This document shows, one piece after another, positions 1-64,000 of a stretch of 64,000 nucleotides of DNA. A program made the position numbers and the translations under genes. This DNA comes from Akkermansiaceae bacterium (lineage in GTDB: Bacteria > Verrucomicrobiota > Verrucomicrobiia > Verrucomicrobiales > Akkermansiaceae). The notes beneath the pieces are model-generated. The model was not told where the DNA came from. It did no database searches and was given only the letters and a program-made list of their open reading frames with translations. Each line of letters starts with the position of its first letter. The stretch's first letter is position 1. The stretch covers positions 102 through 64,101 of the forward strand of contig CAIVKO010000233.1 of NCBI GenBank assembly GCA_903906515.1, in the 5' to 3' direction.

Positions 1-2
1 GC

Positions 3-857
3 TCGGCAGGACGACTGAATTCAAGCTCATCGCTGCTCATTCAAGGCGGTCAATTGACGCTAGCCGGAGCCGAAACCGTCGCCAGCTTCCAGCAAACTGG
101 CGGCACCTTGGCAGGAGCATACACCCTCACCAGCGCAGCAGCTTATGATATGCAGGCAGGCACCGTTTCCGCGAATCTTGGCGGCAGCGTGGGGCTGAAC
201 AAATCCACCGTCGGCACCGTAACCCTCAATGGCACCAACACCTACACCGGTCTGACCTCTATCAGTGGAGCAGGCACGCTGGCGCTCGGAGCGGCAGGCA
301 GCATCAATAACTCCAGCGGTGTCGCACTTGGCACCGCCGGCACTCTCGACGTTTCCGCCAAGTCCGGCTATACAGTGGCGAGACTCACCGGCTCCGGCAC
401 GGTCATCGGATCGCTCACTGTCTCCACCGAACTGGCGATCGGCAATTCGCCGGGATCGGTTACCTATAATAGCGATCTCACGCTGGGAGCCGTATCCAAA
501 TCAACATTCGAAGTCACGGGTGGTTCAACCACTGGGGATCTTGGCGATGTCGACGGCCTCTTGACGATTGCCACCGGAGCCACCCTCGATCTCGTCCAAC
601 TCGGAGCTTATACAGCTAACGACAAGTTCACCTTGTTTGCTTACAATACTCTATCAGGAACCTTCGCTGGATTGGCAGATGACACGAACGTCACCGATAA
701 TCTAGGTGGCATCTGGAAGATCAACTACAACGACAATACAGCAGGCCTGAATGGCGGCGTGGGTAGCCTCTATGTCACGGTCACCGCCGTCCCTGAGCCC
801 GGAGCCGCCCTTATCGGCGGCCTCGGACTGCTCGCCCTGCTGCGCCGCAGAAGGTGA
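3..857 (+). CDS. PEP-CTERM surface protein with autotransporter-associated beta-strand repeat (5' truncated by window edge)
   Basis: The frame is open back to position 3. It contains the repeat GLNKSTVGTVTLNGTNTYTGLTSISGAGTL. The C-terminus VPEPGAALIGGLGLLALLRRRR is a PEP motif, a TM helix and a basic tail. Confidence 0.93.
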   Translation, partial: SAGRLNSSSSLLIQGGQLTLAGAETVASFQQTGGTLAGAYTLTSAAAYDMQAGTVSANLGGSVGLNKSTVGTVTLNGTNTYTGLTSISGAGTLALGAAGSINNSSGVALGTAGTLDVSAKSGYTVARLTGSGTVIGSLTVSTELAIGNSPGSVTYNSDLTLGAVSKSTFEVTGGSTTGDLGDVDGLLTIATGATLDLVQLGAYTANDKFTLFAYNTLSGTFAGLADDTNVTDNLGGIWKINYNDNTAGLNGGVGSLYVTVTAVPEPGAALIGGLGLLALLRRRR

Positions 858-895
858 GATGAATTTCTGGAGTTATTGAATTTCTCCGGGTATTA

Positions 896-934
896 AGGGG
901 CCGTTGACTGGAGGGTCAGCGGCCCCTCTTTATT
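896..934 (+). terminator. Probable intrinsic terminator after the PEP-CTERM gene
   Basis: Stem AGGGGCCGTTGAC / GTCAGCGGCCCCT (13 bp, one G-U pair) with loop TGGAGG, followed by CTTTATT. Confidence 0.75.
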
Positions 935-966
935 GAAGCGTCTTCATTCAAATGGCTTCATGCGGT

Positions 967-1010
967 CCCCCGTTTGTGGGAATGGACAGACTCGTGGAGT
1001 CGGGTAGATT
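967..1010 (+). promoter_or_regulatory. Conserved box plus putative -35/-10 promoter, copy 1 (upstream of the GH95 operon)
   Basis: CCCCCGTTTGTGGG-AA-TGGACA-N16-TAGATT. The same geometry occurs at 26090, 39040 (minus strand) and 39130. Confidence 0.72.
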
Positions 1011-1131
1011 CGCGACATGCCCAGAAGGTGCTCGCGTTGGTCATCCGTAGGGCCAATATCAGATTCGTCATTCTCAAGGTGACCGTGACATCGTGAAGCG
1101 CAGGGGATGATGGGAAATCATAGATCAAAGT

Positions 1132-3768
1132 ATGAAGAACAAGACAAATCAAATGAACCAATTGCTTATGTTAGAAATTGTGGGCCTGCTATCATTCGCA
1201 GTGCATGCCAACGCCGCGGAACTGGTCTTGCGCTACGACAAGCCTGCCAATGACACGATGACGGAAGCCTTGCCTGTGGGCAATGGGAAGTTAGGCGGGA
1301 TGATTCACGGCAAACCGACCCTCGAACGGGTGGTCCTCAACGAGAGCAGCCTGTGGACCGGTGATGAGAAGACGGCCACCGGCGGCTACGATGAGATGGG
1401 ATCCTATCAGACACTTGGCGTTCTCGGCATTGATACCACCGCCCGGTCGGGCGCGGTAGCCACGAAGGTGCCTACAGTGGTTTGCGCCAGCAAACAGGAG
1501 TCCTATTACCAAACTGAAAGCATTGCGCAGAGCGTGGACAACAATCCTGGAACGAAATGGTGCGTGGTGCCTGATGGCGTGCCGCTGGTCTGGGAACTCA
1601 GGTTGCCGGAGGCCCGCGTGGTCAATCAATACTCGATCACCGCCGCCGGTGACGCTCCCGAGCGTGATCCATCGACTTGGGAATTCAGCGGATCTAATAA
1701 TGGAAAGGACTGGACCTCGCTTGATAGCCACGAAAACGAACCCCCCATGGCCAGTCGCGGCGAAGTGAAAACCCATACCTGCAAGAACACCGCGCCGTTC
1801 AAGTCTTACCGACTGACCTTTGCGCCAAAGAAGGGGGTCATGCATTTCCAGGTGAGCGAGATTTCCATCCCGGGCGTGGTTTTCCCCGCTAAAACCGCCC
1901 CCGCCGTCGTGGATGGCTATCACCGCTCGCTCGACCTTGCCACGGCCACTCATGTGGTGACCTACAAATTGGGCGATGTGACTTACAAGCGCGAAACCTT
2001 TGCTTCCCACCCCGACGAAGTGCTGGTCATGCGGTTGACTGCGGATAAACCCGGGTCGTGCAGTGGCGCGGTCCAACTCAATGGCGGGCACCGCGAAACC
2101 ACGCAATTGGTAAAAAACGGGCTGCAGTTTTCCGGTGAGTTGCCAAATCACTTGAAGTATGAAACCCAAACTTTGGTGTTGAATGAAGGCGGTTCGATCC
2201 AGACGGGTGAAGGGCAGGTTTTCTTTGACCAATGCGACAGCGTGACCGTCCTGTTGGCAGCGGCCACGGATTACACGTATAATCATTCTTCTAGCTACCG
2301 TGGAGGGGACCCGCGGGCGATCGTCGGAAAACGTTTGGCTGCAGCGTCCGCAAAGAAATATGACGCTCTGAAATCAGCGCACATCAAAGAGTTCAATTCT
2401 TATTTCAACCGGGTGGAGCTCGACGTCGGGGCGACGCCGAGCGACCGGCTTGCCCTGCCGACTGACCAGCGCAAGGTGAAGCATGCCGAAAAAGGCGACG
2501 ATCCTGATCTTGAAGAGTTGATGTTCCAGTATGGCCGTTACCTGCTGATCAGTTGTTCGCGGCCCGGCGGGCTGCCGGCGAACCTGCAGGGGTTGTGGAA
2601 TGATAACAACAATCCTCCTTGGCACAGCGATTACCATTCGAACATCAACGTCCAGATGAATTACTGGCTTGCCGAACCGGCCAATCTTTCCGAGTGCCAC
2701 ACGGCATTTTTGGATCTAGTCACAAGCCAGCTCCCCGCTTGGCGCAAGGCAACGGCGGAAGCCCCGGAATTCAAGTCGGCTTCGGGTAAACCTGTTGGCT
2801 GGGCGGTTAGAACCTCTCACGGCATCAACGGGGATATGGGTTGGCAGTGGGACATCACGGCGAACGCCTGGTATTGCCAGCATTTCTGGTGGCACTATGC
2901 TTATACCGGAGACAAAACCTGGCTGAAGAACGTGGCCTATCCGATCATGAAGGAGATCTGCGAGTTCTGGGAGGTGCGCATGAAAACGCTACCCGACGGC
3001 ACCCTGGTGGTCCCTAACGGCTGGTCACCCGAGCAGGGACCGATCGAAGACGGTGTGAGTTACAACCAGGAAATCTGCTGGGATCTTTTCAACAACTACG
3101 TGGCCGCCAGCGAGGCGCTGGGTGTCGATGCGGAATACCGGAAGAAAATTGCGGACATGCGCGACAAGCTGATGGTTCCGAAGATCGGGAAATGGGGGCA
3201 GCTCCAGGAATGGATGGAGGATCGTGATGATCCAAATAATCACCACCGCCACACCTCGCACCTCTTCGGTCTATTTCCGGGAGAGCAGTTTAGTATTTCC
3301 AAAACCCCCGAACTGGCGGCAGGGGCCAAGAAATCACTTGATGCGCGTGGCCCGGTGGGTGATGTCAGGGAGTGGTCATTTGCTTGGCGGACCGCACTCT
3401 ATGCCCGGTTGCGTGAAGGAGAAAGCGCCCACACCATGTTCCGAAACCTGCTGAACGAGCGGAATACATGCCTCAATCTATTCGGCAATCATCCGCCGAT
3501 GCAGATGGACGGCAACTTTGGTATCACCGCAGGCGTCTGCGAGATGCTGATGCAGTCATACACCGGTACGATCGAGTTGCTGCCGGCAATTCCAAAAGCG
3601 TGGCCGACGGGCAGCGTCAAAGGGCTGAAGGCCCGAGGAAACTCCACGGTGGATATCGCATGGGTCGACGGCAAGGTGACATCCTACAACATTCGATCAG
3701 CCATTCAGCGCGAGGTCAAGGTGCGCGTGAATGGTGAAGAGAAATCCGTTAAAACCAAGCCGGAATAA
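1132..3768 (+). CDS. GH95 alpha-L-fucosidase family enzyme with an inserted discoidin/CBM32-like domain
   Basis: Signal peptide. Motifs ALPVGNGKLG, LNESSLWTG, QYGRYLLISCSRPGGLPANLQGLWN, HRHTSHLFGLFPG and QMDGNFG. Confidence 0.92.
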   Translation: MKNKTNQMNQLLMLEIVGLLSFAVHANAAELVLRYDKPANDTMTEALPVGNGKLGGMIHGKPTLERVVLNESSLWTGDEKTATGGYDEMGSYQTLGVLGIDTTARSGAVATKVPTVVCASKQESYYQTESIAQSVDNNPGTKWCVVPDGVPLVWELRLPEARVVNQYSITAAGDAPERDPSTWEFSGSNNGKDWTSLDSHENEPPMASRGEVKTHTCKNTAPFKSYRLTFAPKKGVMHFQVSEISIPGVVFPAKTAPAVVDGYHRSLDLATATHVVTYKLGDVTYKRETFASHPDEVLVMRLTADKPGSCSGAVQLNGGHRETTQLVKNGLQFSGELPNHLKYETQTLVLNEGGSIQTGEGQVFFDQCDSVTVLLAAATDYTYNHSSSYRGGDPRAIVGKRLAAASAKKYDALKSAHIKEFNSYFNRVELDVGATPSDRLALPTDQRKVKHAEKGDDPDLEELMFQYGRYLLISCSRPGGLPANLQGLWNDNNNPPWHSDYHSNINVQMNYWLAEPANLSECHTAFLDLVTSQLPAWRKATAEAPEFKSASGKPVGWAVRTSHGINGDMGWQWDITANAWYCQHFWWHYAYTGDKTWLKNVAYPIMKEICEFWEVRMKTLPDGTLVVPNGWSPEQGPIEDGVSYNQEICWDLFNNYVAASEALGVDAEYRKKIADMRDKLMVPKIGKWGQLQEWMEDRDDPNNHHRHTSHLFGLFPGEQFSISKTPELAAGAKKSLDARGPVGDVREWSFAWRTALYARLREGESAHTMFRNLLNERNTCLNLFGNHPPMQMDGNFGITAGVCEMLMQSYTGTIELLPAIPKAWPTGSVKGLKARGNSTVDIAWVDGKVTSYNIRSAIQREVKVRVNGEEKSVKTKPE

Positions 3769-3790
3769 CAAACAATTCCAAAGCTGATAT

Positions 3791-6700
3791 ATGAGTTCCC
3801 GATTTCCAAAGTGTGGTGAAATGACGTTCATAAACCTGCGTTTGCATGGGGTGGGGGTGCTCGTGGCATTGTGTTTGGTGGCGGTGTCTGGCGTCTTCGG
3901 TGCCGAAAAGCTTGAACGCTGGAAGCATGTGAAAGTTGAAGATGAGAAGTGGACCCCTACGAGCGGAACGGGTGATGGTAAACTCGGTTTCGGTGAATTC
4001 ATGATCTTTTCAGGCACCACTTTTCACCAGACCGGTGGCAAGCTGGAAAGTGACAATACTTGGGGCGCGCCTGTTGCTTCTATCGGCTGGAGCACAGGTG
4101 GCTCCTACAGGATGTCGGGTGCGGCCATCTTCCAAACTTCGACTGACGTGTTGCTTGGACGGGATAAGAGTGGTCACCAGGTCGCCGACTGGAGTTTGAC
4201 CGATACTGCCAGTGCCACGCTCGGCGGGGCTCTGGATTTCTGCGCCGGCGCCGCCAACCATCTTTATCTTGACGGTGCGGCCACTTTTCAGGCGGGAGCT
4301 CTCCGCGGTTTGGATGCTGACGGCGAATACATCAGTTTTGCATGTGGTGCCACCGCTTCCCAGTCCACGCTGACGATCGGAACCCAAAACCAGACCTACT
4401 ATGAGGACTTGGTTGCCAAAGGGTACATTCGCGTCAATGGCGTAAAACAAACCAACTTCAGCAAGTTCCAAGTCAAAGGCAGCACGTTGTCGCTGGTGCC
4501 GCTGTCTATAAAATTAGCGATCACCTCCGTCAACGGAGGTTCCAGTCCGAAGGCTGGCACAGGATTCGATGTGACACTACAAGTCCAGGATATGAATAAC
4601 GCTCCGGCCAAGATCGAGGCGGACCGCATGGTGACGCTTCGGTGTAAGTCCGGTGGCGGCACCCTGGGTGGAACGACGACCGTGACCATTCCGGCAGGAA
4701 CCCATACCAAGAAAATCAGCGGCGTAAACTACACCAAGGCCGAAAGTGGTGTGGTGATAACGGCCTTGTGTGACGGGGCGGGGGATGGCGACAGTGCGGC
4801 CTTTATCGTTGCGGCTGGGGAGCCCAGCAAGTTAGTGTTCTGCACCCAGCCGAGAGCGGCGGTGCTGGGGTGGCCAATCAGTCCGGCTGTGACGGTGCAG
4901 ATCCAGGATGCCAACGGCAATATCGTGGTCAACGATACCCGCCGTGTGACGATCAGCAGCTCTACAACCGCTTTCTCCGCAGATAGCATACTCGCCACGA
5001 ATGCCGTTGCCGGCATAGCGACCTTCAGCGTGCTCAAACCGGTTAAGGCGGAGACAGCCGCCGTGATGCTGGCCAGTGGGAAGGCATTGGAAGGGGGATC
5101 TTCCGGTGCCTTTTCAGTTTCATCGAATTGTGCAGTTAGTGCCACGCCAGAAAAGGTTGCGCAGTTCAATGCCTTTAAGGAGATACCCATCACCGACATT
5201 ACGCCGCAGGGGTGGTTGCGCGAGTTTCTGGACCGGCAAAATAGCGGACTCACTGGAAACCGTGATATTTTGTCCTATCCTTTCAACACCTGCCTCTGGG
5301 CTGGTAAAATCCCTTACAACGGAAACGGCGACGACTGGTGGCGTTACGAACAAACTGCCTACTTGACCGATGGCATGCTTCGGCTCGGCTATCTTATCCA
5401 CGATGAAAAGCTCATCCAGACCGGGCGTGATGGCGTGGATTATGTGCTCGCGCATCCCATGGATAAAGGTCGCCTCGGCCACCCGTTTTTCAGTAGTCAG
5501 TGGCCGATGGCAGTCTTTTTCCGCGCCATGCAGGCCGAATACTCCGCCACCCATGACCCCAAGCTTTTGGAAGCACTGCGCCAGCATTATCTTTCCTATT
5601 CAATTGAGGATTTGAAGTGTGGTCGTAATGTCATCAATCTTGAGGGTATGCTTTGGACCTATGGCAAGACCGGTGATCGCAAACTTCTTAATCTCGCCAA
5701 TGCGATATACGATCAAGGGCAGGGTATATGGGGAAGAGGTGCGTTGGCAGCGCCAGCAAAGGATGTTGATCATGGGGTCACCTACAATGAAATGGCAAAA
5801 TTGCCGGCGATCTTCTATGCCTACACCGGAAACAAAGAGTATCTGGATGCTACTCTGAATGCCTTCAAGAAGCTGGATCGCGATCACATGTTGCCAGATG
5901 GTGTTCCCAGTTCGAATGAATTTTTGGCGGGTAAGGACGTTTACCAGAGCCATGAAACCTGCGACATCTCGGATTATACATGGAGCGTCGGATATCTCCT
6001 GATGGCCACTGGCGACGCGACATGGGCAGACCGCATCGAAAAGGCCATTTTCAATGCAGGGCCCGGCTGTGTCTCCAAGGATTTCAAGAATCTCCAGTAT
6101 TTTTCCGGCGTCAATCAGGTCATCGCTACAGGCGACTCCAACCACAACAAGCATTTTCATGGTTCCACCTGGATGGCATACAGGCCTTGCCATGAGACGG
6201 AATGCTGCGCCGGCAATGTGCACCGCTTCATGCCGAACTTTGCGGCGCGCATGTGGATGCGTGACGCCAATGGCGGGCTGGTGGCCTCTCTGTATGGACC
6301 TTCCTCGGCAACACTGCCGATCAATCAGGGGCGCCAGCAACTGACCGTAACGGAAGAAACCGGATATCCTTTTTCCGAGACCATCACTTTCAAGTTTAAT
6401 ACGCCCACGCCTGTTACGATGCCATTCTCGTTCCGAATCCCTGGCTGGTGCGTAGCCCCGTCAGTTACGGTCAACCAGCAGCCTCATGACGGTTCTCTCA
6501 CATCCGGCAAGTTTGTAACCCTGAACCGGACCTTTGTTGATGGCGATACCGTTGTCTTACGCCTGCCTATGCCCGTGAAGCAGATCGCGTGGGAAAATCA
6601 AGGAGTCACGGTAGAGCGCGGACCATTGCTGTTTGCCTATCCGGTGCCGGAGAAGGTATTAACTGATGATCGGATCTATCAGAATATGAGAGGTAAAAAA

Positions 6701-7021
6701 TCTCCGGATACGGTTCGTTTCCCCGCGCTCGATATCCGTCCTGATGGAGCATGGAACTATGCACTCGCGCCAAAGTCAGCGGCGGATCTCATGCTTGTGA
6801 ATACGGGTTCAAAGGGTTATCCGCTGGATCCCGGGGCCAGCCCCGTGGTGATCAAGGTGCCCGCCCGGAAGGTGAACGGGTGGACGCTTCTCGAAAACCG
6901 CTATACACCACCCCTGCCGGACAAGGACAAAGTGGAATGTGAGGCCACCGTTGAGACGCTTACGCTTGTGCCGTATGGCAGCACGCGGTTGCGAATCGGG
7001 GTGTTCCCTGTCGCGCGATAA
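3791..7021 (+). CDS. Multidomain GH127-like (beta-L-arabinofuranosidase/DUF1680) enzyme with N-terminal beta-strand-rich and Ig-like domains
   Basis: Signal peptide. Motifs PQGWLREFL, HGVTYNE, HETCDISDY, ECCAGNVHR, VTEETGYPFSETI and LTLVPYGSTRLRI. Confidence 0.85.
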   Translation: MSSRFPKCGEMTFINLRLHGVGVLVALCLVAVSGVFGAEKLERWKHVKVEDEKWTPTSGTGDGKLGFGEFMIFSGTTFHQTGGKLESDNTWGAPVASIGWSTGGSYRMSGAAIFQTSTDVLLGRDKSGHQVADWSLTDTASATLGGALDFCAGAANHLYLDGAATFQAGALRGLDADGEYISFACGATASQSTLTIGTQNQTYYEDLVAKGYIRVNGVKQTNFSKFQVKGSTLSLVPLSIKLAITSVNGGSSPKAGTGFDVTLQVQDMNNAPAKIEADRMVTLRCKSGGGTLGGTTTVTIPAGTHTKKISGVNYTKAESGVVITALCDGAGDGDSAAFIVAAGEPSKLVFCTQPRAAVLGWPISPAVTVQIQDANGNIVVNDTRRVTISSSTTAFSADSILATNAVAGIATFSVLKPVKAETAAVMLASGKALEGGSSGAFSVSSNCAVSATPEKVAQFNAFKEIPITDITPQGWLREFLDRQNSGLTGNRDILSYPFNTCLWAGKIPYNGNGDDWWRYEQTAYLTDGMLRLGYLIHDEKLIQTGRDGVDYVLAHPMDKGRLGHPFFSSQWPMAVFFRAMQAEYSATHDPKLLEALRQHYLSYSIEDLKCGRNVINLEGMLWTYGKTGDRKLLNLANAIYDQGQGIWGRGALAAPAKDVDHGVTYNEMAKLPAIFYAYTGNKEYLDATLNAFKKLDRDHMLPDGVPSSNEFLAGKDVYQSHETCDISDYTWSVGYLLMATGDATWADRIEKAIFNAGPGCVSKDFKNLQYFSGVNQVIATGDSNHNKHFHGSTWMAYRPCHETECCAGNVHRFMPNFAARMWMRDANGGLVASLYGPSSATLPINQGRQQLTVTEETGYPFSETITFKFNTPTPVTMPFSFRIPGWCVAPSVTVNQQPHDGSLTSGKFVTLNRTFVDGDTVVLRLPMPVKQIAWENQGVTVERGPLLFAYPVPEKVLTDDRIYQNMRGKKSPDTVRFPALDIRPDGAWNYALAPKSAADLMLVNTGSKGYPLDPGASPVVIKVPARKVNGWTLLENRYTPPLPDKDKVECEATVETLTLVPYGSTRLRIGVFPVAR

Positions 7022-7045
7022 GATTTCCTCTGTAAAATTCATATT

Positions 7046-10000
7046 ATGAAAAATGTTATAAAAAACCTTAATTTATGGGTGGTGTTTATCGCGTTGGCCG
7101 GTTGCCTGAGTAGGCCTGTTCATGCGGCTGGCAATGAAATCCGGTTGGAAGATCTGGCCAATCTCAATCTGATTGAAAGTGGAGGTGGAGCACCGAGAAA
7201 GGATCGGGCGACGTCGGATCATCCGTTGCAGATGGGTGGCCGAATCTATGAACATGGATTGGGTCTTCATGCTCCGGCTGTGGCTATGTTCAGTCTCGAT
7301 GGAAAGACGGAAAAGTTCCATACACTCCTTGGGTTTAGTGATTTTCCAGGTGATCGCGGTTCAATCGAATTCATTCTGACCGGAGACGGGAAAGTCCTGT
7401 ATCGGAGTGGTGTGATGAAGGGCGGTTTGTTTAGCAATGGGGCGGTGACAATAGCCGCCGAGGCTCCCAAGGTGGTTGATGTTTCTCTTGTAGGAGTGAA
7501 AAAACTCAAGATTGAAGTGACCGATGGAGGCGATAACAAGTATGGGGACCATGTAAATCTGGTAGATGCTGCTTTTACATGGAATGGTACACAGCCACGG
7601 ATCATAGAAGTGGAAGAATACGTGGGACACTCTTTTCCCACGGTTGGTGGTGATAAGGCAAAATCTCCGGTTCAGGCATTGTCCAATCCGTGGACCGGAA
7701 AATGGATCGGACCTGAAAAGGCTGAGGCGAATACGTGGATTTGTTACCGCAAGAGTTTCAAGGTGGACCGGGTCCCCTCTACGGTTCCTGCACGTATCGC
7801 TGTGGATTCAAAATACTGGTTGTGGATCAATGGCAAGTTGGTGGTCCGCGAGGGCGGTCTTAAACGCGGCCCCACACCGAATGACGGGTATTATGACGAG
7901 GTCGAACTTGCCCCATACATCAAACGGGGAGATAATACGATTGCCGTTCTAGCATGGTATTTCGGCAAGCATGGGTTTTCCCACAAGAGCAGTGGCAAGC
8001 CGGGGTTGGTGATGGAGGCTAAAATTGAAAAGGATGTGCTTGCTTCCGATGGGACTTGGAAAATGCTGATTCATCCGGCTTTCGGGACCGCAGGTGAGCC
8101 AAAACCAAATTACCGGTTATCGGAGTCTAGCATTCTGTTTGATGCGAGCAAGGACATCGGTAAGTGGATGGATTCGTCGTATGACGATGCCTCCTGGACT
8201 GCCCCGTTAGAGTCGGGAACACCACCGGTGGCCCCTTGGGGTGATTTGGTCCAGCGGCCGATTCCACAATGGAAGGATTATGGTCTGAAAGCCTATACGA
8301 ATGCGGCGGCGCTGCCAACAGTCAGCGATGGCAAGGTGATCAAGGCCAGACTCCCATACAACGCGCAGGTGACTCCATATTTTAAGATCGAGGCGACCGC
8401 CGGTCACAAGATCGACATACGCACTGACGATATTAATGGCGGCGGTGAAGCCAATGTTCATGCCGAATACATCACGCGGGATGGTGTGCAGGAGTATGAG
8501 ACGCCCGGCTGGATGAACGGCCATGATGTCGAATATACGATTCCAGCCGACGTTAAAATCCTATCGCTGCAATTCCGTGAGTCTGGTTACAATGCAGAAT
8601 TCGCGGGATCGTTCCGTTGCGAGGATCCGTTCTACAACTCTCTTTGGGAGAAATCCAAACGCACTCTTTATGTCACCATGCGTGATAACTACATGGACTG
8701 CCCGGATCGTGAGCGGGCGCAGTGGTGGGGTGATGCTGTCAATGAACTTGGTGAGGCGTTTTATGTGTTTGATCCGCCCGGTTACCAGCTCGCACGTAAG
8801 TCCATCCTCGAACTCGCGAAATGGCAGAGGGAAAACAAAACGATCTATTCTCCCGTCCCGTCAGGCAACTGGGCGGCGGAACTCCCTCCCCAGATGCTCG
8901 CAAGTGTCGGTAAATATGGTTTCTGGTTATACTATTTTAATACCGGCGATGTGGCAACAATGCGTGAGGTGTATCCGCATGTCCGTGATTACCTGACGGT
9001 TTGGAAACTGGATGAAGATTGTCTGGTGATCCACCGCAAGGGCGATTGGGACTGGTCCGACTGGGGTAGTAATATCGATGTTAAACTCCTGGACAGCGTT
9101 TGGTATCACCTGGCGTTACAAGGGGCGATCGAAATGGCCAAAGTGTGCGGGGCCGAAGCCGATCTTCCAGCATGGCAGGCGAGAATGAAGGCCGTCGAGA
9201 AAGGGATCAACACGAAATTATGGAACGGGAAAGAGTATCGTTCGCCCGGATACACGGGTGACACGGATGATAGAGGAAACGGTTTGGCCGTGGTGGCCGG
9301 AATCGCAGGGCCAGATAAGTATTCAGCTCTGCGCGATGTTCTGGACAAACATCGCAATGCGAGTCCTTACATGGAGAAGTATGTGCTGGAGGCTTTGTTC
9401 ATGATGGGTGAAGCGCAGTTGGGGCTTGATCGGATGAAGCAGCGCTATGATGGCATGGTCAAGCGGCCGATCTCTACACTGGCGGAAAATATGGACGGCA
9501 GCGGAACCTACAACCATGCATGGAGCGGCGGTCCGCTGACGATGATGTCGCAATATGTGTCTGGCGTGGCACCGGAGAAGGTGGCCTATGAGAGGTATCA
9601 TGTCCTGCCGCAAATGGGGGACCTGACCACGATTGAGTCCGTGGTGCCGACGGTGAAGGGCAATATCCAGCTCTCGCTGAAGCGTGAGGCTGCATCGTTA
9701 GAATTGAAGTTGGTGTCACCGAAGGACACGAAGGCTGTGGTCGGTCTTCCTCAGGAAAAAGGACGAAACATTGTCAGCGTGGTTCTTAATGGCAAGACCG
9801 TTTGGAAAAACGGCAAAGCGGGCGCGACGGTGCCTGGTGTGGTCTGCATGGGCAAAGATGAAAGGTATTGTCGTTTCGAGGTGCCCCCTGGAACGTGGAT
9901 TTTTTCCGTGCTATATGATGGAGTTTCTTCTTTGCCTATTCCTCTCACCCCTGCTCAGCTTGCCGAATTTCCACTGAAGCTGTCAGAGATCCGGGTTCGT

Positions 10001-10849
10001 GATCCATTCATTCTCACGGATCAAAAGACAAGCAACTATTATCTCTATGCCCAATGCGGGAATCGGTTGTTGAATGACAATTTGGGAACCGGTGTGGAAG
10101 TCTATCGTAGCAAGGATCTTGTCAACTGGGCAAAACCGGTGCAGGTTTTCGAGCGGCCTACCTCAAATTTCTGGGGCGGCCAGGAAGTGTGGGCGCCCGA
10201 AGTACACAGGATGGGTGACTCCTATTTCATGTTTGTGTCATTTCCCGGACGCCAAGGCGGACGGGGTACCCAGATTCTGAAAGCGCAACGTCCAGACGGG
10301 CCGTTCATGATTGCAGGTGAAAATGCGAACACACCTCCCGAGCAACGGGCTCTGGATGGCACGCCGTGGGTCGATGCCGATGGTAAGAACTGGCTGGTTT
10401 ATTGTCATGAGTGGTGCCAGGCCATCAACGGAGCTGTGCGCGCGGTGCGGATGAACAGCGACTGGACTGCAAGACAGGGTGAATCAATCCTGCTTTTCAA
10501 GGCGTCGGAGGCACCCTGGGTCCGAGCGTATAGTGAAAATAATTACGTCACTGACGGCCCGTTTCCATATCGGACGAAAGACGGGAAACTGCTCATGATC
10601 TGGTCCAGCTTCCGCAAAGGAGGCGACTATGCGGTGGGTGTGGCAAGGTCTGATAGCGGAAAAATCGAGGGGCCGTGGATTCAATCAGGTGAGCCTTTGT
10701 TTCCCGATAATGGAGGGCATGGTATGTTCTTCCGGGATTTGTCTGGAAACCTCCGTTTGGTGTTGCATCAGCCGAATCAGAGTCCTCAAGAACGCGTGAA
10801 ATTTATCAAAATGAAAGAAGTGGATGGGAGATTGGAGATGGAGAGGTAA
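7046..10849 (+). CDS. NPCBM/NEW2 + GH78 alpha-L-rhamnosidase-like + GH43 fusion
   Basis: N-terminal NPCBM (EHGLGLHAP...DGGDNKYGDHVNL), GH78 motif DCPDRERAQWWGD, and C-terminal GH43 five-bladed propeller motifs IRVRDPFIL, WAPEVH, LDGTPW and TDGPF. Confidence 0.85.
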   Translation: MKNVIKNLNLWVVFIALAGCLSRPVHAAGNEIRLEDLANLNLIESGGGAPRKDRATSDHPLQMGGRIYEHGLGLHAPAVAMFSLDGKTEKFHTLLGFSDFPGDRGSIEFILTGDGKVLYRSGVMKGGLFSNGAVTIAAEAPKVVDVSLVGVKKLKIEVTDGGDNKYGDHVNLVDAAFTWNGTQPRIIEVEEYVGHSFPTVGGDKAKSPVQALSNPWTGKWIGPEKAEANTWICYRKSFKVDRVPSTVPARIAVDSKYWLWINGKLVVREGGLKRGPTPNDGYYDEVELAPYIKRGDNTIAVLAWYFGKHGFSHKSSGKPGLVMEAKIEKDVLASDGTWKMLIHPAFGTAGEPKPNYRLSESSILFDASKDIGKWMDSSYDDASWTAPLESGTPPVAPWGDLVQRPIPQWKDYGLKAYTNAAALPTVSDGKVIKARLPYNAQVTPYFKIEATAGHKIDIRTDDINGGGEANVHAEYITRDGVQEYETPGWMNGHDVEYTIPADVKILSLQFRESGYNAEFAGSFRCEDPFYNSLWEKSKRTLYVTMRDNYMDCPDRERAQWWGDAVNELGEAFYVFDPPGYQLARKSILELAKWQRENKTIYSPVPSGNWAAELPPQMLASVGKYGFWLYYFNTGDVATMREVYPHVRDYLTVWKLDEDCLVIHRKGDWDWSDWGSNIDVKLLDSVWYHLALQGAIEMAKVCGAEADLPAWQARMKAVEKGINTKLWNGKEYRSPGYTGDTDDRGNGLAVVAGIAGPDKYSALRDVLDKHRNASPYMEKYVLEALFMMGEAQLGLDRMKQRYDGMVKRPISTLAENMDGSGTYNHAWSGGPLTMMSQYVSGVAPEKVAYERYHVLPQMGDLTTIESVVPTVKGNIQLSLKREAASLELKLVSPKDTKAVVGLPQEKGRNIVSVVLNGKTVWKNGKAGATVPGVVCMGKDERYCRFEVPPGTWIFSVLYDGVSSLPIPLTPAQLAEFPLKLSEIRVRDPFILTDQKTSNYYLYAQCGNRLLNDNLGTGVEVYRSKDLVNWAKPVQVFERPTSNFWGGQEVWAPEVHRMGDSYFMFVSFPGRQGGRGTQILKAQRPDGPFMIAGENANTPPEQRALDGTPWVDADGKNWLVYCHEWCQAINGAVRAVRMNSDWTARQGESILLFKASEAPWVRAYSENNYVTDGPFPYRTKDGKLLMIWSSFRKGGDYAVGVARSDSGKIEGPWIQSGEPLFPDNGGHGMFFRDLSGNLRLVLHQPNQSPQERVKFIKMKEVDGRLEMER

Positions 10850-10902
10850 TGCTTCTATCAAACTGATCATACATTTTGAATTAAAACCTAAAGACAAACA
10901 AA

Positions 10903-12840
10903 GTGAGAAATAGATATGCAATTCATTCCGCAAGAGCGATACTGAATCACATCGCCTTATTTGCCATTGTGGTTTCATATTCCGGTGCCGCCGATGCGGA
11001 AACACCAGTTACACCGCAAGTAGCCAAGGCTGCCGCAAGTCGGGGATTTGCGATTAACAACGGTGACCGGGTGGTATTCCTGGGAGATAGTATTACCGAG
11101 CAGCGACTTTATACGACTTATCTTGAAGCATACTGGCTTACCCGTTATCCCACGTATCGGTTGTCTTTTCGTAATGTCGGGTGGGGCGGCGATACGGCGT
11201 GGATGCGTCAGCGATTTCAAACGGATAAGGACGCGATGTATGCAGCTGCTCCCGAGGTGCAGCAGGCGATGATCGAGAAGGCGGTTGCGGCCGGGCTTGG
11301 GCGCGATGTGCTTCCTCTGAAACCAACGGTTGTGACGATTGATTTCGGGATGAACGATCATGAATATCAAGCATTCCGACCGGATATCTGCAGCACGTAT
11401 GTGCGTAGTCAGAATCAACTAACAAAAATTCTGAAGGCTAGCGGTGCACGTGTTGCGTTGATTACGCCGCAACCCATTGAAGATCGACGGCCGGATCCAG
11501 ATCAGGACTTGAGAAATCAGTCCCTGAGGCAATTTTCCGAGGCTCTCAAGGGTGTGGCAGCAACACAGAACGTCGCGTTCGTTGATCAGTTTAATCCCTA
11601 CATGGCTACCATGATGAAGGTCCGCGCTGCCAATCCCAATGCATTTGTCGGTGGCGGAGACGCTCTGCACCCCGGGCCGGCAGGGCAACTGATCATGGCA
11701 TGGTCCATCCTCAAGGGACTTGGTGTGCCGTCTGTGGTGTCGCGGGTTGAATTGGATATGGCACGTTCACTCGGCAAACAGGTGGTGGTGGCGGAAAATT
11801 CCCAGGTATCAAATGTCACGCTGGACAAGGGTGTAATCAGTTTTGATCGACTTGATAGTGCGCTGCCCATGCCGGTTGATGATCGTGCCGAACAGGCGCT
11901 CCAGCTCATCCCATTTCTCGAAGATCTTAACTGTTATACATTGAAGGTCGCAGGTCTGAAATCGGACTACTACGATGTGCGGATTGATGGCGAGAGCGTC
12001 GGCGGCGTAACGAGCGAGGAGTTGGCCAAGGGCTGGAACATGGTCATGGTGCCAAGCCCTGTGACGCGACAATCGCAGGAAATTCTCAAGGGTGTATTCA
12101 AGAAAAACGACCTTTACTTCGAGCGCTGGCGCAAATGCCAGTTAAACGTTCGGCTAACCGGGGACGGTACCGCCATGTTTGACAGTCAGGGCAACAGTCA
12201 GTTGAATCCTAATTTGGGCCCAATCCCCGACCTGGATAAGCAAATCGCTGAATGGGAGGCGAAGATCGACGCTGCGCGCCAGCCGAAGACGCACCGCATA
12301 GTGCTGGTGCCGACGAAACGGGAGATAGTGCCTCAAGTCCCCCTGTCGGCGTTGATAGGCAAGGACGTCCCCTCCGGTGCTGTGTGGCTGGATGCTCAGG
12401 ACTTGAGTCATGTGAAGCTCGGCTATGGCACCGTAGGTTCGGGTAAGGCGATCGGTGGCAAGAATCCCATTTCCATCGGTAAACAAATTTTTGAACACGG
12501 GATAGGAACGCATGCGGCCAGTATGACGGAGGTGGACCTTGCGGGGACGGCGACCCGATTCGTTGCGGCGGTCGGGGTGGATGATATGGCTGGGCCAGCC
12601 GGCGTCGGTTCCGTGATTTTCCAAGTCTGGGTGGATGATGTGAAGAAGGCCAGTTCCGGGCTGATACAATGCGGAGATGCACCCAAGGTGCTCTCCGTCG
12701 ATCTGAGAGGTGCTAAGCGCATGAAACTTGAGGTCACCGACGGCGGTGACGGCGCGTCCTGTGATCTTGCCGACTGGGGCGGCGCTGCTGTGTTTGCCTC
12801 AGGTAATGCAGTGAAGGTTGTGCCGGTGGTCGGTCCTTAA
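10903..12840 (+). CDS. SGNH/GDSL hydrolase (probable esterase) with C-terminal NPCBM domain
   Basis: GTG start and signal peptide. SGNH blocks VFLGDSIT, NVGWGGDT, FGMND and DALHPGPAG. NPCBM motif HGIGTHAAS...DGASCDLADW. Confidence 0.85.
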   Translation: MRNRYAIHSARAILNHIALFAIVVSYSGAADAETPVTPQVAKAAASRGFAINNGDRVVFLGDSITEQRLYTTYLEAYWLTRYPTYRLSFRNVGWGGDTAWMRQRFQTDKDAMYAAAPEVQQAMIEKAVAAGLGRDVLPLKPTVVTIDFGMNDHEYQAFRPDICSTYVRSQNQLTKILKASGARVALITPQPIEDRRPDPDQDLRNQSLRQFSEALKGVAATQNVAFVDQFNPYMATMMKVRAANPNAFVGGGDALHPGPAGQLIMAWSILKGLGVPSVVSRVELDMARSLGKQVVVAENSQVSNVTLDKGVISFDRLDSALPMPVDDRAEQALQLIPFLEDLNCYTLKVAGLKSDYYDVRIDGESVGGVTSEELAKGWNMVMVPSPVTRQSQEILKGVFKKNDLYFERWRKCQLNVRLTGDGTAMFDSQGNSQLNPNLGPIPDLDKQIAEWEAKIDAARQPKTHRIVLVPTKREIVPQVPLSALIGKDVPSGAVWLDAQDLSHVKLGYGTVGSGKAIGGKNPISIGKQIFEHGIGTHAASMTEVDLAGTATRFVAAVGVDDMAGPAGVGSVIFQVWVDDVKKASSGLIQCGDAPKVLSVDLRGAKRMKLEVTDGGDGASCDLADWGGAAVFASGNAVKVVPVVGP

Positions 12841-12902
12841 TATGAATGTGATTCTGGTTGATAGATGAATTAATGATTGATGAAAAAAATGTTAAAAAAA
12901 CA

Positions 12903-14504
12903 ATGAACCCGATTTCGATACTGATTTTCCTAGGTTTTACAACTCTATCGGCGTCTGCCGATGTGACTCTGAGCGGACTGTTCACAGACCACATGGTTCT
13001 CCAGAGGGAGATGCCGGTTGCGGTGTATGGAAAGGCTGATCCGGGTGATGTGGTCACAGTCGCCTTCGCCGGTCAGGAGAAAGCCGCGACGACTGATAAG
13101 GCTGGTTATTGGAGCGTCAGGCTGGATGCGTTGAAGACATCGAAGATCGCCGCCACACTGACGGTATCTGGCAAGAACAAGGTGACGCTCAATGATGTGC
13201 TCGTCGGCGACGTATGGGTCTGCAGTGGTCAGTCAAATATGGAATGGTCCTTGCGTGACTGCAATAGGCCGGACGATATCAAGGATGCTGATTTCCCGTT
13301 GCTGCGGCAGTTCTTTGTGCCCTGTGGCTTGGGAAACACCCCGCGGGCAGAAGGAACGTATAATGGGAACGCCTGGACGACTTGTTCGCCCCAGTCCGTA
13401 GGAAATTTTACAGCGGTAGGATTTTACTTCGCCCGGAAGATTTCCTCTGAAACCGGTGTTCCTATCGGTTTAATCAAGAGCGCCTGGGGTGGCACACGCA
13501 TTCAACCATGGATCCCATACTCCAGTATGTCTTCGGTCCCGCAATTAGCCAATGAAAAGCAATACTTGGATAGCCAAGTTAAGGCGTATGTAGAGGCACT
13601 TGCGGCCGCCGAACCCCGGATGAGTGCATATATCGCCGAGACAAAAAAGGCTTTATCCAGCAATGGCGAGCTACCGGTCCCGCCTGAACTGAAGTCCTAT
13701 CCCATTGGAGATGCAGGGGCATGGGGAAGCATTTACAACGGCATGATTCATTCTTTGGTCAGGTTCCCTATCAAGGGCGTCATCTGGTATCAGGGGGAGG
13801 CTAATGGGGACGAAGGGGATTCCTATTATCATGAAATGCGTGCTCTGGTCGGGGGGTGGCGGAATGCCTGGAACCAGCCGCCTACGCCTGGCTCCGGAGC
13901 GCCATCGGGTGAATTTCCCTTCTACTACGTCCAGTTGGCAAGCTTTCAGAATCCTAACAATAATCCGCAAGGTGGCGATGGTTGGGCTCGTGTCCGCATG
14001 GCCCAGAACAAGGCGCTTTCAATACCGAATACCGGCATGGCGGTCGCCATTGATCTTGCCGACGTCGGTAATCCCGGTGACATCCATCCGAAGAACAAAC
14101 GGGACGTCGGCGAACGATTGGCGCTTTGGGCGCTCGCTAAAAATTACGGCAAGAAGGATCTCGTCTACAGCGGCCCTTTATATAAGGAGATCAAGGTTGA
14201 AGGAACCAAGATCCGTGTCTTTTTCGACAATGTCGGTTCCGGCCTGACCGTGGCGACCAAAAAAGGCTATGATCCCGTGGTCAAGGAGCCGCAGGGCAAG
14301 CTGCAGAAATTCGCGATTGCCGGCGAGGATAAGAAATGGGTCTGGGCCGACGCCGTAATCGAGGGTAAGGTGATCGTGGTTTCCAGCCCCGAAGTGCCCA
14401 ATCCCGTCGCGGTGCGATATGCGTTCTCAATGAATCCTGACGGCTGTAACCTTTACAACAATGAGGGACTGCCCGCAGCTCCATTTCGGACAGATGACTG
14501 GTGA
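12903..14504 (+). CDS. Sialate O-acetylesterase-like (SASA/DUF303) acetylesterase 1
   Basis: LFTDHMVLQRE, GDVWVCSGQSNME, WYQGEAN, DIHPKNK, VAVRYAF and PFRTD. The ATG at 12903 gives a clean signal peptide. Confidence 0.88.
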   Translation: MNPISILIFLGFTTLSASADVTLSGLFTDHMVLQREMPVAVYGKADPGDVVTVAFAGQEKAATTDKAGYWSVRLDALKTSKIAATLTVSGKNKVTLNDVLVGDVWVCSGQSNMEWSLRDCNRPDDIKDADFPLLRQFFVPCGLGNTPRAEGTYNGNAWTTCSPQSVGNFTAVGFYFARKISSETGVPIGLIKSAWGGTRIQPWIPYSSMSSVPQLANEKQYLDSQVKAYVEALAAAEPRMSAYIAETKKALSSNGELPVPPELKSYPIGDAGAWGSIYNGMIHSLVRFPIKGVIWYQGEANGDEGDSYYHEMRALVGGWRNAWNQPPTPGSGAPSGEFPFYYVQLASFQNPNNNPQGGDGWARVRMAQNKALSIPNTGMAVAIDLADVGNPGDIHPKNKRDVGERLALWALAKNYGKKDLVYSGPLYKEIKVEGTKIRVFFDNVGSGLTVATKKGYDPVVKEPQGKLQKFAIAGEDKKWVWADAVIEGKVIVVSSPEVPNPVAVRYAFSMNPDGCNLYNNEGLPAAPFRTDDW

Positions 14505-14519
14505 TAAAAACAACAAGTT

Positions 14520-16886
14520 ATGATTAAAAAAATACCTATTACGTTTTTGATGATTGCTGTGACTGCCCTGGCGGGGAGTGGCTTTTCAGCTTTTGGTGAG
14601 GAAACCCGATGTGAGGATCTGCCCAATCTCAATCTGATCAAGTCTGGTAATAACCAGGCGGTCAAGGACAAGTCTGTATCCGGGCAGCCGCTGCAAATGG
14701 GCGGGAAAAATTTTGAGCATGGACTGGGTGTTCATGCGCCGAGTAGTGCCGTATTCAAGCTTGATGGTAAAACGGAGAAGTTCCATGCCGTTGTGGGGGT
14801 GAGCGATCTCAAAGGTGAACCCGGTTCGGTTAAATTCTTCGTGACTGGCGACGGTAAGGTTTTATTCAGCAGCGGTCTGATGAAGGGCGGTGTGAATAAA
14901 GCCGGAGACGAACCCAAGGTGATTGATCTGGATCTAACCGGTGTCAAGGTGCTCAGACTTGATGTGACCGATGGGGGAGATAACAACTGGAGCGATCATG
15001 CCAACTGGGCGGATGCGGTGTTTACATGGAAAGACACGGCTCCGGTTTTGACGGAAGTGAAGCAACCGGAGTTGTCTGATCCACGCTGGCCAAGTCTTGT
15101 CACGGGACCAGTCGTCGCGGCCGATGACGCCTATCCGCCGGTTGAGAAATTGGTAAAATCGCAGGGCGGAACAACCTACTATGTGGATCCGGTAAATGGT
15201 AACGATGGGAATATCGGGACCAATGCGAAGAAACCGTGGCGCAGCTTAAAGATGGTGAATCGTCTGCTTCTGACGGCAGGGGACCGGATTGAATTGAAGC
15301 CAGGATGTTACAGTGAAACCCTGAAGCCTTCGGGAGAAGGTACGGTAAAACGTCCGATCATCATTCAGTTTGCACCGGGTGAATACGATTTCTTTCCGCA
15401 GAATGCGCTCAAGCTCAAGTTGTTTATCTCCAATACGAACGACGACCCGAATACGCCCAAGGCCATCGCATTGGCCTTCCAAGGGGTGCGTCACGTGCAG
15501 GTGTTAGGTGGCGCGAAGGGTGCGCGAAGCGACATTTATATGCGCGGGAAAATGATTCAGACGTTTTTTGATCATGTCGAGGATGTCCGCCTGCAGGGGC
15601 TTGCGTTTGACTACCGGCGGCCGACTACATCGGAGTACACCGTGCTGGATGTCGCCGCCGATCATGCGGACCTGGCCATCAACCCGGATTCGAAATACGT
15701 TGTCGAAAATGATCTCATGATTTGGTTAGGTGAAGGCTGGAGGCACAATGCCTTCCGGCAGGGTGCCCAGCAGCAGGGTGATCCTGCGGAAGGCACGTTA
15801 GTGCGGTCCGGGATCAATTTCAGCAAGGTGACTAAACTTGAAGAACTGGCACCCGATAAGATCCGTGCCTGGTTTTCGGAAAATCCGGGATTCACCAAGG
15901 GCCGGGTTTGGCAGGAACGTGACCCGGTCCGCGATTGTACCGGATCGTTTGCGCGTAACAGCAAGGATATCACTTGGGAAAACTGCGCGTATCATTACAT
16001 GCACGGCATGGGACTGGTGAACCAGTTTTGTGAAAATCTAACGCTTAAGAAGGTTGATCTGGCGCCGCGTCCTGGCTCTGGCCGGACCTGTGCCTGCTGG
16101 GCGGATGCTATCCAGGTGTCGGGCTGTCGAGGCAAGTTCATTGCGGAGGATTGTACATTCTCGGGCACGCAGGATGATCCGATCAATGTTCATGGCACCC
16201 ACTTGCGTATTATGGAGCGGCCGGCTCCCGACCAGTTGCTGGTGCGGTTCTGCCACGGGCAGACCTACGGGTTTGAGGCCTTTTTTGCCGGCGACGATAT
16301 TGACTTTGTCCACTCGGATTCCCTACGTGTCTTCGGCTCCGGCAAGGTGAAGAAGGCGGAAATGAAGGGTGATTGGACGATGCTGCTGACGCTGGAGCAG
16401 CCTGCGCCGGAGGTCATTCTGGGTAAGGATGTCCTCGAAAATGTCACTTGGACGCCGGAAGTTTATGTGCGAAACTGTAAAGTCACTATGTGTTCCACGC
16501 GCGCATTCCTGCTCACCACCCGGCGGAAGGTGGTCATTGAGAATAACCTGTTTAACAAGACCGCGATGCCGGCTATCCTGGTATCCAATGATGCGCGAAG
16601 CTGGTTTGAATCCGGGCCGGTACGCGATATGACGATTCGCGGCAATCACTTTATCAAGTGCGGTATCGCCATCTCGCCGGAGAATAGTACAGCTAAGCCG
16701 GATGAGCCAGTGCATGAAAACATCCGCATCGAGGGCAATGTCTTCGATAATGCCGACATTTGGGCGAAAAGCGTAAAGGGACTGGTGATTACTGGAAATA
16801 AGGCTGTGTCTGGAAACGTCAATGTGCGCACGGAAGCCTGCACCGACGTGATCAATGAAAACAATTCAAGTAATGTTGGGCAGTGA
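14520..16886 (+). CDS. NPCBM + GH110 alpha-galactosidase (right-handed beta-helix)
   Basis: N-terminal NPCBM. Motifs FDYRRPTTSE, HYMHGMGLVNQF, WADAIQVSGCRG, QDDPINVHGT and WFESGPVRD. Confidence 0.85.
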   Translation: MIKKIPITFLMIAVTALAGSGFSAFGEETRCEDLPNLNLIKSGNNQAVKDKSVSGQPLQMGGKNFEHGLGVHAPSSAVFKLDGKTEKFHAVVGVSDLKGEPGSVKFFVTGDGKVLFSSGLMKGGVNKAGDEPKVIDLDLTGVKVLRLDVTDGGDNNWSDHANWADAVFTWKDTAPVLTEVKQPELSDPRWPSLVTGPVVAADDAYPPVEKLVKSQGGTTYYVDPVNGNDGNIGTNAKKPWRSLKMVNRLLLTAGDRIELKPGCYSETLKPSGEGTVKRPIIIQFAPGEYDFFPQNALKLKLFISNTNDDPNTPKAIALAFQGVRHVQVLGGAKGARSDIYMRGKMIQTFFDHVEDVRLQGLAFDYRRPTTSEYTVLDVAADHADLAINPDSKYVVENDLMIWLGEGWRHNAFRQGAQQQGDPAEGTLVRSGINFSKVTKLEELAPDKIRAWFSENPGFTKGRVWQERDPVRDCTGSFARNSKDITWENCAYHYMHGMGLVNQFCENLTLKKVDLAPRPGSGRTCACWADAIQVSGCRGKFIAEDCTFSGTQDDPINVHGTHLRIMERPAPDQLLVRFCHGQTYGFEAFFAGDDIDFVHSDSLRVFGSGKVKKAEMKGDWTMLLTLEQPAPEVILGKDVLENVTWTPEVYVRNCKVTMCSTRAFLLTTRRKVVIENNLFNKTAMPAILVSNDARSWFESGPVRDMTIRGNHFIKCGIAISPENSTAKPDEPVHENIRIEGNVFDNADIWAKSVKGLVITGNKAVSGNVNVRTEACTDVINENNSSNVGQ

Positions 16887-16940
16887 AATGAAACAAAAGA
16901 AATGGAGTATATAATGAAACAAATAAAAATGGAGTATAGC

Positions 16941-18389
16941 ATGACTCATAAACTGTTATCGGGATTGGCCATTTTGTGTTTTGCAACAACGGCGTCTGCC
17001 GATGTGACGGTGAACGGTTTGTTCGCGGATCACATGGTTCTCCAGCGGGAGATGCCGGTGGCGGTCTACGGCAAGGCTGACCCGGGGGAGAAAGTCAGCG
17101 TCGCCTTCGCCGGCCAGGAGAAATCCGTGATCACTGACAAGGTCGGTTGCTGGAGCGTCAAGCTGGATGCGTTGAAGACGTCAACAAACTCCGCCACCCT
17201 GACGGTATCCGGAAAGAACAAGGTGACGATCAATGATGTGGTCGTTGGTGACGTCTGGGTTTGCAGCGGCCAGTCCAACATGGAATTTCTACTGGGTCAT
17301 TGCGGCAGGCCAGACGACGTCAAGGATGCGAATTTTCCGCTGCTGCGCCAATTCGATGTGCCTAGCAATTATGCCGGTAGAATTCAGACTGATGTTAAGG
17401 GTAACTGGGTGAATTGCACTCTCCAGACGGCTGGAAATTTTACAGCTGTCGGTTATTATTTCGCCCGCAAAATACACAGCGAAACCGGTATTCCCATCGG
17501 TCTGATCAGGAGCGTAGCGAGTGGGAGGTCGATTGAGCCATTCTGCTCCGCCGATGGGTTGGCTTCCATTTCCGAACTCGCGGGAAACAAGGCCAAACTC
17601 GATGTATCCGGGGAGCCCGAAATCGGTCCTTGCTCCTGGCATTGTATGTATAATGGCATGATTCACCCCCTGGTTAACTTCCGGATCAAAGGGGCGCTCT
17701 TCTATCAGGGCGAAACCAACGGCAGTGAAGAAGACGGATATTATCACAAAATGCGCGCGCTGATCGGGGGGTGGCGGAAAGCATGGAACCAGGGCGACTT
17801 CCCGTTCTACTTCGTCCAGCTTCCCAATTATAGCAATCCGGACAACAAACCGGAAGGTGGTGATGGTTGGGCCAAAACCCGCATGGGCCAGTTTAAGGCG
17901 CTTTCAATCCCCAACACTGGCATGGCCGTAGCCATCGAATTGGCCAACGTCGGCAACCCTGGCGATGTTCATCCGCAGAACAAGCGGGACGTCGGTGAAC
18001 GGTTGGCGCTCTGGGCGCTCGCCAAAAATTACGGCAAGAAAGATCTCGTGTACAGCGGCCCGTTGTATAAGGGAATCAAGGTTGAAGGAAGCAAGATCCG
18101 TGTCGTTTTCGATAGCGTCGGTTCCGGCCTGACCGTGGCGACCAAAAAAGGCTATGATCCCGTGGTCAAGGAGCCGCAGGGCAAGCTGCAGAAGTTCGCG
18201 ATTGCCGGCGAGGACAAGAAATGGGTGTGGGCCGATGCCGTGATTGAGGGTAAGACGGTCGTGGTTTCCAGTCCGGCAGTGCCCAAGCCGGTTGCGGTGC
18301 GATATGCGTATTCGATCAACCCTGACGGTTGTAATCTCTATAACAACGAGGGGCTGCCGGCCTCTCCTTTCCGCACAGATGCGTGGTAG
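16941..18389 (+). CDS. SASA/DUF303 acetylesterase 2
   Basis: GDVWVCSGQSNME, FYQGETN and DVHPQNK. Close paralog of the gene at 12903. Alternative in-frame starts at 16902 and 16914. Confidence 0.88.
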   Translation: MTHKLLSGLAILCFATTASADVTVNGLFADHMVLQREMPVAVYGKADPGEKVSVAFAGQEKSVITDKVGCWSVKLDALKTSTNSATLTVSGKNKVTINDVVVGDVWVCSGQSNMEFLLGHCGRPDDVKDANFPLLRQFDVPSNYAGRIQTDVKGNWVNCTLQTAGNFTAVGYYFARKIHSETGIPIGLIRSVASGRSIEPFCSADGLASISELAGNKAKLDVSGEPEIGPCSWHCMYNGMIHPLVNFRIKGALFYQGETNGSEEDGYYHKMRALIGGWRKAWNQGDFPFYFVQLPNYSNPDNKPEGGDGWAKTRMGQFKALSIPNTGMAVAIELANVGNPGDVHPQNKRDVGERLALWALAKNYGKKDLVYSGPLYKGIKVEGSKIRVVFDSVGSGLTVATKKGYDPVVKEPQGKLQKFAIAGEDKKWVWADAVIEGKTVVVSSPAVPKPVAVRYAYSINPDGCNLYNNEGLPASPFRTDAW

Positions 18390-18420
18390 TGGGTGTTGGT
18401 GTTTCTCACAGGTGTCAAAT

Positions 18421-21400
18421 ATGAAGCGCAATATGTCAATGGCGGCGGTCGCGGTGCTGGGATGCTGTGCTGCGGCGTTCGGGGAAGAAACCCGGCTGGA
18501 GGACCTTGCCAATTTCGAGCTCGTGGAGAACTTCGAAAAACCCCCGCTTAAGGACCAGGCGGCATCCTGGAAGCCCATGCAGATGGCGGGCGAGAAGTTC
18601 CAGCATGGGCTGGGGACTCATGCTCCGTTTATAGCCATGATCCGGCTCGACGGGCATACGGAGAAATTCCATGCCGTCGTCGGCGTGAATGGTCTGAATA
18701 AGGACCGCGGTTCTGTCGAATTCATTATCACGGGTGACGGGAAAGTTCTGTTCTGCAGCGGCGTGATGAAGGGCGACGTGATGAAGGACGGCAAGGTGGT
18801 TACTCCCGGCGACAAGCCCAAGGTCGTTGATCTCAACCTCTCCGGCGTCAAGCGGCTCAAGCTGGAGGCGACCACTACCGGCGACAATACTTGGGGCGAC
18901 GATGCCGACTGGGCTGATGCGGTCTTCACTTGGAAAGACGTGACACCCAGGATTGTTGAGATCGTGGATGACGCCTGTGAGTCGGCCGCGGCCGTCCCGC
19001 CGGCGGGCAAGTCGCCGGACGACACGGTCTATCGTGCGGACGCTGCGGCGAACAGCGCGGCGAGCCCCGGCGCGAAAGCCGATCAGCCCCGACGCAAGAC
19101 CGGGAAGAACACGGTGCCGGTAGCGCCTGACCGGCTGGCCGTCGAAGGCGTGTGCGAGCCGATGGGCATCGACAATCCCGCGCCGGTATTCAGCTGGTCC
19201 GCCGCGCACGCCGTGCGCGGACAGAGTCAGCGCGGATACCAGATCCTGGTGGCGTCGAGTCAAAAACTGATCGACGCCGACAAGGGCGATGTCTGGTCAA
19301 TCCAGGAGAAGGAGTCGGCTCAACAGTACGCCATTGTTTACGCTGGTCCAGCGCTGGCGAGCAAGGCGCGGTACTGGTGGAAGGTGCGTGTGTGGGATGC
19401 GGACGGCAATGTTTCACCCTACAGTCTGGCCGCAACTTTTGAGACGGCGATGATGAATCCGGCGGATTGGCAGGCTCAGTGGGTTGGTGGCGATTTCACC
19501 CGGCTGCGCAAGGAGTTTACCGTTGAAAAGTCGAAGACGATTGCCCAGGCGCGGGCCTATGTCTCCGGTCAGGGGTATTATGAATTGCGGATTAACGGCA
19601 AGAAGGTCGGTGACCATGTTTTGGATCCCGGCTATACCGATTATAAATTCCGCGCTCTGTACAGCACCTATGACATCACGGAGTTGCTGAAACCCGGTGC
19701 CAATGCGGTTGGGGTGATGCTGGGTGACGCCTATCTGATTCGGTGGGAACTCAAGCAGCCGTCGGACAAGATGGCGGTGGTGCAGATCGAGGTGCGGTAC
19801 ACCGACAATACGACGGCGACCCTGGTGACCGATCCGACATGGACGGGCAAGAACGGCGGGGCCATGGTATCCAACAGCGTTTATGTGGGCGAGGTCTATG
19901 ATGCCCGCCTGGAGGATGCCTGGGACATGCCAGGATATGCCGGAACCGACTGGGCGTCGGTTGAGGTCAAGACGCCTCCGCAAATCGTGAACGCCCAGCT
20001 ACAGGCGATCAAGGTGGTTGACACCATGAAGCCGGTCAAGATGAGCGGTAAGGATGGAGATAACATCTTTGATTTCGGGCAGAACATGGCGGGGTGGCTC
20101 AGGGTTTCGGCATCGGCCCCGGCCGGTACGGTCATGAAACTGGATTTTGGTGAGGGGGATTGGCCTGCCAGTAGCCAGAAGGATCAGTATACGTTCAAAG
20201 GCGTGGGGGTGGAAACGTGGGAGCCGCGGTTCACATATCATGGATTCAGAACCGCTAAAGTTTCCGGCGTTGCCGGACTCACGAGCGACAGCGTCGTTGC
20301 CTGTGTGGTACACAGCGCGGTTGAACCGGCTGGTGATTTCACCTGTTCCTCGCCGCTGCTCAACAAGATTCACCGGGCCTTTCTCTGGACTCAGGTGAAC
20401 AACATGCACAGCATCCCCACCGATTGCTGTCAGCGTGACGAGCGCAAGGGCTGGCTGGGCGACGCGCTGGTAACGACCGAAGCGGCGTGTATGAATCTCG
20501 ACATGAAGGCGTTCATGGCGAAATGGTTCAATGACATCCAGGACTATCAGGATTTCCGGAATACCAATGGTTCGGTGGCCAATATCGCGCCTTGCCCCCT
20601 GGGGGAGAGTTGGAAGTCGCCGTACAAGGGCTGGGAGGTTTGGGATATCGCCTGGAATTCCGCGTCAGTTTCCATTCCGTGGGATTTGTATATGGCATAC
20701 GGGGATAAAGTTCTTCTGGCAAAACACTATAACATGATGCGCAGGTTTGTTGAATACGTCCGCACCACCAGCCCGAATAATATATGCACTACCTTTAAGT
20801 GGGGTGACTGGACCGGCGGCCCAACCGAAGGGCTGTTGCTGTCGACCGGATACTATTATCGAAGCGCTGAACTGCTCTCGCGGACCGCTCTGGAGTTGGG
20901 CAAGGCAGATGATGCTGAAAAGTATGCTCAGCTTGCAGCAGATATCAAGGCAGCCTTCAATAAAAAATGGCTCAGATTCGACCGTTATTACAACAAGAAC
21001 GAGCAGGTATCCAATGCCCTTGCGCTTTCCTTTGACATGGTGCCGCCGGAGAGCAAAAGCGCTGTGCTCGCCCGCCTGAAACAGAACATTGACTACAAAG
21101 ACGGGCATTTGACCACCGGCGTGGTGGGGACGCATTGCCTGATGAACGCACTGTGGCGGAATGAGGCGGTCGAGACGGCCTATACCCTTGCCAATCAGAC
21201 TACCCAGCCGAGTTGGGGTCATATGATAGAGAAAGGTGCCACGACGATCTGGGAGTTCTGGGACGGGCACGGCTCCTGGAATCATCCAATGCTCGGTGGC
21301 CCGATCGATGCCTGGTTTTATAAGGGAGTGCTTGGCATCTATCCCACCAAGCCGGGCTATGAGGAACTGTCTATTCGTCCGCAAATTGGCGGCGGCCTGA

Positions 21401-21702
21401 CCTTTGCCAAAGGGTTTGTGCAGACTCCGCGCGGCAAGGTCTCGTCGGAATGGCAGGTCACGGGAACTGATCTCTCTCTCACGGTGGCTATTCCCTTCAA
21501 TAGCCAAGCGGCGGTTAGTTTTCCCAAACCTGTCGGAGATCATGGAGTGATCTATGAAGGAAGAAACTTGATCTGGAAGAAGGGAGTTCTGCTGGCAAAA
21601 ACAGAAGGGATGGTGGGAGCCCGTGAAGATGGTAATTATATCCGTTTTGTCGTTGGCTCGGGAATTTACAGTTTTAACACCAAAAATCCGGAGGAGAAAT
21701 GA
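18421..21702 (+). CDS. NPCBM + GH78 alpha-L-rhamnosidase
   Basis: ATG 18421 (MKRNMSMAAVAVLG) is preferred over 18244, which overlaps the upstream gene. Motifs FDFGQNMAGW, PRFTYHGFR, PTDCCQRDERKGWLGD, GATTIWEFW and SWNHPMLG. Confidence 0.92.
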   Translation: MKRNMSMAAVAVLGCCAAAFGEETRLEDLANFELVENFEKPPLKDQAASWKPMQMAGEKFQHGLGTHAPFIAMIRLDGHTEKFHAVVGVNGLNKDRGSVEFIITGDGKVLFCSGVMKGDVMKDGKVVTPGDKPKVVDLNLSGVKRLKLEATTTGDNTWGDDADWADAVFTWKDVTPRIVEIVDDACESAAAVPPAGKSPDDTVYRADAAANSAASPGAKADQPRRKTGKNTVPVAPDRLAVEGVCEPMGIDNPAPVFSWSAAHAVRGQSQRGYQILVASSQKLIDADKGDVWSIQEKESAQQYAIVYAGPALASKARYWWKVRVWDADGNVSPYSLAATFETAMMNPADWQAQWVGGDFTRLRKEFTVEKSKTIAQARAYVSGQGYYELRINGKKVGDHVLDPGYTDYKFRALYSTYDITELLKPGANAVGVMLGDAYLIRWELKQPSDKMAVVQIEVRYTDNTTATLVTDPTWTGKNGGAMVSNSVYVGEVYDARLEDAWDMPGYAGTDWASVEVKTPPQIVNAQLQAIKVVDTMKPVKMSGKDGDNIFDFGQNMAGWLRVSASAPAGTVMKLDFGEGDWPASSQKDQYTFKGVGVETWEPRFTYHGFRTAKVSGVAGLTSDSVVACVVHSAVEPAGDFTCSSPLLNKIHRAFLWTQVNNMHSIPTDCCQRDERKGWLGDALVTTEAACMNLDMKAFMAKWFNDIQDYQDFRNTNGSVANIAPCPLGESWKSPYKGWEVWDIAWNSASVSIPWDLYMAYGDKVLLAKHYNMMRRFVEYVRTTSPNNICTTFKWGDWTGGPTEGLLLSTGYYYRSAELLSRTALELGKADDAEKYAQLAADIKAAFNKKWLRFDRYYNKNEQVSNALALSFDMVPPESKSAVLARLKQNIDYKDGHLTTGVVGTHCLMNALWRNEAVETAYTLANQTTQPSWGHMIEKGATTIWEFWDGHGSWNHPMLGGPIDAWFYKGVLGIYPTKPGYEELSIRPQIGGGLTFAKGFVQTPRGKVSSEWQVTGTDLSLTVAIPFNSQAAVSFPKPVGDHGVIYEGRNLIWKKGVLLAKTEGMVGAREDGNYIRFVVGSGIYSFNTKNPEEK

Positions 21703-21727
21703 TAAACCGTAACACGTTATTCAATCT

Positions 21728-24700
21728 ATGTCCTGCAAACAAACATATTTGATTCCGGCTGCGACCATTCGCGCTCAGCACCGGAATCGGATGCATCACA
21801 GTCCCAGCCGCGCGCGCTGCGGATTCGCGCTGGTCAGCACGCTCTCGCTGATGATCCTGCTCACGGTCATCGCAGTGGGCATGTTGACCCTCTCCTCGAT
21901 CACCTTACGTAGCTCCAGTCAGGGTCAAGCCATCGTGATGGCGCGAGCCAACGCCCGGCTCGGTCTGATGCTCGCGCTAGGCGAATTGCAATCCACTCTC
22001 GGCCCTGATAAACGAGTCTCTGCGCCCGCCGCAGCGGTGATTTCCTCCGCTAAGCAGCCGCACCTAACCGGCGCATGGGAGTCCTGGCGCTGGGATCCGG
22101 CTAAATCCTCCTCTCCGGCATACGTTGAAAAACGCACGAAATTCCTCCGTTGGCTCGTCTCCACCGTCAACCCTGTGGATGCCAAATTGTTTGCGCTGCC
22201 TGCGTCCGATCCGTCCGTGGATTCGGTGGAATTGATCGGTGCGCTCGGTCATATGAACGTGCCAAACTCGGTGCGTGCAGCAAAAATTCCGGTTATGAAT
22301 TCAGTGATCCCCGGCGCTCTGGCGTGGGCGGTTTTTGACGAGAGTGTCAAAGCTTCCATTGATCTGGGTGATCCGGCGACAAAACCGACCGCCGGGGTGG
22401 AGGTCGCCACTCGTAAAGCACCTAACCGATTTCGAGCGGATATCATCGATCCTGCGAAATTTGCAGCCTTGAAAACACCGGTCAACCTCGTCACGCTTGA
22501 AACCGCGGTGATCCCTAGTGGCCAGGATAGCGCGCCGGAATTCCGCAAGCGATTCCATGAATTTACCACCGGTTCGCTCGGCCTGCTAACCGATACCGCC
22601 AACGGCGGCCTGAAGACCGATCTCACAGCGCTTTTCGAGAGTGCTACATTTCCTACAAGCTCCTTTCCCACCGCCACGCCCTACTCAAACCTCGCGTCCG
22701 GAGCCCCGCGTTGGAGTTACCTCTACGACCATTATCGCAAATATAAAACCGTGACGGACGCCAATCTGGGCACCCCCACCTACGTCCCGTCCGCCACCGA
22801 ACTCGCACCTTCATTCGACGGGATGGACTACTCACCCCGGAAGGAACGCCTGCTACCCGTCATCGCCAAGATGCAACTCGTGTTCTCGATCGTCTCGCAC
22901 CACGCGAATATTAAGGACCGCATAAACTTTATGGACCAATACGGCGATCCCAAGGGCAATGACAACCATGCCGTGCCGCAGATTGTATACGAACCAGTCA
23001 TCACCCTTTTCAATCCCTACGACGTGGCGCTTGACCTCAAGAAACTGCGCATCCGCGTATGGGATCCGCCGGTTGGATTTCGCTTCGCCAAGGTCATGAG
23101 CGGGGCCGTGAATTGGTACCGCGATGAAATGACTAACGGCGAGTTTCACGGACTGGCACGATTCAATGATGTCAACGAGCGCAATACTGCCGCGCGCCGG
23201 TGGTTCACTCTCTATCTTACAGATGGCACCAGCCAAGCTGCAGGTAACGCGCTGCGGTTGCAACCCGGCGAGGTGAAGGTGTTCTCCAGTCGCGTCGAGA
23301 GCAACTGGAGTTGGTCCTACGAATGCGCTGATGAAAACGTACCTAGGTCGTTTTTTGACTGTAGGGTCAATAATAACTTCGGCAACATCGATAACCGCAC
23401 CAGCAACAAGCTGGGCGTGGAAGCTGTTCCCGGCTGGGATCCCCGCGCCGGTCTGCAAACCGACCACCTGAGTTATGGATTCCTGCGACCACCTGCAACC
23501 CTCTACGCATTCGAGAATGTGGCAGATTGGCGTTCGCCCAAGTGGGGTTTCGTATCTATCAGAATTACTGATGAAGTGCAGGTCGAACTCAAGGCTCTGC
23601 GGACGACTGCAATCAACAGCGGCGTGCCGGACTTCCAAGTGGACGTTCTGGCCGGTGAAAATGAGGACGTCACGCAGGACATCCTGCGCTCTTTCCGCTT
23701 CAACTTTGCCAACCCTACCGCAGAAATCAGTGAAAACCCAGCTAAACCAGTGATTTCGCGGAAATACCGGGTTGCTGACACTCTGCAGAAATGGACAGAA
23801 ACGGGCATCGGGGGCAAGAAGCCGCTCGCCATGCTGGAAATGACCGCTCGTACCACTCGCGACCCGCTGGACGACAGCAAGGCATGGGTTTATAATAATC
23901 CAGTGGTCGAAGGCGGCGAGCAGACCACCAGCGTTGTGGGAGCAGCTAACCAGAGTTACGATGTCAGGCTGATCGAGCTCACCGGTTGGTCCAGCTTCCC
24001 GATGATCGAATGGGACACGACGCTGGGTGCGGGGTACGGACGCGGTTACTTCGGGTCCAGTCGCAGTTCTAACGAAGGCGTGACCAATGTGCCGATGTGT
24101 CATGTGCCGGTGGCACCCGCCGCGTCTATCGGCGATCTAATCGCCACAAATCTGGTCTCCGGTGCTTCTCTGCCGCGCATCGTGCACCCGTTCGGCAATT
24201 CGCGCGCCCATCCGCTGCTCCCTGCGGCGCAAGTCTCTCGATTGCTCGGTGGCACGACTTTGCTCGATCATTCGTATTTACTCAATAATACGCTATGGGA
24301 TAGCTACTACTTCTCATCGTTGTCAGCATATGCTGGCGGGGTGTTCACATCCAATCTCACTCGGCGCATGGTGTTGGAAGGAGTTCTCGACGGTTCCAAA
24401 CCTGCGCTCAATACCCGCCTGAGGCCCGCGGTTATTCCCGGTGACGCTGCCCTGCTGGCCACGAAACTCGACACGCTCAGTGATGCGGATTTCGCCAAAA
24501 AGATCGCCGGATACATGGCCGTGGCCGGTCCTTTCAACCTGAATTCAACCTCTATCGACGCCTGGCGCTCGGTGTTGTCTTCACTGCGTGATCGTGAGGT
24601 CACCGTCTGGAAAAACCGTGCCACACCCAACCCGGACGCCACTCCTTTTGCGCGCATGGGACTTCCTCTCACCGGACCCACGGATACCAGCGCCAACGTC

Positions 24701-25324
24701 AATGTGCTTGGCCAAATTCGCTGGGCCGGCTATCGAAACCTTGATGACTTCCAAATCGAAGCTCTCGCCAAAGCCATAGTGACCGAAATTCAAAAACGCG
24801 GCAGCGAGGACCAGGCTCCATTGCTCACTCTAGCAGAATTTGTCAACCGCCGTCCTGGCGCAGTCGACGGTCTCCACAGCTTGGCTGGTATCCTGCAAAC
24901 CGCCATCGACTTATCCGGGGTGAACACCGTGAACCATGGCAAGGATTCGAAGCTGATTCAAAGCGCGGACATCGCCGTGGCCCGCAAGACCGGCACGGCA
25001 ACGCCCGAAGCCATGAACGGATTCACCGGCGAAGGCTCGCCTCCTATACTCACTCAAGGTGACCTGCTCGGTGCCTTGGCCCCCATTGCAACAGTCCGCG
25101 GCGATACTTTCAAGATCCGTGCATACGGCGAGACGACCTCCAGCACGGGCAGCGTTATTGCTAAGGCTTGGTGCGAGGCAGTGGTTCAACGGTTGCCGGA
25201 ATTCATCGACCCGGCGGACTCGCCTGAAACGCCCTTAGTTAAACTCATCCGGCCTACTAACCAATCCTTCGGCCGAAGCTTCCGCATTGTGTCATTCCAC
25301 TGGCTCAACGCCGGGGAAATATGA
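21728..25324 (+). CDS. Giant PilX/GspK-like prepilin protein (Verru_Chthon cassette protein A-like), copy 1
   Basis: Class III signal RARCG|FALVSTLSLMILLTVIAVG lacking Glu+5, then ARANARLGLMLALGELQ..GPDKRVSA. C-terminal motif VRGDTFKIRAYG...WCEAVVQR...FGRSFRIVSFHWL. The true start may be 21791. Confidence 0.8.
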   Translation: MSCKQTYLIPAATIRAQHRNRMHHSPSRARCGFALVSTLSLMILLTVIAVGMLTLSSITLRSSSQGQAIVMARANARLGLMLALGELQSTLGPDKRVSAPAAAVISSAKQPHLTGAWESWRWDPAKSSSPAYVEKRTKFLRWLVSTVNPVDAKLFALPASDPSVDSVELIGALGHMNVPNSVRAAKIPVMNSVIPGALAWAVFDESVKASIDLGDPATKPTAGVEVATRKAPNRFRADIIDPAKFAALKTPVNLVTLETAVIPSGQDSAPEFRKRFHEFTTGSLGLLTDTANGGLKTDLTALFESATFPTSSFPTATPYSNLASGAPRWSYLYDHYRKYKTVTDANLGTPTYVPSATELAPSFDGMDYSPRKERLLPVIAKMQLVFSIVSHHANIKDRINFMDQYGDPKGNDNHAVPQIVYEPVITLFNPYDVALDLKKLRIRVWDPPVGFRFAKVMSGAVNWYRDEMTNGEFHGLARFNDVNERNTAARRWFTLYLTDGTSQAAGNALRLQPGEVKVFSSRVESNWSWSYECADENVPRSFFDCRVNNNFGNIDNRTSNKLGVEAVPGWDPRAGLQTDHLSYGFLRPPATLYAFENVADWRSPKWGFVSIRITDEVQVELKALRTTAINSGVPDFQVDVLAGENEDVTQDILRSFRFNFANPTAEISENPAKPVISRKYRVADTLQKWTETGIGGKKPLAMLEMTARTTRDPLDDSKAWVYNNPVVEGGEQTTSVVGAANQSYDVRLIELTGWSSFPMIEWDTTLGAGYGRGYFGSSRSSNEGVTNVPMCHVPVAPAASIGDLIATNLVSGASLPRIVHPFGNSRAHPLLPAAQVSRLLGGTTLLDHSYLLNNTLWDSYYFSSLSAYAGGVFTSNLTRRMVLEGVLDGSKPALNTRLRPAVIPGDAALLATKLDTLSDADFAKKIAGYMAVAGPFNLNSTSIDAWRSVLSSLRDREVTVWKNRATPNPDATPFARMGLPLTGPTDTSANVNVLGQIRWAGYRNLDDFQIEALAKAIVTEIQKRGSEDQAPLLTLAEFVNRRPGAVDGLHSLAGILQTAIDLSGVNTVNHGKDSKLIQSADIAVARKTGTATPEAMNGFTGEGSPPILTQGDLLGALAPIATVRGDTFKIRAYGETTSSTGSVIAKAWCEAVVQRLPEFIDPADSPETPLVKLIRPTNQSFGRSFRIVSFHWLNAGEI

Positions 25325-25357
25325 TAAAACCCCGTAGCCTTTCATCCGTTATCTTCC

Positions 25358-26065
25358 ATGTCAGTTTACCCGATCATCGTTGTCGCTGTTCTAATGGCTA
25401 TGCTCCCGCCGTTGCACGCCCGTGAACAACCTGCCACACGCGCTGAAATCCGCCTGCTCGCCTTTCAACCCGACCTGGCTACTGACGAGGCCTACGTCCA
25501 CGACCCCGATGCGCCCGCCGAAACCGTGGCTATAAAAGTTTCTATCAAATCCTATCTGAATCACGAGTTTGACACCGTTATGCTCACCGGAAATCGGATC
25601 GTGATCACCACCAAGCCGGAGCGTGTCTCGATCACCCGCTCGAATGAAGTGTTAGGAATGGCCGATCTTCCGGATGGGGTGCGATCAGCCATTCTACTGT
25701 TTCTGCCGGCACCGCCCAACGGTAAGACCCGCTTCCATATCATGGTCATTGATGATTCAAAGCGCGCTTTCCCTGTTGGTTCGTTTCGCGTCTCCAACCT
25801 AAGCCCACTACCTGTGCGCATCGTGCTAGAGGAAAAATCCTACGATTTTAAGCCTGGGGAAGTCCAACTCATCACCGATCCGCCCGTGCGTGCGGGAAAA
25901 CAATCCGGCATGAAAGCCTTTGCTTTCCACGACAAGATCTGGCACCGCATCGGCTCGGGAATCTGGCCCGCGCCGGGCACTAACCGTGTCGTGCAAGTCT
26001 TGTACGGCAACACAGTCAAGGGGCAGGTGCAGCTCCGCGCCTTTGACGACGTCCCACCCCGCTAA
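25358..26065 (+). CDS. Small secreted hypothetical protein, partner of the PilX-like gene (copy 1)
   Basis: Signal peptide, 235 aa, beta-rich (LLFLP...VIDDSKRAFPVGSFRVSNLS). Distant homolog of the ORF at 63362 in the same position. Confidence 0.8.
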   Translation: MSVYPIIVVAVLMAMLPPLHAREQPATRAEIRLLAFQPDLATDEAYVHDPDAPAETVAIKVSIKSYLNHEFDTVMLTGNRIVITTKPERVSITRSNEVLGMADLPDGVRSAILLFLPAPPNGKTRFHIMVIDDSKRAFPVGSFRVSNLSPLPVRIVLEEKSYDFKPGEVQLITDPPVRAGKQSGMKAFAFHDKIWHRIGSGIWPAPGTNRVVQVLYGNTVKGQVQLRAFDDVPPR

Positions 26066-26089
26066 AACTCCCGCGTTTTTTGAAGCCCT

Positions 26090-26133
26090 CCCCCATTTGT
26101 GGGGGTAGATATTACTGGAAAGATGGCTAGATT
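26090..26133 (+). promoter_or_regulatory. Conserved box plus putative -35/-10 promoter, copy 2 (upstream of GH29)
   Basis: CCCCCATTTGTGGG-GG-TAGATA-N16-TAGATT. Confidence 0.72.
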
Positions 26134-26204
26134 GAACTTTGTATCCGCTCGACAGAACTAACGTTATGACAATTTCAGGTTGTTATAAAAACCTAATAGG
26201 TGGG

Positions 26205-28019
26205 ATGAAAATAATGAAGAGAAATTATTCAATGATGGTTGCGGTAATACTGACGATTGGTTGGTGTCTTCCGAGTAATGCGGCCGATTGGGTCAGGGTA
26301 GCGTATGACGACGCGGGAGTGGATGGTGCTCAACCTCATCTTAAAAAGGCCGCTGATAACTGGAATGTTCCAAATTCCGAAGCATTCGATGAGGCTTTAC
26401 GGACGGTGGTTTACGGTCCATACATCTGGTTTGGATATGGCGGACTTAATACAAATGCCGCTTATAAGGCCAAACTTCGTTTCTTGTCTGATGGACCGCG
26501 GGTGATGCGTCTTAAGGCAGGTGATCTCACAGTAAAGGAGTCGGTAACAGCTGATGCTGGTAAGTCGTCAGAGTGCGTGATTGATATTCCTCCTGCTTCA
26601 TATTCGATGGGCACACTGGAACTTGCTCTAGAGGTGATTTCCGGAGGTAACGGAGGAATGGTTTCGGATATTGAAATACTCTCGACCGATCCCGCGCCGC
26701 TGGGAGTCTCGAAAGCGACAAACCCAGTCATTTTGACCGAACGCGGAGAAACTTTAGCGCAGCGGGATATGCGGCTGAAATGGTTCAGGGAAGCGAGATT
26801 CGGAATGTTCATCCATTGGGGACTGTATGCCCAGGCCGGTGGTGAGTGGAACGGGAAGCCTGTGGGCAACGAACACAATTTCGGTGAATGGATGATGTAT
26901 GATGCCAGAATTCCGATTGCCGAATATGCCACATTGGCGTCAAAGTTTAACCCGGTGAATTACAATGCCGAAAAGTGGGTGCTCGCAGCAAAGACCGCCG
27001 GTATGAAGTATGTGGTTATCACGACGAAGCACCACGAAGGCTTCGCCATGTTCAAGACGAACGCCAGCCCGTTCAATATTATTGATGCAACGCCTTACAA
27101 GCATGATCCGATGAAGGAACTTGCCGTCGCATGCCGCAAACACGGCATGAAGCTCGGCTTCTATTATTCGCAGAACCTGGATTGGCATCATCCCGGCGGC
27201 GGCGGGAATGACTGGGATAAGACCCATGAAGGTGATGCGGACCAGTATGTTGATAAAATTGTGATCCCGCAGGTCCGTGAGATTTTGAGCAATTATGGTG
27301 ATATTGCGGTGATCTGGTGGGATATCCCGGGCGGGGCTATTAATAAGGCGAGGGCTGATCGTATTTTAAAGACAGTGATGGAGCTTCAGCCAAAGATCAT
27401 TATGAATAACCGATTGGGCGGAGACTATTGGGGCGATACAGAGACCCCTGAGCAGTTTATTCCAGCCACTGGATTTTCGGGGCGAGACTGGGAAACCTGT
27501 ATGACGATGAATGGGACATGGGGGTTCAAGAAGAACGACCATAATTGGAAATCAGTTGAGACGATTGTCCAAATGCTTTGCGATATTTCCAGTAAGGGCG
27601 GAAACTATCTGCTGAATGTAGGCCCGACAGACAAAGGCGAGATTCCGCAAGAGAGTCTGGACCGATTGGTAGAGGTTGGTAAATGGATGAAGGTAAACGG
27701 AGAGGCTATTTATGGGACGTCAGCCAGTCCATTCCCACAGGGTGTGCCATGGGGACGCGTCACGCAGAAGGGTAATATGCTTTACCTGATGGTCTTTGAT
27801 CTGCCGATTGATCGTGTGCTGACACTTCCAGGATTTTCAAAGAAGGTAATTAAAGCCTGGTTTCTAGATAATGAAAACAAGGCTGAGATCAATATCTCCA
27901 GCGATGGACGGGAACTCAAATTGATCGTTCCTAATGGTGTTGTCATCAACTCTCCGGCGACAGTAATCGCTCTGCAATTGGCGGCTAAGGAGGATATGGG
28001 TGAAAATACAGCCAAGTGA
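26205..28019 (+). CDS. GH29 alpha-L-fucosidase with an N-terminal accessory beta-sandwich domain
   Basis: WFREARFGMFIHWGLYA, TTKHHEGF, IWWDIPG, WETCMTMNGTWG and NYLLNVGP. The start could be 26166, 26205 or 26214. Confidence 0.92.
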   Translation: MKIMKRNYSMMVAVILTIGWCLPSNAADWVRVAYDDAGVDGAQPHLKKAADNWNVPNSEAFDEALRTVVYGPYIWFGYGGLNTNAAYKAKLRFLSDGPRVMRLKAGDLTVKESVTADAGKSSECVIDIPPASYSMGTLELALEVISGGNGGMVSDIEILSTDPAPLGVSKATNPVILTERGETLAQRDMRLKWFREARFGMFIHWGLYAQAGGEWNGKPVGNEHNFGEWMMYDARIPIAEYATLASKFNPVNYNAEKWVLAAKTAGMKYVVITTKHHEGFAMFKTNASPFNIIDATPYKHDPMKELAVACRKHGMKLGFYYSQNLDWHHPGGGGNDWDKTHEGDADQYVDKIVIPQVREILSNYGDIAVIWWDIPGGAINKARADRILKTVMELQPKIIMNNRLGGDYWGDTETPEQFIPATGFSGRDWETCMTMNGTWGFKKNDHNWKSVETIVQMLCDISSKGGNYLLNVGPTDKGEIPQESLDRLVEVGKWMKVNGEAIYGTSASPFPQGVPWGRVTQKGNMLYLMVFDLPIDRVLTLPGFSKKVIKAWFLDNENKAEINISSDGRELKLIVPNGVVINSPATVIALQLAAKEDMGENTAK

Positions 28020-28569
28020 ACCGTAATCGGATATTTCTGCTGTCTAATAGATATTGGTAAGCGGTCGATCTACGGCCACTAGCCACGCCGCAGCATAAGA
28101 AGCATACATACCCGTGAAACGTAGTGAAAAGCTCGATGTCACTCCTGCGCGCTAATGATCGTCAGCAAGCTGCACTCAATACGTATGAGGAAGCGTCAAG
28201 ATCCACGATCTCTTGTAAGTATTTCCTCAAAAACACTGCCCTGGGCTTAGATGGCGACCGCGTATTGTTCTTGATGAACTACACCGCATTACTTTTTGAT
28301 CGCCCGCTACGCAAGAGTGCGAAGCAGGCAGCCACCACTAGGAAAGTCACCGCTATGCCGTTTCCCCAAAACCAACGGGTGTTTCCATCTGTGGGAGAGC
28401 CGTCGTGGACTGCATCCTGCTGCTTGCTTTGATGGTTGTCCACTGCTCCCGCGCCTCACTTTGTCACGTCGTTTTTTTTCTACACGCTGGACCAATTGTT
28501 TTATAAACCACCACCGCGTAGCCTTCCGAGGCTGCCCATGCTCGTGGCCGGATTCGGCTGGCAGATTCA

Positions 28570-29703
28570 TTACCTCAAACTTTTCCAATCGCGTGGACAA
28601 CACCCCTCGTGGCGAAGAAATATGCGGTTCATCGTGCGTGACGTTCCGAATCCGCAGGCGGAAACCAGATCCTTGATTTGTGGTGATCCGTTCCCTAACA
28701 TTATTTTTGCCTTGGACATGCGCTCGCGTAATAGGAAATCAGCGGGGGTGCACCTGAGTTCGGATCGGTAAAGGTGATAGACCGATCGGGCAGACATTCC
28801 CATGATGGCAGCAAGCTGTTCCATGTCGAAGGGCTTCTCCAAACTTATCCTGAGGTGATCAATCCCCCGCAGCAGGGCCGGATGGGTTACTGCAAGGGCC
28901 TCGGAACTCTGCCGCACCACCAACCCCAGTGGAGGAATGACCACTGATGAAGTAGGAGGTTTAGCACCAGCCATCAGTCGATCCAATAGCATCGCGCCGG
29001 CGATCGCTACTGCGTCGGGCGCGTTGTCGATGCTGGTGATCGGCACCGGAGATGTTTCGCTGGCAAGCTCGATATTACCGACGCCAACCACCGCCAGATC
29101 CCGTGGAACATTGATGCCGCATTCAATGCTCATCTCAACCGCTTCCGCCGCAAGTTGGTCGTCCATGGCGAATAAAGCGACCGGTTTTTCCAAGGCGGCC
29201 AGGTGCTTGGCCAGCCATTTTCTTCGTCGCATCCATTCGCCCTTGCCGCCCTTGCCGCGGTATTCGAGGGTCAGGCAGTCACAACCGTGGCGTGCGAGAG
29301 TATCCCGGAAACCGGAAAGACGTTCGGCGGCAACGACACCGGGTGCTGAAGTCCACCAAACAAAACGCCGGTGGCCCATTGCGAGCAAATGTTCCGCAGC
29401 CATGCGTCCCGCGGCTACATTGTCCTCGTGAACATGGGCCGTGATTTTGATCCGGGGTCGGTTGCGCTCAATCAACACCGTGGGCTGACGTGGTGCCTGG
29501 GATTTCATAAAACGAAGCACATCCATCCGCCTAGGATCCGAGACGAGCATGCCGTCTCCCGACCAACCGGCAGGCAGTGCATCGTCGAAGAAATGCCGGG
29601 TCTCAAGCAACCATCCGAACTGGCGTGCATGGCGGGCCAGCGCCAACAGTGTCCGGGGATCATGCCATCCTAACAATACAAGAACCCTGCGTTTTATTTT
29701 CAT
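28570..29703 (-). CDS. XylR-type transcriptional regulator (LacI-like sugar-binding domain + AraC HTH)
   Basis: N-terminal VHEDNVAAGRMAAEHL, LFAMDD, VVGVGN and ITSID. C-terminal AraC HTH MEQLAAIMGMSARSV...ACGFGTSRTMNRIF. Confidence 0.88.
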   Translation of the reverse strand: MKIKRRVLVLLGWHDPRTLLALARHARQFGWLLETRHFFDDALPAGWSGDGMLVSDPRRMDVLRFMKSQAPRQPTVLIERNRPRIKITAHVHEDNVAAGRMAAEHLLAMGHRRFVWWTSAPGVVAAERLSGFRDTLARHGCDCLTLEYRGKGGKGEWMRRRKWLAKHLAALEKPVALFAMDDQLAAEAVEMSIECGINVPRDLAVVGVGNIELASETSPVPITSIDNAPDAVAIAGAMLLDRLMAGAKPPTSSVVIPPLGLVVRQSSEALAVTHPALLRGIDHLRISLEKPFDMEQLAAIMGMSARSVYHLYRSELRCTPADFLLRERMSKAKIMLGNGSPQIKDLVSACGFGTSRTMNRIFLRHEGCCPRDWKSLR

Positions 29704-29816
29704 GAAAGTGCGGATTTGGTCATTGCAGTAATTGTCTTCTTTTTATTGTAAATGTCTATCGCTAATATCACGTTCTTATGGTGAAATCATCATGAAACCA
29801 GACCGTTGTTGTGATC

Positions 29817-32228
29817 ATGTCGTCATTCAGTGAATCCCATATCCGCGAAATACTCGTCGTTCATCACAGTCACATGGACGTCGGCTATACACATTCGCAG
29901 CCGGTTTTCTGGGAGTTGCAATCCGAGTATATTTTCCAGGTGCTCGACTGGCTGGAGGAAGCGACCGATCTTCCCAACGACTCTCGGCCGAAATGGACTT
30001 GTGAGGCGAGCGAACCGCTACGTCGTTGGCTGGCCAAGGCTTCTGAGACGGATGTAGCGAGGTTCGTCAAACTACACCATCAGGGGAGTATCGGTGTGTC
30101 TGCTTTGCGTTGGCACACCACTCCACTGGCCGACCGTGCGGGACTGGAGCGTCTGCTCGCTGGAAAAGTTGAATTGGAATGTCTGTTAGAAACTAAGATT
30201 CAGGTGGCATGTCAGCACGATGTAACGGGGGTTCCGTGGCCGCTTGCGGATGTGCTGCTCGATGCGGGCGTGGATTTTTTCATCATGGCCATCAACATTC
30301 ATTTGGGTCGCGCGGTGAAACCGAGACCCGGAATGTTCATGTGGGAAGCTCCATCGGGTCGCTTTCTGCGCGTTTTTAATGGTAACCATTACACGATGTT
30401 CGACCAATTGCTCCATGCGTGGGACGATTCCGTCGATAGCATGAAAGAGGGCTGGAATATCTATCAAAAACGCCTGAAGGAGTTGGATTATCCCATGGAT
30501 TTCGTTTATCTCACCTCAACCTGCTCACCGGTGATGTGGGATAATGCTCCGCCAAATCCCTTCATGCCGGATTTGATCCGTCGTTGGAATGAAGCAGGCT
30601 GCGGTCCTCGGATCCGCTATTCGACCTTTGCTGACCTGCGCGAGCGTGCCATGCGCGTGCCGAGCGAGCCATTGCCGGTGATGCGCGGAGACTGGACAGA
30701 CTATTGGAACTTTGGCTGTGCCGCTAGCCCGATCGCCACCGCACGCAACCAGCAGGCGAAATCACTGATCGATGCAGCATCCATATTAAATGGGCATGCT
30801 GTTTCCATGGATGCAGCGATGGGCAAGGTGGACCTTTATGACGAACATACCTGCGGATACTACGATTCAGATCACGCACACCCGCAGTCACAGACCACCG
30901 AAATGCTGAAACAGGCTCTCGCCCACGAAGGTCATGAACTTGCTGCGTTCGCCTTGATGGACGGGCTGGAGCGGCTGGCGCAAAACCCATCGGCCGACAA
31001 AGGCATCGATAGTGTCCTGTTCGTTAACCCCGGCCTGGAAGCGGTGACAATGAGTGTTGAACTTCCGTCCAACTGGTTTGAAGCGGCGGATGGTCGCACC
31101 TACCGAGCGAGTCGAATGTTTTACGACGGACGCTCGTGGGGCGAGCGGTTTCCGGGATTGAATGCTCGCGCGTTCGGACAGGTTCACTTGCCACCACTTT
31201 CGTGGAAATCCATACCTCTGGCCAATCTGCCGCCAGTTGCACCCCCCACGGTATTTCATCAGATCGATGTGGACGCGTCAGCCCGCCGCGAGCTCAACTT
31301 TGCGCCGGCTTCGAACCATAAGCGCCGCACTGGATACATTACCTCGCCGTTCCACCGCCTAAGCTATGATCCGGATTCCGGGCGGATTATCAGTCTGACT
31401 GATCACACGCAGGACCGTGAGGTGCTGGCACAGCGCGATGGGTTGGATCTATTCAGCTTCGTTCGTGAGCGAGCCGATGCCTTGAATGAGGATCGGCGTT
31501 ACGCATTCTACCAGCGTGATCTGAACAAAGAGAAGGTGGATGAGATGTGCTGGCAGGATTGGGTGCCGGTGCGAGAACGCGCTACCCGCGTCAAACGCTG
31601 CGATATCGTGGTTGGCAACAATCGTATCACGCTGGTTCGTGAGTTGGAGGCACCCGGCATGTTGTTTCTATCCCAGAAGATCACGTTTTCTGCAGATGAT
31701 CCGGTGATTCGGATCGAGGTGGAAATGGAATTGATTCCGGACTCTTCGCCACAAGCGGTGTATTTCGCGATCCCGCTGAAAATGAACTCGGGATGGCAGG
31801 CGATGTTTGATACAGCAGGTGTCGCAGTGCGCATGGATGATGACCAGTTGCCTGGTGCCTGCCGCAACTGGGTCACTTCTGAGGCGTTTGCCGCCATGTG
31901 GGACAAGCGTGGCGGTGTGGCATTGTTTACGCCTGACGCACCGATGATCCAGTTCGGTGATTTTCACTTCGGGCGTCCGCTTGAAAAACTTCCTCGTCCA
32001 CGAAACCCGTTGTTGCTAGCATGGCCGGTCAATAACTACTGGGATACCAATTTTCCCCGAGTGCAGGGCGGTCGCATCCGGCTGTGTTTCGGTCTCCATA
32101 CCTTCGGCGGTCCTGCGGATACTCAGGTAATAAAGGCTCTTTCGCGTAAATTCCGACAACCTTCTTTGTTATGGCCGATCACACGCAACGGTAGGAAAGC
32201 AGGAGAGGGCGGTCTTCTATCATCATAA
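29817..32228 (+). CDS. Cytoplasmic GH38-like (GH38/57 N-terminal barrel) glycoside hydrolase
   Basis: VVHHSHMDVGYTH (HxD metal motif), HDVTGVPW, GDWTDYWNFG, LYDEHTCG and NNYWDTNF. No signal peptide. A GTG start at 29811 is also possible. Confidence 0.75.
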   Translation: MSSFSESHIREILVVHHSHMDVGYTHSQPVFWELQSEYIFQVLDWLEEATDLPNDSRPKWTCEASEPLRRWLAKASETDVARFVKLHHQGSIGVSALRWHTTPLADRAGLERLLAGKVELECLLETKIQVACQHDVTGVPWPLADVLLDAGVDFFIMAINIHLGRAVKPRPGMFMWEAPSGRFLRVFNGNHYTMFDQLLHAWDDSVDSMKEGWNIYQKRLKELDYPMDFVYLTSTCSPVMWDNAPPNPFMPDLIRRWNEAGCGPRIRYSTFADLRERAMRVPSEPLPVMRGDWTDYWNFGCAASPIATARNQQAKSLIDAASILNGHAVSMDAAMGKVDLYDEHTCGYYDSDHAHPQSQTTEMLKQALAHEGHELAAFALMDGLERLAQNPSADKGIDSVLFVNPGLEAVTMSVELPSNWFEAADGRTYRASRMFYDGRSWGERFPGLNARAFGQVHLPPLSWKSIPLANLPPVAPPTVFHQIDVDASARRELNFAPASNHKRRTGYITSPFHRLSYDPDSGRIISLTDHTQDREVLAQRDGLDLFSFVRERADALNEDRRYAFYQRDLNKEKVDEMCWQDWVPVRERATRVKRCDIVVGNNRITLVRELEAPGMLFLSQKITFSADDPVIRIEVEMELIPDSSPQAVYFAIPLKMNSGWQAMFDTAGVAVRMDDDQLPGACRNWVTSEAFAAMWDKRGGVALFTPDAPMIQFGDFHFGRPLEKLPRPRNPLLLAWPVNNYWDTNFPRVQGGRIRLCFGLHTFGGPADTQVIKALSRKFRQPSLLWPITRNGRKAGEGGLLSS

Positions 32229-32244
32229 TTAATCCAATCCTAAC

Positions 32245-34083
32245 ATGTATTTTATTGACTGGTTGATTGTGACCATTTTCTTCCTCGTCGTCGTAGGCGC
32301 GGGTTTTGTATTCTCACGCAAAAGCGCGGAGAGTTCTAAATCGTATTTCCTTGGAGCGGAGAATAAGTGGTGGATGCTGGCCGCATCCGGAGCCTCCACG
32401 AATTTTTCCATCAACGGCACGGTATGGAATCTTGCGATACTGATGGTGCTGGGCATGAAATCGTTCTGGGTCACGCTGGTGTGGTGGATGCCAAACGCGG
32501 TATTCCTCATGGCGTATTCGGGCATTTGGATCCGCCGTTGCGGTGGCATCACTTCGGCAGAACTCAATCGGATCCGCTTCGGAGTCGGGACAGGGGCGAA
32601 GTGGGCACGCACGAGTTTCGCCTTTATGATCACGTTGTTTTCCGTGGCCTCTTTGTGCATGTCCTATATCATCGTTCACAAGTTTGCGGTGGTGTTCGGA
32701 CTGCCTAACAATAATGCACACGGTCTGGCCTTGGGCATCGTGGCCGTCACCAGTGTGTATGTGTTGTTCGGAGGTTTCAAAGGAGTGATCCTGAGTGAGT
32801 TTCTGCAAACAGTGGTGTTATTCGCGGTGGCATTCATCGTCGGGTTTGTCTGTTACAAACAATATTCCGCAGACCAGATCCATGCGGCGGTGACACACGG
32901 AGTCGGTGCGTCTGCGGTGAATCCAGATTACTGGAAATCACTGATGCCAGAGGCCATGCCTCGAATCGGAATGTTTGTCGCTTCAGAGGGGTACAAAGGT
33001 TGGCAGGACTTTATTGGTGCGACTCTCGCATTTTCCATCGTCGGCATGATAGGCTGTGTCGGTGGGGCAGGTGGAAGATATGGAGAACAGCGCTTCCTCG
33101 CTACGACGAATGTGAAGGAAGCCGCAAAGCTAGCGGCGTTGTGGCAGTTTCTCGGCTTTCCACGGTGGATTATGACGGCGGGTTTGTGTTTTCTCGGATA
33201 CGCGGTCTATTCTGCGGACATCGCACACGACCCGGAATGCGTGATGCCGAAATTCCTCCTGTCGGGCCTGCTTGCTCCGGGTTTGTTAGGTTTAGTTGTT
33301 GCCGGGCTTTCCGCCTCTTTCATGACAAGTTTCTGTTCGGAGATCAACGCCTGCGCGTCGATCATCGTCCGTGATATTTATCAGCCATTGATCGCCCCGC
33401 ATGTGTCGGATTCGGATCGGAAGCTGGTCAGGGTGAGCTACTTGGTGACCGGTTTTCTTGCGTTGTTGGCAGCGATCATTGGATATGCCATGGTGGAATC
33501 CCAGGCGCGAGGCGGCGGCAGTGCTCTCAACGTGATCTGGGCTTGGATGCTCGGGGGCTTGCTGACATGTTTTGTAGTGCCACTGGCCTTCCGTTGGTAT
33601 TGGGGCAGGATGAACGGTTGGGGTTTTGCTGCGGGATGTTTGTTCAGTTTGGTGCCTTCACTAGCCATGTTGGTGCGGGCGTTTGTCCCGGATGGAAATA
33701 TTTTAAAAGTCTGGCCGGAAGACCACTACACATATGCAACACTCGCCACCTCCACGCTGGCGTGCGTGCTGGTTTCGTGGATCACACCGCCGATCGAGGA
33801 TGAAACCACAACGGCATTCTATGCGCGGGTGCGTCCATTCGGCCTTTGGAGGGACGCTGCCGCCAAGGCGAGATTGGCTGGAATTCCCATGGCGACCGCA
33901 ATTCCTTTGCCGCGGATCATTGTCAATGTGGTGCTCGGTCTGATCGCCTCATTCTCCCTCTACATGGCACCGGTCTATTATCTCGGACATTGGAATTCTG
34001 AAGGGACGCTTTGTTCTGTCATCTTTGTGGTATGTTGCTGCGGACTGTATTTCACCTGGTACCGCACTCTCCCGGAGGATTAG
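32245..34083 (+). CDS. Sodium:solute symporter (SSS family), probable sugar/oligosaccharide importer
   Basis: Many TM helices. Motifs YFLGAENKWWMLAASGAS, YVLFGGFKGVILSEFLQ, SASFMTS..SEINACASIIVRDIY and WYWGRMNGWG. Confidence 0.92.
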   Translation: MYFIDWLIVTIFFLVVVGAGFVFSRKSAESSKSYFLGAENKWWMLAASGASTNFSINGTVWNLAILMVLGMKSFWVTLVWWMPNAVFLMAYSGIWIRRCGGITSAELNRIRFGVGTGAKWARTSFAFMITLFSVASLCMSYIIVHKFAVVFGLPNNNAHGLALGIVAVTSVYVLFGGFKGVILSEFLQTVVLFAVAFIVGFVCYKQYSADQIHAAVTHGVGASAVNPDYWKSLMPEAMPRIGMFVASEGYKGWQDFIGATLAFSIVGMIGCVGGAGGRYGEQRFLATTNVKEAAKLAALWQFLGFPRWIMTAGLCFLGYAVYSADIAHDPECVMPKFLLSGLLAPGLLGLVVAGLSASFMTSFCSEINACASIIVRDIYQPLIAPHVSDSDRKLVRVSYLVTGFLALLAAIIGYAMVESQARGGGSALNVIWAWMLGGLLTCFVVPLAFRWYWGRMNGWGFAAGCLFSLVPSLAMLVRAFVPDGNILKVWPEDHYTYATLATSTLACVLVSWITPPIEDETTTAFYARVRPFGLWRDAAAKARLAGIPMATAIPLPRIIVNVVLGLIASFSLYMAPVYYLGHWNSEGTLCSVIFVVCCCGLYFTWYRTLPED

Positions 34084-34274
34084 AATTTCACGAAACCAAC
34101 TGTTATAGTTTATGCGACCTTCATCTGTTATCGAAAAGGACAATACCCATCGCTCCGATGCTGAGTATCGAAACTTCACCCCACGTGAACAGATCTCTTG
34201 GACTAGAATGCTATCGCGTCTGCAAAAAGACTCAAAGTTTGTGACGAAAAAATAGTAAATTTAAGGAGAATAAA

Positions 34275-35318
34275 ATGAGTGAAATGACAGGTCTTCAACG
34301 ATGTCAGGCTGTGCTGACGGGTGAGGTTGCCGATCAGGTTCCAGTGGTGCCGCAAACATTTATGTTCGCGGCGGAGACGGCAGGAATCAGGGTTGGTGAG
34401 TTTGCCTATAATGCAGCAAAAATGGTGGAAGCACAGGTGATCAGCCAGGCAAAGTATGGCTACGATGGATGCGTGATTGATTTTGATGATGCAACATTGG
34501 CTGAGGCATGCGGGGCGAAAGTTATTTTCCGGGACTACGAACCCGCTATTGTGGATGAATCTGAACTTGTCGTCAAAGATCTAAGGGATGTTGATAAACT
34601 GAAACTTCCAGACCCTTGGAAGGATGGTAGGTTGCCGGTATGGCTGGAGGCCACCCGGTTGCTGAAAGATCGAATTGGGGATCATGTGTTCATCATGGGC
34701 CGCGCGGATCAGGGGCCGTTCAGCCTTGCCTGTCTTTTGCGGGGGCCCCAGCAGTTCATGATGGATTTATTGGATGATGAAAATATCGAACCGATCAAGC
34801 AGTTGATTGACTATTGCCGTCAGGCCTGCGCCCGGTTTGCGCTGGCGCAGAAGGAGGCGGGAGCCCATGCCACATCCATTGGCGACGCATTTGCCGGCCC
34901 GAGTTTGATCTCGCCGGCAATGTATCGTGAGTTTGCAATGGAGCCTCAGGTCCGGCTTGCTGAAGAAGTGCAGGCGGCGGGAATACCGTTCTCGATTCAC
35001 ATCTGCGGCAATACAAATGGCATTATCGCCGACATGGGCCGGACACACGCGAGAATTCTGGAAGTGGACTGGAAACTGGACATGGCAGAAGCGCGTCGCG
35101 TAGTCCCCGCGACAACGGTGCTGATGGGAAATGTGAATCCGAGCGATCCGCTTGTCCTCGGGACGCCGACAGATGTGGATGCTGCGGCGAGGAAAGTGAT
35201 AGAGGCAACTGGCGGACGCGGCTTGTTTCTGAGTTCCGGTTGTGCGATGGGACGCAACACGCCGCCTGAGAATATGAAAGCTCTGGTTTCAGCAGCCAAT
35301 AAATATGGAAAAATGTGA
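34275..35318 (+). CDS. Uroporphyrinogen-decarboxylase-superfamily protein, MtaA/CmuA-like
   Basis: GPFSLACLLRG..FMMDL, ISPAMYREF, IHICGN (H-x-C), LMGNVNP and LSSGC. The HemE RQAGR motif is absent. RBS AAGGAG upstream. Confidence 0.85.
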   Translation: MSEMTGLQRCQAVLTGEVADQVPVVPQTFMFAAETAGIRVGEFAYNAAKMVEAQVISQAKYGYDGCVIDFDDATLAEACGAKVIFRDYEPAIVDESELVVKDLRDVDKLKLPDPWKDGRLPVWLEATRLLKDRIGDHVFIMGRADQGPFSLACLLRGPQQFMMDLLDDENIEPIKQLIDYCRQACARFALAQKEAGAHATSIGDAFAGPSLISPAMYREFAMEPQVRLAEEVQAAGIPFSIHICGNTNGIIADMGRTHARILEVDWKLDMAEARRVVPATTVLMGNVNPSDPLVLGTPTDVDAAARKVIEATGGRGLFLSSGCAMGRNTPPENMKALVSAANKYGKM

Positions 35319-35511
35319 CATGGTGAATCGCAAAACTACGACGCTTACGAAAAGTGACGCTGAAACGACAGCAATATCACAGTGCCCAAGATCGAGCGCT
35401 TACGGCATCTGGATGGTGTCCGCGCTCAGGCGGCATCCGTATCCCGGCATGGAACTTCCTCTGGTTCTTCGCATTAATGAAGGATGGTCGCGTTGCCGGC
35501 GAATTTGCCTA

Positions 35512-38500
35512 TTATTTTGTGGCCACGAGACGAGCGAAGCGTTTGGTCTTGCCGCCGAACGGAATGTGGGCAACGACGTCGTTCAGACCGTTAGAATCAG
35601 GGCCGGTGACCACGAAGTTCACACCGCCGTCCTGTCCACTGGTGGCAGGGACCGGGATGGAAGTCGTCCAAGAGCCGGCACTGAGGTCATCACTGAGTTC
35701 GAGATGGAGTTGCGCCGGTGTCATGGCATCTACGCGCTTGAAATGCAGGACCAACTCGCTGCCACTGGCCTGGCTGGCGGGTAGCAACCCGGGGGTGTCG
35801 AGGGACGAATGGGTCGGAGAACCAAGAATCCATGCCATGCCGTAGGCCACACCCTCGCTGTTGAGAGAATCGAAGGCATGGCCGCCAGCCCAGCTCGTAA
35901 ACGAACCGCCGCCAGCGGCTAGCGACAATGTTTTGCCATCACCCGACACTTGGAATTGGCTGAAGGTGGCTGTCGCGCCATCAATGCGTATGTTGCCCGC
36001 TGCGACATACGCCTGATAGTCGGCCGCTCCCTTGCCGGTGATCGTCAGGGTGGCTGTGCTGCCGGATGCGAAGGTGATGTAGCCTGAGCCGAAGGTGTAA
36101 TTACCGGCGTAGCCAATCTTGCCTGCGGTCAGACTGGCGTTGCCCGAGAGCTCAACATGACCCCAGCCCCCATAACTCCCGAACGTCAGACTGCCGATGT
36201 TCGCCACCGCGTTGTCGGTCATGGTCATTTTGGATCCATTATACCCCTGTATGCTAAAGGTGTAGACACTACTGGCGCCGTTGAGGCTAGTCGCGTTGAA
36301 AGAGGCATCGCCGGACATGTTGTAAACACCCCAGCCATTAGGATTCTCACCAATCCCGAAATTACCATATTGACCGGTAATCGTGATGGAACCACCCGTC
36401 TGATTCAGAATCGCGCCGGCAGTATTATATTTGCCAACCATGAAGCTGTTGTTTTGAGGTATCACGTATTTGCCGGTGATGGTCGTGGTCGTGTTTCCAG
36501 ACGGCACCAGATTGCCCGTGATGATGTCAGTATAGGTCGCGGTGATGGTATGATTCGACCCCACGTTGCTGAACGTGTAATTGGTCGCCGGAACAACATT
36601 TACCCCATCCACCGTGAGCGTATTCACATGATAACCCAGGGCAGGCGTGATGGAATAGATTTGGTTGTCATAGTAATTGAGGGTCGTGACACCACTCGGA
36701 GTAATCGATCCGTTGGGGCTTTGGGTGGCGGTTATGGTGACGGTGGTGCCGGGCGCGAAGGTCGCGGTGATGGTATGGTTTGTCGTCACGTTGACGAATG
36801 CGTAACTGGTCGCCGGAGGCGTAACCGGGACATCATCCACCGTGAGCGTGGCGACATGATAGCCCGGGTCAGGCGTGACAGAGTAGGTGGTCGTGCTGCC
36901 GAAAGTCACCGGATTCGCGCCGGGCGGAGTGATCGTACCGTTGGTGCTTTGGGTGGCGAGGATAGTTGGGTTGGCTACCACGGGTGCAAGCGACAACGTG
37001 CTGCCCGACAATAGGAACTGGCTGATTGTCGCTGAAGCGCCATCAATGCGTATGTTGCCTGCGGCGACATACGCCTGATAGTCCGCCAACCCCTTGCCGG
37101 TGATCGTCAGGGTGGCTGTGCTGCCGGATGCGAAGGTGATGTAGCCTGAGCCGAAGGTGTAATTACCGGCGTAGCCAATCTTGCCTGCGGTCAGACTGGC
37201 GTTTCCCGAGAGTTCAACATGACCCCAGCCCCCATAACTCCCGAACGTCAGACTGCCGATGTTCGCTACCGCATTGTCGGTCATGGTCATTTTGGATCCA
37301 TTATACCCCTGTATGCTAAAGGTATAGACACTACTGGCGCCGTTGAGGCTAGTCGCGTTGAAAGAGGCATCGCCGGACATGTTGTAAACACCCCAGCCAT
37401 TAGGATTCTCACCAATTCCGAAATTACCATATTGACCGGTAATCGTGATGGAACCACCCGTCTGATTCAGAATCGCACCGGCAGTATTATATTTGCCAAT
37501 CCAGAAAAGTTGGTTCTCACCGATTATGTGAGAATCCCATTTACCCACGGTCGTGGTCGTGCTTCCTGGAGGGATAAAATTACCGGAAATCACGATTACA
37601 CCTACATTGAACGGACTGGAGGTCGCCCCTGTCAGTAAACTAGTGCTGGCGGCCAACGTTAAGCCATTCCCTACCGTCGTGGGTTTGAGATTGCTGAACG
37701 TCGCCACACCGTTGACGGCTCTCACGGTGAGGGTGCTGTCTGAAGAGATTGTTCCGCTGACCGTCACATCGGTAATGTTATCGCCGGTCACGGTATTGCC
37801 GTCGGCATCTTGCACCAACACCGTCACAGCCGGGCTGATCACTGAATCAGGCCTCGTGTTGCTCGGTTGGACGCCAAACGCCAACTTGCTGGCGGGTCCC
37901 GGATTGTTGGTCTGGGTGGAGTTGACCGAACTGGCGGCATAAGTGCCATCGCCGACATAGACCGCCCGGATGGTATGAATACCCGTCGCGAGGGTGCTGT
38001 CGGTATAGGCGGCTACCCCGCCGGAAACGTCCACAAAGGCCTTCGCTACGCCGTCCACGGAAAAGACGACCTTGCCGCTTGCCCCTGTCGCAATGACGTC
38101 GTTGGTTTTAACCGTCGCCGTGAAAACAACGTCCTGGTGATAGACGGACGGGTTGACCGAAGAGTTCAGTGTGGTGGTAGTGACAATTCCGGTCGTGTTT
38201 GTATTGAGCGCCTCATTCCAGACCTGTGCGATCTTCTGGTAACCGACCGCATTGGGATGCAAGCCGCCGACGTCCAAGTCCGTGGCGATATTCATCGCCT
38301 CATACATGGGAACGTAAACCACGTTCCGGCCAAGGGCCTGGTGGCTGGCCACGATGCCCGGGATGGTGGCGTTGTAGGCCTGCACGTCGGTCTGATGTCC
38401 GACTATGGGTGGGATCGACGCCACGTAGAGTTTCACACTTGGCCGGTAGCCATAGATGTGGTCGATAAGAACACTCAGGCGAGCCGGGGCGTTGGCCACG

Positions 38501-38922
38501 TCATAAGGTATATAAATGTCATTAGTGCCGATCATCAGCAGGATCTTGTCCGGGGCGGCCCCGCTGGGTCCGATCCACGTCACCAGATTCTCGTCTATGC
38601 CGGACCGCCCGCCACCCGCTACGATGGTGTAGCCGCCGTGGCCCTCGTGATGCGTTTGGCCTGCGGCAGTGAGAGTCGGAGTCGTGTTGTCGGTCTGCGA
38701 GCCCACGAAGGTGAAAGTATCTAACCAGTTAGTCAGGAGGGTATTCAGCGGGGCGCGGTAGCCGCCGAGTACGTCGTTGCCTCTGGTGATCGAGTCGCCC
38801 AAGGGCATGATATTGCCTAAAGCGGTTGGCGTCTCGGTGCCAGCGCACACTACATCGCTTACGCCGGAAAAGGCCGTCAGGCAAAACGCAAGTGCAAATT
38901 CATTTAAAAAGCGGCGGATCAT
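35512..38922 (-). CDS. Secreted multidomain SGNH esterase (CE3-like) with Ig-like domains, duplicated beta-strand module, two divergent InlB-B-like repeats and a verrucomicrobial-type C-terminal domain
   Basis: Signal peptide. IMPLGDSITRG, HEGHGG, LMIGTND and LHPNAVGY. Big_3-like TTTTLNSSVNPS. Repeats GTITPPG...TPDPGYHV. Terminus KRFARLVATK. Confidence 0.85.
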   Translation of the reverse strand: MIRRFLNEFALAFCLTAFSGVSDVVCAGTETPTALGNIMPLGDSITRGNDVLGGYRAPLNTLLTNWLDTFTFVGSQTDNTTPTLTAAGQTHHEGHGGYTIVAGGGRSGIDENLVTWIGPSGAAPDKILLMIGTNDIYIPYDVANAPARLSVLIDHIYGYRPSVKLYVASIPPIVGHQTDVQAYNATIPGIVASHQALGRNVVYVPMYEAMNIATDLDVGGLHPNAVGYQKIAQVWNEALNTNTTGIVTTTTLNSSVNPSVYHQDVVFTATVKTNDVIATGASGKVVFSVDGVAKAFVDVSGGVAAYTDSTLATGIHTIRAVYVGDGTYAASSVNSTQTNNPGPASKLAFGVQPSNTRPDSVISPAVTVLVQDADGNTVTGDNITDVTVSGTISSDSTLTVRAVNGVATFSNLKPTTVGNGLTLAASTSLLTGATSSPFNVGVIVISGNFIPPGSTTTTVGKWDSHIIGENQLFWIGKYNTAGAILNQTGGSITITGQYGNFGIGENPNGWGVYNMSGDASFNATSLNGASSVYTFSIQGYNGSKMTMTDNAVANIGSLTFGSYGGWGHVELSGNASLTAGKIGYAGNYTFGSGYITFASGSTATLTITGKGLADYQAYVAAGNIRIDGASATISQFLLSGSTLSLAPVVANPTILATQSTNGTITPPGANPVTFGSTTTYSVTPDPGYHVATLTVDDVPVTPPATSYAFVNVTTNHTITATFAPGTTVTITATQSPNGSITPSGVTTLNYYDNQIYSITPALGYHVNTLTVDGVNVVPATNYTFSNVGSNHTITATYTDIITGNLVPSGNTTTTITGKYVIPQNNSFMVGKYNTAGAILNQTGGSITITGQYGNFGIGENPNGWGVYNMSGDASFNATSLNGASSVYTFSIQGYNGSKMTMTDNAVANIGSLTFGSYGGWGHVELSGNASLTAGKIGYAGNYTFGSGYITFASGSTATLTITGKGAADYQAYVAAGNIRIDGATATFSQFQVSGDGKTLSLAAGGGSFTSWAGGHAFDSLNSEGVAYGMAWILGSPTHSSLDTPGLLPASQASGSELVLHFKRVDAMTPAQLHLELSDDLSAGSWTTSIPVPATSGQDGGVNFVVTGPDSNGLNDVVAHIPFGGKTKRFARLVATK
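35975..36437. repeat. Intragenic direct repeat, copy B (463 bp)
   Basis: Matches 37037-37499 at an offset of 1062 bp, with about 13 mismatches counted by eye. Confidence 0.92.
37037..37499. repeat. Intragenic direct repeat, copy A (463 bp)
   Basis: Matches 35975-36437. The protein copies differ at only one residue (GLAD versus GAAD). Confidence 0.92.
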
Positions 38923-38996
38923 AGTTGTTTTTATGAATTATACTGTTCCGGTCATGCCGTGGATGAACAAGGCTAGCACCTTCTGAGTATTGGGGA

Positions 38997-39040
38997 AATT
39001 TACCTGATTACACGAGTCTGTCCATACCCACAAACGGGGG
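38997..39040 (-). promoter_or_regulatory. Conserved box plus putative -35/-10 promoter, copy 3 (drives the minus-strand SGNH surface protein)
   Basis: Reverse complement reads CCCCCGTTTGTGGG-TA-TGGACA-N16-TAAATT. Confidence 0.72.
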
Positions 39041-39129
39041 ACCGCTTGAAGGGGTGTAGGACGAAAAAGTTTAGCATGCTGTCCAGTCTGCTATTCTGCT
39101 TTAGCTCCACCTCCGTTCTCTCAAGATCT

Positions 39130-39173
39130 CCCCCCTTTGTGGGGGTAGGCAGACTCAGAAATCCGGATACATT
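39130..39173 (+). promoter_or_regulatory. Conserved box plus putative -35/-10 promoter, copy 4 (upstream of the second large operon)
   Basis: CCCCCCTTTGTGGG-GG-TAGGCA-N16-TACATT. Confidence 0.72.
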
Positions 39174-39205
39174 GTGTTTTGTTAACCGCTCGACAACCTA
39201 GTTTC

Positions 39206-41434
39206 ATGATAATTTCCAATGCCATTCATTCAGTAGGGGGTGAGCTGAAACGCTCTACCCTCGCTGTTCTGGGCATCATGACTGTGTTTCCGGGACCTGC
39301 CTGCGCGCAAGCGCCAACAACTACACAGGTAATGAATTACAGCGCGGTTTACACCAAACCACCGGAAGGCATTCCCACCGGCACTATGCCGGATGGGCCT
39401 TTGCTGGGCAATGGCGATGTTGGCATTGTGATGTCTGGACCTCCGGAGGAGCAGAGGTTTTATGTCGGGAAAAACGATTTCTGGCGTCGCAATGACGCGG
39501 CTGTGATGAACGTCGGCATGCTGACTGTGATGATCCCGGAGTTGAAGGGCGCAAGCTATCGACAGGAACAGGACATGGGATTGTCGGAAGTTCGTGGTGC
39601 TTTCATCAACGGAGATGTAGCCGTCTTGACGAGGTCGTTTGTCGATGCCAATTCGAATCTGCTCGTGACGGAATTGAAGTGCGCCGGCAGCAAGCCGGTT
39701 ACGGCGTCTGTCATTAAGAGTGGTACTAGGTCCGACCTGTCGGACAAGATCCTCGATAACAAGGCAATTGAAAATGATGCTGCCATACTCTCCTTTACAC
39801 GTAAGGCCGATAATCTCGCCGGCACTAGCAGGGGAGTCGCCATAGTGACCCGCATGATTGGCGGTGTGCCGAATCTCAATGAGGCAGGGAAACTGAGTGT
39901 GACCTTGGAACCCTGGGAGACAGTCACGGTTGTGTCTTCGATTCAGAGCGATCTCGATAATCCGGCATTTCTTGAGACGGCGACTAAGGCCGCTAGGGAG
40001 CTTAATGCTAAAGACATTCCCGCGTTGATGGCCAAACACAGAGCGTGGTGGAAAAGTTTTTGGTCGCGCTCATTTATCGAGATTCCCGATAAGGAGATAG
40101 AGAAACGCTGGTATGCAGCTTTATATGTCTTGGGTTCTTGCAGTAGGCCGGGCAAGGTTGCACCCGGTCTGTGGGGCAACTGGGTCACTACCGACGCTCC
40201 GAGTTGGCATGGTGATTTCCATTTAAATTATAACTTTCAGGCGCCGTATTATATGGCCTATTCAGGCAATCACACGGATTTGACAGCACCGTTTTACCAG
40301 GCGATTTCAGAAGCGATGCCTCTTGGCCGTGAGATGGCCAGGAGGCGGGGGTGGAAAGGGGTTCATTTCCCTGTATGTGTCGGGCCGTGGGGTCTTCTGC
40401 CCGAGGGGCCGGATTTGGATTTAGGCCAGCGATCAAACGCCTCGTATGTTGCCATAAATTACATCTGGCAGTATCAATACACTCAGGACAAGGAGTTTCT
40501 TCAGACAACGGCTTATCCTTATCTATTGGAAGTGGCGGATTTCTGGGAAGGATATCTCAAGCTGGAAGAGGGGCGGTATGTGATTCATCGTGATGCAATC
40601 CATGAAGGATCCGGAGATAACACAAATCCGATTCTCTCGCTGGGTGTTGTAAGAAAACTTTTCAAGAATTTGATCCTCATGAGCAAGGACCTGAGCGTGG
40701 ATGAGTCCCGGCGCGTGAAGTGGCAGGACATTCTGGACAAGCTCAGTGCGTATCCCTTGCAGGAGCGCAACGGCAAGACCGTGTTCCGCTACACGGAAAA
40801 GGGCCTGGATTGGTGGAACGACAACACATTGGGAGTTCAGCATATATTTCCGTGTGATGCCATCGGGCTTGATAGTGACCCGAAATTGCTGGCGATCTGC
40901 CATAATACCATCAATGAGATGGCCCGCTGGGCGGATTACAACGGCTTCTCGTCGTGGTACACTGCCTGTGTTCGTATTGGCTACGATCCGAAAATCATCC
41001 TGACTAAACTGCGCGAGGAGTGCGACAAGCATTCTTATCGAAACCTATTGCTTTATTACGGCGGCGGTGGAATTGAGAGTTGCGGCGGATTTCTGGCGAT
41101 CAACGAGATGTTGTTGCAGAGCCACGAGGGCGTGATCCGGTTCTTTCCCTGCTGGCCGAAGGATAAGGATGCCCGCTTCGGGACATTGCGCACTGTGGGT
41201 GCTTTTCTCGTGTCGGCTGAATTGAAAAGCGGCGTGGTATCTGGCGTGAAGATCGTCAGCGAGAAGGGCAAACCCTGCACAGTGCAGAATCCGTGGCTGG
41301 GCAAGAAAGTCCGAGTTAAGCGCAACGGAAAGACGAATGAAATACTAACTGGAGAACGCCTGTCCTTGAGGACAACTGTAGGGGAAACCATTGTTCTCGC
41401 TCCAGAGGAACGGCAAACCTGGCGGAAAACCTGA
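39206..41434 (+). CDS. GH95-like/GH65-related (alpha/alpha)6 glycoside hydrolase, paralog 1
   Basis: PDGPLLGNGDVG, FYVGKNDFW, SYRQEQD, PGLWGNW, WHGDFHLNYNFQAPY, GGGIESCG and NEMLLQSHEGVIRFFPCWP. Confidence 0.75.
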   Translation: MIISNAIHSVGGELKRSTLAVLGIMTVFPGPACAQAPTTTQVMNYSAVYTKPPEGIPTGTMPDGPLLGNGDVGIVMSGPPEEQRFYVGKNDFWRRNDAAVMNVGMLTVMIPELKGASYRQEQDMGLSEVRGAFINGDVAVLTRSFVDANSNLLVTELKCAGSKPVTASVIKSGTRSDLSDKILDNKAIENDAAILSFTRKADNLAGTSRGVAIVTRMIGGVPNLNEAGKLSVTLEPWETVTVVSSIQSDLDNPAFLETATKAARELNAKDIPALMAKHRAWWKSFWSRSFIEIPDKEIEKRWYAALYVLGSCSRPGKVAPGLWGNWVTTDAPSWHGDFHLNYNFQAPYYMAYSGNHTDLTAPFYQAISEAMPLGREMARRRGWKGVHFPVCVGPWGLLPEGPDLDLGQRSNASYVAINYIWQYQYTQDKEFLQTTAYPYLLEVADFWEGYLKLEEGRYVIHRDAIHEGSGDNTNPILSLGVVRKLFKNLILMSKDLSVDESRRVKWQDILDKLSAYPLQERNGKTVFRYTEKGLDWWNDNTLGVQHIFPCDAIGLDSDPKLLAICHNTINEMARWADYNGFSSWYTACVRIGYDPKIILTKLREECDKHSYRNLLLYYGGGGIESCGGFLAINEMLLQSHEGVIRFFPCWPKDKDARFGTLRTVGAFLVSAELKSGVVSGVKIVSEKGKPCTVQNPWLGKKVRVKRNGKTNEILTGERLSLRTTVGETIVLAPEERQTWRKT

Positions 41435-41521
41435 AATTATGAGAACCCTATCCCTGCTTACACTGATGGCCGCATACCGCGCGCCTGGATTCGGCGGATC
41501 TCGCGACCACAACCAATCGGA

Positions 41522-42778
41522 ATGATGAAATCCAGCAACACCTCAATCAAAGTTGTATCAATCATTGGAATACTGATTGGTGGGGCTTTGTGCACACTTG
41601 CATACTCTGATCGTGTTGATGTCAGGAGCAGTCCTAAGGACAAGTGGCAGGCCTTCGAGACGCGCACGCTCGACACAATGCCGGATTTCAAGCCGGGTGT
41701 GCCGGTAAAGCTCAGCAAGTATGGCGGAAGGCTGGACAAAAAGGAAAAGGCGACTGGATTCTTTCACGTTGTCAATCGAGATGGGCGCTGGTGGATGGTT
41801 GATCCAGATGGTTGCCTGTTTATCTCGGCGGGTCTTAACACCGTTTCCGCCCCCGATAGCGATATTCAAAAGACAGCTGCTTTGCTGCATGAAAATGGCT
41901 TCAATACGCTCGGTTGTTGGTCAAGCGGTGAATTGTTCCGCAAAGCTCCTGCGCCGTTCCCTTACTGCCTGAGGTGGAATTTCATGCTCACTTACAGTAA
42001 CCAGCGCAAGCAAATATACCCTGGTACTGGAATGGGTAAAGTAATCTATCCATTTGACCCGGAGTTTGAAACCTTCTGTGAGGCGCGGTCCAAGGAGTTG
42101 GATGTGACCATGAACGATCCGTGGCTGATGGGGCACTTCATCGACAACGAGTTGCCGCTTGACGAAGATAACATCGTCAACAATTACCTAAAGTTCCCTA
42201 TCAGTGATCCGTGTCACCAAGCTGCCGCGAAATTCATGAAGTCGCGCAAGGGTGGTAAGCCGCAGTTGGGAGATAATCGGGAGTTTCTCAAGCTGGTTGT
42301 CAGTGTGTATTACAAGAAGGTTTATGCGGCAATGAAGCGGCACGATCCGAACCACATGTTGTTGGGCTCGCGTTTTTACGGAAAGAATCTACATACCCCG
42401 TCGATCTTCAAGGCCGCAGGCCCATACACGGATATCGTCTCCGTCAACTATTACCATAGCTGGGGCCCAACGAAGGATCACCCGCTCGACGAGTGGGCGC
42501 AGTTGGCTGGCAAGCCCGTTCTGATCACCGAGTGGTATGCCCGCACCGGCGGTACCGGTGGTGCAGGTTGGTATGTCAAAACTGAGGCGGACCGCGGCAA
42601 GTTCTATCAGCACATGGCGCTCGGGTTGCTTGAAAACCGCAACTGTGTCGGGTGGCACTGGTTCAAATACCCGACTATGTTCATCGGAGACAACCAGCCT
42701 TCAACCGAGTTGTTCTCAGCGTGTAAGGCCATCAACACGCAGTTATACCCGCTGACCGATTTTTTCGGAAAGAGATAG
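41522..42778 (+). CDS. GH50-like (agarase-related, clan GH-A) glycoside hydrolase
   Basis: WWMVDPDGCLF, DPWLMGHFIDNELP, DPNHMLLGSRF, DIVSVNYY, KPVLITEWY and VGWHWFKY. Confidence 0.65.
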   Translation: MMKSSNTSIKVVSIIGILIGGALCTLAYSDRVDVRSSPKDKWQAFETRTLDTMPDFKPGVPVKLSKYGGRLDKKEKATGFFHVVNRDGRWWMVDPDGCLFISAGLNTVSAPDSDIQKTAALLHENGFNTLGCWSSGELFRKAPAPFPYCLRWNFMLTYSNQRKQIYPGTGMGKVIYPFDPEFETFCEARSKELDVTMNDPWLMGHFIDNELPLDEDNIVNNYLKFPISDPCHQAAAKFMKSRKGGKPQLGDNREFLKLVVSVYYKKVYAAMKRHDPNHMLLGSRFYGKNLHTPSIFKAAGPYTDIVSVNYYHSWGPTKDHPLDEWAQLAGKPVLITEWYARTGGTGGAGWYVKTEADRGKFYQHMALGLLENRNCVGWHWFKYPTMFIGDNQPSTELFSACKAINTQLYPLTDFFGKR

Positions 42779-42849
42779 AGAATTTTTTGATATATTGAAA
42801 CCAATGAGGAGAAAGATAAATATTGAAAATAAACAATAATGTTAGTAAA

Positions 42850-44859
42850 ATGAACAAGTGGTTTAATCGATTGAGTTTGTCAGTGTTTGCGGCAAGTCTG
42901 CCTGGCATATTAACGACGTTGACGTTTGCTGCTGAGACAAACATTCAGGATCTTGCTGGTAAAGATGCGCCTACAGGTGCGGTGTGGTTGGATACGCAGG
43001 ACTTGAGTGCCGTCGGGTCTGGGTGGGGTGTTGTTGGCGCAGGTAAGGCAGTCGGTGGTGGTAGTCCGCTTTCAATCAACGGTCGGAAGTTTGTGCATGG
43101 TATCGGGACACATGCGGAAAGCGTAGCGGGTGTGGATCTCAAGAAAACAGCAAGCCGTTTTCTCGCTGCCGTTGGTTTAGATGATGAAACCTCCAATGGA
43201 GGCTCCGTGATTTTTCAAGTCTGGATCGATAATGTCAAAAAGGCCGATTCCGGATTAATGAGGGGCGGCGACGCACCCAAACTTCTTGACGTCGATCTCA
43301 CTGGTGCTGACAGGATGGTTCTTGTGGTTACGGACGGTGGCGATGGCAATGCATCAGATCACGCAGATTGGGCCGGGGCGGCCGTGTTTGCCACGGGAAA
43401 TCCCGTCAAGATGGTGGCATCCGATTTCAAGGTGCAGGATATGGTGCCGAATGTTATGCCCGTGATCGCGTCATGCGATCCGGCAAAGACATCCATCAAC
43501 GGGCCGCGCATCGTCGGCACAACACCGGGCAATCCATTCATTTTCCTCGTCCCGGCTACGGGCGCTGAATTAAAGGATTTTTCCGCTAAAAACCTACCGG
43601 CCGGACTGAAGATCGATTCCCAAACAGGAATTATTACTGGTTCCGTAGAGAAAACCGGCACTTATCCCGTAACTCTATCCGTAAATGGAAAAGGCGGATC
43701 CGTCTCCCGCAAGCTGGTTATCGAGGCCGGTAACCACAAACTGGCAAGGACGCCGCCGATGGGCTGGAATTCATGGAACTGCTGGGCTGGAGCGATCGAC
43801 GACGCAAAGGTGCGCGCTGCTGCGGATGCGATGGTCAAGAGCGGGTTGGCGGCGCATGGTTACCAATACATCAATATCGACGACTGCTGGGAGAAGGAAC
43901 GTGACCCTAACGGTGATATCTTACCTAACGAAAAGTTTCCTGACATGAAGGCTCTTGCCGACTATGTCCACAGCAAGGGGCTGAGGCTTGGCATTTATTC
44001 GTCGCCGGGCCCGTGGACGTGTGCGGGTTTCGCTGGTAGTCTCAATCATGAGGAGCAGGATGCGAAGACTTATGCGAAGTGGGGCATGGATTATCTCAAG
44101 TATGATTGGTGTTCCTATGTTGCTGAGAAGGATTCAGGTCTTGAAGGATTGAAGAAACCTTACAAGGTAATGGATAAGGCTCTCGACAACTGCGGTCGCG
44201 ACATCGTTTACAGTCTCTGCCAATACGGCATGGGCAATGTCTGGGAGTGGGGAGAGGAGGCAGGCGGCAACTGCTGGCGTACTACTGGCGACATCACAGA
44301 TACTTGGGGTAGCTTGTCAGCAATCGGATTCAACCAGAACGGTCATGAAAAATTCGCCGGCCCCGGCCATTGGAATGATCCGGACATGCTGATTGTTGGT
44401 AGAGTGGGCTGGGGTCCGAACCTGCATCCGACCAAGCTCAAATATGCGGAGCAGATCACGCACATCACTCTGTGGAGTCTACAGTCTTCGCCTTTGCTTA
44501 TCGGGTGCGATATGTCCAATATTGATAAATTTACCATTGATCTTCTCACCAACGACGAGGTGCTGGACGTGAACCAGGATCCTCTCGGTAAGCCGGCAGG
44601 TCGGGTCGCCGACAGCAACGGCATTCAGGTGTGGAGTCGACCGCTGCTGGATGGCACATACGCCGTCGGCATTTTCAATACCGGCATGGACACTGTCGAT
44701 GGAACTGTGAAGTGGTCCGAGATTGGTATCCAGGGCAAACAACCGGTGCGTGATCTATGGGTGAAGAAAGATCTCGGTGACTGTGATGGACAATATACGG
44801 TCAGTTTGCCCGCGCATGGAGCGGCGATGTTCAGAATCGGTCGGCCAAATAAGGACTAA
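42850..44859 (+). CDS. NPCBM + putative Ig domain + GH27 alpha-galactosidase
   Basis: PPMGWNSWN, YINIDDCW, YLKYDWC, WRTTGDITD and WNDPDML. Ig-like LPAGLKIDSQTGIITG. Confidence 0.93.
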   Translation: MNKWFNRLSLSVFAASLPGILTTLTFAAETNIQDLAGKDAPTGAVWLDTQDLSAVGSGWGVVGAGKAVGGGSPLSINGRKFVHGIGTHAESVAGVDLKKTASRFLAAVGLDDETSNGGSVIFQVWIDNVKKADSGLMRGGDAPKLLDVDLTGADRMVLVVTDGGDGNASDHADWAGAAVFATGNPVKMVASDFKVQDMVPNVMPVIASCDPAKTSINGPRIVGTTPGNPFIFLVPATGAELKDFSAKNLPAGLKIDSQTGIITGSVEKTGTYPVTLSVNGKGGSVSRKLVIEAGNHKLARTPPMGWNSWNCWAGAIDDAKVRAAADAMVKSGLAAHGYQYINIDDCWEKERDPNGDILPNEKFPDMKALADYVHSKGLRLGIYSSPGPWTCAGFAGSLNHEEQDAKTYAKWGMDYLKYDWCSYVAEKDSGLEGLKKPYKVMDKALDNCGRDIVYSLCQYGMGNVWEWGEEAGGNCWRTTGDITDTWGSLSAIGFNQNGHEKFAGPGHWNDPDMLIVGRVGWGPNLHPTKLKYAEQITHITLWSLQSSPLLIGCDMSNIDKFTIDLLTNDEVLDVNQDPLGKPAGRVADSNGIQVWSRPLLDGTYAVGIFNTGMDTVDGTVKWSEIGIQGKQPVRDLWVKKDLGDCDGQYTVSLPAHGAAMFRIGRPNKD

Positions 44860-44892
44860 CAAATTTGTGAAAAACCAAAGAAAGTCGACAAG

Positions 44893-47388
44893 ATGAAAGA
44901 AACCATTCGCGGATTATCTTTGACAGTTATCACAGTCATTGTTCTTTTCGTAGGTATGACAATGGCCGGTGCCGCTGAGACGCCCTTCAGGCGCATGCTC
45001 AATCTTGACGGCCAGTGGCAGATCGCCGAGGGCGGGATGGATAAGGCTCCCGAAAAGTTCGATCGTTCGGTTCCGGTTCCAGGACTTGTCGATCTGGCAA
45101 CTCCCGCGTTTCATGACGTCGGCATTAAAACCGGGCAACGCAGTGCGTTCTGGTATAGGCGGACATTCAAACTCGATACGATACCGTCTGTCGCACGATT
45201 GAAGGTGCACAAGGCGATGTTCGGCACTCAGGTGATTCTCAACGGGCAAGTTCTTGGTGAGCACGGGCCATCTTTCACGCCCGGATTTTTTGACGTCAAG
45301 GCCGCCCTGAAATCCGGTGAGAATGAATTGCTGATTCGCGTCGGTGCAGACCGCGACGCGGTGGGACCTTCGGTGCCATCAGGGTATGACGTAGAGAAAA
45401 CCCTCTACGTTCCTGGCATTTTTGATTCGGTCGAGTTGATTTGTTCCGGCACGCCCCACATCTTGAATGCACAGGCAGTCCCGGATATAGAGAATAAGTC
45501 GGTGCGTGTGCAAGTTAACCTGCGAAACGACGGCGAGGCGGTCAAAGGCGTCTTGAAGGTGCTTGTCCGGGAGGCCAAGTCAGGCAAGGTCGCTGGGCGC
45601 TTGACAAGTGAGGCAACAGATCTAGCGAAAGGCACCGAGGCAACGGTTGATGTTCGCATTCCTTTGGTCAACTGCCGTCTGTGGTCGCCGGAGGATCCGT
45701 TTCTTTACACGCTTGAGGTGAGTACGGTCGCTGATAATTTCACGACGCGATTCGGCATGCGATCTTTCCGATTCGATCCTCAGACCCGCCGCGCGTTGTT
45801 AAACGGGAAACCGTATTTCATGCGTGGAAGCAACCTCACACTCTACCGGTTTTTCGAGGACTCCTCCCGCAAGGCGCTGCCTTGGAACAAAGATTGGGTG
45901 CGTGCATTGCACCAGCGCGCCAAAGACATGCATTGGAACTGCCTGCGCTACAGCATCGGTTTTCCCCCCGAGTTCTGGTATGACATCGCAGACGAAGAAG
46001 GAATTCTGATTCAGGACGAATACCCATTGTGGTATTTCGAGACGCCGAAGGAATTGAAGCAAGAGCAGTTCGCGCTTGAGTATGCCGAGTGGGTGCGGGA
46101 GCGCTGGAATCATGCCTGTGTGGTGATCTGGGACGCCAGCAACGAGACCAATTCGTCCCAGACCTCGCCAGCTATCAGTAAAGTTCGTGGAATTGATTTA
46201 TCAAACCGACCGTGGGATAACAGCTATATGCCGCCTCTTGAGCCTGGTGATGCTTATGAGGTGCATCCATACCACTTCAATAATGATAAATTCAAACTTT
46301 CAGATTTGAGCAAAGCTGAACGGGTGCCACGGGCCTTTAATGTCAATGACGGTCAGCATGCCGCAATCATCAACGAATACGGCTATCTGTGGCTAAATCG
46401 CGATGGAACCCCTACAACGCTCACCGGGCAACTCTACAAGAACTTGCTAGGAAATGAATCCACTACCGAGCAACGCCGACACCTCTATGCGCGTTACATG
46501 GCTGCAGAGACGGAATTCTGGCGCTGCTATCGACAAGCGGCGGCTGTCATGCACTTTTCGTCGTTGAGCTATGCGCGTCCGAACGGTCAGACCAGCGACC
46601 ACTGGCTAGACGTGGAGAAGCTGACGTGGGAGCCGGAGTTTTACAAATATGTACGCGACGCATTCTCGCCGGTTGGTCTCATGATAGAATCGTGGGATGC
46701 TGAATATCCAGCAGGGAAGGTTACTAACATTCCAGTGATTGTCATCAACGATCTCAACGAGAAATGGTCGGGAGTAGTGCGCTTTCGCCTGCTGCGCGAT
46801 GGCAAGCCGCTGCAAGAGAAGAGTGAGACGGCCGAAATCGTAGCTTATGGCGACGTGAAGTTGACGTTTAACGTCACCATTCCCGCGCAAAGCGGGGTAT
46901 ATCAACTTGAGGCTGCGCTGATCAAGGGCAAGGCTGCTCCGGTTGTCAGCCTGCGTGACTTCGTGGTCATTACGGAAAATGAAAAGGCAGCTCGGCTCGG
47001 GTTGGCGGCGGGGAAGCCAGTTAAGGCGTCGTCGAGTCGCGAGACCGACGGTGCGTCTGTCCCCGGGTCCATCGTGGATGGGCGCGCCGATACGCGTTGG
47101 TCGTCGGACCACTCCGATGACCAGTGGATTGCAGTTGATTTGGGCAAGAAACAAATGGTTTCGCGTGTCGAGCTCGACTGGGAGAATGCGTTTGGCAGGG
47201 AGTTGGCAATAGAAGTGTCGGAGGATGGTCAGGCATGGAAGGAAGCCAAGCGCGTAAATGACAGTAGAGGCGGCCGTCAGGTGATCACGTTCGATCCGGT
47301 CGAAGGTCGCTGGATTCGGATTCACGGTATCAAGCGCGGGACCGAGTGGGGTTACTCCATTTGGGAAATGCGGGTTTTTGCAAAGTAA
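44893..47388 (+). CDS. GH2 glycoside hydrolase with C-terminal CBM32 (F5/8 type C)
   Basis: LNLDGQWQ, LWSPEDPFLY, FGMRSFRF, LNGKPYFMRG, IWDASNE and INEYG. CBM32 motif VDGRADTRWSSD...WGYSIWEMRV. Confidence 0.87.
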   Translation: MKETIRGLSLTVITVIVLFVGMTMAGAAETPFRRMLNLDGQWQIAEGGMDKAPEKFDRSVPVPGLVDLATPAFHDVGIKTGQRSAFWYRRTFKLDTIPSVARLKVHKAMFGTQVILNGQVLGEHGPSFTPGFFDVKAALKSGENELLIRVGADRDAVGPSVPSGYDVEKTLYVPGIFDSVELICSGTPHILNAQAVPDIENKSVRVQVNLRNDGEAVKGVLKVLVREAKSGKVAGRLTSEATDLAKGTEATVDVRIPLVNCRLWSPEDPFLYTLEVSTVADNFTTRFGMRSFRFDPQTRRALLNGKPYFMRGSNLTLYRFFEDSSRKALPWNKDWVRALHQRAKDMHWNCLRYSIGFPPEFWYDIADEEGILIQDEYPLWYFETPKELKQEQFALEYAEWVRERWNHACVVIWDASNETNSSQTSPAISKVRGIDLSNRPWDNSYMPPLEPGDAYEVHPYHFNNDKFKLSDLSKAERVPRAFNVNDGQHAAIINEYGYLWLNRDGTPTTLTGQLYKNLLGNESTTEQRRHLYARYMAAETEFWRCYRQAAAVMHFSSLSYARPNGQTSDHWLDVEKLTWEPEFYKYVRDAFSPVGLMIESWDAEYPAGKVTNIPVIVINDLNEKWSGVVRFRLLRDGKPLQEKSETAEIVAYGDVKLTFNVTIPAQSGVYQLEAALIKGKAAPVVSLRDFVVITENEKAARLGLAAGKPVKASSSRETDGASVPGSIVDGRADTRWSSDHSDDQWIAVDLGKKQMVSRVELDWENAFGRELAIEVSEDGQAWKEAKRVNDSRGGRQVITFDPVEGRWIRIHGIKRGTEWGYSIWEMRVFAK

Positions 47389-47404
47389 AGAAGGATGCTA
47401 TAAA

Positions 47405-49597
47405 ATGAGAAAAACGATTTATCGGTTGGGAATATTGGTTGTGGCGGGCGTGCTGTGTTCCGCCAGAATGACGGAGGCGCTTGCCGCGGAAGTTACCTTG
47501 CGGGATTTAACCGGGAAGGATGCGCCAGCAGGAGCCGTTTGGCTGGATACCAAGGACTTGAGTTCAGTCAAAGTTGGATTCGGCACCGTTGGAGCCGGCA
47601 AAGCCTGTGACGGCAAAAACCCGATTTCTATCGGCAAACAGGTTTTTGCGCACGGGATGGGTGTTCATGCAGAAAGCGTGGCGGAGGTCAGTCTCAATAA
47701 GAAAGCGACTCGATTCGTAGCAGCAGTCGGCGTGGATGATCAGGTTAATACGGGTGGTACTGTTGTGTTTGAGGTCTGGGTCGATAAAGTGAAGAAGGCG
47801 GAATCCGGAGTTATGCGGTGCGGGGATGCTCCGAAGCTGATTTCCGTTGACCTGACCGGTGCCGCGAAGATGAAGTTGGTGGTGTCGGGGAATGGTGATG
47901 GCCTGGACAATGATCATGGGGACTGGGGCGGGGCCGCTGTGTTCGGTCCTGGAAATGCCGTGTCCGTAGGTCCCGACGTTCCGTACAAAGCGCTGACAAA
48001 ATCAGTCGAACGCTGGCAGGATTGGCATTTTGGAATGTTCATTCACTGGGGGCCTGTCAGCCTGACGGAACAGGAAATCAGTTGGTCGCGCTCGAACACC
48101 AATCCGAACTGCCCCAACAACGGTCCAACACAGGCAGCGGTCTATGACGAGCTTTACAAGAAGTTTGACCCAAGAAATTTCAACGCCACGCAATGGGTCG
48201 CCACTGCGAAAGCTGCCGGTATGAAATACATGGTGTTGACCGTAAAGCATTGCGACGGCTTTCTTCTCTGGGACTCCAAGGTCTCGGACTACAACATCAT
48301 GCATACGCCGTTCAAGCGCGACGTCTGTGCAGAATTGGCTGTGGCGGCCCGCAAAGCCGGAATGGGGCTCGGGTGGTATTTCTCTCCGCCGGACTGGAAA
48401 GATTCCGACTGCCGTTCGGCGAAGAACGTGGAGTTTGTCAAGCGCATGCAAGCTGAACTGACAGAGTTGCTCACCAAATACGGCACGATTGACATCCTGT
48501 GGTTCGACTGCGACGGTGCGTCAGTTCCGTGGGATCAGGATGAAACTTATGCCCTGGTTCGCCGGTTGCAGCCAGGCATCGTGATCAATAATCGCCTGGA
48601 TAGTCCCAGCGCTGCGTATTCAGCGAGCGAAATAGGCTCGTGGGCAGATTTCTACACCCCAGAGCTACACATTGGCGGCTTTGACAACATGCGGCCTTGG
48701 GAATCCTGCATGACAGTTTCCGCTCGTGGTCAGTGGGCCTGGGGTGGCCCGTCTGATGGTTCGAAGTCGGCAGCTGAGTGTTTGGGCATGTTAATCCGTT
48801 GCGCTGGAGCTGGTGGCAATGTGCTCATGAATGTTGGTCCGCGTCCGGATGGGGTTATAGATCCTATTCAGACCACTCCTCTTAAGGAGGTTGGTATGTG
48901 GCTGGAGAAGTATGGCGAGAGCATTTACGGTACGCGGGGTGGGCCGTTCAAGCCTGACGCCTTCGGCGTCTCCACGCACAAGTTGAACACAATTTACATT
49001 CACATTCTCAACTGGCCTGGAGATACACTGGAATTGCCGGATATCCCGGCGAAGATCGTCCGGAGCGTTGCCTTGACTGGTGGCGCTGTCGCTGTGACTC
49101 AGGGTGATGGCCGTATTTCCATTTCGCTGAAGACCTGCGAACGCCAGCCTGTGAACACCGTTGTCAAGCTGGAGTTGGATCGGAAGGCTGGCGAGATCGT
49201 GTCGCCCCGCGGGCTGGCGGCGGGCAAGCCGGTCAAGGCGTCGTCTAGCCTTACGAAGGGCGGCGCAACGGTTCCGGAGGCGATTGTGGATGGGCGCGCC
49301 GATACGCGCTGGTCGTCGGACCACTCCGACCTCCAGTGGGTTGCGGTTGATTTGGGCGGGAACCAGCGTGTGGCACGCGTGGAGTTGGACTGGGAAAGTG
49401 CCTATGCAAAAGAACTAGCCATCGAGGTTTCCCCCGATGGCGAGAACTGGAAGGAAGTTCAGCATGTGAACGACAGTGGCGGCGGGACGCAGGTGATCCG
49501 CTTCGATCCGGTCGAGACGCGCTGGGTGCGGATGCGTGGCATTAAGCGCGGGACGCAATGGGGGTATTCAATCTGGGAAATGCGAGTGTTCCCATGA
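47405..49597 (+). CDS. NPCBM + GH29 alpha-L-fucosidase + CBM32
   Basis: WQDWHFGMFIHWG, KHCDGF, ILWFDCDG, PWESCMTV and LMNVGPRPDG. ATG 47405 gives a signal peptide. Confidence 0.92.
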   Translation: MRKTIYRLGILVVAGVLCSARMTEALAAEVTLRDLTGKDAPAGAVWLDTKDLSSVKVGFGTVGAGKACDGKNPISIGKQVFAHGMGVHAESVAEVSLNKKATRFVAAVGVDDQVNTGGTVVFEVWVDKVKKAESGVMRCGDAPKLISVDLTGAAKMKLVVSGNGDGLDNDHGDWGGAAVFGPGNAVSVGPDVPYKALTKSVERWQDWHFGMFIHWGPVSLTEQEISWSRSNTNPNCPNNGPTQAAVYDELYKKFDPRNFNATQWVATAKAAGMKYMVLTVKHCDGFLLWDSKVSDYNIMHTPFKRDVCAELAVAARKAGMGLGWYFSPPDWKDSDCRSAKNVEFVKRMQAELTELLTKYGTIDILWFDCDGASVPWDQDETYALVRRLQPGIVINNRLDSPSAAYSASEIGSWADFYTPELHIGGFDNMRPWESCMTVSARGQWAWGGPSDGSKSAAECLGMLIRCAGAGGNVLMNVGPRPDGVIDPIQTTPLKEVGMWLEKYGESIYGTRGGPFKPDAFGVSTHKLNTIYIHILNWPGDTLELPDIPAKIVRSVALTGGAVAVTQGDGRISISLKTCERQPVNTVVKLELDRKAGEIVSPRGLAAGKPVKASSSLTKGGATVPEAIVDGRADTRWSSDHSDLQWVAVDLGGNQRVARVELDWESAYAKELAIEVSPDGENWKEVQHVNDSGGGTQVIRFDPVETRWVRMRGIKRGTQWGYSIWEMRVFP

Positions 49598-49617
49598 ATT
49601 TAACAAAGTGAAAAACC

Positions 49618-50997
49618 ATGAATAAAGCATATCTATCAATTTTTTTGTATCTGGTTACGCCCGCGCTGTTGCGGGCGGAAGTGAAGCCGCATGCGCTGTT
49701 TTCCAACGGCGCGGTTTTGCAGCGCGGCTGCGTCGTGCCGGTCTGGGGCAGTGCCGCCGATGGCGAGAAGGTGACGGTCAAGTTTGCCGAGCAGGAAGTC
49801 AGCGCGGTGGCCAGCAATGGACAGTGGATGGTGCGGTTGCGACCGATGCGCGCCAACGCAGTGCCGCAGGTGATGACCATTGCCGGCGCGAATACCGTGG
49901 AGATCAAGAACGTGCTGGTCGGTGATGTCTGGGTTTGCAGCGGTCAGTCCAACATGCAATTTGAGATGCACTGGCTGACGGACTCGGCCAAGCAGATCGC
50001 TCTCGCCAATGATCCGCTACTCCGGTTGCTGGGAGTGCCACAAGGCGGTGCGACCCAGCCGAAACGCGACATTACGGCAAGTTGGAGTGAGTGTACGAGT
50101 CAATCCGTGGAGTGGTTTTCGGCGGTGGCCTATTTCTTCGGGCGCGATGTGCGGCTGTCGCAGAAAGTGCCGGTCGGGTTGATCAACTCCCGGGTCGGCG
50201 GCACGGCGGCCGAGAGCTGGCTGAGCTGGCGGGCCTTGGCGGCGAACCCGAAGCTGCAACAAATTGCGGGGAAAGAACCGGTGGAGGGGGGGGCGTCGTT
50301 TCTTTACAATGCGATGATTGCGCCGCTGCAGCCGTTCGCCATTTCCGGCGTGATTTGGTACCAGGGCGAAAGCAATGCGTATGATGCCTCACGGGCCACG
50401 GTCTACCGGGAATTGTTCCCGACGCTGATCAAGTGCTGGCGCGACGATTGGGGGCTTCCGGAGCTGCCGTTCCTGTTTGTGCAGATCGCGCCCCACAACG
50501 ACATGGTTCCAGAGATCCGCGAGTCGCAGTTGCTGACGTGGCAGCAGACAGCGAAGACGGCGATGGCCGTTATCACCGACTGCGGCCACGCCACTGATAT
50601 TCATCCGAAGCCGAAAGAGCCAGTCGGCGCGCGTCTGGCCTTGGCGGCGCGTGCGGTGGCGTATGGGGAGCGTGTTGAATACTCCGGCCCGGTCTTTGCC
50701 GGGATGAAGGTGCGTGGCGGCAAGGCAACCCTTTCGTTTACTCATGTCGGCGGTGGCTTGGTGGCGAAGGACGGCGCGCTCAAAGGATTTACCATCGCTG
50801 GCAGTGATAACAAATTTATTCCGGCGGAAGCTGTTATTTCCGGCTCAACCGTGATCGTTTCGAGTAAAGAAGTCACGCAGCCGGTCGCCGTCCGGTATGG
50901 CTGGGCGAACGTGCCCGATGTGAATTTATTTAATAAAGATGGTCTGCCAGCTACGCCGTTCCGTACGGATTGTGTGAAAGGCGTGACTGAGAAATAG
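49618..50997 (+). CDS. SASA/DUF303 acetylesterase 3
   Basis: GDVWVCSGQSNMQ, WYQGESN, DIHPKPK, VAVRYGW and PFRTD. Confidence 0.9.
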   Translation: MNKAYLSIFLYLVTPALLRAEVKPHALFSNGAVLQRGCVVPVWGSAADGEKVTVKFAEQEVSAVASNGQWMVRLRPMRANAVPQVMTIAGANTVEIKNVLVGDVWVCSGQSNMQFEMHWLTDSAKQIALANDPLLRLLGVPQGGATQPKRDITASWSECTSQSVEWFSAVAYFFGRDVRLSQKVPVGLINSRVGGTAAESWLSWRALAANPKLQQIAGKEPVEGGASFLYNAMIAPLQPFAISGVIWYQGESNAYDASRATVYRELFPTLIKCWRDDWGLPELPFLFVQIAPHNDMVPEIRESQLLTWQQTAKTAMAVITDCGHATDIHPKPKEPVGARLALAARAVAYGERVEYSGPVFAGMKVRGGKATLSFTHVGGGLVAKDGALKGFTIAGSDNKFIPAEAVISGSTVIVSSKEVTQPVAVRYGWANVPDVNLFNKDGLPATPFRTDCVKGVTEK

Positions 50998-51011
50998 TTA
51001 CAGGAAGAGTT

Positions 51012-53216
51012 ATGAAAAGAAAAGAAAAACAGAATCGTATGAGAAACAAGTTTCTGGTCATCATAGCCGTTGGAGTTATGGGATGCGGGCTTGCCTCTGC
51101 CGCGCCGGCAACAACCGCGCAAGCGGATGCCACCGCGCCCGCCATGAAATACAGCGCCGTTTTTACCGAGCCACCGAAGAATGTCCCCACTTACTACATG
51201 CCTGATGGGCCTCTGCTGGGTAACGGCGATCTCGGCATCGCGCTGGCGGGGCCGCCGGAAGAACAGCGCTTCTACATCGGCAAAAACGACTGGTGGGGGT
51301 ATGGTGATGGTTCGCGTGCGATGCCGGTCGGAGGACTGACTCTTGCAATTACCGAATTGAAGGGGGCAAGCTACCGGCAGGAGCAGGATCTTGCATTGGC
51401 GGAGGTGCGAGGAACTTTCACCAACGGTGAGGTTACAGTGCAGACGCGCTCATTCGTTGATACCTATTCCAATCTATTGGTGACGGAATTGAAGTGTGCA
51501 GGCAGCAAACCGGTAACTGCCGTATTATCCCAGAAAAACGGCTTGGACGAGCCATGGGGAACCAGCCATACGAGCCTTCCCTCCAGCGTCTTGTGTTACA
51601 CGCGGAAGAGCCAGGACGCGTCTCTCGACCAACGTATGGATATCGCGGTGGCGAGCCGTATCATTGGCGGCAAGCCCGTTGTTGATGCCGGCGCGGGCAC
51701 GCTGAAACTGACACTCAATGCGGGCGAGGTGGTGACGATCGTGACGTGTGTGCTCTCCAAGCTGGATGCACCTGATTGTCTGGAGACAGCGAAAACGAAG
51801 GTGTTGGCGTTGCAGGCAAAGGATATTCCGGCGATGGCGGTTAAGCACAGAGAGTGGTGGAAGGGCTTCTGGGCACGCTCATTCATCGAGATTCCTGACA
51901 AGGAGATTGAGAAGCGTTGGTATGCGGCCTTGTATGTGTTGGGCTCGTGCAGCAAGGAGGGAAAGGTGGCACCTGGGCTGTGGGGATGCTGGGTTACCCT
52001 TTTCGCCCAATGGCAGGGCGATTATCATTTAAATTATAATTTCCAGGCACCGTATTACATAACCTATTCCAGTAACCACGCAAATTTGTCGGTGCCTTTT
52101 TACCAGGCGATTCTTGAATCGGTGCCCCGAGCCAAAGAGGTAGCAAAGAAGCACGGTTGGATGGGTGTTCATTTTCCTGTATGTATCGGGCCAAGGGGGA
52201 TTTTTCCGGAGGGCGAAAAGGATCATGGACAGCGTTCGAATGCTGCGTATGTCGCATTGAATTTCATTTGGCAATACCAGTATACACAGGACAAGGAGTT
52301 CCTTAAAATGACGGCGTATCCTTATTTATTGGAAGTGGCAGATTTCTGGGAAAACTATCTCAAGCTGGAAAATGGCCGGTATGTGATACATGGCGATTCT
52401 ATCCATGAAGGTTCAGGCGAGGATGTGAATCCCATTCTCTCGTTGGGTCTTGTTAGAAATCTATTCAAGAATTTGATCCTCATGAGCAAGGACCTGAGCG
52501 TGGATGAGTCCCGGCGGGCGAAGTGGCAGGACATTCTGGACAAGCTCAGTGCGTATCCCTTGCAGGAACGCAACGGCAAGACCGTGTTCCGCTACACGGA
52601 AAAGGGCTTGGATTGGTGGAACGACAATACATTGGGAATCCAGCATATCTTTCCGTGTGATACCATCGGACTTGATAGTGATCCGAAATTGCTGGCTATC
52701 TGCCATAATACCATCAATGAGATGGCCCGTTGGGCGGATTATAACGGCTTCTCGTCGTGGTACACTACCTGTGCTCGTATTGGGTATGATCCGAAAATTA
52801 TCCTGACTAAACTGCGCGAGGAGTGCGACAAGCACTCCTTTCCGAACCTCCTACTGTTTTACGGTGGTGGCGGCGTCGAGAGTTGCGGTGGCTTTCTGGC
52901 GATCAACGAGATGCTGCTGCAAAGCCACGAGGGCGTGATACGGTTCTTTCCCTGCTGGCCGAAGGATCAGGACGCCCGCTTCGGGACATTGCGCACTGTG
53001 GGCGCTTTTCTCGTGTCAGCTGAATTGAAAATCGGCGTGGTATCCGGCGTGAAGATTGTCAGCGAGAAGGGCAAACCCTGCACGGTACAGAATCCCTGGC
53101 CGGGCAAGAAAGTCCGAGTTGCGCGCAACGGCAAGACGAATGAAATACTAACTGGAGAACGCCTGTCTCTGAAGACCTCTGCAGGCGAAACTATTGTCCT
53201 CGCGCCAGGGGATTGA
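51012..53216 (+). CDS. GH95-like glycoside hydrolase, paralog 2
   Basis: PDGPLLGNGDLG and WQGDYHLNYNFQAPY. The C-terminal third is nearly identical to the 39206 gene. Confidence 0.75.
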   Translation: MKRKEKQNRMRNKFLVIIAVGVMGCGLASAAPATTAQADATAPAMKYSAVFTEPPKNVPTYYMPDGPLLGNGDLGIALAGPPEEQRFYIGKNDWWGYGDGSRAMPVGGLTLAITELKGASYRQEQDLALAEVRGTFTNGEVTVQTRSFVDTYSNLLVTELKCAGSKPVTAVLSQKNGLDEPWGTSHTSLPSSVLCYTRKSQDASLDQRMDIAVASRIIGGKPVVDAGAGTLKLTLNAGEVVTIVTCVLSKLDAPDCLETAKTKVLALQAKDIPAMAVKHREWWKGFWARSFIEIPDKEIEKRWYAALYVLGSCSKEGKVAPGLWGCWVTLFAQWQGDYHLNYNFQAPYYITYSSNHANLSVPFYQAILESVPRAKEVAKKHGWMGVHFPVCIGPRGIFPEGEKDHGQRSNAAYVALNFIWQYQYTQDKEFLKMTAYPYLLEVADFWENYLKLENGRYVIHGDSIHEGSGEDVNPILSLGLVRNLFKNLILMSKDLSVDESRRAKWQDILDKLSAYPLQERNGKTVFRYTEKGLDWWNDNTLGIQHIFPCDTIGLDSDPKLLAICHNTINEMARWADYNGFSSWYTTCARIGYDPKIILTKLREECDKHSFPNLLLFYGGGGVESCGGFLAINEMLLQSHEGVIRFFPCWPKDQDARFGTLRTVGAFLVSAELKIGVVSGVKIVSEKGKPCTVQNPWPGKKVRVARNGKTNEILTGERLSLKTSAGETIVLAPGD

Positions 53217-53279
53217 GAGGAATGAAGGCACGGATACTTGTGTGGTGAGAGATATAAATAAGCGTTGAAAGAGAAAAAA

Positions 53280-55751
53280 ATGACAAGGAAAATACAGAAC
53301 CAACGATCCATTGACACCGGCATGACCTTCTCGTGGGGGATGTCCGCGCATGGACTTCCCGCATTACTGGCCATTGCCGTCTGTGTGGCCAGCGTTGGCC
53401 ATGTGCTAGGGGCCGATGTATCTGCCACCTTTAGTAAGCCGGACATCGTTTATGCCAAGACCATGCCGGGTGCGGCCGCGGCGAAGCAGAAAGACAAGCT
53501 GTTTACTCTGACTAACAACGTGGTGGGGATGGACTGGTCTCTGGACGGCGGGCAACTGCTATTGACCCGGGTCGTAGACCATGTGAACGGCCGTTCCTAT
53601 GCCCAACGTAGCGAGGTTTTCGCGGTCCAGGTGGATAAAGGAACCAGGATTTCCGCGTCAGACTGCCAGCTTGTGGATCAGCCGACACTTGAAGTCATCA
53701 AGCCGCTTCCCGCTTCGGCCTGTGCGGCACAGCATCTGAAAGGCTGGCAGCTTTCGGCCCGGTTCCAGCATCGTTCCACGGGTCTTACCCTTCAGTGGCG
53801 CGCCGAACTGCGGGACGGCTCACACTATGTGCGCCAGTTGCTGCGCGTGGAGGGGGACAAAGGTAAGCTGACTGAGGTGTGTTGTCTTGAAGCTAGTGTG
53901 GGCAGGGCTTGGAACGAAGGCACAGCGATGGCTGGTAACCCTGTTGTTTCCGACCATCTGTTCATGGGGCAAGAACTGCCGATGTCGAAGAATATGGCAC
54001 CGAGCGGGGGAGTCCCAGACAAGTGGACACCGGTGGACATGCTGGCGAAAACGGTTAACCGCAAGATCACTGAATTGAAGCCCGGCCCCATGACGGTTCA
54101 GTTTGCTTATGAGCGCGGCGTCTTCCGTATAGATGTTGCGGAGGTCCAACTGGTGGCTGACGGCAAAGTCGTCTCCAAGGATGAGCATGTCGGCTGGAGT
54201 GGGCTCTCGCAACAGGCCAATACCTATACACTGACGGTGCCTGAAGGTCTGAAGAAAGCGGAGCTACGCGTGCGTCTGGGCGGATCCCCGAACGATACGG
54301 ATTCTTTCGGGAAAATAGCGGTTAGTAACGGCGTCCTGTTACCTGGTGAACCAGGTCCTGTGTTGTGTGGATTAGACTGTAATCTGCCGCTCCAGGACGG
54401 CAAGGTGTATGAGTTCTCCTCCGTGCTTGGCACTTACCCTGAGGGGCAGTTGCGTCGCGCCTTCTTGCGCTATGGGGAGCGCGAGCGCGCCCGGCCTTAT
54501 AGCCAGTTTCTGCACTACAACTGCTGGTTCGACCTTCATATTAATCTCGATGAAGAGAAGATCCTGAAGAATGTCAAGGCGTTCACTGAGGAAATGACGG
54601 TCAAGCGGGGCGTCGCGATGGAGTCCTATGTTCTGGATGACGGCTGGGATGCTCCACGTGAAGGGTTCTGGACGGTTGATAAGAAGAAATTCCCCTCAGG
54701 ATTCGATTCAATCACCGCGGAGTTGGATCGTGTGCATTCACACATGGGAATCTGGATTTCTCCGCTTGCCGGGTATGCCTTCATCGCGGAACGGGTGGGG
54801 CATGCTAGCAAGCTTGGCCTGGTGCGTGAAGGATCGTTTCTTGATCTGTCATACGCTCCATATTATGAGTGGTTCCGTGATTTCTGCGCAAATCTGGTCA
54901 AGAAAAACAAGGTCAATTATTTCAAGTGGGACAAGGCGGGGGAGGGGGCATCGCCACATTTTATGGCGTTGCTGTCATGCGCCAGGGAATTGCGGCAGGT
55001 TGACCCTAACCTCTTTTTTAATGTCACTGTGGGGACGTGGCCGTCGCCGTTCTGGCTGAACGTGATTGACAGCACCTGGCGGGGTGGGGAGGATGTCAAT
55101 TGGGATTGGTCATGCAAAGGTAGCGACCGTGAGAAATGGATGAATTACCGGGATGGCGTAACATATCAGGGTGTGGTCAAAGTTGGCCCCCTCTATCCGT
55201 TGAATTCTATCATGAATCACGGGATAGTGCATGCAGCGCTTGGTGCGGCTGGCCGTGCTGCCGGATCTGGAACTGATTTGCGCAACGAGGCACGTTCCTA
55301 TTTCGGTTGCGGTACCGCGCTCCAAGAACTCTACATCCAGCCGACTATTATGGACACACAGTCGTGGGATGCGGTGGCCTCGGCGGCGAAATGGGCTAGA
55401 TTGAACGCCGATGTGCTGGTTGATACACACTGGGTGGGCGGCGACCCGTTAAAGCATGAAATTTACGGCTGGGCCTCCTGGACGCCGAAAAAGGCGATTC
55501 TAACGCTGCGAAATCCGAATGATCAGGCCCAGGATGTTTCTCTGGATGCCGGTGCTGTGTTCGAACTTCCGGCTTTCGCGGCGAAGGATTTCACGATGAC
55601 TAGCCCGTTTGCGGATCAGAGAGTGCAAAAGCTGGAGATGACGGCCGGTAAGCCGACCGTCATTGCATTGCAGCCGTTCGAGGTGCTGGTGCTGGAGTCG
55701 AAGCCCACTAGCACGGATCGTGGCAATTCGACAAATGTTAAAGAGAAATAA
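53280..55751 (+). CDS. Clan GH-D (GH36/GH27-like) putative alpha-galactosidase with an inserted accessory domain
   Basis: FLHYNCWFD, YVLDDGWD, GIWISPLAGY, YFKWDKAG, WPSPFWL, DSTWRGG and LYPLNSIMNHG. Confidence 0.65.
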   Translation: MTRKIQNQRSIDTGMTFSWGMSAHGLPALLAIAVCVASVGHVLGADVSATFSKPDIVYAKTMPGAAAAKQKDKLFTLTNNVVGMDWSLDGGQLLLTRVVDHVNGRSYAQRSEVFAVQVDKGTRISASDCQLVDQPTLEVIKPLPASACAAQHLKGWQLSARFQHRSTGLTLQWRAELRDGSHYVRQLLRVEGDKGKLTEVCCLEASVGRAWNEGTAMAGNPVVSDHLFMGQELPMSKNMAPSGGVPDKWTPVDMLAKTVNRKITELKPGPMTVQFAYERGVFRIDVAEVQLVADGKVVSKDEHVGWSGLSQQANTYTLTVPEGLKKAELRVRLGGSPNDTDSFGKIAVSNGVLLPGEPGPVLCGLDCNLPLQDGKVYEFSSVLGTYPEGQLRRAFLRYGERERARPYSQFLHYNCWFDLHINLDEEKILKNVKAFTEEMTVKRGVAMESYVLDDGWDAPREGFWTVDKKKFPSGFDSITAELDRVHSHMGIWISPLAGYAFIAERVGHASKLGLVREGSFLDLSYAPYYEWFRDFCANLVKKNKVNYFKWDKAGEGASPHFMALLSCARELRQVDPNLFFNVTVGTWPSPFWLNVIDSTWRGGEDVNWDWSCKGSDREKWMNYRDGVTYQGVVKVGPLYPLNSIMNHGIVHAALGAAGRAAGSGTDLRNEARSYFGCGTALQELYIQPTIMDTQSWDAVASAAKWARLNADVLVDTHWVGGDPLKHEIYGWASWTPKKAILTLRNPNDQAQDVSLDAGAVFELPAFAAKDFTMTSPFADQRVQKLEMTAGKPTVIALQPFEVLVLESKPTSTDRGNSTNVKEK

Positions 55752-55774
55752 ATAAACTCAAAAGAGAAGAAGTT

Positions 55775-58117
55775 ATGAAATACAATATGAAGCGGAAGGG
55801 CCTGGGGGCTGGCGGTTTATTGCTCGGGTTGCTCATCGTGACCGGTTCTTGCCTTGCTGGTGATGCCCCGGACATGAAACCTCATTCTTTTAATGAAGGC
55901 TGGATGTTTACAACTAATGCGGCCGCTTCCGTAAAGTCCGATGATTGGAAAGCCGTAGCGCTCCCGCATACGGCGCAACTGGCGCCGCTGCTGATGGGCG
56001 ACAAGATGTGGATGGGGGAGTGCATCTATCGAAAAGTGTTTACTGCGGACCCGGCATGGAAGGGTAAAAGGGTCTGTCTCAACATCGAGGCTGCCATGCA
56101 TACCGCGGAAGTCTCACTCAATGGTAAACCGCTTGCCTCCCATGCGGGTGGATACCTGCCATTTCAGGTCGATTTGACCGGGTTGTTAAATGAAGGCGAG
56201 CCAAATGATTTGATGATCAAACTCGACAATCGCGAGAATACCGATCTGCCCCCCGGTAAGCCCTATCGTCAGTTGGATTTCTCGTGGTATCACGGTCTTT
56301 ATCGAAATGTGGAACTGCAGGTAACCGATAGACTGCACATCACCGACCCGGTGGCCTCCAATCTCACCGCATCTGGCGGAGTATTTGTCACATATCCCAA
56401 GGTGTCGGCGGATGAAGCAATCGTCCAGGTTCGTGTCCATGTGAAAAACGACCGGAGCACTCCCGCCAATTTCTCGGTTCGGTGTTCGCTCTCCACGCTT
56501 TCCGAGCGATCCGATGCGGCCACTCTGGCACCCGGTGAATCCATAACTGAAACACTCAATCTGAAGGTTCCATCACCGCAACTCTGGTCTCCGACCGCGC
56601 CGCACTTATACCCGCTCACTGTCGAGGTTCTTAATGACGGCGGTGCCATTGCCGATAGCCAAAGTATCAATGTGGGTATCCGTTCTGTGACTTGCACAGC
56701 GGGGCGTTTTGCTATCAACGGTCAGGCCATGTTTTTACGGGGAACTAACCGGCATCAGGAGTATCCTTACATCGGCTACGCCCTTCCGGATAGTGCTCAG
56801 TGGCGTGAGGCGGCTCTGATCAAGCAGGCTGGATTTGATTTTGTCCGTCTCTCACACTATCCAAACGCTCCAGCGTTTCTTGATGCCTGCGATTACTACG
56901 GTCTTGTTGTGATGGAGCCCATCCCGGGTTGGCAATACTACAAAGATGGACTGTTTGCCGAGCGTTCCTTGCAGCATGCTCGCGATATGATCCGCCGTGA
57001 CCGCAATCATCCGGCCTGCATCTTCTGGGAAACTTCACTGAACGAGACCAATCATCCGGATGCGTTTCTAAAACAGCTTCACGAGATTGTCGGTCAGGAA
57101 TATCCAGGTGCTATTTCAGTAAGTCATAGCAACAAGTTTCACGATGTCTTTATTCCGGCCCGCCAGCACACGGGCGGTCCGAAGTTCTGGGACGATTGGA
57201 AACAAGGCGATAAGCCTATCCTCACCGCCGAATATGGGGACTGGGAATACTACGCCGATCGGGCGGCTAACTTCAACCAGACCGGAGTGAAGGAACTCAA
57301 GAGGGAGGAGTCCAATAGTCGTCAACGCCGCGCGGATGGAGAAAAGCGCATGCTGCAACAGGCGCTCAATTTCCAGGAAGGTCACAATCAGAACCACGTC
57401 TGCCCATCGATGATTGGCGATGCCAACTGGCTGTTTAACGACTACAGCAGCGGAGCTACTCCGCATTACTGCACCAGCGGCATTGTGGATTTTTTCCGCC
57501 TGCCCAAGTTCGTCTATCACTTTTACGCCAGCCAGCGTGCCCCTCAGGGCGAGTTTCAGGCCAAGCCTATGGTATTCATCGCGTCCCATTGGACCGAACA
57601 ATCCCCTCTCTCCATCCGTGTTTTCTCCAACTGCGACGAGGTGGAGTTGAGTCTCAATGGCGAAGTCATCGACCGGCGGAAACCGAACCAGGATCTCTTT
57701 TCTGACAAGCTATCCCATGCTCCATTCACGTTCAGTGTGAAGGCGTTTGTGCCAGGGGAACTTAAGGCCGTCGCCTATATTCAGGGTAAGCAGGTTGCCG
57801 AGCATGTAGTGCGCACGCCGGGAAAACCGGCCCGGATCCGGTTGGTCACGAGGCTTGAGGGTATCCCTGTTTCCCGGAAAGCGAAGGACTCGTTCTTTGT
57901 TCACGCGGAAATTCTCGATAGTAAGGGCACCCTTGTCCCTGACGCTTCCCTACCGATTACTTTCGCTGTCACTAATGCCGAACTGGCCTCACCTGAGCAG
58001 ATCACCTCCGAAGCGGGTATCTCCTCGGCGCTGCTCATCTCCCCTGGGAACGACGGCTCTATTCAAATTTCGGCAAAGGCCGAAGGTCTTGATCCGGCGA
58101 TGCTAACCGTTCAATGA
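55775..58117 (+). CDS. GH2 beta-galactosidase-like enzyme
   Basis: HAGGYLPF, YHGLYRNV, GTNRHQEYPYIGYA, VRLSHYP, DRNHPACIFWETSLNE and AEYGDW. Confidence 0.9.
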   Translation: MKYNMKRKGLGAGGLLLGLLIVTGSCLAGDAPDMKPHSFNEGWMFTTNAAASVKSDDWKAVALPHTAQLAPLLMGDKMWMGECIYRKVFTADPAWKGKRVCLNIEAAMHTAEVSLNGKPLASHAGGYLPFQVDLTGLLNEGEPNDLMIKLDNRENTDLPPGKPYRQLDFSWYHGLYRNVELQVTDRLHITDPVASNLTASGGVFVTYPKVSADEAIVQVRVHVKNDRSTPANFSVRCSLSTLSERSDAATLAPGESITETLNLKVPSPQLWSPTAPHLYPLTVEVLNDGGAIADSQSINVGIRSVTCTAGRFAINGQAMFLRGTNRHQEYPYIGYALPDSAQWREAALIKQAGFDFVRLSHYPNAPAFLDACDYYGLVVMEPIPGWQYYKDGLFAERSLQHARDMIRRDRNHPACIFWETSLNETNHPDAFLKQLHEIVGQEYPGAISVSHSNKFHDVFIPARQHTGGPKFWDDWKQGDKPILTAEYGDWEYYADRAANFNQTGVKELKREESNSRQRRADGEKRMLQQALNFQEGHNQNHVCPSMIGDANWLFNDYSSGATPHYCTSGIVDFFRLPKFVYHFYASQRAPQGEFQAKPMVFIASHWTEQSPLSIRVFSNCDEVELSLNGEVIDRRKPNQDLFSDKLSHAPFTFSVKAFVPGELKAVAYIQGKQVAEHVVRTPGKPARIRLVTRLEGIPVSRKAKDSFFVHAEILDSKGTLVPDASLPITFAVTNAELASPEQITSEAGISSALLISPGNDGSIQISAKAEGLDPAMLTVQ

Positions 58118-58132
58118 AAGGTCTAAACCACA

Positions 58133-59929
58133 GTGCACACTGAACTGGTAAAAATTATTTTACACGGCCTGTTTCGGTTGTTCGGTGTTGTGCTGTGCAT
58201 GGCGCTGCTGCCGGTGTGCGCCGCAAGTATGAGGCCTGATGATGTTTTTGACGATGCACTTGAGTCGGCCGAAGTTCCGCGCACTCAAGCCGCCGCACCT
58301 GAGGTTCCTTCTTCCGCCGCGACGGTGGCGCTGGCGGCCAAAGCAGCTGCTTGCCGCGAGAGTTTGTTCAAGGCGACCTCTGGTGCGCTCTACTGCTTTA
58401 CGCCGGCGGTGCGAGCCGCCTATCTGGACTATGCGCGGGCCAAGACTCGTGCGGATCTCGCTTCCGCCGACAAGGCAATTCCAGAGGAGTTCCTCAGGTG
58501 GATCGACCGCACACCGGATGTAGCGGGCAGTGTTTACTCGGCGAGGGTCAACTGTGCGAACGTGGTGATGATGCTCTATGCACTTCGGTTGGATCTCGGC
58601 CAGGAGTGTTTTGAGAAATACCGCCAACTGGCGCTAGCCATGGCCATCATACATGCAGAGCAGGGGACTCAGGCGAATCTCGCGCCTCGCGCCCCGATCC
58701 GCCTGACTATCCCGGCTTGCCCGCTGAAACCGGTCAACACGAAGGAGCTAGGCCGTACCTTGGACGTGAATGACCACATCATCAACTTCCTGAACGGGAA
58801 TGAGATTTCCGACGCCAAGGGGAAACGCACGCTGATCGCGGCGGACGTGATGGCCAACCAGGGGCTGCAGGAGGCGTTCAACAACTACATGAAGTCGAAC
58901 GGCTGCAATGTGTCCGTCAACTGCGGTGACAACTCGATTGATTCTAAGCGCAAAAGCCGGGTCACGGGGCCGGATGCCAACGGAATTCTCAGCGCGTTCA
59001 AGTTGTTCAGGGCCGCATACGTCGCCAAGGGACTGCTGCCAGAGAAGCCGGACCCCTCGCCCTCGCCCGCAGCGAACTGCCGTTTCCTGATCCGCAACGC
59101 CGAGTGCGCGACGTCAGTGAAAGGCAATCCGAAATTACCGAACTGCCCGTTGACGGCACCTTGGCCGGTGCTGACTTTTCTGGCCCGGGACATGCGATCA
59201 TTGAGGGAGCAGGACGAAATCTGGCAGCGCTATTGTGCCAAGGGCGAGCTGCGCACATATGCCGAATACGCCGGAGAGATCGCACAACAGCCCGATTTTC
59301 TGGCGGCCCGTCGCCTTTGTCCCTTCCCATTCGCCTACAACACCGTTCCGATGATGTTGAAGGATGGCGGTGTATGCGGCACCATGGCCATGCTGGCCAC
59401 GCGCACATACAAGGCGCTCGGCGTGCCCGCTTCCACAGCCGGTCAGCCAGGGCATTGCGCCTTGGTCTATTTTGCACAGGACGCGAAGACGGGTAGTTAT
59501 CAGTGTAAGGGAAGTCAGTTCATGCGAGCCGGCCCCAAGGATACCTCGGTGCTGACTCCGTGGAATTTCGGCGAGAAGATCGAGCGCAAAAAGATGGTTT
59601 ACCACCAGAGCATCGCTTGGGCAGTGAACCACGGCTTCGGTGCCTTCATCGATTCCATGATGGCCTGGCAGCTGTTCTGTCTCCTGCCGGAGGCCGACCG
59701 CAGGGACCACGGGATGAAGTTGCTGGAAAGTGGGCTCGCGCTGAATCCTTACAACTTTTTGCTGGCGGATGCGGGTGTCGCGGCCGCCGTCACACCGGAG
59801 GAGAAGAGTCGTTTTGAAAAGTCTTTTGCTGCGGCTCTGGGTTCGGTGACCCGGCCAGACTGTCCGAAAACGGGACTCTACCCGGATACCATCTACGGCA
59901 GACTGAAAAAGAGTCTAAAGTTAAAGTAA
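58133..59929 (+). CDS. Secreted hypothetical protein (GGVCG...GQPGHCA motif; possibly a transglutaminase-like Cys/His fold)
   Basis: GTG start, signal/lipoprotein-like N-terminus, 598 aa ORF tightly packed between its neighbours. No family recognised. Confidence 0.7.
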   Translation: MHTELVKIILHGLFRLFGVVLCMALLPVCAASMRPDDVFDDALESAEVPRTQAAAPEVPSSAATVALAAKAAACRESLFKATSGALYCFTPAVRAAYLDYARAKTRADLASADKAIPEEFLRWIDRTPDVAGSVYSARVNCANVVMMLYALRLDLGQECFEKYRQLALAMAIIHAEQGTQANLAPRAPIRLTIPACPLKPVNTKELGRTLDVNDHIINFLNGNEISDAKGKRTLIAADVMANQGLQEAFNNYMKSNGCNVSVNCGDNSIDSKRKSRVTGPDANGILSAFKLFRAAYVAKGLLPEKPDPSPSPAANCRFLIRNAECATSVKGNPKLPNCPLTAPWPVLTFLARDMRSLREQDEIWQRYCAKGELRTYAEYAGEIAQQPDFLAARRLCPFPFAYNTVPMMLKDGGVCGTMAMLATRTYKALGVPASTAGQPGHCALVYFAQDAKTGSYQCKGSQFMRAGPKDTSVLTPWNFGEKIERKKMVYHQSIAWAVNHGFGAFIDSMMAWQLFCLLPEADRRDHGMKLLESGLALNPYNFLLADAGVAAAVTPEEKSRFEKSFAAALGSVTRPDCPKTGLYPDTIYGRLKKSLKLK

Positions 59930-59936
59930 TAAGTCC

Positions 59937-62900
59937 ATGTGTGACATGACCCACGCAACTCCCGTTCCTGTTGCTGTTCTCCCGAGGTTGATTCCACGGA
60001 AGGCGGGATTTACATTGGTGGTCACGCTCACCCTGGTCATTCTCCTGACTATCCTCGCGGTCGGCCTGCTTTCTCTCTCCTCTGTCGCGATGCGCAGTTC
60101 GTCCCAGGATATGGCCATGGCGGAGGCGAAGGCCAATGCCAAGCTGTCTTTGATGCTTGCCATTGGTGATATCCAAAAACAACTCGGCCCCGACACTCGG
60201 GTCTCGGTTCCTGCGGATCAACTGAGCACCGATGCCGCCACGGTCGCCAACACATCCAAACACTTCGTCGGTGTCTATAAATCTTGGGATGCCAACACCG
60301 TGGACCGGCCTGTGCGTCCGGAATTCCTGCAATGGTTTGTTTCAGGAAATCCGACCAGTTTGGTTAAAAAGGATTGGGATTGGATCCCGTCACCGGACTA
60401 CGCTAACTCCATCGAGTTGGTTGGTGTGAAATCTGCCGGCCCCGGAGGGGACATTGTTAAAGTTCCGGTGATTTCATCGAATTCCACCGCTGCCGGTCGG
60501 CATCAGTTCGCGTGGTGGGTCAGCGATCTTGGCACCAAGGGACTCATTTCGCGAGCCAAGCAATTGACCAATGGAGTAGCCACCCTAGTCCGCGAGGATA
60601 TGCAAACCATGCCTGGCTACGGAATTGGAAACGTCGTATCTAATGGAGTCCGTCCATTTGAAACAGTGGATACGACCGACACTTCGCTGGAAAAAGTTAT
60701 CACATTGTCGAATTCTTCGTTGTTGACGGCAGGTCCTGTCAAGGGCCTTATCCATGATCTAACGGCATATAACCGTTCGCTTATCACCAACGTCCGTAGC
60801 GGAGGGTTCAGGAAGGATCTGTCGTTCTATCTTGAAAAAGATTCTGCAAACAAACCGGTGGAGCCCTTGTATATCGCGAAAGAGGGAGCTGTTTCCAAAG
60901 CGGGAATCAACATGTCCGAGTTGTGGCTGCACTACAACATTTACAAAGAGTTGAAAAAAGGCGGACTCTACACCTATACCACAAATGATGCCATGCCCGC
61001 GACTGCGAGCTATCTTCAGATGCCGGCCACTAGCGCCGCTGCCTACGTGGATGACGCGTATTACTACAAACAACCCACGATCATTCAATACCAAACCCTG
61101 CTTTCTTTCCGCGCCAAACCGGCGATAGAGAACGGTGTGAGTGGTGCCTACCTGCAGATCGTCGTGGACCCCATCATCACCTACTGGAACCCTCTGGATG
61201 TGCCGGTCGTGGTCACTCCTGCATACAATTCCATCAGATACTGGCAACTGCCATATGACGTCAAAATCAACCTTGGCAGCAACACGGTGAACGCGAGCCT
61301 ATATAACTGCTTGGGCGGCGCTGAATGGAATTACATGACAGTCCTCGCCGGAAAAATCCAGCCTCTCGTGCTCAAACCGGGTGAGGTTGTCATGGTCTCT
61401 CAGGGACCTAACACGGACGTTGTCGATAAGGACATTAAGGGTGTCAACAATAACTTTATCGATGCTGTGGCGGGCTGGAATTTTGGTGGGGGAATTGCTT
61501 ATTTCTACGGAAATTCCAAACTTTTCCTGAAGGCAGGTGATTCGTTCAGCTACGAAGTCAATCCGAACTCGCAGGTGTCCTCCGGTTCCAGACGTTGGTC
61601 GATAAATAGCCATGATGTGTTTTACAAGGAAGACCGGGACTGGCGCGGGGAAACGATCGGCATCGGGGGAATTAGCGTGGATTACATGTATGGGCAACCC
61701 TACGATGAGCTAAATCCAAAACCCATAACCGCCAGGCTGACCGCGCTTTCCAGGCCCTCGTTTTTTGGAAAAATCCCGCCATCGAGCACTCGGCGGCTGA
61801 GCTATGAGCAGTTGGTGGGTCGGAAAGAGCCGTTCATGTTGTATTCCTACCGTGCTAAGACCGAAAAAGGATCAGAGAGGTCATCCAGGTTCCTCTCGCG
61901 TTTCAACCCAAAGTCGATGTTCACGGATTTTTATGATCTCAATGACAATGAACTGAACATGCTGCCTTATGAGGTCCAGATCAATCCCTTGAACAGTTTC
62001 AAGACTCCACTTCTTGAGGTCAGTGCCAACGGCAACGCCTATTTCGGCGGTGGAATGAATGCTGAAGACGGTAACTCGTTTTTATGCACTCATTCGGTGC
62101 CTCGTGAACCTCTCTATTCACTCGGTGCACTCCAATATGCTTTTGCCAACGGCCACACCACCCTTGCTCCCACCGCAGGTTACGGTATCGTCAAGGCCCG
62201 CCAGCCTGCTCTGCCCCAGATTATCCACCCCATCGGCAATTCCTTCGCTCCGTCGATCATGCCTCCTGACAAGACCAGCGGGGTGCTCAACGGTGGTCGC
62301 GTGCTGGCCGACCATTCTTACCTCGCCAACCGTGCCCTGTGGGATGATTGGTTTTTTTCGGGCATTTGCCCGCAAACTGCGGCAACCTTCACCACGAAAC
62401 GCAACCAAAAACAGGTCTATCAGGATTTTATCGACGGAAAACAAAAACTTCCTCTGCACCGCTACGTATCGGCACTCGGAAACGAAACTTCTGCAAGTGC
62501 GGTTGCCAAGCTCTTCACGGGGGGTGGGCTGCCTGCATCAGGTGCTCACTTGATAAGCGCCTCATTGCTGGAGGCTGAAGGAATGTTCAACGTGAACTCG
62601 ACCTCCGTTGAGGCATGGAAGAGCGTTCTCAGCGCCTTGAAAAAGCGGAACTCGATCACGCGTGCAACCGCTACCTCCGCAGAAATCAACACTCCCAATG
62701 AGAAGGAAACACCGGTTGCCGGCCTGAACTCACCACTCGAAACCATGGTGGATGCAAAAAATCCAGTCGCCATAAAGGAACCTTCACAATGGGCGGGACG
62801 GCGGACACTCAGCGATGATGAGATCAATTCACTCGCGATAGCGATCGTTAATCAGGTCCGCAAGCGCGGACCATTCCTCTCGCTGGCGGACTTCGTCAAC

Positions 62901-63353
62901 CGCCGCATTACCACCGATGAGACTCTGGCCCTTGCAGGCTGCATTCAGAGTGCTTTGGATTCAACTGATGTGCCTATCAACAAGGGATTCCAAGATACTT
63001 CCCGCAGCGTTACCTCCACTGCGGCTTATGTTTTTCCGAAGGCCGAGGCTGGGCCTGCGGCGACGGGTATTCCCGGGATCGTAAAACAGGCGGACATATT
63101 GACGCCCATCGCCCCTTATATCGCAGTCCGCTCCGATTCATTTCTCATCCGGACATGCGGGCGGAAAATGGATTCTAGCGGAAATGTCCTGGCCACGGCA
63201 TATTGCGAGGCGATTGTTCAACGTAAAGCGGATTTCATGGACCTGTTCAATCCCGTGACCACCGTGACTTCGGATCTCAGCGCCCTGAACAAGGTATTCG
63301 GTAGGCGTTTCCATATCATTTCATTCCGCTGGCTATCCCCCGACGAAATCTGA
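59937..63353 (+). CDS. Giant PilX/GspK-like prepilin protein (Verru_Chthon cassette protein A-like), copy 2
   Basis: PRKAG|FTLVVTLTLVILLTILAVG (no Glu+5), then AKANAKLSLMLAIGDIQKQLGPDTRVS. C-terminal motif VRSDSFLIRTCG...YCEAIVQR...FGRRFHIISFRWL. Confidence 0.82.
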   Translation: MCDMTHATPVPVAVLPRLIPRKAGFTLVVTLTLVILLTILAVGLLSLSSVAMRSSSQDMAMAEAKANAKLSLMLAIGDIQKQLGPDTRVSVPADQLSTDAATVANTSKHFVGVYKSWDANTVDRPVRPEFLQWFVSGNPTSLVKKDWDWIPSPDYANSIELVGVKSAGPGGDIVKVPVISSNSTAAGRHQFAWWVSDLGTKGLISRAKQLTNGVATLVREDMQTMPGYGIGNVVSNGVRPFETVDTTDTSLEKVITLSNSSLLTAGPVKGLIHDLTAYNRSLITNVRSGGFRKDLSFYLEKDSANKPVEPLYIAKEGAVSKAGINMSELWLHYNIYKELKKGGLYTYTTNDAMPATASYLQMPATSAAAYVDDAYYYKQPTIIQYQTLLSFRAKPAIENGVSGAYLQIVVDPIITYWNPLDVPVVVTPAYNSIRYWQLPYDVKINLGSNTVNASLYNCLGGAEWNYMTVLAGKIQPLVLKPGEVVMVSQGPNTDVVDKDIKGVNNNFIDAVAGWNFGGGIAYFYGNSKLFLKAGDSFSYEVNPNSQVSSGSRRWSINSHDVFYKEDRDWRGETIGIGGISVDYMYGQPYDELNPKPITARLTALSRPSFFGKIPPSSTRRLSYEQLVGRKEPFMLYSYRAKTEKGSERSSRFLSRFNPKSMFTDFYDLNDNELNMLPYEVQINPLNSFKTPLLEVSANGNAYFGGGMNAEDGNSFLCTHSVPREPLYSLGALQYAFANGHTTLAPTAGYGIVKARQPALPQIIHPIGNSFAPSIMPPDKTSGVLNGGRVLADHSYLANRALWDDWFFSGICPQTAATFTTKRNQKQVYQDFIDGKQKLPLHRYVSALGNETSASAVAKLFTGGGLPASGAHLISASLLEAEGMFNVNSTSVEAWKSVLSALKKRNSITRATATSAEINTPNEKETPVAGLNSPLETMVDAKNPVAIKEPSQWAGRRTLSDDEINSLAIAIVNQVRKRGPFLSLADFVNRRITTDETLALAGCIQSALDSTDVPINKGFQDTSRSVTSTAAYVFPKAEAGPAATGIPGIVKQADILTPIAPYIAVRSDSFLIRTCGRKMDSSGNVLATAYCEAIVQRKADFMDLFNPVTTVTSDLSALNKVFGRRFHIISFRWLSPDEI

Positions 63354-63361
63354 CAAAATTT

Positions 63362-64000
63362 ATGAAACTCATCCTGCTCTTGGCGCTGTTTATGTTACCC
63401 ATCCCTCTTTCGGGACAGGAAATGGGGAAGTCCGGCAATTCATCGATTATGATCCGCATGCTTGCGATGGTGGTTCCGCCGGAACTCGGAAAAGTTTATC
63501 TGATTTCCGATGATGTCCGGACTCCTGAATTCGACATCCCCGTCAATAATGTGAGCGAGCCTATGAAGGTTTTTCGGAGGATACTGATCCTCAAGGACTC
63601 AAAAAAAGACGCGATTCTCTGTAATATAATGCTGCCTGAGGAGGGGAAGCGATTTGTCATCGTGCTGGCACCGGCAAAAAATTCGGGATACACCGCACAC
63701 GTCATCCGCACCGATGATCTGTCGTTCCGGAAGGAGGACTGTTTTTTCGGCAACTTTACCCACAAGTCGATCCTAGGAAAACTAGGGACAAGTAAATTTT
63801 TATTAGAGTCCGGAAAGGTCGCAGTATACCGGCCGGAGGGAGCAAGGTCGGGTAACTTTTACGATATTGCATTCGCCACGCGGGGCGCTGAGGGCGATCG
63901 GATACTCAGCACTTCGCGTTGGCCGGTGGACAACCAGATCCGCAGTTATGTATTTTTTATCGAAGACCCCGTCGGCCACATCAGCTACCGTGCTATCGAT
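63362..64000 (+). CDS. Small secreted partner of the PilX-like gene (copy 2), truncated by the window end; missing from the supplied ORF track
   Basis: Manual translation from ATG 63362, MKLILLLALFMLPIPLSGQ...RFVIVLAP...VIRTDDLSF...FFGNFT...STSRWP...RSYVFF, is open to the window edge. Confidence 0.8.
   Translation, partial: MKLILLLALFMLPIPLSGQEMGKSGNSSIMIRMLAMVVPPELGKVYLISDDVRTPEFDIPVNNVSEPMKVFRRILILKDSKKDAILCNIMLPEEGKRFVIVLAPAKNSGYTAHVIRTDDLSFRKEDCFFGNFTHKSILGKLGTSKFLLESGKVAVYRPEGARSGNFYDIAFATRGAEGDRILSTSRWPVDNQIRSYVFFIEDPVGHISYRAID

Follow-up and report, generated by a model that had tools for sequence, protein, structure and literature searches.

A 14-bp box in fixed register with a sigma-70-like promoter precedes the secreted-enzyme units of a lake Verrucomicrobiota locus

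Four copies of a 44-bp element, made up of an invariant 14-bp box and an adjoining sigma-70-like promoter, precede the secreted-enzyme genes and operons of a single locus. With moderate confidence, we interpret the box as the site at which a single sequence-specific transcription factor binds. This factor, probably an activator, would abut the -35 hexamer of a sigma-70-type promoter. The DNA analyzed here, hereafter the window, is a 64,000-nt stretch of a Verrucomicrobiota genome from lake water. The motif is new, and no paper describing it was found in the literature; the kind of element to which it belongs, a transcription factor site beside a promoter, is standard bacterial biology.

The element, CCCCCNTTTGTGGG-NN-TRGRYA-N16-TANATT, is rare and strictly placed. 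A pattern search of the window returned four matches with 0 mismatches, no extra matches at ≤2 mismatches, and no matches in 100 dinucleotide-preserving shuffles. The coordinates (Table 1) are those of the four exact 44-bp copies claimed in a preliminary description of this DNA. The core alone, TCCCCCNTTTGTGGG, was found only in the four copies at 0 to 1 mismatch, and at ≤3 mismatches there was one extra match (9607-9621, 2 mismatches), which is intragenic and within chance expectation. In addition, scanning the full 288 kb of fetched sequence with a PWM revealed no weak additional copies. Intergenic DNA makes up 4.5% of the window and holds all four copies, each oriented toward the next start codon, which bears out the earlier statement that the copies always face the first gene of a unit. 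Between TANATT and the ATG there are 121 nt in c1, 74 nt in c3, and 32 nt in both c2 and c4. A fifth copy lies directly upstream of the window start, where it faces a PEP-CTERM surface-protein gene; it was seen at position 3830 of a 94%-identical contig (L008).

Table 1. Elements, transcription units, promoter-leader modules, and terminator located in the window
Feature	Coordinates	Strand	Description	Further detail
Element c1	967..1010	+	box 967-980; -35-like TGGACA 983-988; 16-bp spacer; -10-like TAGATT 1005-1010	faces GH95 gene (ATG 1132) and 11-gene operon
Element c2	26090..26133	+	box 26090-26103; TAGATA 26106-26111; TAGATT 26128-26133	faces GH29 fucosidase gene (ATG 26166)
Element c3	38997..39040	-	box 39027-39040; TGGACA 39019-39024; TAAATT 38997-39002	faces GDSL/Ig-domain esterase gene (ATG 38922)
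Element c4	39130..39173	+	box 39130-39143; TAGGCA 39146-39151; TACATT 39168-39173	faces GH95-like gene (ATG 39206) and 11-gene operon
c1 unit	1132..26065	+	GH95, GH127-like, GH78/GH43, GDSL and SASA esterases, beta-helix protein, GH78, Verru_Chthon-A-like pseudopilin, 235-aa protein	intergene gaps ≤53 bp
c2 unit	26166..28019	+	secreted GH29 alpha-L-fucosidase	
c3 unit	35512..38922	-	secreted 1136-aa GDSL esterase with Ig-like repeats	
c4 unit	39206..63353	+	two GH95-like, GH27 and GH36-like, two GH2, GH29, SASA esterase, Verru_Chthon-A-like pseudopilin	intergene gaps ≤87 bp
Module A, copy c1	956..1046	+	promoter and leader block CCCAGAAGGTGCTCGCGTTGGTCATCC	paralogous to c3 module
Module A, copy c3	38961..39051	-	local alignment	c1 metagenome contigs cross-match here
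Module B, copy c2	26074..26176	+	promoter and leader CCGCTCGACA...ATGACAATTTC	start codon included
Module B, copy c4	39114..39216	+	local alignment with c2	
Intrinsic terminator of preceding PEP-CTERM gene	896..936	+	14-bp stem and U-run	fold energy -28.7 kcal/mol, z = -4.6, 0/200 shuffles as good

The box is associated with one kind of gene. The units that bear it are two ~25-kb CAZyme operons, a GH29 fucosidase gene, and a GDSL esterase gene, that is, 4 of the 4 secreted-enzyme units of the window, as against none of the 3 others (XylR-like regulator, GH38/SSF transporter, and hemE; exact P = 0.029). Most in-window targets are CAZymes without PEP-CTERM tails. As the preliminary description had noted, the element is missing from the XylR divergent region, and we found no copy in the XylR-like/GH38 region at 29704-29810. 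Furthermore, c1 begins a new transcription unit, since the intrinsic terminator of the preceding PEP-CTERM gene lies just ahead of it.

Evidence for function comes from a footprint comparison with a ~90% identical population (runs X8, X9, and X10), in which three boxes were scorable. No changes were found at 42 box positions, compared to 1 of 18 for the -35 hexamer, 1 of 18 for the -10 hexamer, and 7 of 48 for the spacer. Flanks and promoter spacers vary by ~11-15% in this relative, and at a flank rate of ~11% the probability of 0/42 box changes is ~0.0075. Specifically, in run X8, c1 has no changes in the box, -35, or -10 and three in the spacer, c3 is changed at element positions 15, 22, and 31 only, c4 is changed at element positions 25, 28, 33, and 43 only, and the ortholog of c2 retains the C-run box start at the same position. 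This comparison shows selective conservation of the box and both hexamers, with a footprint that fits a unit of box, -35, and -10.

Three further Verrucomicrobiota-like lineages have this layout (box, 2 bp, -35-like hexamer, 16 bp, and TAnnTT) ahead of genes for secreted or PEP-CTERM proteins. In L005, a Verrucomicrobiota MAG, it lies upstream of a secreted beta-helix protein adjoining PEP-CTERM genes and a GH78 gene, and in L007/L021 it lies upstream of a lectin PEP-CTERM gene, where two boxes form a direct repeat 22 bp apart; the L005 and L007 matches came from a pattern requiring the hexamers, for which ~3 chance matches were estimated in the whole-collection scan. The remaining example was retrieved via protein homology with no use of the motif: a 65%-identical lectin ortholog (L022/L023) has CCCGCATTTGTGGG-GA-TTGCCT-N16-TATTTT amid flanks that are otherwise unrelated. 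Two large pattern scans returned few matches. Taken together, these loci show recurrence of the layout in other Verrucomicrobiota-like lineages.

Closer to the window, the motif is patchy, because ~130 kb of CAZyme loci from relatives with 75-94% GH95 identity contain no box copy. Exact-protein look-ups of the window's GH95, with either of two starts, gave no match, and the closest database relative is 94% identical. At the GH95 gene itself, the box is absent in L017 (89% DNA identity) and L025 (85% amino acid identity), and in L014 an ECF sigma/FecR pair lies upstream of a GH95 operon that has no box. The regulon is young, given that close relatives are without the box at the same gene, and the box promoter at the GH95 operon is a recent gain.

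All four copies carry -35-like and -10-like hexamers separated by 16 bp, within the 16-18 bp of sigma-70-type promoters, and each -10 has A at position 2 and T at position 6. Among the -35-like hexamers there is variation and only partial agreement with the consensus (TAGATA, TAGGCA, and TAGGAA); variable, partly matching -35 hexamers are typical of activator-dependent promoters. In a consensus scan, c3 scores 9/12 as a sigma-70-like site, in a scan that shows no excess of sites over shuffles, so that the score by itself says little. A search for RNA runs containing the locus found none. TAnnTT and T[G/A]Gnnn are read as the probable -10 and -35, respectively, and the start sites are likewise putative. 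A Bacteroidetes-type promoter (-33 TTTG/-7 TAnnTTTG) was considered and rejected on direct reading, as the spacings do not fit.

Geometry places the box where a bound protein could touch polymerase. Taking the start site assumed in the preliminary description, the 14-bp box (CCCCCnTTTGTGGG; broader form CCCnCnTTTGyGGG) spans ~-50 to -37, with its center at ~-43.5, and it adjoins the -35 hexamer across a 2-bp gap with no overlap. The class II position of ~-42.5 proposed earlier is close to this, but it is the center of the 16-bp palindrome only, which copies 2 and 4 have; the 14-bp box abuts the -35. Similarly, the full palindrome that had been reported, CCCCC-N6-GGGGG followed by TA, holds for copies 2 and 4 but not for copies 1 and 3, which read GGGAATG and GGGTATG on the right-hand side. 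A GGGGGTA half-site, previously likened to NarL/LuxR heptamers, is thereby confined to copies 2 and 4 and the fifth copy, and that likeness did not survive. NarL/LuxR sites consist of TACYYMT heptamers in a 7-2-7 arrangement or of a 20-bp lux palindrome, and as a GerE-type or lux-box site the element was rejected, since it lacks both a TA-flanked left heptamer and a 20-bp dyad. In its invariant core the box is asymmetric (TTTGT), with only a partial palindrome (CCCnC....GnGGG). An asymmetric core with strict orientation is unusual for a symmetric dimer site. We also looked for a second distal half-site ~20-22 bp upstream, as in L007, and rejected it: c2 and c4 have a weak CC-rich likeness, and c1 and c3 have nothing consistent.

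If the box is a transcription factor site, a putative factor would recognize the invariant 14 bp, which always end 2 bp short of the -35-like hexamer (promoter T[G/A/T]Gnnn, 16 bp, TAnnTT), and the bound protein would be placed beside sigma region 4 and the C-terminal domain of the alpha subunit. We infer that the protein binds the box and activates. Because the box promoter drives every secreted-enzyme and surface-protein unit of the locus, all of these glycan-degrading and surface functions would be switched jointly. No candidate regulator was found in the window or in related loci, and the sole in-window regulator has no box in its own divergent region. This XylR-like regulator was set aside as the box binder, since the L020 regulator is 18% identical and a paralog, which makes presence or absence uninformative.

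An argument can be made that RNA polymerase itself reads the box, either as a lineage-specific upstream element contacted by the alpha C-terminal domain or as an extended -35 for an alternative sigma-70-family factor dedicated to secreted and surface proteins. We consider this rather unlikely. The register to the -35 and -10 is exact to a single base in all copies and in the three other lineages, the orientation is strict around an asymmetric core, the -10 is consistently TAnnTT and not TAnnAT, and -50 to -37 is the position of the proximal UP-element subsite, all of which would suit a polymerase contact. Yet known UP elements are A/T-rich, whereas the box has C and G runs at its flanks, the -35 and -10 hexamers are already housekeeping-like, and the same operon runs without the box in close relatives. 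Nor do the geometries of other sigma factors fit. ECF promoters have a GGAAC-like -35, 16-17 bp, and a CGT-containing -10, and the elements have no conserved CGT at the right distance from the conserved block, with CGT present in the c1 and c3 spacers only. For sigma-54 (-24 GG/-12 GC), GG-N10-GC is not conserved in the four elements, and on direct reading c2 has no GG in the hexamer region.

More doubtful is the idea that the box is a repressor operator that silences the enzyme operons as long as neither the target glycan nor its breakdown products are present. The sequence evidence for a protein-binding site would serve a repressor as well as an activator, substrate induction is common among CAZyme clusters, and with a near-consensus -35 (TGGACA) in two copies, activation is perhaps unneeded. 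However, the -35 hexamers of the other copies are weaker, and a site that stops 2 bp short of the -35 leaves that hexamer, the -10, and the start site unoccluded, where most repressors act. Furthermore, simple occlusion needs no strict orientation.

How the copies came to precede such different genes is suggested by local alignment, which resolves them into two pairs of longer paralogous modules. Counting from the box start, the type A pair (c1 and c3) aligns from -11 to +80, a length of 92 columns; the type B pair (c2 and c4) aligns from -16 to +87, or ~105 bp. Identity between module copies is only ~75-83%, and no more than 40 kb separates them; the part common to types A and B is the box and part of the spacer only. 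Similar segments precede different families (GH95 versus GDSL esterase; GH29 versus GH95-like), and the four copies arose by reuse of two promoter-leader modules before non-homologous genes. No transposase or terminal repeats are associated with the module copies. The c1 leader has no significant fold (z = 0.10) or covariation, and Rfam models gave 0 matches in the window at the gathering score. In the type A leader, a candidate small upstream ORF was dropped, as its GTG start reads GTA in L010.

It is very improbable that the box is a non-regulatory repeat, be it REP/MITE-like, the terminator hairpin of an upstream gene, or a functionless remnant of duplicated promoter DNA. The copies are indeed paralogous modules, c3 and c4 are inverted with respect to each other, with 89 bp between them, and c2 and c4 can form a 5-6-bp G:C hairpin (-10.4 and -10.6 kcal/mol). 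However, no U-run follows the box, the stem has 3 bp in c1 (-4.2 kcal/mol) and c3, and a separate strong terminator lies upstream of c1. All four copies are oriented and 5' of genes, with none intragenic, at a 3' end, or wrongly oriented, so that the random scatter by which a REP-like element was to be recognized is not seen in this promoter-associated element. Cross-matches in whole metagenome assemblies are limited to the paralogous c1/c2 orthologs, and the element is therefore not high-copy. A MITE or inverton at the c3/c4 pair was rejected because target duplications and strand-switch joints are both absent. Finally, the spacer drifts while the box is invariant, and the box recurs in L022 amid unrelated flanks, neither of which fits a functionless remnant.

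In lakes, oceans, and guts alike, Verrucomicrobiota are major degraders of polysaccharides. To our knowledge, almost nothing is known about how their large enzyme arsenals are regulated, and we know of no SusC/D-linked regulators of the Bacteroidota kind among them. A sharply defined box in a fixed promoter register is a concrete handle, since scanning complete genomes could define the regulon, and phylogenetic profiling or DNA pull-down with the box could lead toward the regulator. The box promoter is also a candidate inducible promoter for genetic tools. More generally, the regulon was rewired within the time in which species diverge, as both the reuse of modules and the lack of the box in near relatives show. 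Tentatively, we raise a wider possibility: several Verrucomicrobiota lineages may share a conserved regulator, or a factor associated with RNA polymerase, that has the box as its operator and controls PEP-CTERM surface proteins and secreted glycan-degrading enzymes, with a regulon now expanding in this lake lineage as ready-made promoter-leader modules are copied before 25-kb CAZyme operons. If true, the PrsR/sigma-54 PEP-CTERM system would have a counterpart outside Proteobacteria.

Among the closest known systems are class II activator-dependent sigma-70 promoters, which likewise have a single conserved site directly upstream of an imperfect -35 in a fixed register, and one type of site shared among several operons of one pathway. 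Class II sites are centered at -41.5 for CRP and FNR, at -42.5 for the LuxR lux box, and at -42 for lambda cI. In contrast, the site here is 14 bp long and abuts the -35, with its center at ~-43.5, an asymmetric core, and one orientation, and in sequence it is unlike the CRP, FNR, and lux boxes. In layout only, it is also like AraC/XylS- and MarA-type sites, which are asymmetric, fixed in orientation with respect to the promoter, and abut or overlap the -35. Sites of this type commonly control sugar-utilization operons. The L007/L021 double box, a direct repeat 22 bp apart, recalls AraC-family dimers; unlike AraC-type systems, the window copies have no second box detectable upstream, and the window's sole AraC-family gene has no adjacent box.

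The modules invite comparison with reused or "mobile" promoters (Nijveen, Matus-Garcia, van Passel 2012, PMC3575422), in that highly similar promoter-leader segments (92 and ~105 bp) stand before non-homologous genes and close relatives have no box promoter at the gene in question. They differ in being only ~75-83% identical, within 40 kb, and without transposase or terminal repeats. In the proteobacterial PEP-CTERM system with PrsR (Haft et al. 2006, PMC1569441), which is limited to Proteobacteria, an enhancer site and a sigma-54 -24/-12 promoter are ~63 nt apart. Here, the promoter is sigma-70-like with the box adjoining, and most window targets are CAZymes without PEP-CTERM tails. The two systems are alike in having an upstream DNA motif common to PEP-CTERM surface-protein genes, and Haft et al. 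noted that more motifs were left to find outside Proteobacteria (PMC1569441).

Our results confirm the four-copy oriented element put forward in the preliminary description. The 44-bp pattern (a 14-bp box, 2 bp, a -35-like hexamer, a 16-bp spacer and a -10-like TANATT) had four exact matches in the window, no additional match with two mismatches permitted, and none in 100 dinucleotide-preserving shuffles. The box core, TCCCCCNTTTGTGGG, has sharp bounds and four exact copies; the sole other site in the window at three or fewer mismatches is intragenic, a count within chance expectation. Intergenic DNA makes up 4.5% of the window and holds all four copies, each directed toward the next start codon, which agrees with the earlier statement that the element faces the first gene of a unit.

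Copies of the element in the window and the units behind them
Copy	Element	Element strand	Unit	Unit strand	Content of unit
c1	967-1010	+	1132-26065	+	11-gene operon: GH95, GH127-like, GH78/GH43, GDSL and SASA esterases, GH78
c2	26090-26133	+	26166-28019	+	GH29 fucosidase gene
c3	38997-39040	-	38922-35512	-	1136-aa GDSL/Ig esterase gene
c4	39130-39173	+	39206 to at least 63353	+	11-gene operon: GH95-like, GH27, GH2, GH29, SASA, GH36-like

Nearly all products of these units carry N-terminal signal peptides, no gap between genes exceeds 87 bp in either long operon, and a strong terminator lies upstream of c1 (-28.7 kcal/mol, z = -4.6). No copy was found at the window's three other units, which hold an XylR-like AraC-family regulator, a divergent cytoplasmic GH38 with a sodium-solute symporter, and hemE; the XylR divergent region had already been described as lacking the element. 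Presence at 4/4 secreted-enzyme units versus 0/3 other units corresponds to an exact P of 0.029. No recognisable Shine-Dalgarno sequence precedes the first gene of any box-promoter unit (1132, 38922, 26166 and 39206), whereas hemE (34275) has AAGGAG.

The source is an uncultured lake-water bacterium. Several features of the sequence place its origin within or close to Verrucomicrobiota: among named relatives, those closest to the window GH95 belong to MAGs with the labels Kiritimatiellaeota, Verrucomicrobiota or Akkermansiaceae, a PEP-CTERM-tailed protein has its coding end at 857, and two window proteins have N-termini like those of Verru_Chthon cassette protein A. Large proteins with N-termini resembling Verru_Chthon cassette protein A or the GspK pseudopilin close both long CAZyme operons (21728-25324 and 59937-63353) and have similar C-termini (...FRIVSFHWLNAGEI and ...FHIISFRWLSPDEI); a pseudopilin-like apparatus seems to be coupled to the enzyme operons. 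An NPCBM/NEW2 domain recurs in at least seven enzymes from different families (GH78/GH43, GDSL, beta-helix, GH78, GH27, GH29; 7046-21702 and 42823-49597), at the N-terminus of most and at the C-terminus of the GDSL esterase. Within the c3 gene (35950-37570, minus strand), sequences from two related contigs (L017 and L018) match two stretches, ~35953-36444 and ~37095-37906, a pattern that indicates a putative internal tandem duplication of a ~160-aa module. The fucosidase and XylR-like genes, which converge, are separated by the window's largest non-coding gap (28020-28569; 550 bp without a long ORF), which had no Rfam match.

Pairwise local alignment resolved the copies into two promoter-leader modules. 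Counted from the box start, c1 and c3 (module A) are alike over 92 bp (-11 to +80), a stretch that takes in the leader block CCCAGAAGGTGCTCGCGTTGGTCATCC; c2 and c4 (module B) are alike over ~105 bp (-16 to +87), a stretch that takes in CCGCTCGACA as well as the start codon, placed exactly 32 nt past the -10 in both copies. Only the box and the spacer GACTC are common to both modules. The paired modules front non-homologous genes (GH95 and a GDSL esterase in module A, GH29 and a GH95-like gene in module B) and provide sequence-level evidence for what would be very recent growth of a regulon through promoter-module reuse, of the same kind as the reuse reported by Nijveen et al. (PMC3575422). The type A leader block CAGAAGGTGCTnGCnTTGnTCATCC occurs at 1020-1046 and 38961-38987 (minus strand), and the type B block CCGCTCGACA, followed by ATGAYAATTTC, at 26146-26176 and 39185-39216; TCGACA is retained in the c2 ortholog of metagenome assembly X8. 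These conserved blocks could act as a second set of operators, specific to each unit. The c1 leader, of type A, showed no RNA structure.

A relative from metagenome assemblies X8, X9 and X10, ~90% identical across these intergenic regions, showed 30 differences and 9 gap positions over the 275 bp of the c3/c4 region and 23 differences over the 249 bp of the c1 region. Three 14-bp boxes had no changes (0/42; P ~0.0075 at the flanking rate of ~11%), compared with 1/18 in -35-like hexamers, 1/18 in -10-like hexamers and 7/48 in spacers; the c2 ortholog retains the box start. A putative promoter with an additional, even more constrained site upstream would be expected to leave such a footprint. 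Furthermore, a contig that shares 94% identity with the window from position 864 on (L008) revealed a fifth copy just outside the window, CCCCCTTTTGTGGG-GG-TAGACA-N17-TAAGTT, 47 nt upstream of a PATR/PEP-CTERM gene in the same position as the gene whose 3' end occupies window 1-857. Another contig, 97% identical (L010, 1289-1503 versus window 866-947), is ~130 bp longer between the PEP-CTERM gene and c1, and in this extra DNA the terminator region occurs a second time, in diverged form.

Scans with box-N2-TnGnnA-N15-17-TAnnTT matched seven loci in one genome per species (596 Gb) and six in JGI metagenomes; because we estimate ~3 chance matches per scan, most can be put down to noise. Of the five independent genome matches, two fall in Verrucomicrobiota MAGs (L005 and L007), both promoter-like in placement. 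In L005, a secreted beta-helix protein, whose gene neighbours are two PEP-CTERM genes and a GH78 gene, has its start codon 10 nt past the -10, which would make the target nearly leaderless. In L007, the gene behind the element encodes a lectin PEP-CTERM protein, and a second, degenerate box (CCCTCATTTGCGGG) lies 22 bp upstream as a direct repeat. Lectin orthologs offered an unbiased test: a 97% ortholog (L021) retains both boxes, a 65% ortholog (L022/L023) has CCCGCATTTGTGGG-GA-TTGCCT-N16-TATTTT amid otherwise unrelated flanks, and a 55% ortholog (L024) has no box. The architecture is thus, on comparative grounds, functional in at least one further lineage, though patchy. The same pattern, 45 bp long, is conserved in three Hylemonella genomes (L001, L002, L006), where it lies inside a longer conserved non-coding stretch and is probably unrelated.

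Closer to the window, no box was found at GH95 orthologs with 75-83% amino acid identity (L014, L015, L016, L018, L020) or at one with 85% and the same PATR-then-GH95 order (L025). The ortholog at 94% amino acid and 89% DNA identity (L017) has a homologous 3' part of the leader, and ~58 bp with the box, -35 and -10 are replaced by a terminator-like hairpin, then TGTGGGTATCCCGCCCACA. A PWM built on eight instances found no weaker copies in 288 kb of sequence. Judging from sequence comparison, the box is young in the window's own neighbourhood. In this replaced stretch of L017 (1215-1250, orthologous to window ~960-1020), the hairpin is accompanied by TGTGGG-N7-CCCACA, the half-site words of the box (CCCnCA..TGnGGG) in everted order, which may be chance or a different site arrangement for the same protein. 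In L014 (1605-4604), a boxless GH95 operon (GH95 80% identical) stands behind an ECF sigma factor, a FecR-like anti-sigma protein and an FGE-sulfatase-domain protein; related lineages appear to apply different regulatory logic to the same enzymes. REP-like palindromes are abundant between genes in relatives (L015, 5120-5190, 15715-15790 and 17420-17490; for example, TTGTGGTGCAGGCCTCTGGC...GCCAGAGGCCTGCACCACAA), and L020 is rich in long intergenic repeat blocks; the window contains neither kind.

If TAnnTT is the -10 and transcription starts 7 nt downstream, the -35-like hexamer spans -34 to -29 and the box -50 to -37. The arms of the box, CCCnC and GnGGG, form a dyad around an invariant, asymmetric centre, TTT, and its orientation is the same in all instances. 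On the most economical view, which we hold somewhat more probable than its rivals combined, an activator would bind the box: a transcription factor would sit beside region 4 of sigma and the alpha C-terminal domain and activate promoters having imperfect -35 hexamers. Recognition of the box by RNA polymerase itself or by a dedicated sigma factor is a lesser, rather unlikely option; the geometries of sigma-54, ECF and Bacteroidetes-type promoters do not fit the element. A repressor operator is more doubtful still. That the box is a non-regulatory repeat is very improbable: cross-matches to the c3/c4 region in the whole X assemblies were orthologs of c1 and c2 only, so the modules are not high-copy repeats. 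The proposal of a class II activator box beside a sigma70-like promoter stands in part. With the start placed as above, the centre of the conserved box would fall at -43.5 rather than about -42.5; the NarL-like half-site is unsupported, because GGGGGTA is limited to c2, c4 and the fifth copy. An AraC-family binder would be an equally good lead by analogy of layout, namely an asymmetric site in fixed orientation and, in L007, a direct repeat.

The mechanism is conventional, with a putative start site, binding protein and genome-wide regulon. Our literature search found no description of the motif, and the element belongs to none of the named box families that were testable. In its working, it may be likened to a sigma-70-type promoter joined to an activator site of class II type. 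Among known biological systems, the cis-site at PEP-CTERM genes of Proteobacteria comes closest (Haft et al. 2006, PMC1569441); the authors of that study noted that motifs outside Proteobacteria were still to be found. That site is sigma-54-based and limited to Proteobacteria, whereas the promoter of the window element is sigma-70-like. The element offers a clean handle on regulation in an ecologically important, poorly understood phylum.

Follow-up and report, generated by a model that had tools for sequence, protein, structure and literature searches.

A conserved two-gene cassette, encoding a giant protein with a GspK-like N-terminus and a secreted partner, follows two CAZyme operons in a lake Verrucomicrobiales bacterium

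Verrucomicrobiota must capture and import complex fucose- and rhamnose-rich polysaccharides without SusCD, and recent work points toward a type IV-like pilus (PMC13174399). Akkermansiaceae, among them Haloferula and Luteolibacter, share a conserved type IV-like pilus locus, MUL2 (Akkermansia mucin utilization locus 2, amuc_1099-1102), whose pilus is a proposed means of cell attachment to fucose-rich glycans (PMC13174399). The Akkermansia MUL (mucin utilization locus) genes are described as encoding both pili and periplasmic protein complexes (PMC12418764). In an alginate-degrading verrucomicrobium, a T2SS has been proposed for alginase export, and the induced alginate cluster includes a PulG-like pseudopilin gene (PMC13274419). 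Among filament tips, the HIJK tip is capped by its K subunit, which has no Glu5; lectin modules can also form part of modular pilins (PMC9934059). In Streptococcus sanguinis, PilC binds glycans, and the modules of PilB and PilC are recognisable as vWA or ConA-like lectin (PMC8179133, PMC9934059).

The window, the whole stretch of 64,000 nucleotides analysed here, comes from a freshwater (lake) Verrucomicrobiales bacterium and contains two sugar-degrading operons, each trailed by a gene pair encoding a giant pilin-like protein (A) and a Sec-exported partner (B) (Table 1). The original prediction, in which eight CAZyme genes run into A1 and B1 across short gaps and without a terminator-like site, agrees with the coordinates, the gaps, and a hairpin scan, which found no terminator-like hairpin between GH78, A1, and B1 or after B1. 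A weak promoter-like match (9/12) is located before A1, at 21674-21703, and the gene spacing suggests that A1 and B1 are co-transcribed with the CAZyme genes. Every occurrence of the palindromic motif CCCCATTTGTGGG in the window lies ahead of one of the four CAZyme transcription units, and the motif's arrangement at 39027-39143 is conserved in locus L086. Because the B1-GH29 gap carries this motif, the GH29 gene is probably a separate transcription unit; hence, A1-B1 closes operon 1, and this operon-end arrangement is kept in a 91% ortholog. Both operons are proposed to be parts of one CAZyme regulon sharing the motif. The same pair was expected to close operon 2; a divergent A2/B2 does come after it, but the window stops inside B2, with the operon end out of view. 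Over their full length, A1 and A2 share 29% identity (E 2e-94); the B-family HMM recognises B2 at E 1.6e-7.

Table 1. Features of the two CAZyme operons and their trailing gene pairs (positions counted from the first letter of the window).
Feature	Position	Strand	Description	Basis or remark
Motif CCCCATTTGTGGG	968-980	+	Palindromic motif	Upstream of operon 1
Operon 1	1132-21702	+	Eight Sec-exported CAZyme genes, in order: GH95; GH127-like; NPCBM+GH78-like+GH43; GDSL+NPCBM; SASA; NPCBM+GLAA-B/beta-helix; SASA; NPCBM+GH78	Pfam scan, signal peptides, gaps 15-53 bp; true start of the GH78 gene probably 18421
GH78-A1 gap	21703-21727	+	25 bp	
A1	21728-25324	+	1198 aa, giant pilin-like protein	ORF
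A1 class III-type signal and alpha1 segment	21728-22000	+	Residues 1-91	
A1 G32-F33	21821-21826	+	Cleavage-type motif	
A1-B1 gap	25325-25357	+	33 bp	
B1	25358-26065	+	235 aa, Sec-exported partner	ORF
Motif CCCCATTTGTGGG	26091-26103	+	Palindromic motif	In the 73-bp B1-GH29 gap
GH29 gene	26139-28019			73 bp past B1
GDSL gene	35512-38922	-		Divergent from operon 2
Motif CCCCATTTGTGGG	39027-39039	-	Palindromic motif	Divergent intergenic region, GDSL gene / operon 2
Motif CCCCATTTGTGGG	39131-39143	+	Palindromic motif	Same intergenic region
Operon 2	39179-59929	+	Genes ahead of A2, in order: GH95-like; unknown 418 aa; NPCBM+GH27; GH2+F5/8C; NPCBM+GH29+F5/8C; SASA; GH95-like; melibiase-like; GH2; unknown 598 aa	
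A2	59937-63353	+	1138 aa paralog of A1	Begins 7 bp past the preceding ORF
B2	63362-64000	+	Divergent B homolog, Sec signal peptide	Begins 8 bp past A2; cut by the window end

A and B are best explained as a near-obligate two-gene cassette, autonomous and found widely across Verrucomicrobiales. In 68 of the 71 loci that could be tested, B is the next gene downstream of A, separated from it by 8-134 bp, so the large protein and its secreted partner are a conserved pair, as had been proposed. The A family, so far unannotated, without a Pfam domain and with a body lacking a PDB match, comprises 3,186 clusters at 50% identity, and its named sources are Verrucomicrobiota in every case. Furthermore, several loci have a second A gene within 20 kb of the first, and single genomes can contain two or three copies. 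Some members are named PulG or PilV in the JGI annotation.

The N-terminus reads ...RARCG/FALVSTLSLMILLTVIAVG... in A1 (motif G/FALVS, Ser at +5) and ...RKAG/FTLVVTLTLVILLT... in A2 (motif G/FTLVV, Val at +5), the slash marking the cleavage-type site. In A1, the leader and G32/F33 are followed by an alpha1-like helix, continuous over approximately 58 residues (34-91) in the predicted model. Among 259 full-length relatives of A, G-F-[AST]-L is present in 218, +1 is Phe in 213, +5 is Val, Ile, or Ala in 202, and Glu occupies +5 in a single relative; the leader is short and basic (median 16.5 residues). G-F is kept in at least 95% of 78 aligned relatives. A thus possesses the class III traits of type IV pilins: a Gly-ended basic leader, a hydrophobic +1 residue, a hydrophobic stretch of about 20 residues, and a long alpha1 helix. 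Compared by hhalign with an alignment of 44 GspK sequences, residues 28-91 of A align with residues 3-66 of GspK (probability 93.8%, E 1.7e-7). Homology of A1 to GspK, to PilX_N, and to the N-terminus of TIGR02600 is limited to residues 1-91. Matches to PilX_N (PF14341), all sub-threshold, occur in 20 of 33 family members (best E 7e-4; A2 reaches 19.9 bits against a gathering threshold of 25.5 bits), and NCBIfam gives weak matches to GspK and TIGR02600, plus one to TadE in a single relative. The predicted Glu5-less class III N-terminus of PilX/GspK type is therefore borne out family-wide. The best reading, with a rough probability of 0.45, is that A is a K-class tip pilin, GspK-like, capping, and Glu5-less, with B as its partner.

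Beyond residue ~91, the remaining ~1,100 residues of A have no sequence match in Pfam, NCBIfam, or the PDB. The A model (pLDDT 79.6, pTM 0.80) places beta-strands directly after alpha1 and at the C-terminus. A Foldseek search with the confident whole-chain model against the PDB and BFVD returned no pilin or other fold (best E 0.05, TM <0.1), and a pilin fold interrupted by a large inserted domain is therefore still a prediction. Conservation in A1 is highest in residues 41-120 and the C-terminal ~500 aa, with a more variable middle region. Against TIGR02600 (Verru_Chthon cassette protein A), A1 and A2 score 15.6 and 18.8 bits, far under the cut-off of 332.3, and match model positions 1-59 and nothing further; seven distant relatives display the same N-terminal-only pattern, and scores for the A family range from 15.6 to 27 bits. 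In the case of GspK (NF037980), A scores 17.7 bits against a cut-off of 130, and the body gives an hhalign probability below 6%. In a search for T2SSK (PF03934), PF21687, or a SAM-like domain in A, no T2SSK match was found in 33 family members at E<=5. Because the scores lie far below both cut-offs, A is a member of neither TIGR02600 nor GspK. The identification as Verru_Chthon cassette A accordingly falls, and of the PilX/GspK assignment the homologous N-terminal helix stands but whole-protein membership does not.

A body lacking pilin or GspK similarity would also suit a membrane-anchored component of a periplasmic complex, in which an uncleaved signal-anchor holds A on the inner membrane without any filament role, and A and periplasmic B form an envelope complex, for example for the handling of imported glycans or surface proteins, comparable to the Akkermansia MUL periplasmic complexes. 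The surroundings of A point the same way: a motif scan found no Glu5 class III ORF, i.e., no pilin gene, in the window, and the window annotation contains no filament machinery. Such ORFs are rare near related cassettes, and machinery is as a rule missing there too, while cassettes are found in many housekeeping contexts. The lack of Verru_Chthon-type B, C, and D pilins in the window had been correctly noted. In addition, the proteins that MUL genes are described as encoding include periplasmic complexes besides pili (PMC12418764). However, the near-invariant Gly-Phe immediately ahead of the hydrophobic stretch, the short basic leader, and the ~58-residue GspK-homologous helix are class III traits and not those of a generic anchor, which makes this alternative rather unlikely.

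B1 carries a Sec-type signal peptide (MSVYPIIVVAVLMAMLPPLHA/REQ) without a lipobox, followed by two tandem Ig-like beta-sandwich domains with no family match. All enzymes of operons 1 and 2 likewise have Sec signal peptides without a lipobox and hence need a second step out of the periplasm. This need, together with the T2SS export of alginases proposed in a verrucomicrobium (PMC13274419), is consistent with A-B being a T2SS cargo adaptor, i.e., an alternative pseudopilus tip that pushes particular exoproteins through the secretin, with paralogs serving different cargo sets. The cargo could be the co-encoded Sec-exported CAZymes here or giant PATR (passenger-associated-transport-repeat) surface proteins elsewhere; a giant PATR protein is the commonest upstream neighbour of cassettes elsewhere (9/63), and of the N-terminal homologies of A, the one that hhalign finds with GspK, the T2SS tip subunit, is the best supported. 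Nevertheless, neither GspH, GspI, or GspJ-like genes nor a T2SS operon was found beside A in the window (annotation and motif scan), the body of A shows no relationship to GspK, exoproteins are not evident beside many cassettes, and pseudopilus tips this large are not known from direct evidence to recognise cargo. An adaptor role is thus considered improbable.

The link to polysaccharides is confined to part of the family. Most A-B cassettes stand alone, and most do not adjoin CAZymes. A co-directional gene lies within 150 bp upstream in just 15 of 64 cassettes, orthologs at 62-80% identity occupy non-CAZyme contexts, and glycan-active genes constitute about 10% of flanking genes (~13/125), a raw share with no genome baseline beside it. 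For homologs of the window's own CAZyme families, cassette flanks are no richer than the wider 10 kb. Sporadic, independent CAZyme adjacency exists in other clades (loci L064, L005, L013, and L046). By these figures, the proposed tie between cassettes and enzyme sets does not hold generally. Neither a CBM nor a lectin or SusD-like domain or fold was detectable in A by Pfam and Foldseek, and no Pfam match to SusD/RagB or SusC was obtained for A, B, or their neighbours in the window. That each A-B pair is an interchangeable, substrate-specific glycan-binding tip doing SusD's work for its own enzyme set, as originally predicted, accords with two divergent cassettes closing two CAZyme operons of one regulon, with the variable middle region of A, with the recurring CAZyme adjacency, and with the precedent of lectin-bearing modular pilins (PMC9934059), but the unlinked orthologs, the few operon-coupled cassettes, the low glycan-active share, and the missing glycan-binding domains leave it very unlikely. 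The operon position in this lineage and the few scattered cases elsewhere point weakly to substrate-specific glycan-capturing tips.

For A as a K-class tip pilin, the following sequence of events can be envisaged. A would be made with its short basic leader and inserted in the inner membrane via the hydrophobic alpha1 segment, and prepilin peptidase would probably cleave it at the conserved Gly/Phe. Since A lacks Glu5 and bears a ~1,100-residue head, it would enter a type IV filament first, as the capping subunit. This filament would be encoded elsewhere in the genome, either as a T4P-like pilus such as MUL2 or as a T2SS pseudopilus. Sec-exported B may bind A in the periplasm, where it could stabilise or chaperone A or become a co-tip subunit. 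In the lake lineage, two operons of one CAZyme regulon appear to have each acquired one of two divergent cassettes at the 3' end, and the tip would therefore be made alongside secreted fucosidase, rhamnosidase, galactosidase, and esterase sets. Such a tip would probably serve to anchor the cell or filament on its target polysaccharide or particle, and a glycan-capture role of A-B is possible.

With its cap-type pilin N-terminus and near-constant secreted partner, the A family is a concrete candidate for the part that confers specificity at the end of such a filament. A far-reaching version, a long shot at present, is that in Verrucomicrobiales thousands of interchangeable giant caps with their own partners share one type IV filament and lend it different specificities, some of them, in lineages like this one, being wired into single polysaccharide regulons for substrate-specific glycan capture or enzyme delivery, as a SusCD-independent counterpart of SusD. 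Should the glycan link not hold, the cassette would still represent a new and large class of modular pilins of the K type, and it would be testable in cultivable Haloferula and Luteolibacter strains.

Among known systems, GspK and the K-type tip subunits such as PilX share with A the Glu5-less class III-type signal and the homologous N-terminal helix; they are the bulkiest subunit type and the expected filament cap, and A is likewise bulky. By eye, and without statistical support, E. coli GspK and A also display an N-x-N-(S/T) helix motif and then a C-terminal beta-hairpin in the same order. Compared with GspK, mature A is about four times larger, lacks the T2SSK/SAM-like domains, and is encoded apart from H, I, and J subunits and from any gsp/pil operon, being paired instead with a non-pilin secreted protein. 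The TIGR02600 protein comes from the same phylum, is of similar length (model of 1296 positions), and has ~59 N-terminal residues in common with A, but A has no adjacent B, C, and D pilin genes, and its partner is a Sec-exported Ig-like protein. In concept, A resembles S. sanguinis PilB and PilC, in which a pilin N-terminal module carries large grafted effector modules at the filament tip (PMC8179133, PMC9934059); these are encoded with other pilins, whereas no module can be recognised in A, whose gene lies apart from any pilus locus. The PilY1/PilC tip adhesins, pilus-tip effectors of ~1,100 aa, are similar in size to A, but PilY1 is a non-pilin with a Sec signal and a beta-propeller, whereas A has a pilin-type N-terminus and no Pfam match. 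In the type IVb pili, the CofB-CofJ and TcpB-TcpF pairs place a large minor pilin gene beside that of a Sec-exported soluble protein, which the pilin binds or exports; unlike A-B, they sit within complete pilus operons, and no sequence or fold relation between them and A-B is known. With SusD, A-B shares the proposed role alone, substrate capture for co-regulated enzymes, and it is not similar to SusD in sequence, domains, or fold; SusD, a lipoprotein of TPR-like fold, has SusC as its partner, whereas B has Ig-like domains without a lipobox. The MUL2 pilus occurs in the same bacterial family as the A-B cassettes described here, and SusCD-independent attachment to fucose-rich glycans has been proposed for it; its locus and proteins differ from A-B, and A could form its cap.

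In the window, a gene for a giant pilin-like protein (A) and a gene for its small Sec-exported partner (B) follow each of two CAZyme operons: A1–B1 stands after operon 1, and the divergent pair A2–B2 after operon 2. The original prediction that such a pair closes off a CAZyme operon, with a second pair after the second operon, is confirmed by the coordinates and gaps. A1 and A2 are 29% identical over the full length (E 2e-94), and B2, barely alignable with B1 pairwise (E 0.04), matches the B-family HMM (E 1.6e-7). All eight CAZyme-type products of operon 1 are Sec-exported, with 15–53 bp between genes. Judging from the spacing, A and B would be co-transcribed with the enzyme genes; a sequence scan found no terminator-like hairpin in or after the stretch GH78–A1–B1, and a weak promoter-like match lies just before A1.

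The GH29 gene starts 73 bp 3' of B1, and this gap contains the palindromic motif CCCCATTTGTGGG (CCCC-N-TTTGTGGG, core CCCCCATTTGTGGGGG). The window holds four copies against 0.38 expected, a number reached in 0 of 100 shuffles; all are intergenic, and within the window the motif precedes the four CAZyme transcription units and nothing else. The divergent motif pair is kept in the closest relative, L086 (16962-16974, −; 17065-17077, +). The motif probably serves a single regulon as operator or promoter element, with the XylR/AraC-like gene as a candidate regulator. Because of the motif in the 73-bp gap and the conserved divergent pair, the GH29 gene is probably a separate transcription unit of the same regulon, with A1–B1 closing operon 1.

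Positions of the cassettes, operons and associated features in the window
Feature	Position	Strand	Product length	Remarks
Surface-protein fragment	1-857	+		C-terminal piece of a repeat-rich protein; PEP-CTERM sorting signal VPEPGAALIGGLGLLALLRRRR at end
Motif copy	968-980	+		
Operon 1	1132-26065	+		GH95; GH127-like; NPCBM+GH78-like+GH43; GDSL+NPCBM; SASA; NPCBM+GLAA-B/beta-helix; SASA; NPCBM+GH78; then A1, B1
NPCBM/NEW2 genes, operon 1	7046, 10903, 14520, 18244			GH78-like/GH43, GDSL esterase, GLAA-B, GH78
Promoter-like match	21674-21703			
A1	21728-25324		1198 aa	25 bp after preceding gene
Conserved segment of A1	about 24173-24316			Residues 816-863
Negative GC skew	22001-26000, 56001-64000			Over both cassettes
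B1	25358-26065		235 aa	33 bp after A1
Motif copy	26091-26103	+		
XylR/AraC-like gene	28570-29703	−		
GH38-like and SSF genes	29811-34083	+		Adjoin regulator gene
Motif copy	39027-39039	−		
Motif copy	39131-39143	+		
Operon 2	39179 onward			10 genes incl. GH95-like, GH27, GH2, GH29, SASA, melibiase-like, two unknowns
Signal-peptide protein	41522-42778	+	418 aa	Operon 2
NPCBM/NEW2 genes, operon 2	42823, 47378			GH27, GH29
Signal-peptide protein	58133-59929	+	598 aa	Operon 2; ends 7 bp 5' of A2
A2	59937-63353		1138 aa	7 bp after operon 2's ten genes
B2	starts 8 bp after A2			Cut by window end

The window DNA is from Verrucomicrobiales: all named homolog sources are Verrucomicrobiota (e.g. Akkermansiaceae, Haloferula, Luteolibacter and Prosthecobacter), and the DNA runs containing its sequence are lake-water metagenomes. 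The TTG at 18244, listed as the start of the GH78 ORF, would place 146 bp of it within the preceding gene; the true start is likely the ATG at 18421 (MKRNMSMAAV...), which leaves a 31-bp gap in keeping with the other gaps of operon 1. NPCBM/NEW2, on six catalytic proteins, is a single accessory domain used with unusual uniformity across both operons. The GH38-like protein, which has no signal peptide, and the sodium:solute symporter (SSF) encoded after it probably make up the part of the pathway concerned with uptake and cytoplasmic steps. Pfam gave no match for the 418-aa and 598-aa signal-peptide proteins or for the surface-protein fragment. GC skew is positive over the CAZyme genes and negative over the cassettes. 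Compared with the enzymes, A has more Ser, Thr and Pro (A1 also Ala) and less Gly and Glu (A1 also Lys); the shift could be an effect of amino-acid composition or could reflect a separate origin of the cassettes.

In A1, a basic leader is followed by Gly32|Phe33-Ala-Leu-Val-Ser and a hydrophobic stretch, with a continuous predicted helix over residues 34–91. Among 259 full-length relatives of A, G-F-[AST]-L occurs within the N-terminal 90 residues of 218; 213 have Phe at position +1, and at position +5, the fifth residue after the predicted prepilin cleavage site, 202 have Val, Ile or Ala and one has Glu. Leaders have a median length of 16.5 residues, and Gly32 and Phe33 are conserved at ≥95% in a 78-sequence alignment. 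Library HMMs match A at the N-terminal segment only: GspK with 17.7 bits (cut-off 130), TIGR02600 with 15.6 and 18.8 bits for A1 and A2 (cut-off 332.3; model positions 1–59 only), and PilX_N with 19.9 bits for A2 (cut-off 25.5), weak PilX_N matches occurring in 20 of 33 family members. In a profile–profile comparison (hhalign) with a purpose-built 44-sequence GspK alignment, A residues 28–91 aligned with GspK residues 3–66 (probability 93.8%, E 1.7e-7); beyond A residue 91 the probability was below 6% throughout. On the family-wide motif, the HMM matches and the hhalign result, the predicted pilin-type N-terminus, without Glu5 and of the K class (like the capping subunit GspK), is real, and the prediction of such an N-terminus is borne out across the family. 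The proposed family assignment fails, with scores far under the cut-offs and body homology absent: A was rejected as a member both of GspK and of Verru_Chthon cassette A (TIGR02600), a name for which no literature was found. An alignment of A 1112–1137 with GspK 273–298 (probability 2.5–3.6%) was too faint and was dismissed as evidence.

The confident AlphaFold2 model of A (pLDDT 79.6, pTM 0.80) contains, after helix α1, a β-rich region (96–230), a disordered linker (235–281), a large β-rich region (378–760), a coil-rich region (about 816–863), a helical region containing FNLNSTS..AW (905–1075) and three long C-terminal strands (1127–1193). The coil-rich region carries the motifs VHPFGNSRAHPL and LDHSYLLN..LWD..YFSS with highly conserved His, Asp and Asn. 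In A1 816–863, the residues invariant or ≥90% conserved include H820, D847, H848, N853 and D858; for H820, conservation drops under 95% when the wider 78-sequence alignment is used. These residues suggest a metal-binding or catalytic site, and no known family matches the motifs. The body of A appears structurally novel and contains no Pfam domain. Whole-chain Foldseek, which would hardly detect a discontinuous pilin core, gave a best E of 0.05 with TM <0.1 in the PDB and nothing significant in BFVD; its top matches (leukocidins, CPE C-terminal domain, porphyran CBM E>1) were discarded as not significant. The A-family profile returned from PDB sequences a chance match to Hsp70 (E 0.11) and nothing else. 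Conservation peaks at residues 41–120, 921–960, 1001–1040 and 1121–1198 and is lower over 121–760, and in distant relatives the C-terminal ~500 residues match best, suggesting that the core is conserved and the front half more variable.

The A family is very large and unannotated. At E≤1e-30 its profile matches the representatives of 3,186 clusters (50% identity); among the 150 of them listed, almost all have 1,100–1,370 aa, the shorter ones showing partial profile coverage. More than 554 relatives were found in a scan of species-representative genomes. B lies immediately 3' of A in 68 of 76 fetched loci; five of the other eight loci fall at the end of a contig, leaving 68 of 71 testable loci. 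A genes also recur: two lie within 20 kb in several loci, and individual genomes carry two or three. With this pairing and multiplicity, A–B is a near-obligate, paralog-rich cassette, and the predicted pairing extends family-wide. Two small ORFs upstream of A in locus L087 were uninformative. B has a Sec signal peptide without a lipobox and no match in Pfam or PDB sequences; its confident model (pLDDT 88.7) comprises two Ig-like β-sandwiches in tandem. The two-lobed extracellular domains of PepT1/PepT2 were the only significant Foldseek neighbours (E 4e-8, TM ~0.5), a likeness uninformative on the function of B. Since no chaperone was returned, a PapD-like two-Ig-domain chaperone was rejected and B is labelled just "two Ig-like domains".

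The original prediction called for a test of whether the cassettes are enriched beside CAZymes across Verrucomicrobiota, and tallies of flanking genes address this. A co-directional gene lies within 150 bp upstream in only 15 of 64 cassettes, and most cassettes look like independent units. In a 91% ortholog the order GH78–A–B and its spacing are unchanged. The neighbours are a regulator and giant surface proteins in an 80% ortholog, and MatE, HZS_alpha, SprT-like, Ldh and cytochrome-type genes in 62–70% orthologs; a 48% relative adjoins a ribosomal protein operon. PATR giant repeat proteins are the commonest immediate upstream neighbours (9 of 63). Firm glycan-active hits number at least about 5 among the 63 upstream neighbours, and at least about 8 of 62 downstream neighbours are glycan-active (GH39 x2, sulfatase x2, GH95, GH88, GH43, pectate lyase), together at least about 13 of 125 on both sides, lower bounds because the 25 commonest families were listed. 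Counting only homologs of the CAZyme families present in the window gives 13 among 769 neighbouring ORFs, spread over 8 of 80 loci and no denser at the flanks. Co-directional CAZyme adjacency recurs in unrelated clades: A–B precedes GH95 and GH2+NPCBM in L064 and a CBM4_9 protein in L046, and follows GH127 in L005 and GH95 in L013. From the flanking-gene tallies a modest CAZyme enrichment is possible; as a rule for the whole family, the link clearly fails. In one relative (L074, 13613-20450), downstream of the cassette come genes for an uncharacterised 1032-aa protein and for a sensor kinase bearing Reg_prop and Y_Y_Y domains; hybrid two-component regulators of polysaccharide loci typically have sensors of this type.

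Our preferred reading, at a rough probability of 0.45, is that A would be a K-class modular minor pilin capping a type IV filament encoded elsewhere, with B as its dedicated secreted partner. This reading draws on two principles, namely that a K subunit without Glu5 caps the HIJK tip and that modular pilins carry grafted effector modules, lectins included, at the tip (PMC9934059, PMC8179133). It draws further on the MUL2 type IV-like pilus locus, conserved in Akkermansiaceae including Haloferula and Luteolibacter, whose pilus is proposed to attach cells to fucose-rich glycans (PMC13174399). The window has no canonical Glu5 pilin gene, and such genes are rare around cassettes. Processing of A, its incorporation into a filament, A–B binding and any glycan binding are what we infer. 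The original prediction went further, to substrate-specific, glycan-capturing tips for each enzyme set in a SusD-like role; only operon position in this lineage and a few scattered cases speak for such specificity, and the lack of a general CAZyme link speaks against it. That A is instead a non-filament part of a membrane-anchored periplasmic complex seems unlikely. Less likely still, A–B would form a T2SS pseudopilus tip handling co-encoded exoproteins, a role with which the Sec-exported, non-lipoprotein nature of all enzymes of the window's operons and the frequency of PATR giants beside cassettes elsewhere are consistent.

There is a precedent for pseudopilin genes within polysaccharide clusters that are induced in Verrucomicrobiota: a verrucomicrobial alginate cluster, which supplies the majority of the genes over-expressed on alginate, includes a gene for a PulG-like pseudopilin that has 67 paralogs (PMC13274419). 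As a K-class tip subunit, A would extend the modular K-type minor pilins by a family that is very large, lacks annotation and has a body of apparently novel structure.

Follow-up and report, generated by a model that had tools for sequence, protein, structure and literature searches.

The window, that is, the whole 64,000-nucleotide stretch of a contig from a lake bacterium of the Akkermansiaceae that was analysed, contains at positions 28570-35318 genes for a regulator, a glycosidase, an importer and a protein of the UroD superfamily. An earlier note on this DNA had placed four genes in this region, and Pfam matches locate all four at these positions. The region comprises the following features:

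28570..29703, minus strand: XylR-type regulator, divergent from the GH38-like gene (Pfam Peripla_BP_3 2.8e-30, HTH_18 1.6e-15)
29704..29810, no strand: divergent intergenic region, without the box of the secreted-CAZyme operons (k-mer comparison of intergenic regions)
29811..32228, plus strand: GH38-fold glycosidase P0002, cytoplasmic, very divergent, 805 aa (Pfam GH38N 4.1e-11)
32245..34083, plus strand: SSS (sodium:solute symporter family) importer, 612 aa (Pfam SSF 6.4e-15)
34112..34255, plus strand: cupin gene remnant, 47 codons and a stop (tblastn and frame translation)
34275..35318, plus strand: UroD1 (P0001), MtaA-like zinc methyltransferase-family protein, 347 aa (Pfam URO-D 1.5e-66)

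The regulator combines a Peripla_BP_3 domain (residues 103-267) with an HTH_18 domain (residues 297-374), the architecture of XylR, and the SSS gene starts 16 bp past the end of the GH38-like gene. By eye, no signal peptide is seen in the regulator, the GH38-like protein, the SSS importer or UroD1, and a hydrophobic N-terminal leader is present in all other enzymes of the window and in neither the GH38-like nor the UroD-like protein, in line with the earlier view that the enzymes without signal peptides form a unit of their own. This unit was also said to lack the common promoter box; indeed, the box found upstream of three CAZyme operons in the window (CCCCC.TTTGTGGG...CAGACTC) is absent, by k-mer comparison, from both 29704-29810 and 34084-34274. 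Promoter and terminator scans yielded no more sites than in shuffled sequence. The proposal that the four genes constitute one module did not survive: the GH38-like and SSS genes are conserved as a separate pair at the related loci L123, L125 and L126 and are found elsewhere without UroD, and the regulator is strain-variable, with the segment 26209-29794 swapped in the alignment for other DNA, devoid of the regulator, in the sister strain L123. The best explanation of the region is that two units have been joined, one consisting of the regulator, the GH38-fold glycosidase and the SSS importer, and the other being the leftover of a cupin-UroD1 pair.

In P0002, Pfam recognizes only the N-domain of GH38; this catalytic domain (PF01074) scores 43.2 bits (cut-off 25). 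Sequence and profile searches of the PDB with this protein gave no match, and only the fold search succeeded: the AlphaFold model (pLDDT 82.9) matches GH38 mannosidases over the full length, best 2WYI (E 4e-27, TMq 0.66), and Foldseek returned 2WYI, 7UFU, 6LZ1 and 1HTY with E values of 1e-25 to 4e-27 and TMq of 0.6-0.67 over 830-990 columns. The protein is thus predicted, on the strength of the model, to adopt the full multi-domain GH38 fold. The motifs HSHxD (H19-S-H21-x-D23), H136-D137, GDW (293-295) and DEH (344-346), candidates for the catalytic residues and metal ligands, are invariant in the alignment of 24 homologs. P0002 shares the multi-domain fold and the N-terminal His/Asp metal motif with SpGH38 of S. 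pyogenes (2WYH/2WYI) and, like the SpGH38-like alpha-mannosidases, is cytoplasmic and encoded next to an importer, whereas its identity to GH38 alpha-mannosidases is only 11-13% and HMM searches against the PDB are empty. The P0002 family is found in Verrucomicrobia and Actinobacteria, always paired with an importer; given its association with fucosidase genes (GH95/GH29), its specificity may differ from that of the GH38 mannosidases.

By fold and motif, UroD1 is a member of the family of UroD-type barrels with a His-x-Cys...Cys site. It matches MtaA of M. mazei (4AY7) over the full length with an E value of 3.3e-31, and its HIC (242-244) and SSGC (320-323) motifs are in register with HICGN and GC of that protein; the predicted metal site is His242/Cys244/Glu263/Cys323. 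Of these residues, H242, C244 and C323 are unchanged in 67 orthologs, the alignment of which has 66 invariant positions in total. The MtaA/CmuA match has an E value of 1.7e-51, and MtaA-type models span 146-189 bits; the scores for TIGR01463 (175.5 bits, cut-off 235.4) and NF004889 (189 bits, cut-off 244) are both under threshold. The possibility that UroD1 is HemE itself, the uroporphyrinogen decarboxylase of haem synthesis, would account for the Pfam URO-D match and for the label 'uroporphyrinogen decarboxylase' that several public sources attach to its relatives. Against this, the hemE equivalog model (TIGR01464) gives only 76.4 bits, far from its cut-off of 302.95 and below all the MtaA-type models, the N-terminal substrate-binding motif of HemE is not found on inspection of the translation, the zinc Cys site that is present has no counterpart in HemE, and the surrounding genes are sugar genes. 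We therefore regard this possibility as close to refuted and its probability as negligible; the sequence comparisons support the assignment of UroD1 as MtaA-like, in agreement with the earlier description of an H-x-C motif and a distal Cys in a protein that lacks the HemE motif. The UroD1 gene was found in no RNA sequencing run searched.

The 191-bp gap between the SSS and UroD1 genes contains the leftover of a deleted cupin gene. The alignment with L128 and the junction sequences indicate that the gene was lost when 405 bp, bounded by short GAAAAG repeats, were deleted in frame, and the remnant is 64% identical to the C-terminus of the L024 cupin (tblastn). In the sister strains, the cupin gene is whole (183 codons), and the gaps along the series GH38-like gene, SSS, cupin and UroD1 are 16, 28 and 16 bp. 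Among independent contigs, the deletion is found on X1 and the whole cupin on X5, X6 and X8, of which X5, from another sample, shows only 3 differences in 580 bases. The window genome has no second cupin copy; two ORFs (35305-35784 and 35354-35845) were considered as the missing cupin and rejected, as they have neither similarity to the cupin nor a Pfam family. A cupin profile search of 1.84 billion representatives returned about 800 families; the best 150 of these include no fusion to a UroD or corrinoid domain and one large fusion, to a lactonase-like propeller. In the fold search, the cupin matched only the structural-genomics protein 3D0J and generic cupins.

Following the cupin loss, the UroD1 step may be weakened in the window strain, and the deletion implies that the pathway may be decaying there. 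At the extreme, UroD1 of this strain would be a relic that has no function left, part of an operon in decay and cut off from the cupin, the sugar porter and the secreted GH38. Such a fate is suggested by the strain-specific nature of the 405-bp deletion, by the lack of a second cupin copy in the genome and by homology to relatives that ends exactly at the gene borders. Nevertheless, the ORF is intact and keeps all 66 family-invariant residues, a strong ribosome-binding site (AAGGAG) is retained upstream, dN/dS against the sister strain is 0.14, similar to the values for neighbouring genes, and the nearly identical X5 contig has the whole cupin, all of which makes the relic scenario very unlikely in our estimation. 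Because X5 is so close and still carries the gene, the deletion must be very recent, and decay would not yet be visible either way.

The UroD1 family spans seven phyla at 55-87% identity, and its members usually have as neighbours a cupin of 135 aa, a sugar transporter and a mannosidase of family GH38. Among 67 ortholog loci from other species, the cupin is the commonest neighbour (33 loci), followed by the sugar transporter (30) and GH38 (28), and is ahead of the corrinoid protein (18), the activator (17) and UroD2 (16); 49 loci have no corrinoid protein inside 10 kb. The cupin gene often overlaps the UroD1 start, and the corrinoid protein gene directly abuts UroD1 in 16-18 loci from two phyla. 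In Bacteroidales and some Firmicutes, genes for a corrinoid protein, an activator and another MtaA-like enzyme also adjoin UroD1. The P. distasonis ortholog, which is 68% identical to UroD1 and occurs in 3,315 indexed blocks of the assembly collection, lies in the gene order LacI, GH38, MFS, UroD1, corrinoid protein, UroD2, cupin and CobW/MetH-activation protein. A sugar porter and a secreted GH38 accompany UroD1 in other Verrucomicrobia.

The earlier note had made its sugar reading depend on homologs being linked to sugar genes, and the family is tied to such genes (GH38, sugar porters and sugar regulators) in five phyla; a sugar context was not found for the Acidobacteria and Spirochaetes orthologs. 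Aldose epimerase and ROK kinase also occur in the neighbourhoods examined, and no sulfur or selenium metabolism genes were seen in them. None of the 67 loci joins UroD1 with a GH38-like gene of the window type or with SSS, and this pairing is seen only in the window species. UroD-like enzymes with the same metal site pair with three GH38-fold clades, namely the window type, the Pd/Ver type and that of the C114 operon, which also holds a ROK kinase and a PMI-like protein. A link to a tetrapyrrole methylase in Solibacter is not conserved at other loci and was taken as chance.

The window contig encodes no B12-binding domain, so the statement that a corrinoid protein is missing holds for the contig itself; it does not hold for the genome, where the search for corrinoid proteins and RACo suggested in the earlier note located candidate partners on two other contigs. 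One (C208) carries the only MtaC-type corrinoid protein of the genome (B12-binding_2 and B12-binding domains, 209 aa, DxHxxG motif), the gene of which is divergent from a homocysteine S-methyltransferase gene (PF02574, 1.9e-63); the other (C48) encodes DUF1638 (5.1e-38) and RamA/RACo (1.7e-69) proteins. Besides MetH, there are two DHPS-like PF00809 proteins (on C228 and C213). A homolog of the Bacteroidales CobW/MetH-activation protein is absent from the window genome, and RACo is present. These partner genes, all of them uncommon in the window's own family, are therefore available in trans, and at genome level UroD1 is not an orphan. It may use the C208 proteins, which, together with those on C48, could also serve other MtaA-like paralogs, for example one on C187.

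Within the window's own family, RACo occurs in 2 of 61 genomes; the sole other genome found to bear it (G231) has no UroD1 ortholog (best identity 34%), so RACo is not specific to UroD1. Seven sampled genomes of the same genus have neither a UroD1 ortholog nor a second B12-binding_2 match, and RACo was not found in the five same-genus genomes tested. Across 25 genomes in which UroD1 has no adjoining corrinoid protein, a small corrinoid protein is encoded elsewhere in 21, often beside a UroD-like gene and an activator or homocysteine methyltransferase, and RACo is encoded in 19; four have neither, although these assemblies may be incomplete.

Several characterized systems bear on the possible reaction. 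The methylcobamide:coenzyme M methyltransferases MtaA, MtbA and MtsA (4AY7/4AY8), of the type found in methanogens, resemble UroD1 in fold, full-length alignment and the HICGN and GC zinc motifs, and rely on a separate corrinoid protein, as proposed for UroD1. In contrast, the UroD1 host is non-methanogenic, with no known coenzyme M, the scores of UroD1 are below the cut-offs, and the protein is found in a context of sugar uptake and hydrolysis, with a constant cupin partner and the corrinoid protein often in trans. The type 1 mlp clusters comprise Mlp1-3, a corrinoid protein and Ram/RACE (Kountz and Balskus, PMC10418091); as in the UroD1 systems, MtaA-like His-Cys-Cys proteins are present in non-methanogens, and paralogs come with a common corrinoid protein and activase and with no folate methyltransferase in the cluster. 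The mlp clusters, however, are mostly from Firmicutes and lie beside sulfur/selenium genes (PMC10418091), whereas the neighbours of UroD1 are GH38, sugar porters and the cupin; the window itself has a single UroD-family gene, no corrinoid protein and no activase, and the same study does not mention sugars, Bacteroidetes or Verrucomicrobia. OdmB, VdmB, MtvB and CdmB, which work on the donor side in anaerobic O-demethylase and dehalogenase systems, share the superfamily fold and transfer a substrate methyl to a corrinoid protein, the role proposed for UroD1, but are distant in sequence (CdmB, E 7e-5), act on aromatic methyl ethers or chloromethane, and have carboxylate ligands or no Cys ligands (PMC10418091). 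In Ruegeria and Phaeobacter, MtgBCDE forms a split methionine synthase/glycine betaine demethylase in which one free-standing corrinoid protein serves both the enzyme that demethylates the substrate and a separate homocysteine-binding module, and is reactivated by RamA and DUF1638 (PMC12478193). The window genome encodes the same four kinds of protein (C208 and C48); the Mtg donor, however, is an MttB-family protein (pfam06253) that acts on glycine betaine and needs the pterin-binding MtgD, whereas the candidate donors in the window system are UroD-family proteins.

With about even confidence, we propose that UroD1 catalyses corrinoid-dependent methyl transfer on a methylated sugar, with the methyl group on O, S or Se; probably, it removes the methyl from a modified sugar without oxygen. 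The products of the regulator-glycosidase-SSS unit would take up an oligosaccharide and then cleave it. UroD1, acting as a zinc-dependent MtaA-type methyltransferase for which a corrinoid (vitamin B12) protein serves as separate methyl carrier, would bind the methylated sugar freed by the GH38-fold enzyme and hand its methyl to Co(I) of the C208 corrinoid protein; the adjoining homocysteine S-methyltransferase would pass it on to homocysteine to give methionine, and RamA/RACo and DUF1638 would serve to re-reduce the cofactor upon accidental oxidation. Family membership by fold and motif, the gene neighbourhoods and the existence of partner genes in trans are observed; we infer which way the methyl group moves, what the sugar is, whether O, S or Se bears the methyl, and that the C208 proteins take part, and a methyl-mannose type of sugar is our guess. 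This reading is favoured because, among solved structures, MtaA is the nearest relative and aligns with UroD1 at the His-x-Cys...Cys site, which is invariant in the orthologs, because corrinoid protein, UroD2 and activator genes adjoin some orthologs and a corrinoid protein is encoded in trans in 21 of 25 genomes, because the window genome has its own set of partner genes, because enzymes with the same site recur with three GH38-fold clades, because the sister-strain genes are tightly spaced and UroD1 is under constraint, and because MtgBCDE offers a published precedent. It is opposed by the 49 loci without a corrinoid protein nearby and the four genomes with neither a small corrinoid protein nor RACo, by the cupin being the most constant partner, by the scores under the curated MtaA/CmuA cut-offs, by the orthologs without a sugar context, by the restriction of the pairing with the GH38-like/SSS unit to the window species and by the cupin loss.

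Within the UroD superfamily, His-Cys-Cys zinc sites go with S-/Se-methyl chemistry and the known O-demethylases have carboxylate ligands (PMC10418091), so that the specific O-methyl proposal is weakened; thus, of the earlier suggestion, action on a modified sugar stands as the best reading, as methyl transfer, and its O-methylated form has lost ground. UroD1 could accordingly be a corrinoid-dependent S-/Se-methyltransferase like MtsA, MtaA or Mlp, which either removes the methyl from a methylthio or methylseleno compound (a thio- or seleno-sugar is one possibility) or methylates a thiol acceptor, the sugar being merely a carrier or genomic context. Its invariant His-Cys-Cys(+Glu) coordination is that described for the S/Se enzymes (Kountz and Balskus, PMC10418091), its nearest relatives are CoM methyltransferases, and the Bacteroidales loci, which combine a corrinoid protein and an activator with a pair of MtaA-like enzymes and have no folate methyltransferase, recall the layout of type 1 mlp clusters. 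However, the neighbourhoods feature GH38, sugar porters, sugar regulators, aldose epimerase and ROK kinase in place of sulfur or selenium genes. Moreover, the zinc site with which MtaB activates an oxygen atom is of the Glu/Cys/Cys type, and O-methyl substrates are therefore compatible with Cys ligands. On balance, we consider S/Se chemistry of this kind improbable.

Also unlikely, in our assessment, is that UroD1 and the cupin constitute a corrinoid-independent zinc enzyme acting on a sugar derivative by moving an alkyl group directly onto a thiol, in the manner of MetE or epoxyalkane:CoM transferase, by decarboxylating it or by isomerising it, with the Bacteroidales corrinoid genes belonging to UroD2. 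The frequency of the cupin and the overlap of its gene with the UroD1 start point in this direction, as do the loci with no corrinoid protein nearby, the four genomes that lack both a corrinoid protein and RACo, and the H-x-C...E...C spacing, which also fits MetE-type sites. Conversely, RACo and the small corrinoid protein are strongly enriched in UroD1-carrying genomes, the corrinoid gene directly abuts UroD1 in two phyla, and the window strain keeps UroD1 intact and constrained without the cupin; we know of no corrinoid-independent activity of the UroD fold apart from HemE.

Glycans of algae, plants, fungi and invertebrates commonly contain methylated sugars. To our knowledge, the only sugar demethylase is oxygen-dependent. 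Marine porphyran degraders reportedly employ a cytochrome P450 6-O-methyl-galactose demethylase that requires oxygen and releases formaldehyde as part of a polysaccharide-utilisation pathway; the proposed UroD1 system would likewise remove a sugar methyl ether, with a different fold, without oxygen and with the methyl group conserved. It is possible, if doubtful, that UroD1, the cupin and the corrinoid protein represent the first oxygen-independent sugar demethylase, a widespread accessory step in glycan degradation that conserves methyl groups from mannose-type sugars, for example, methylated mannoses in the glycans of algae and invertebrates. Equally tentatively, its scope might extend to gut Bacteroidales (Parabacteroides, Alistipes), freshwater Verrucomicrobia, Lentisphaerae, Planctomycetes and Firmicutes. 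In the window genome, the methyl would enter methionine straight through the split methionine synthase. A search of the full-text literature found no description of such a sugar-linked MtaA-like system, the nearest being PMC10418091 and PMC12478193.

Whatever its reaction, the UroD1 family is extremely conserved, abundant in human gut metagenomes and carries a misleading annotation as a haem enzyme. Should it prove to demethylate sugars with the help of B12, it would represent a new class of accessory enzymes in glycan degradation, vitamin B12 supply would be tied to the use of fibre and glycans in the gut and in lakes, and sugar-derived methyl groups could feed methionine synthesis directly. 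The complete cluster is carried by cultured Parabacteroides strains, which makes the idea directly testable.

The region lies on contig C233 of a genome (4.48 Mb, 96% complete) that its nearest relatives place in the family Akkermansiaceae, from freshwater. On each side it is flanked by a long operon encoding secreted CAZymes; these operons include GH95, GH127, GH43, GH78, GH29, GH27 and GH2 enzymes together with SASA and GDSL esterases. All four genes named in the earlier note are present:

28570-29703, minus strand: XylR-type regulator
29811-32228: GH38L (P0002), 805 aa, weak match to the GH38 N-domain
32245-34083: SSS transporter
34275-35318: UroD1 (P0001), 347 aa, URO-D family

As that note also held, the GH38-like and UroD-like enzymes have no hydrophobic leaders, which are present in all neighbouring enzymes, and a domain search of the contig detected no B12-binding domain.

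UroD1 scores 175-189 bits against the MtaA/CmuA models, under their cut-offs, and only 76 bits against the hemE model (cut-off 303). The closest solved structure is Methanosarcina mazei MtaA (4AY7, E 3e-31), whose HICGN and GC motifs line up with the UroD1 sequence. The protein collection contains over 1,100 relatives, and the one-genome-per-species data contain 67 orthologs (54-87% identity) from Verrucomicrobiota, Lentisphaerota, Planctomycetota, Acidobacteriota, Bacteroidota, Spirochaetota and Firmicutes, in which 66 positions are invariant, including His242, Cys244, Glu263 and Cys323. UroD1 is predicted to function like MtaA/MtsA-type enzymes; its scores stay under the curated family thresholds, and its biological setting is different. 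The same genome encodes 14 URO-D family matches (on contigs including C187, C114, C210, C9, C4, C170, C156, C96, C145 and C10), and when P0001 was aligned with 12 full-length paralogs, the set appeared to fall into three metal-site classes: His/Cys/(Glu or Asp)/Cys in four proteins, His-x-Cys...His in six, and His-x-Asp with His or Gly in three.

In Parabacteroides distasonis, the ortholog (68% identical to P0001; 3,315 indexed blocks of the assembly collection contain it) is encoded in the order LacI, GH38, MFS, UroD1, corrinoid protein, UroD2 (a second MtaA-like protein), 135-aa protein, CobW/MetH-activation-domain protein, SusC, SusD. At a distance of up to 10 kb to each side in the 67 ortholog loci, the recurring neighbours are:

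135-aa cupin: 33 of 67
MFS or sugar-porter transporter: 30 of 67
GH38 of the P. distasonis type: 28 of 67
corrinoid protein: 18 of 67
CobW/activation protein: 17 of 67
UroD2: 16 of 67

The linkage of homologs to sugar genes expected from the earlier note thus holds for many of these loci, which contain GH38 or sugar transporters, but not for the orthologs of Acidobacteria and Spirochaetes, which stand alone in uninformative contexts. The usual operon in Verrucomicrobia consists of AraC (minus strand), cupin, UroD1, a Sugar_tr porter (461 aa) and a secreted GH38 (1,033 aa); here a secreted mannosidase adjoins a monosaccharide-type porter, an arrangement that points to a modified monosaccharide as the substrate of UroD1 in the cytoplasm. 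A sugar context of another kind, lacking GH38 and cupin, is found in Lentisphaerae (L132), where UroD1 occurs with an aldo/keto reductase, an amidohydrolase_2, a Zn alcohol dehydrogenase, an MFS transporter and GH32-, GH42- and GH20-like genes. In Solibacter (L037/L131:8255-10023), and in no other UroD1 locus, the stop codon of a tetrapyrrole methylase gene overlaps the UroD1 start, with a sulfite/nitrite reductase gene upstream of the methylase.

The view of the four genes as a single module did not survive this comparison: the module is composite. Relatives of GH38L (56-93% identical, in Verrucomicrobia and Actinobacteria) always adjoin an SSS or ABC importer, with GH95 or GH29 nearby and no UroD, and the 67 UroD1 loci of other species contain neither a GH38L-type protein nor an SSS. 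GH38L matched no PDB entry in sequence or profile searches; its AlphaFold model (pLDDT 82.9) can be matched along its entire length to GH38 mannosidases (2WYI, E 4e-27, TMq 0.66), and the metal and catalytic motifs, which are GH38-like, do not vary among 24 homologs. The interval 26209-29794, encoding a GH29 fucosidase and the XylR-type regulator, is replaced in the sister strain (L123:5365-7416) by a different GH29, 77% identical to the second GH29 of the window (at 47378), with no regulator.

Sister strains (93-95% DNA identity) carry GH29, GH38L, SSS, an intact cupin gene (183 codons) and UroD1. Only 16, 28 and 16 bp separate the genes from GH38L to UroD1, and in this species they have the look of a functioning operon. 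In the strain of the window, short GAAAAG repeats bound an in-frame deletion of 405 bp, which leaves a cupin remnant of 47 codons (34112-34255), and no second copy was found in the genome. Both forms are confirmed by independent contigs; the run that best matches the window has the deletion, and three runs from other studies have the intact gene, one with only 3 differences per 580 bases. The deletion is fresh, and the window is a slightly decayed example of the UroD1 system. The dN/dS values against the sister strain are 0.14 (UroD1), 0.08 (SSS) and 0.12 (GH38L). The 135-aa partner is a metal-type cupin (conserved His43, Asp47, Glu48, His90, Glu104 and His109) with a confident predicted model (pLDDT 95.6), for which the fold search returned only 3D0J, a structural-genomics protein without assigned function, and generic cupins. 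A distant metagenomic homolog (P0374, 428 aa) is fused to what by eye is a putative lactonase-type beta-propeller, a possible sign that the cupin family at large is involved in sugar-lactone chemistry.

The earlier note regarded the UroD-like protein as an orphan; the genome-wide search for corrinoid proteins and RACo overturned this. Exactly one MtaC-type corrinoid protein is encoded (C208:19889-20518; B12-binding_2 and B12-binding domains, DxHxxG motif), divergently paired with a PF02574 homocysteine S-methyltransferase gene, and contig C48 encodes DUF1638, a complete RACo/RamA (Fer2, middle and ASKHA domains) and an AraC regulator. The remaining B12-domain matches are MetH, methylmalonyl-CoA mutase, a CarH-like regulator and a radical SAM protein. 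Besides FolP (C228) and MetH (C35), there is a second DHPS-like pterin-binding protein (C213:10157-11137, minus strand; PF00809, 3.9e-54), a candidate that might supply the pterin module for a split methionine synthase. Such genes are uncommon in related genomes. Among 201 sampled genomes of the order, this one alone has a UroD1 ortholog; in all seven other sampled genomes of the genus the single B12-binding_2 match is MetH, and RACo is present in 2 of 61 genomes of the family. In G231, the other relative with RACo, the MtaA-like paralogs are all distant, and therefore the activation machinery goes with MtaA-like proteins generally, not with UroD1 alone. Of 25 genomes in which no corrinoid protein adjoins UroD1, 21 encode a small corrinoid protein elsewhere and 19 have RACo; the four with neither are possibly incomplete. 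These distant corrinoid loci often include a UroD-like gene and an activator, or a homocysteine methyltransferase, and one Bacteroidales genome has a corrinoid protein-activator-UroD2 module apart from the UroD1 locus.

The fold, metal motifs, family conservation, recurring neighbours and partner genes are direct observations, and the pathway proposed on this basis would run as follows: the GH38-fold enzyme would cleave an imported glycan, UroD1 would move a methyl group from the released sugar onto the Co(I) corrinoid protein, the PF02574 protein would hand it to homocysteine, and RamA with DUF1638 would restore the oxidised cofactor. MtgBCDE of marine Rhodobacteraceae follows the same logic: a single standalone corrinoid protein is shared, the homocysteine module likewise stands alone, and RamA and DUF1638 take part (PMC12478193). 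One argument for a mannoside-type substrate is that three GH38-fold clades, very different from one another, each have a UroD-like partner with the His/Cys/Glu/Cys site. One of these three is represented by a second operon in this genome (C114:46369-56116), which comprises an AraC regulator, a secreted GH38 (977 aa), a UroD (350 aa, His/Cys/Glu/Cys), a ROK kinase, a PMI-like protein (585 aa; mannose-6-phosphate-isomerase-like QVHP motif, no Pfam match) and a Sugar_tr porter.

Methyl transfer on a modified sugar, as the earlier note suggested, is the most likely reading, but its O-methyl version fares less well: according to Kountz and Balskus, His-Cys-Cys sites of the UroD superfamily are associated with S- or Se-methyl chemistry, and carboxylate ligands are found in O-demethylases (PMC10418091). 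Because of this association, the methyl group may be carried by sulfur or selenium; alternatively, UroD1 may act on the acceptor side. MtaB activates methanol at a Glu/Cys/Cys zinc site, and therefore the link between Cys ligands and S/Se is not absolute. The Bacteroidales UroD1 layout resembles type 1 mlp clusters, the description of which mentions neither sugars nor Bacteroidetes or Verrucomicrobia (PMC10418091), and full-text literature searches found no description of corrinoid-dependent methyl transfer in sugar catabolism. The complete cluster in cultured Parabacteroides is the cleanest system for experiments.

The box shared by the secreted-CAZyme operons, CCCCC.TTTGTGGG(3-5 nt)..G.CAGACTC, precedes three of the flanking operons (at ~960-995, at 26095-26120 and two times within 38923-39178), in both orientations in the GDSL/GH95-like divergent region, and, in agreement with the earlier note, is missing from the regulator/GH38-like and SSS/UroD regions. 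It is probably the site of a common regulator or an alternative-sigma promoter.

Follow-up and report, generated by a model that had tools for sequence, protein, structure and literature searches.

Organization of the Two Modules

The window analyzed here is the whole stretch of 64,000 nucleotides from contig CAIVKO010000233.1 of an Akkermansiaceae bacterium. It contains two modules of the same design, in which a very long gene (A) is followed on the same strand by the gene of a shorter partner protein (P). The features of both modules are listed in Table 1. In module 2, a gap of 8 nt separates the stop codon of A2 from P2. The P2 gene continues beyond the window, which contains 213 of its residues, and ~7 residues are lost past the end; the partner at the orthologous locus of module 2 (L001, 91% identical) has 220 residues.

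Table 1. Positions of modules 1 and 2 and of the segments of A2 in the window
Feature	Position	Strand	Description
A2 (module 2)	59937..63353	+	ORF, 1,138 aa; giant K-class-like (GspK/PilX-like) minor pilin candidate
A2 leader, aa 1-24	59937..60008	+	ends ...PRKAG before the putative prepilin-peptidase site between G24 and F25
A2 N-core, aa 25-115	60009..60281	+	hydrophobic start, alpha-1 helix H26-83, first strands
A2 beta-rich middle, aa 201-760	60537..62216	+	subfamily-specific
A2 C-region, aa 761-1138	62217..63350	+	conserved
A2 extreme C-terminal strand FGRRFHIISFRWLSPDEI	63297..63350	+	nearly invariant across both subfamilies
P2 (module 2 partner)	63362..64000	+	ATG at 63362; signal peptide and two beta-sandwich domains
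A1 (module 1)	21728..25324	+	1,198 aa; A2 paralogue, different ancient subfamily
P1 (module 1 partner)	25358..26065	+	235 aa; signal peptide and two Ig-like beta-sandwiches

The Ends of A Are Conserved and the Middle Diverges

A1 and A2 are full-length paralogues, which BLASTP joins in a single alignment with 29% identity (E = 2e-94). The initial annotation had described module 2 as having conserved ends and a divergent middle, and pairwise alignment bears this out, as the divergence is not uniform. In a global MAFFT alignment, using A2 numbering, the identity is 54.4% for residues 20–115, 36.4% for residues 116–200, 26.3% for residues 201–760, and 38.8% for residues 761–1138 (378 residues). 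Most of the gaps are found in residues 201–760 (133 gap columns). Taken together, the ends are 41.8% identical and the middle 27.6% (chi-square p = 1.7e-6), and the profile obtained with a sliding window agrees. The N-terminal ~170 residues, which had been said to align well, are indeed conserved, but the strong part stops near residue 115. All the motifs named in that annotation, including the central islands, occur in both proteins. The corresponding A1/A2 pairs are FNLNSTSIDAWRSVLSSL / FNVNSTSVEAWKSVLSAL, PLLTLAEFVNRR / PFLSLADFVNRR, QGDLLGALAPIATVRGDTFKIR / QADILTPIAPYIAVRSDSFLIR, FGRSFRIVSFHWLNAGEI / FGRRFHIISFRWLSPDEI, YEPVITLFNPYDV / VDPIITYWNPLDV, and LQPGEVKVFS / LKPGEVVMVS. When A2 is compared with all eight other subfamilies, the identity is 40–57% for the N-core, 31–43% for the C-region, and 18–22% for the middle. 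As judged from these alignments, conserved ends and a divergent middle are the general pattern in all subfamily pairs.

The middle had also been proposed to be a variable domain. It does diverge between subfamilies, but it is neither swapped nor hypervariable. It is homologous across subfamilies, with invariant residues throughout, and the column identity (window means) is 0.07–0.36 between and 0.34–0.70 within subfamilies. Inside each subfamily, the middle is approximately as conserved as the ends. The dN/dS ratio for close orthologues is 0.13 in the middle versus 0.16–0.22 in the ends (0.126 is the value for A2 and its L001 orthologue), and by this measure the middle is under purifying selection between close orthologues.

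Pilin-like N Terminus and Conserved C Terminus of A

The N terminus of A carries the motif (R/K)-G-F-(A/T/S)-L-(V/I)-(V/I). Residues G24 and F25 are present in 101 of the 101 aligned sequences that cover the region, with Arg or Lys before the glycine. Position +5 is Val or Ile in nearly all of the 101 sequences and Glu in none. The lack of Glu5 is typical of the K class, and a long N-terminal helix is a hallmark of pilins. The AlphaFold2 model of A2 has a pLDDT of 91.2 and a pTM of 0.90, with a pLDDT below 50 for residues 1–24, and it contains a helix of 58 residues (26–83), within the ~50–60 residues of a pilin α1 helix. By its sequence, A carries the class III (prepilin) signal of the K class, with a short basic leader, Gly at −1, and hydrophobic residues from +1 to ~+20.

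The T2SS_GspK profile matches this N terminus in 10 of 14 members (best E = 2.4e-6), none of them at the cut-off, Verru_Chthon_A matches it in 10 of 14 (best E = 4.8e-7), and PilX_N in five of 14. All matches to curated models fall far short of the cut-offs. A2 itself is below the curated cut-offs of PilX_N (PF14341; 19.9 versus 25.5 bits) and T2SS_GspK (NF037980; 13.6 versus 130 bits). Verru_Chthon_A (TIGR02600) is the top-scoring curated model for most A members, but it is not matched over its full length: it reaches only 18.8 bits with A2 and 15.6 bits with A1 against a cut-off of 332.3, and the match covers only positions 1–59 of the 1,296 in the profile. Matches of A homologues to T2SSK (PF03934) have E values of 0.13–0.38, short of the cut-off. 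The weak T2SSK and HHH_6 matches in homologues are positionally coherent and lie where they would be expected, ahead of the terminal strands, in the part equivalent to the C-region of A2.

The C-region of A2 contains the helix-hairpin-like motifs FNVNSTS..AW and GPFLSLADFVNRR, a helical stretch at residues 950–1061, and the final strands (DSSP). At the extreme C terminus, which forms a strand in the model (E1123–1133), G1122, R1123, and F1130 are invariant, and F1121, R1131, W1132, and E1137 are each found in 110 or more of the 113 sequences. This near-invariance fits the terminal strand that GspK and CpaL provide in cis (PMC13533445).

The order of secondary structure elements in the A2 model is compatible with a GspK-like fold, in which a helical domain is inserted in a pilin sheet and the C-terminal strand completes that sheet in cis. 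A Foldseek search of the Protein Data Bank with A2 lists GspK (3ci0_K) at rank 4, which is not significant (E = 0.3, TM 0.16), and the A profile has no match among PDB sequences. Alignment to a small set of GspK sequences with hhalign gives E = 0.005 at the N terminus and E = 0.5 at the C terminus; in the latter, FNLN, the HhH motif, and the terminal strand are paired in the right order. Past its first ~60 residues, A is not significantly similar to GspK or PilX in sequence or in fold, and the label "PilX-like" of the initial annotation is based on the N-terminal 60 residues and the architecture, not on significant fold similarity. No significant fold match was found for the middle in the PDB or BFVD. 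Because the model of A is very confident and yet has no significant structural neighbor, the middle domain probably has a new fold arrangement.

The Partner Consists of Two Ig-like Domains

The partners had been described as only distantly similar. P1 and P2 are 22% identical over 139 residues in a pairwise comparison (E = 0.02), in agreement with this description, and alignment of the P1-family and P2-family profiles with hhalign also proves their true homology (probability 98.9%, E = 1.2e-17, 218 columns, 18% identity). An HMM built from P2-type partners other than P2 recognizes P2 with E = 4e-97. The partner carries a signal peptide that lacks a lipobox cysteine, and it has no match in Pfam or NCBIfam. 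A carbohydrate-binding family was detected in neither A nor P. The AlphaFold2 model of P1 (pLDDT 90.3) shows two Ig-like sandwiches, and its best Foldseek match is the extracellular domain of PepT1/2 (E = 2e-7).

The partner was compared with two known protein types and fits neither. The top 50 Foldseek matches contain no chain of a PapD/FimC-type chaperone. The PilY1/PilC tip adhesins are large proteins with a C-terminal β-propeller, which donate a terminal strand to the K pilin; the partner has ~220 residues, two β-sandwiches, and no propeller, and A has its own terminal strand. Some proteins with the partner domain are membrane-anchored and have an N-terminal cytoplasmic segment.

A and Its Partner Diverge Together

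The partner is present downstream of 89 of the 93 A genes with room there, with gaps of ~10 nt. Pairwise distances among the A proteins correlate with those among their partners (r = 0.90), and the subfamily partitions of A and partner agree (adjusted Rand index up to 1.0), so that at least nine A subfamilies correspond to nine partner subfamilies. The earlier proposal that the partner co-diverges with A is upheld by this pairing, by the correlation, and by the concordant subfamilies. Between subfamilies, the divergence of the partner (0.80) equals that of the A middle (0.79), not that of the A ends (0.60). Inside the A2 subfamily, the partner shows no specific tracking of the central part of A.

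Across ~80 Verrucomicrobiales loci, A and the partner are the only conserved neighbors. Tandem arrays hold two to four modules, drawn from different subfamilies. The A family comprises more than 590 loci in the species representatives of Verrucomicrobiales, and the partner superfamily comprises ~1,200 clusters at 50% identity. Canonical pilin N termini occur in ~4 open reading frames across 82 loci, none of them adjacent to A, and there is no I-J-K operon at these loci. The two-gene A-P unit is an uncharacterized, unannotated, and widespread family in Verrucomicrobia, with many ancient variants.

Glycoside Hydrolase Context

Both modules close a long string of glycoside hydrolase (GH) genes on the same strand. 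For module 1 the string is GH95, GH127, GH78, GH43, SASA, and GH29, with a gap of 25 nt, and for module 2 it is GH95, GH27, GH2, GH29, SASA, and a GH36-like gene, with a gap of 7 nt. Orthologues of both modules, 91% identical, occur in the same GH context. Among 55 A2-type loci, GH-like genes on the same strand are found upstream of one, and any GH-like gene is found within 6 kb of nine. More distant A1- and A2-type loci adjoin tRNA synthetases, MatE, two-component systems, or other modules. The GH context of the modules is lineage-specific.

Discussion

On balance we lean, by a little, toward the modules being alternative filament-tip units, each formed by a giant K-class minor pilin and a secreted partner. 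The conservation pattern, the pilin-type N terminus, the confident models, the strict pairing of A with P, and their co-divergence are observed and speak for it. A would be a K-class minor pilin (GspK/PilX/PilK-like), with a prepilin-type leader that is presumably cut after the glycine. By analogy with GspK and CpaL/TadG, the C-terminal region may fold back on the N-terminal pilin core and give the last β-strand in cis; the two conserved ends would then form a single domain, which would dock on other minor pilins and on the filament core. The filament itself, a type IV pilus or a type II secretion pseudopilus, would have its genes at another place in the genome. The β-rich middle of ~550–650 residues would be an insertion placed at the distal tip, where it may determine specificity. 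P is probably translationally coupled to A (gaps of 8–33 nt) and has diverged along with A in every subfamily. After Sec export its most likely role is to bind A in the periplasm, where it would be a co-subunit of the tip or a factor for assembly. Several such modules, which belong to at least nine ancient subfamilies, are found in Verrucomicrobiales genomes, sometimes four in tandem, and this points to a set of alternative tips that differ in binding specificity.

A different role for the partner, which we regard as possible but rather doubtful, is that of an assembly chaperone in the periplasm, which would keep the large head of A in an assembly-competent state and then be released, instead of being a permanent tip or cap subunit. 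With its length of ~220 residues, its Sec signal, and its two Ig-like domains, the partner broadly recalls PapD-type chaperones, and the strict one-to-one pairing with likely translational coupling would suit such a role. On the other hand, PapD/FimC-like structures are missing from the top 50 fold matches, of which the PepT1/2 extracellular domains are the best, and nothing tells transient from permanent binding. Chaperones of this kind are not known from type IV filament systems. It is unlikely, in our estimation, that A is not a filament subunit at all but a bitopic inner-membrane protein, whose pilin-like N terminus serves only as a signal anchor in a stand-alone envelope complex of A and its partner, for example one for binding, sensing, or scaffolding. 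The lack of adjacent I, J, major pilin, or machinery genes would be explained in this way, as would a pilin similarity limited to the hydrophobic N terminus, the lack of a significant fold match to any pilin, and the membrane anchors and cytoplasmic N-terminal segments of some partner-domain proteins. However, the invariant G-F-x-L with a basic residue before the glycine suits a prepilin-peptidase site better than a generic anchor, the 58-residue helix is a pilin hallmark, the N-terminal models that are matched are those of the K class without Glu5, and the near-invariant C-terminal strand parallels that of GspK and CpaL (PMC13533445).

The neighboring enzymes raise the question of whether the modules are tip adaptors of glycan operons, which capture polysaccharide or recruit the GHs of the operon on a filament for secretion or uptake, as a Verrucomicrobial counterpart of Sus-like systems. 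We consider this very unlikely. Both modules end GH strings, as do their 91%-identical orthologues, and Akkermansiaceae have been proposed to attach to fucose-rich glycans by a type IV-like pilus (PMC13174399). Against this, the GH context is not conserved in the A2-type loci (one and nine of 55), the distant A1- and A2-type loci have non-GH neighbors, the GH density of the window could make the adjacency a matter of chance, and no carbohydrate-binding family is seen in either protein. A broader version, somewhat less improbable but still speculative, is that Verrucomicrobiales possess a library of interchangeable tip cassettes (a giant K-type pilin with a co-evolved Ig-like partner, in at least nine ancient types and up to four in tandem), which would serve one type IV filament machine and give each type its own specificity for ligand or cargo. 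In this freshwater lineage, two cassettes would have been wired to the ends of GH operons, so that a glycan-matched tip would be put on the filament whenever the matching enzymes are expressed, as a pilus-based functional counterpart of Sus-type glycan capture.

K-class minor pilins prime and cap type IV filaments, and the specificity of the tip is an active question. In the modules described here, a K-type subunit appears to have expanded to ~1,150 residues and to be locked to a dedicated secreted partner, with several anciently diverged versions per genome. If they are alternative tips, they would show how the exchange of a two-gene cassette can re-target one machine, and they would also be a candidate substrate-recognition device for Verrucomicrobia. 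These bacteria are major degraders of polysaccharides in lakes, oceans, and guts, and they are not known to have Sus-like systems. The middle domain of A is worth solving structurally.

A resembles GspK/XcpX and PilX/PilK in its prepilin-like N terminus without Glu5, its long α1 helix, and its weak N-terminal HMM matches, and it resembles GspK also in the helix-hairpin-like motifs followed by terminal β-strands in the same order and in the conserved extreme C-terminal strand. Unlike these proteins, A is 3–4 times larger, contains a β-rich insertion of ~550–650 residues, is encoded outside an I-J-K operon, is almost always followed by a dedicated secreted partner, and has many paralogues per genome. 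The Verru_Chthon cassette protein A (TIGR02600) is likewise Verrucomicrobial, longer than 1,000 residues, multi-copy, and similar in the kind of N terminus. It is encoded in cassettes of four genes, together with the pilin-like proteins B, C, and D. Neither in the window nor at the related loci do A1 and A2 have pilin-like genes beside them, and the sole conserved neighbor of A is a partner that is not a pilin. The partner resembles the extracellular domain of mammalian PepT1/PepT2 (5a9d, 5a9i, 7nqk), which also consists of two tandem Ig-like β-sandwiches (Foldseek E = 2e-7 to 1e-5, TM up to 0.53–0.62, ~220 columns, 11–16% identity). This is probably a shared fold only, in an unrelated biological context.

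CpaL/TadG of Tad pili begins with a pilin-like domain and continues with a large middle that assembly does not need; its extreme C-terminal strand, supplied in cis, is required for assembly (PMC13533445). The architecture and conservation pattern of A fit this scheme, which provides a rationale for conserved ends with a middle that is free to diverge. CpaL/TadG differs from A in that it belongs to another filament class; a vWA-type domain was not detected in A, no sequence relationship between the two is evident, and no co-evolving partner gene is known for CpaL. Large functional modules are presented at the filament end by the modular pilins PilB and PilC of Streptococcus sanguinis, of which PilC forms a glycan-binding minor-pilin complex (PMC8179133, PMC9934059), and by the PilY1/PilC/MshQ tip adhesins. 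In those systems the module is appended C-terminally, or it is provided in trans, by strand donation from a distinct protein that is not a pilin. In A, by contrast, the module would sit inside a K-type pilin as an insertion, and the additional protein is a small partner with two Ig-like domains.

Two modules with conserved ends and a divergent middle

Each module of the window consists of a gene for a giant pilin-like protein (A) followed by a gene for a small secreted partner (P). The features of both modules, of their surroundings and of the structural model of A2 are listed in the table. About seven residues are missing from P2, because the partner in locus L001, which contains the closest relative of module 2 (its A protein is 91% identical to A2), is 220 aa long; it is the last gene of the operon there. 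The window is DNA of an organism from a lake-water metagenome, with relatives in the Verrucomicrobiales (Akkermansiaceae, Luteolibacter, Haloferula).

Features of the window (nucleotide positions) and of the AlphaFold2 model of A2 (residues)
Feature	Position	Strand	Description
A1 ("copy 1")	21728-25324	+	ORF, 1,198 aa
P1	25358-26065	+	ORF, 235 aa; 33 nt after A1
A2	59937-63353	+	Single long ORF, 1,138 aa
P2	from 63362 (ATG)	+	8 nt after A2 stop; 213 codons inside the window, then runs off the end
Upstream of A1			GH95, GH127-like, GH78/GH43 with NPCBM, GDSL esterase, SASA esterases, GH78
Downstream of P1			GH29 gene
Upstream of A2			GH95-like, GH27 with NPCBM, GH2, GH29, SASA, GH95-like, GH36-like, GH2, unknown 598-aa protein
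598-aa ORF	58133-59929	+	Signal-peptide-like start; ends 7 nt before A2; no Pfam or NCBIfam match; absent before the A2 orthologue (91%) in L001
Autotransporter-associated beta-strand-repeat protein	54-857	+	Fragment; family recurs near A in nine loci
GH78 rhamnosidase	18244-21702	+	With the mechanically called start (TTG at 18244), the ORF overlaps the gene before by about 145 nt; start more likely near 18430 (MKRNMSMAAVAVLG...)
AraC-type regulator	28570-29703	-	With periplasmic-binding-like domain
GDSL-esterase/Big_3_5 protein	35512-38922	-	1,136 aa; internal duplication
Duplication in the GDSL-esterase/Big_3_5 gene	35942-36241 and 37004-37303		94% DNA identity; 1,062 nt apart
Paralogous pair	39179-41434 and 51012-53216
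Paralogous pair	12858-14504 and 16902-18389
Paralogous pair	46998-47297 and 49210-49509
GH/esterase strings	1132-28019 and 39179-59929		Two, long, each same-strand
A2 model, N-terminal helix	26-83		58 residues
A2 model, beta-strands	after helix, until about 200
A2 model, middle			Mainly beta
A2 model, helical stretch	950-1061		Holds the FNVNSTS..AW and GPFLSLADFVNRR motifs
A2 model, three last strands	1068-1078, 1084-1100, 1123-1133

The alignment of A1 with A2 spans both ends of the proteins, with 29% identity (E 2e-94). In A2 numbering, identity is 54% over residues 20-115, 36% over 116-200, 26% over 201-760, a stretch with 133 gap columns, and 39% over 761-1138; ends and middle differ significantly (chi-square p = 1.7e-6). 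This bears out the conserved ends and divergent middle proposed in the initial annotation, and all of the motifs quoted there were found in A1 and in A2. Strong conservation of the N-terminal part was also seen, but it ends near residue 115 rather than extending over some 170 aa. The two partners, described as only distantly similar, are indeed 22% identical (E 0.02). An HMM of each partner subfamily, built with the window sequences left out, still finds the partner of the other module in the window (E about 1e-8), and the P1-type and P2-type profiles can be aligned from end to end (hhalign probability 98.9%, E 1.2e-17, 18% identity).

Homologue searches revealed two large, separate subfamilies, one around A2 and one around A1. 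Their members are labelled only as hypothetical or as generic PilX/PilV/PulG, and no Pfam domain was found in either. An alignment was made of 113 sequences (68 A2-type and 45 A1-type). Within subfamilies, column identity is about 0.34-0.70 in the middle and about 0.40-0.75 in the ends, ranges that largely overlap, whereas between subfamilies it is 0.07-0.36 in the middle and 0.4-0.6 in the best-conserved stretches of the ends. The middle contains invariant residues throughout, for example Gly-289, Asp-294, Asn-418-Pro-419, Asp-421, Gly-482, Gly-513, Lys-630 and Gly-704, and is therefore homologous, not swapped. When A2 was compared with each of eight further subfamilies from related loci, identity was 40-57% in the N-core (starting at residue 20 or 25 and ending at 115), 31-43% in the C-region (residues 761-1138) and 18-22% in the middle (residues 201-760).

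Between A2 and its 91% orthologue, dN/dS is 0.126 for the middle, compared with 0.219 (N-core) and 0.162 (C-region). All parts are thus under purifying selection, with the middle as the most constrained large region, and a dN/dS of 0.13 rules out diversifying selection there. The divergence of the middle is therefore old and paralogue-specific and was afterwards frozen, and the middle is not hypervariable.

A and P are inherited as a unit

A survey of one genome per species yielded at least 590 A-encoding stretches, of which the best 80 loci were analyzed. Of the 93 A genes that leave enough space downstream, 89 have a partner-family ORF there, typically after a gap of about 10 nt. Clustering of all neighbours in the 80 loci showed that no gene other than A and P is conserved. 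After these two, the most frequent neighbour family is an unrelated autotransporter-repeat protein of ~1,000 aa, found in 9 of the 80 loci at inconsistent positions, and another apparent cluster consists of antisense ORF artefacts; the loci share no third conserved gene. Canonical pilin genes are rare near the modules. An exception is Luteolibacter sp. LG18, in which three genes adjoin two tandem modules (L086:14951-17421, minus strand), two of them with weak N_methyl (prepilin) matches.

Tandem arrays of two to four modules, each of a different subfamily, occur in several loci (L065:560-18900, L072:89-13641 and L078:4973-18900, and also L067, L070, L025, L028, L086 and L087); the spacing is roughly 900 nt and is occupied by the partner gene. 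Even among the 80 best loci, several MAGs are represented twice.

The distance between two A proteins correlates with that between their partners (r = 0.90). Average-linkage partitions of the two families agree completely at nine clusters each (ARI 1.0) and have an ARI of 0.70-0.95 at other thresholds, compared with a permutation maximum of 0.39. The co-divergence of partner and A that had been proposed is thus upheld, and adjacency, distance correlation and matching partitions together make a solid case that A and P are inherited and diverge as a unit. We infer that the two proteins also interact physically.

The evidence for a specific link of P to the middle of A is no more than suggestive. 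Divergence between subfamilies is 0.80 for P, 0.79 for the middle of A and 0.60 for its ends, and the partial correlation of P with the middle is slightly above that with the ends (0.49 versus 0.39). An exploratory analysis within the A2 subfamily gave no specific signal of partner co-divergence with the central middle; residual correlations were highest for residues 180-259 and 900-979 and negative for residues 420-660.

The partner proteins

Each partner begins with a Sec-type signal peptide, and neither P1 nor P2 contains a lipobox cysteine. The P1 model has two beta-sandwich domains (pLDDT 90.3), and strong structural similarity was found only to the extracellular regions of PepT1/PepT2, which consist of two Ig domains (E 2e-7 to 1e-5, TM up to 0.62). 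Its top 50 structural matches include no PapD-type chaperone, and the partner had no Pfam or NCBIfam match. A full HMMER scan with the partner profile gave 1,198 representatives of clusters with E <= 1e-3 and 263 with E <= 1e-10, nearly all of them stand-alone proteins of 215-270 aa. A few longer proteins (P0412, P0426, P0429, P0430, P0435 and P0431; 450-590 aa) combine a partner-like domain with a membrane helix, a cytoplasmic segment at the N terminus (MNxSxDPSDRLVDSLL...) and another conserved unknown domain (WYVQFGFESEGKWAPR...); none of them has a Pfam match, so no annotated fused domain was found.

The N terminus and predicted structure of A

The N terminus of A reads (R/K)-G-F-(A/T/S)-L-(V/I)-(V/I)-(T/S)-L... 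and continues with about 20 hydrophobic residues. The Gly and Phe are kept in all 101 aligned sequences that span this region, and none has a Glu at +5. It is a signal of the prepilin-peptidase type, in the variant that K-class minor pilins usually have. Matches of A to curated models are all to this class and cover the first ~60 residues, and none reaches its cut-off: PilX_N (5 of 14 members; E 7e-4 for A2), T2SS_GspK (10 of 14, best E 2.4e-6) and the Verru_Chthon cassette protein A model (10 of 14, best E 4.8e-7).

With the 113-sequence alignment as input, AlphaFold2 predicted A2 as a single body with very high confidence (pLDDT 91.2, pTM 0.90). The extreme C terminus, F-G-R-R-(F/Y)-x-(I/V)-x-S-F-R-W-L-x-x-x-E-(V/I), is almost invariant in A2-type and A1-type proteins. 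Several A homologues have weak Pfam T2SSK and HHH_6 matches at the GPFLSLADF region, the place where GspK has its helix-hairpin-helix domain. In an hhalign comparison of A with a GspK alignment of four sequences (E. coli gspK, pO157 etpK and two PDB fragments), only the N terminus scored (E 0.005). The C-terminal alignment, which matched cFNLN to FNVNS, the second HhH to GPFLSLADF and the terminal strand to SvRSDTFxIR, was sensible but did not reach significance (E 0.5). A Foldseek search of the PDB and BFVD with the full A2 model gave no significant match (GspK 3ci0_K was fourth, E 0.3), and searches of PDB sequences with the A-family profile and with a single sequence found nothing. Membership of A in the K class is suggested by the N-terminal signal, the long predicted helix and the compatible architecture rather than proven by its fold.

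Glycoside hydrolase context

Both modules end a long same-strand string of carbohydrate-active enzyme genes, and this context is common to the 91% orthologues of both. More distant members lack it: same-strand upstream GH-like genes occur in 1 of 55 A2-type loci, and annotated distant modules adjoin a tRNA synthetase, a MatE transporter, a two-component system or other modules. A GH context as a property of the family is thereby ruled out, and its absence from distant members indicates that the glycan link is a lineage-specific arrangement. It is possibly meaningful in light of a pilus-glycan proposal for Akkermansiaceae (PMC13174399).

The two GH/esterase strings make up almost the entire window. 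Their families are GH95, GH127-like, GH78, GH43, GH29, GH27, GH2, GH36-like, SASA and GDSL, and many of the genes also encode an NPCBM or F5/8 type C domain; together they constitute a fucose-, rhamnose- and galactose-oriented degradation locus. The three paralogous pairs, with 72-82% DNA identity over several hundred bases, are a GH95-like gene pair, a SASA esterase pair, and the F5/8 type C domains at the C-terminal ends of neighbouring genes; they indicate local duplication or gene conversion. Promoter and terminator scans gave results at chance level, and no RNA sequencing run was found to contain the locus.

Discussion

The window holds two of at least nine ancient module types. We found no paper or curated family that describes the A-P module. 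The initial picture of a conserved core, a variable domain and a co-diverging partner largely holds as a description, provided that "variable" is taken to mean specialized between old paralogues. The role of chaperone or cap that was first suggested for the partner is hypothetical. A pattern of old divergence that is then frozen is expected for functional specialization after duplication, not for an arms-race domain. The best reading is that the two genes encode a giant K-class-like minor pilin and a co-evolving secreted Ig-like partner. We consider it somewhat probable that such modules provide alternative tips for a type IV filament whose genes lie outside the window.

Ellison et al. (PMC13533445) show that a type IV filament tip can be initiated only if the beta-sheet of the K-class pilin receives its last strand; this strand comes in trans from PilC/PilY1, or is supplied in cis by GspK and CpaL/TadG. 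By analogy, both conserved ends of A would form one folded unit, bound to keep fitting the same I/J-type partners and the filament core. With the core constraint lying on the ends, the inserted middle would be free to specialize. In CpaL, an N-terminal pilin-like domain is followed by some 470 residues that are dispensable and then by an essential C-terminal strand (PMC13533445), a layout that A1 and A2 resemble on a larger scale.
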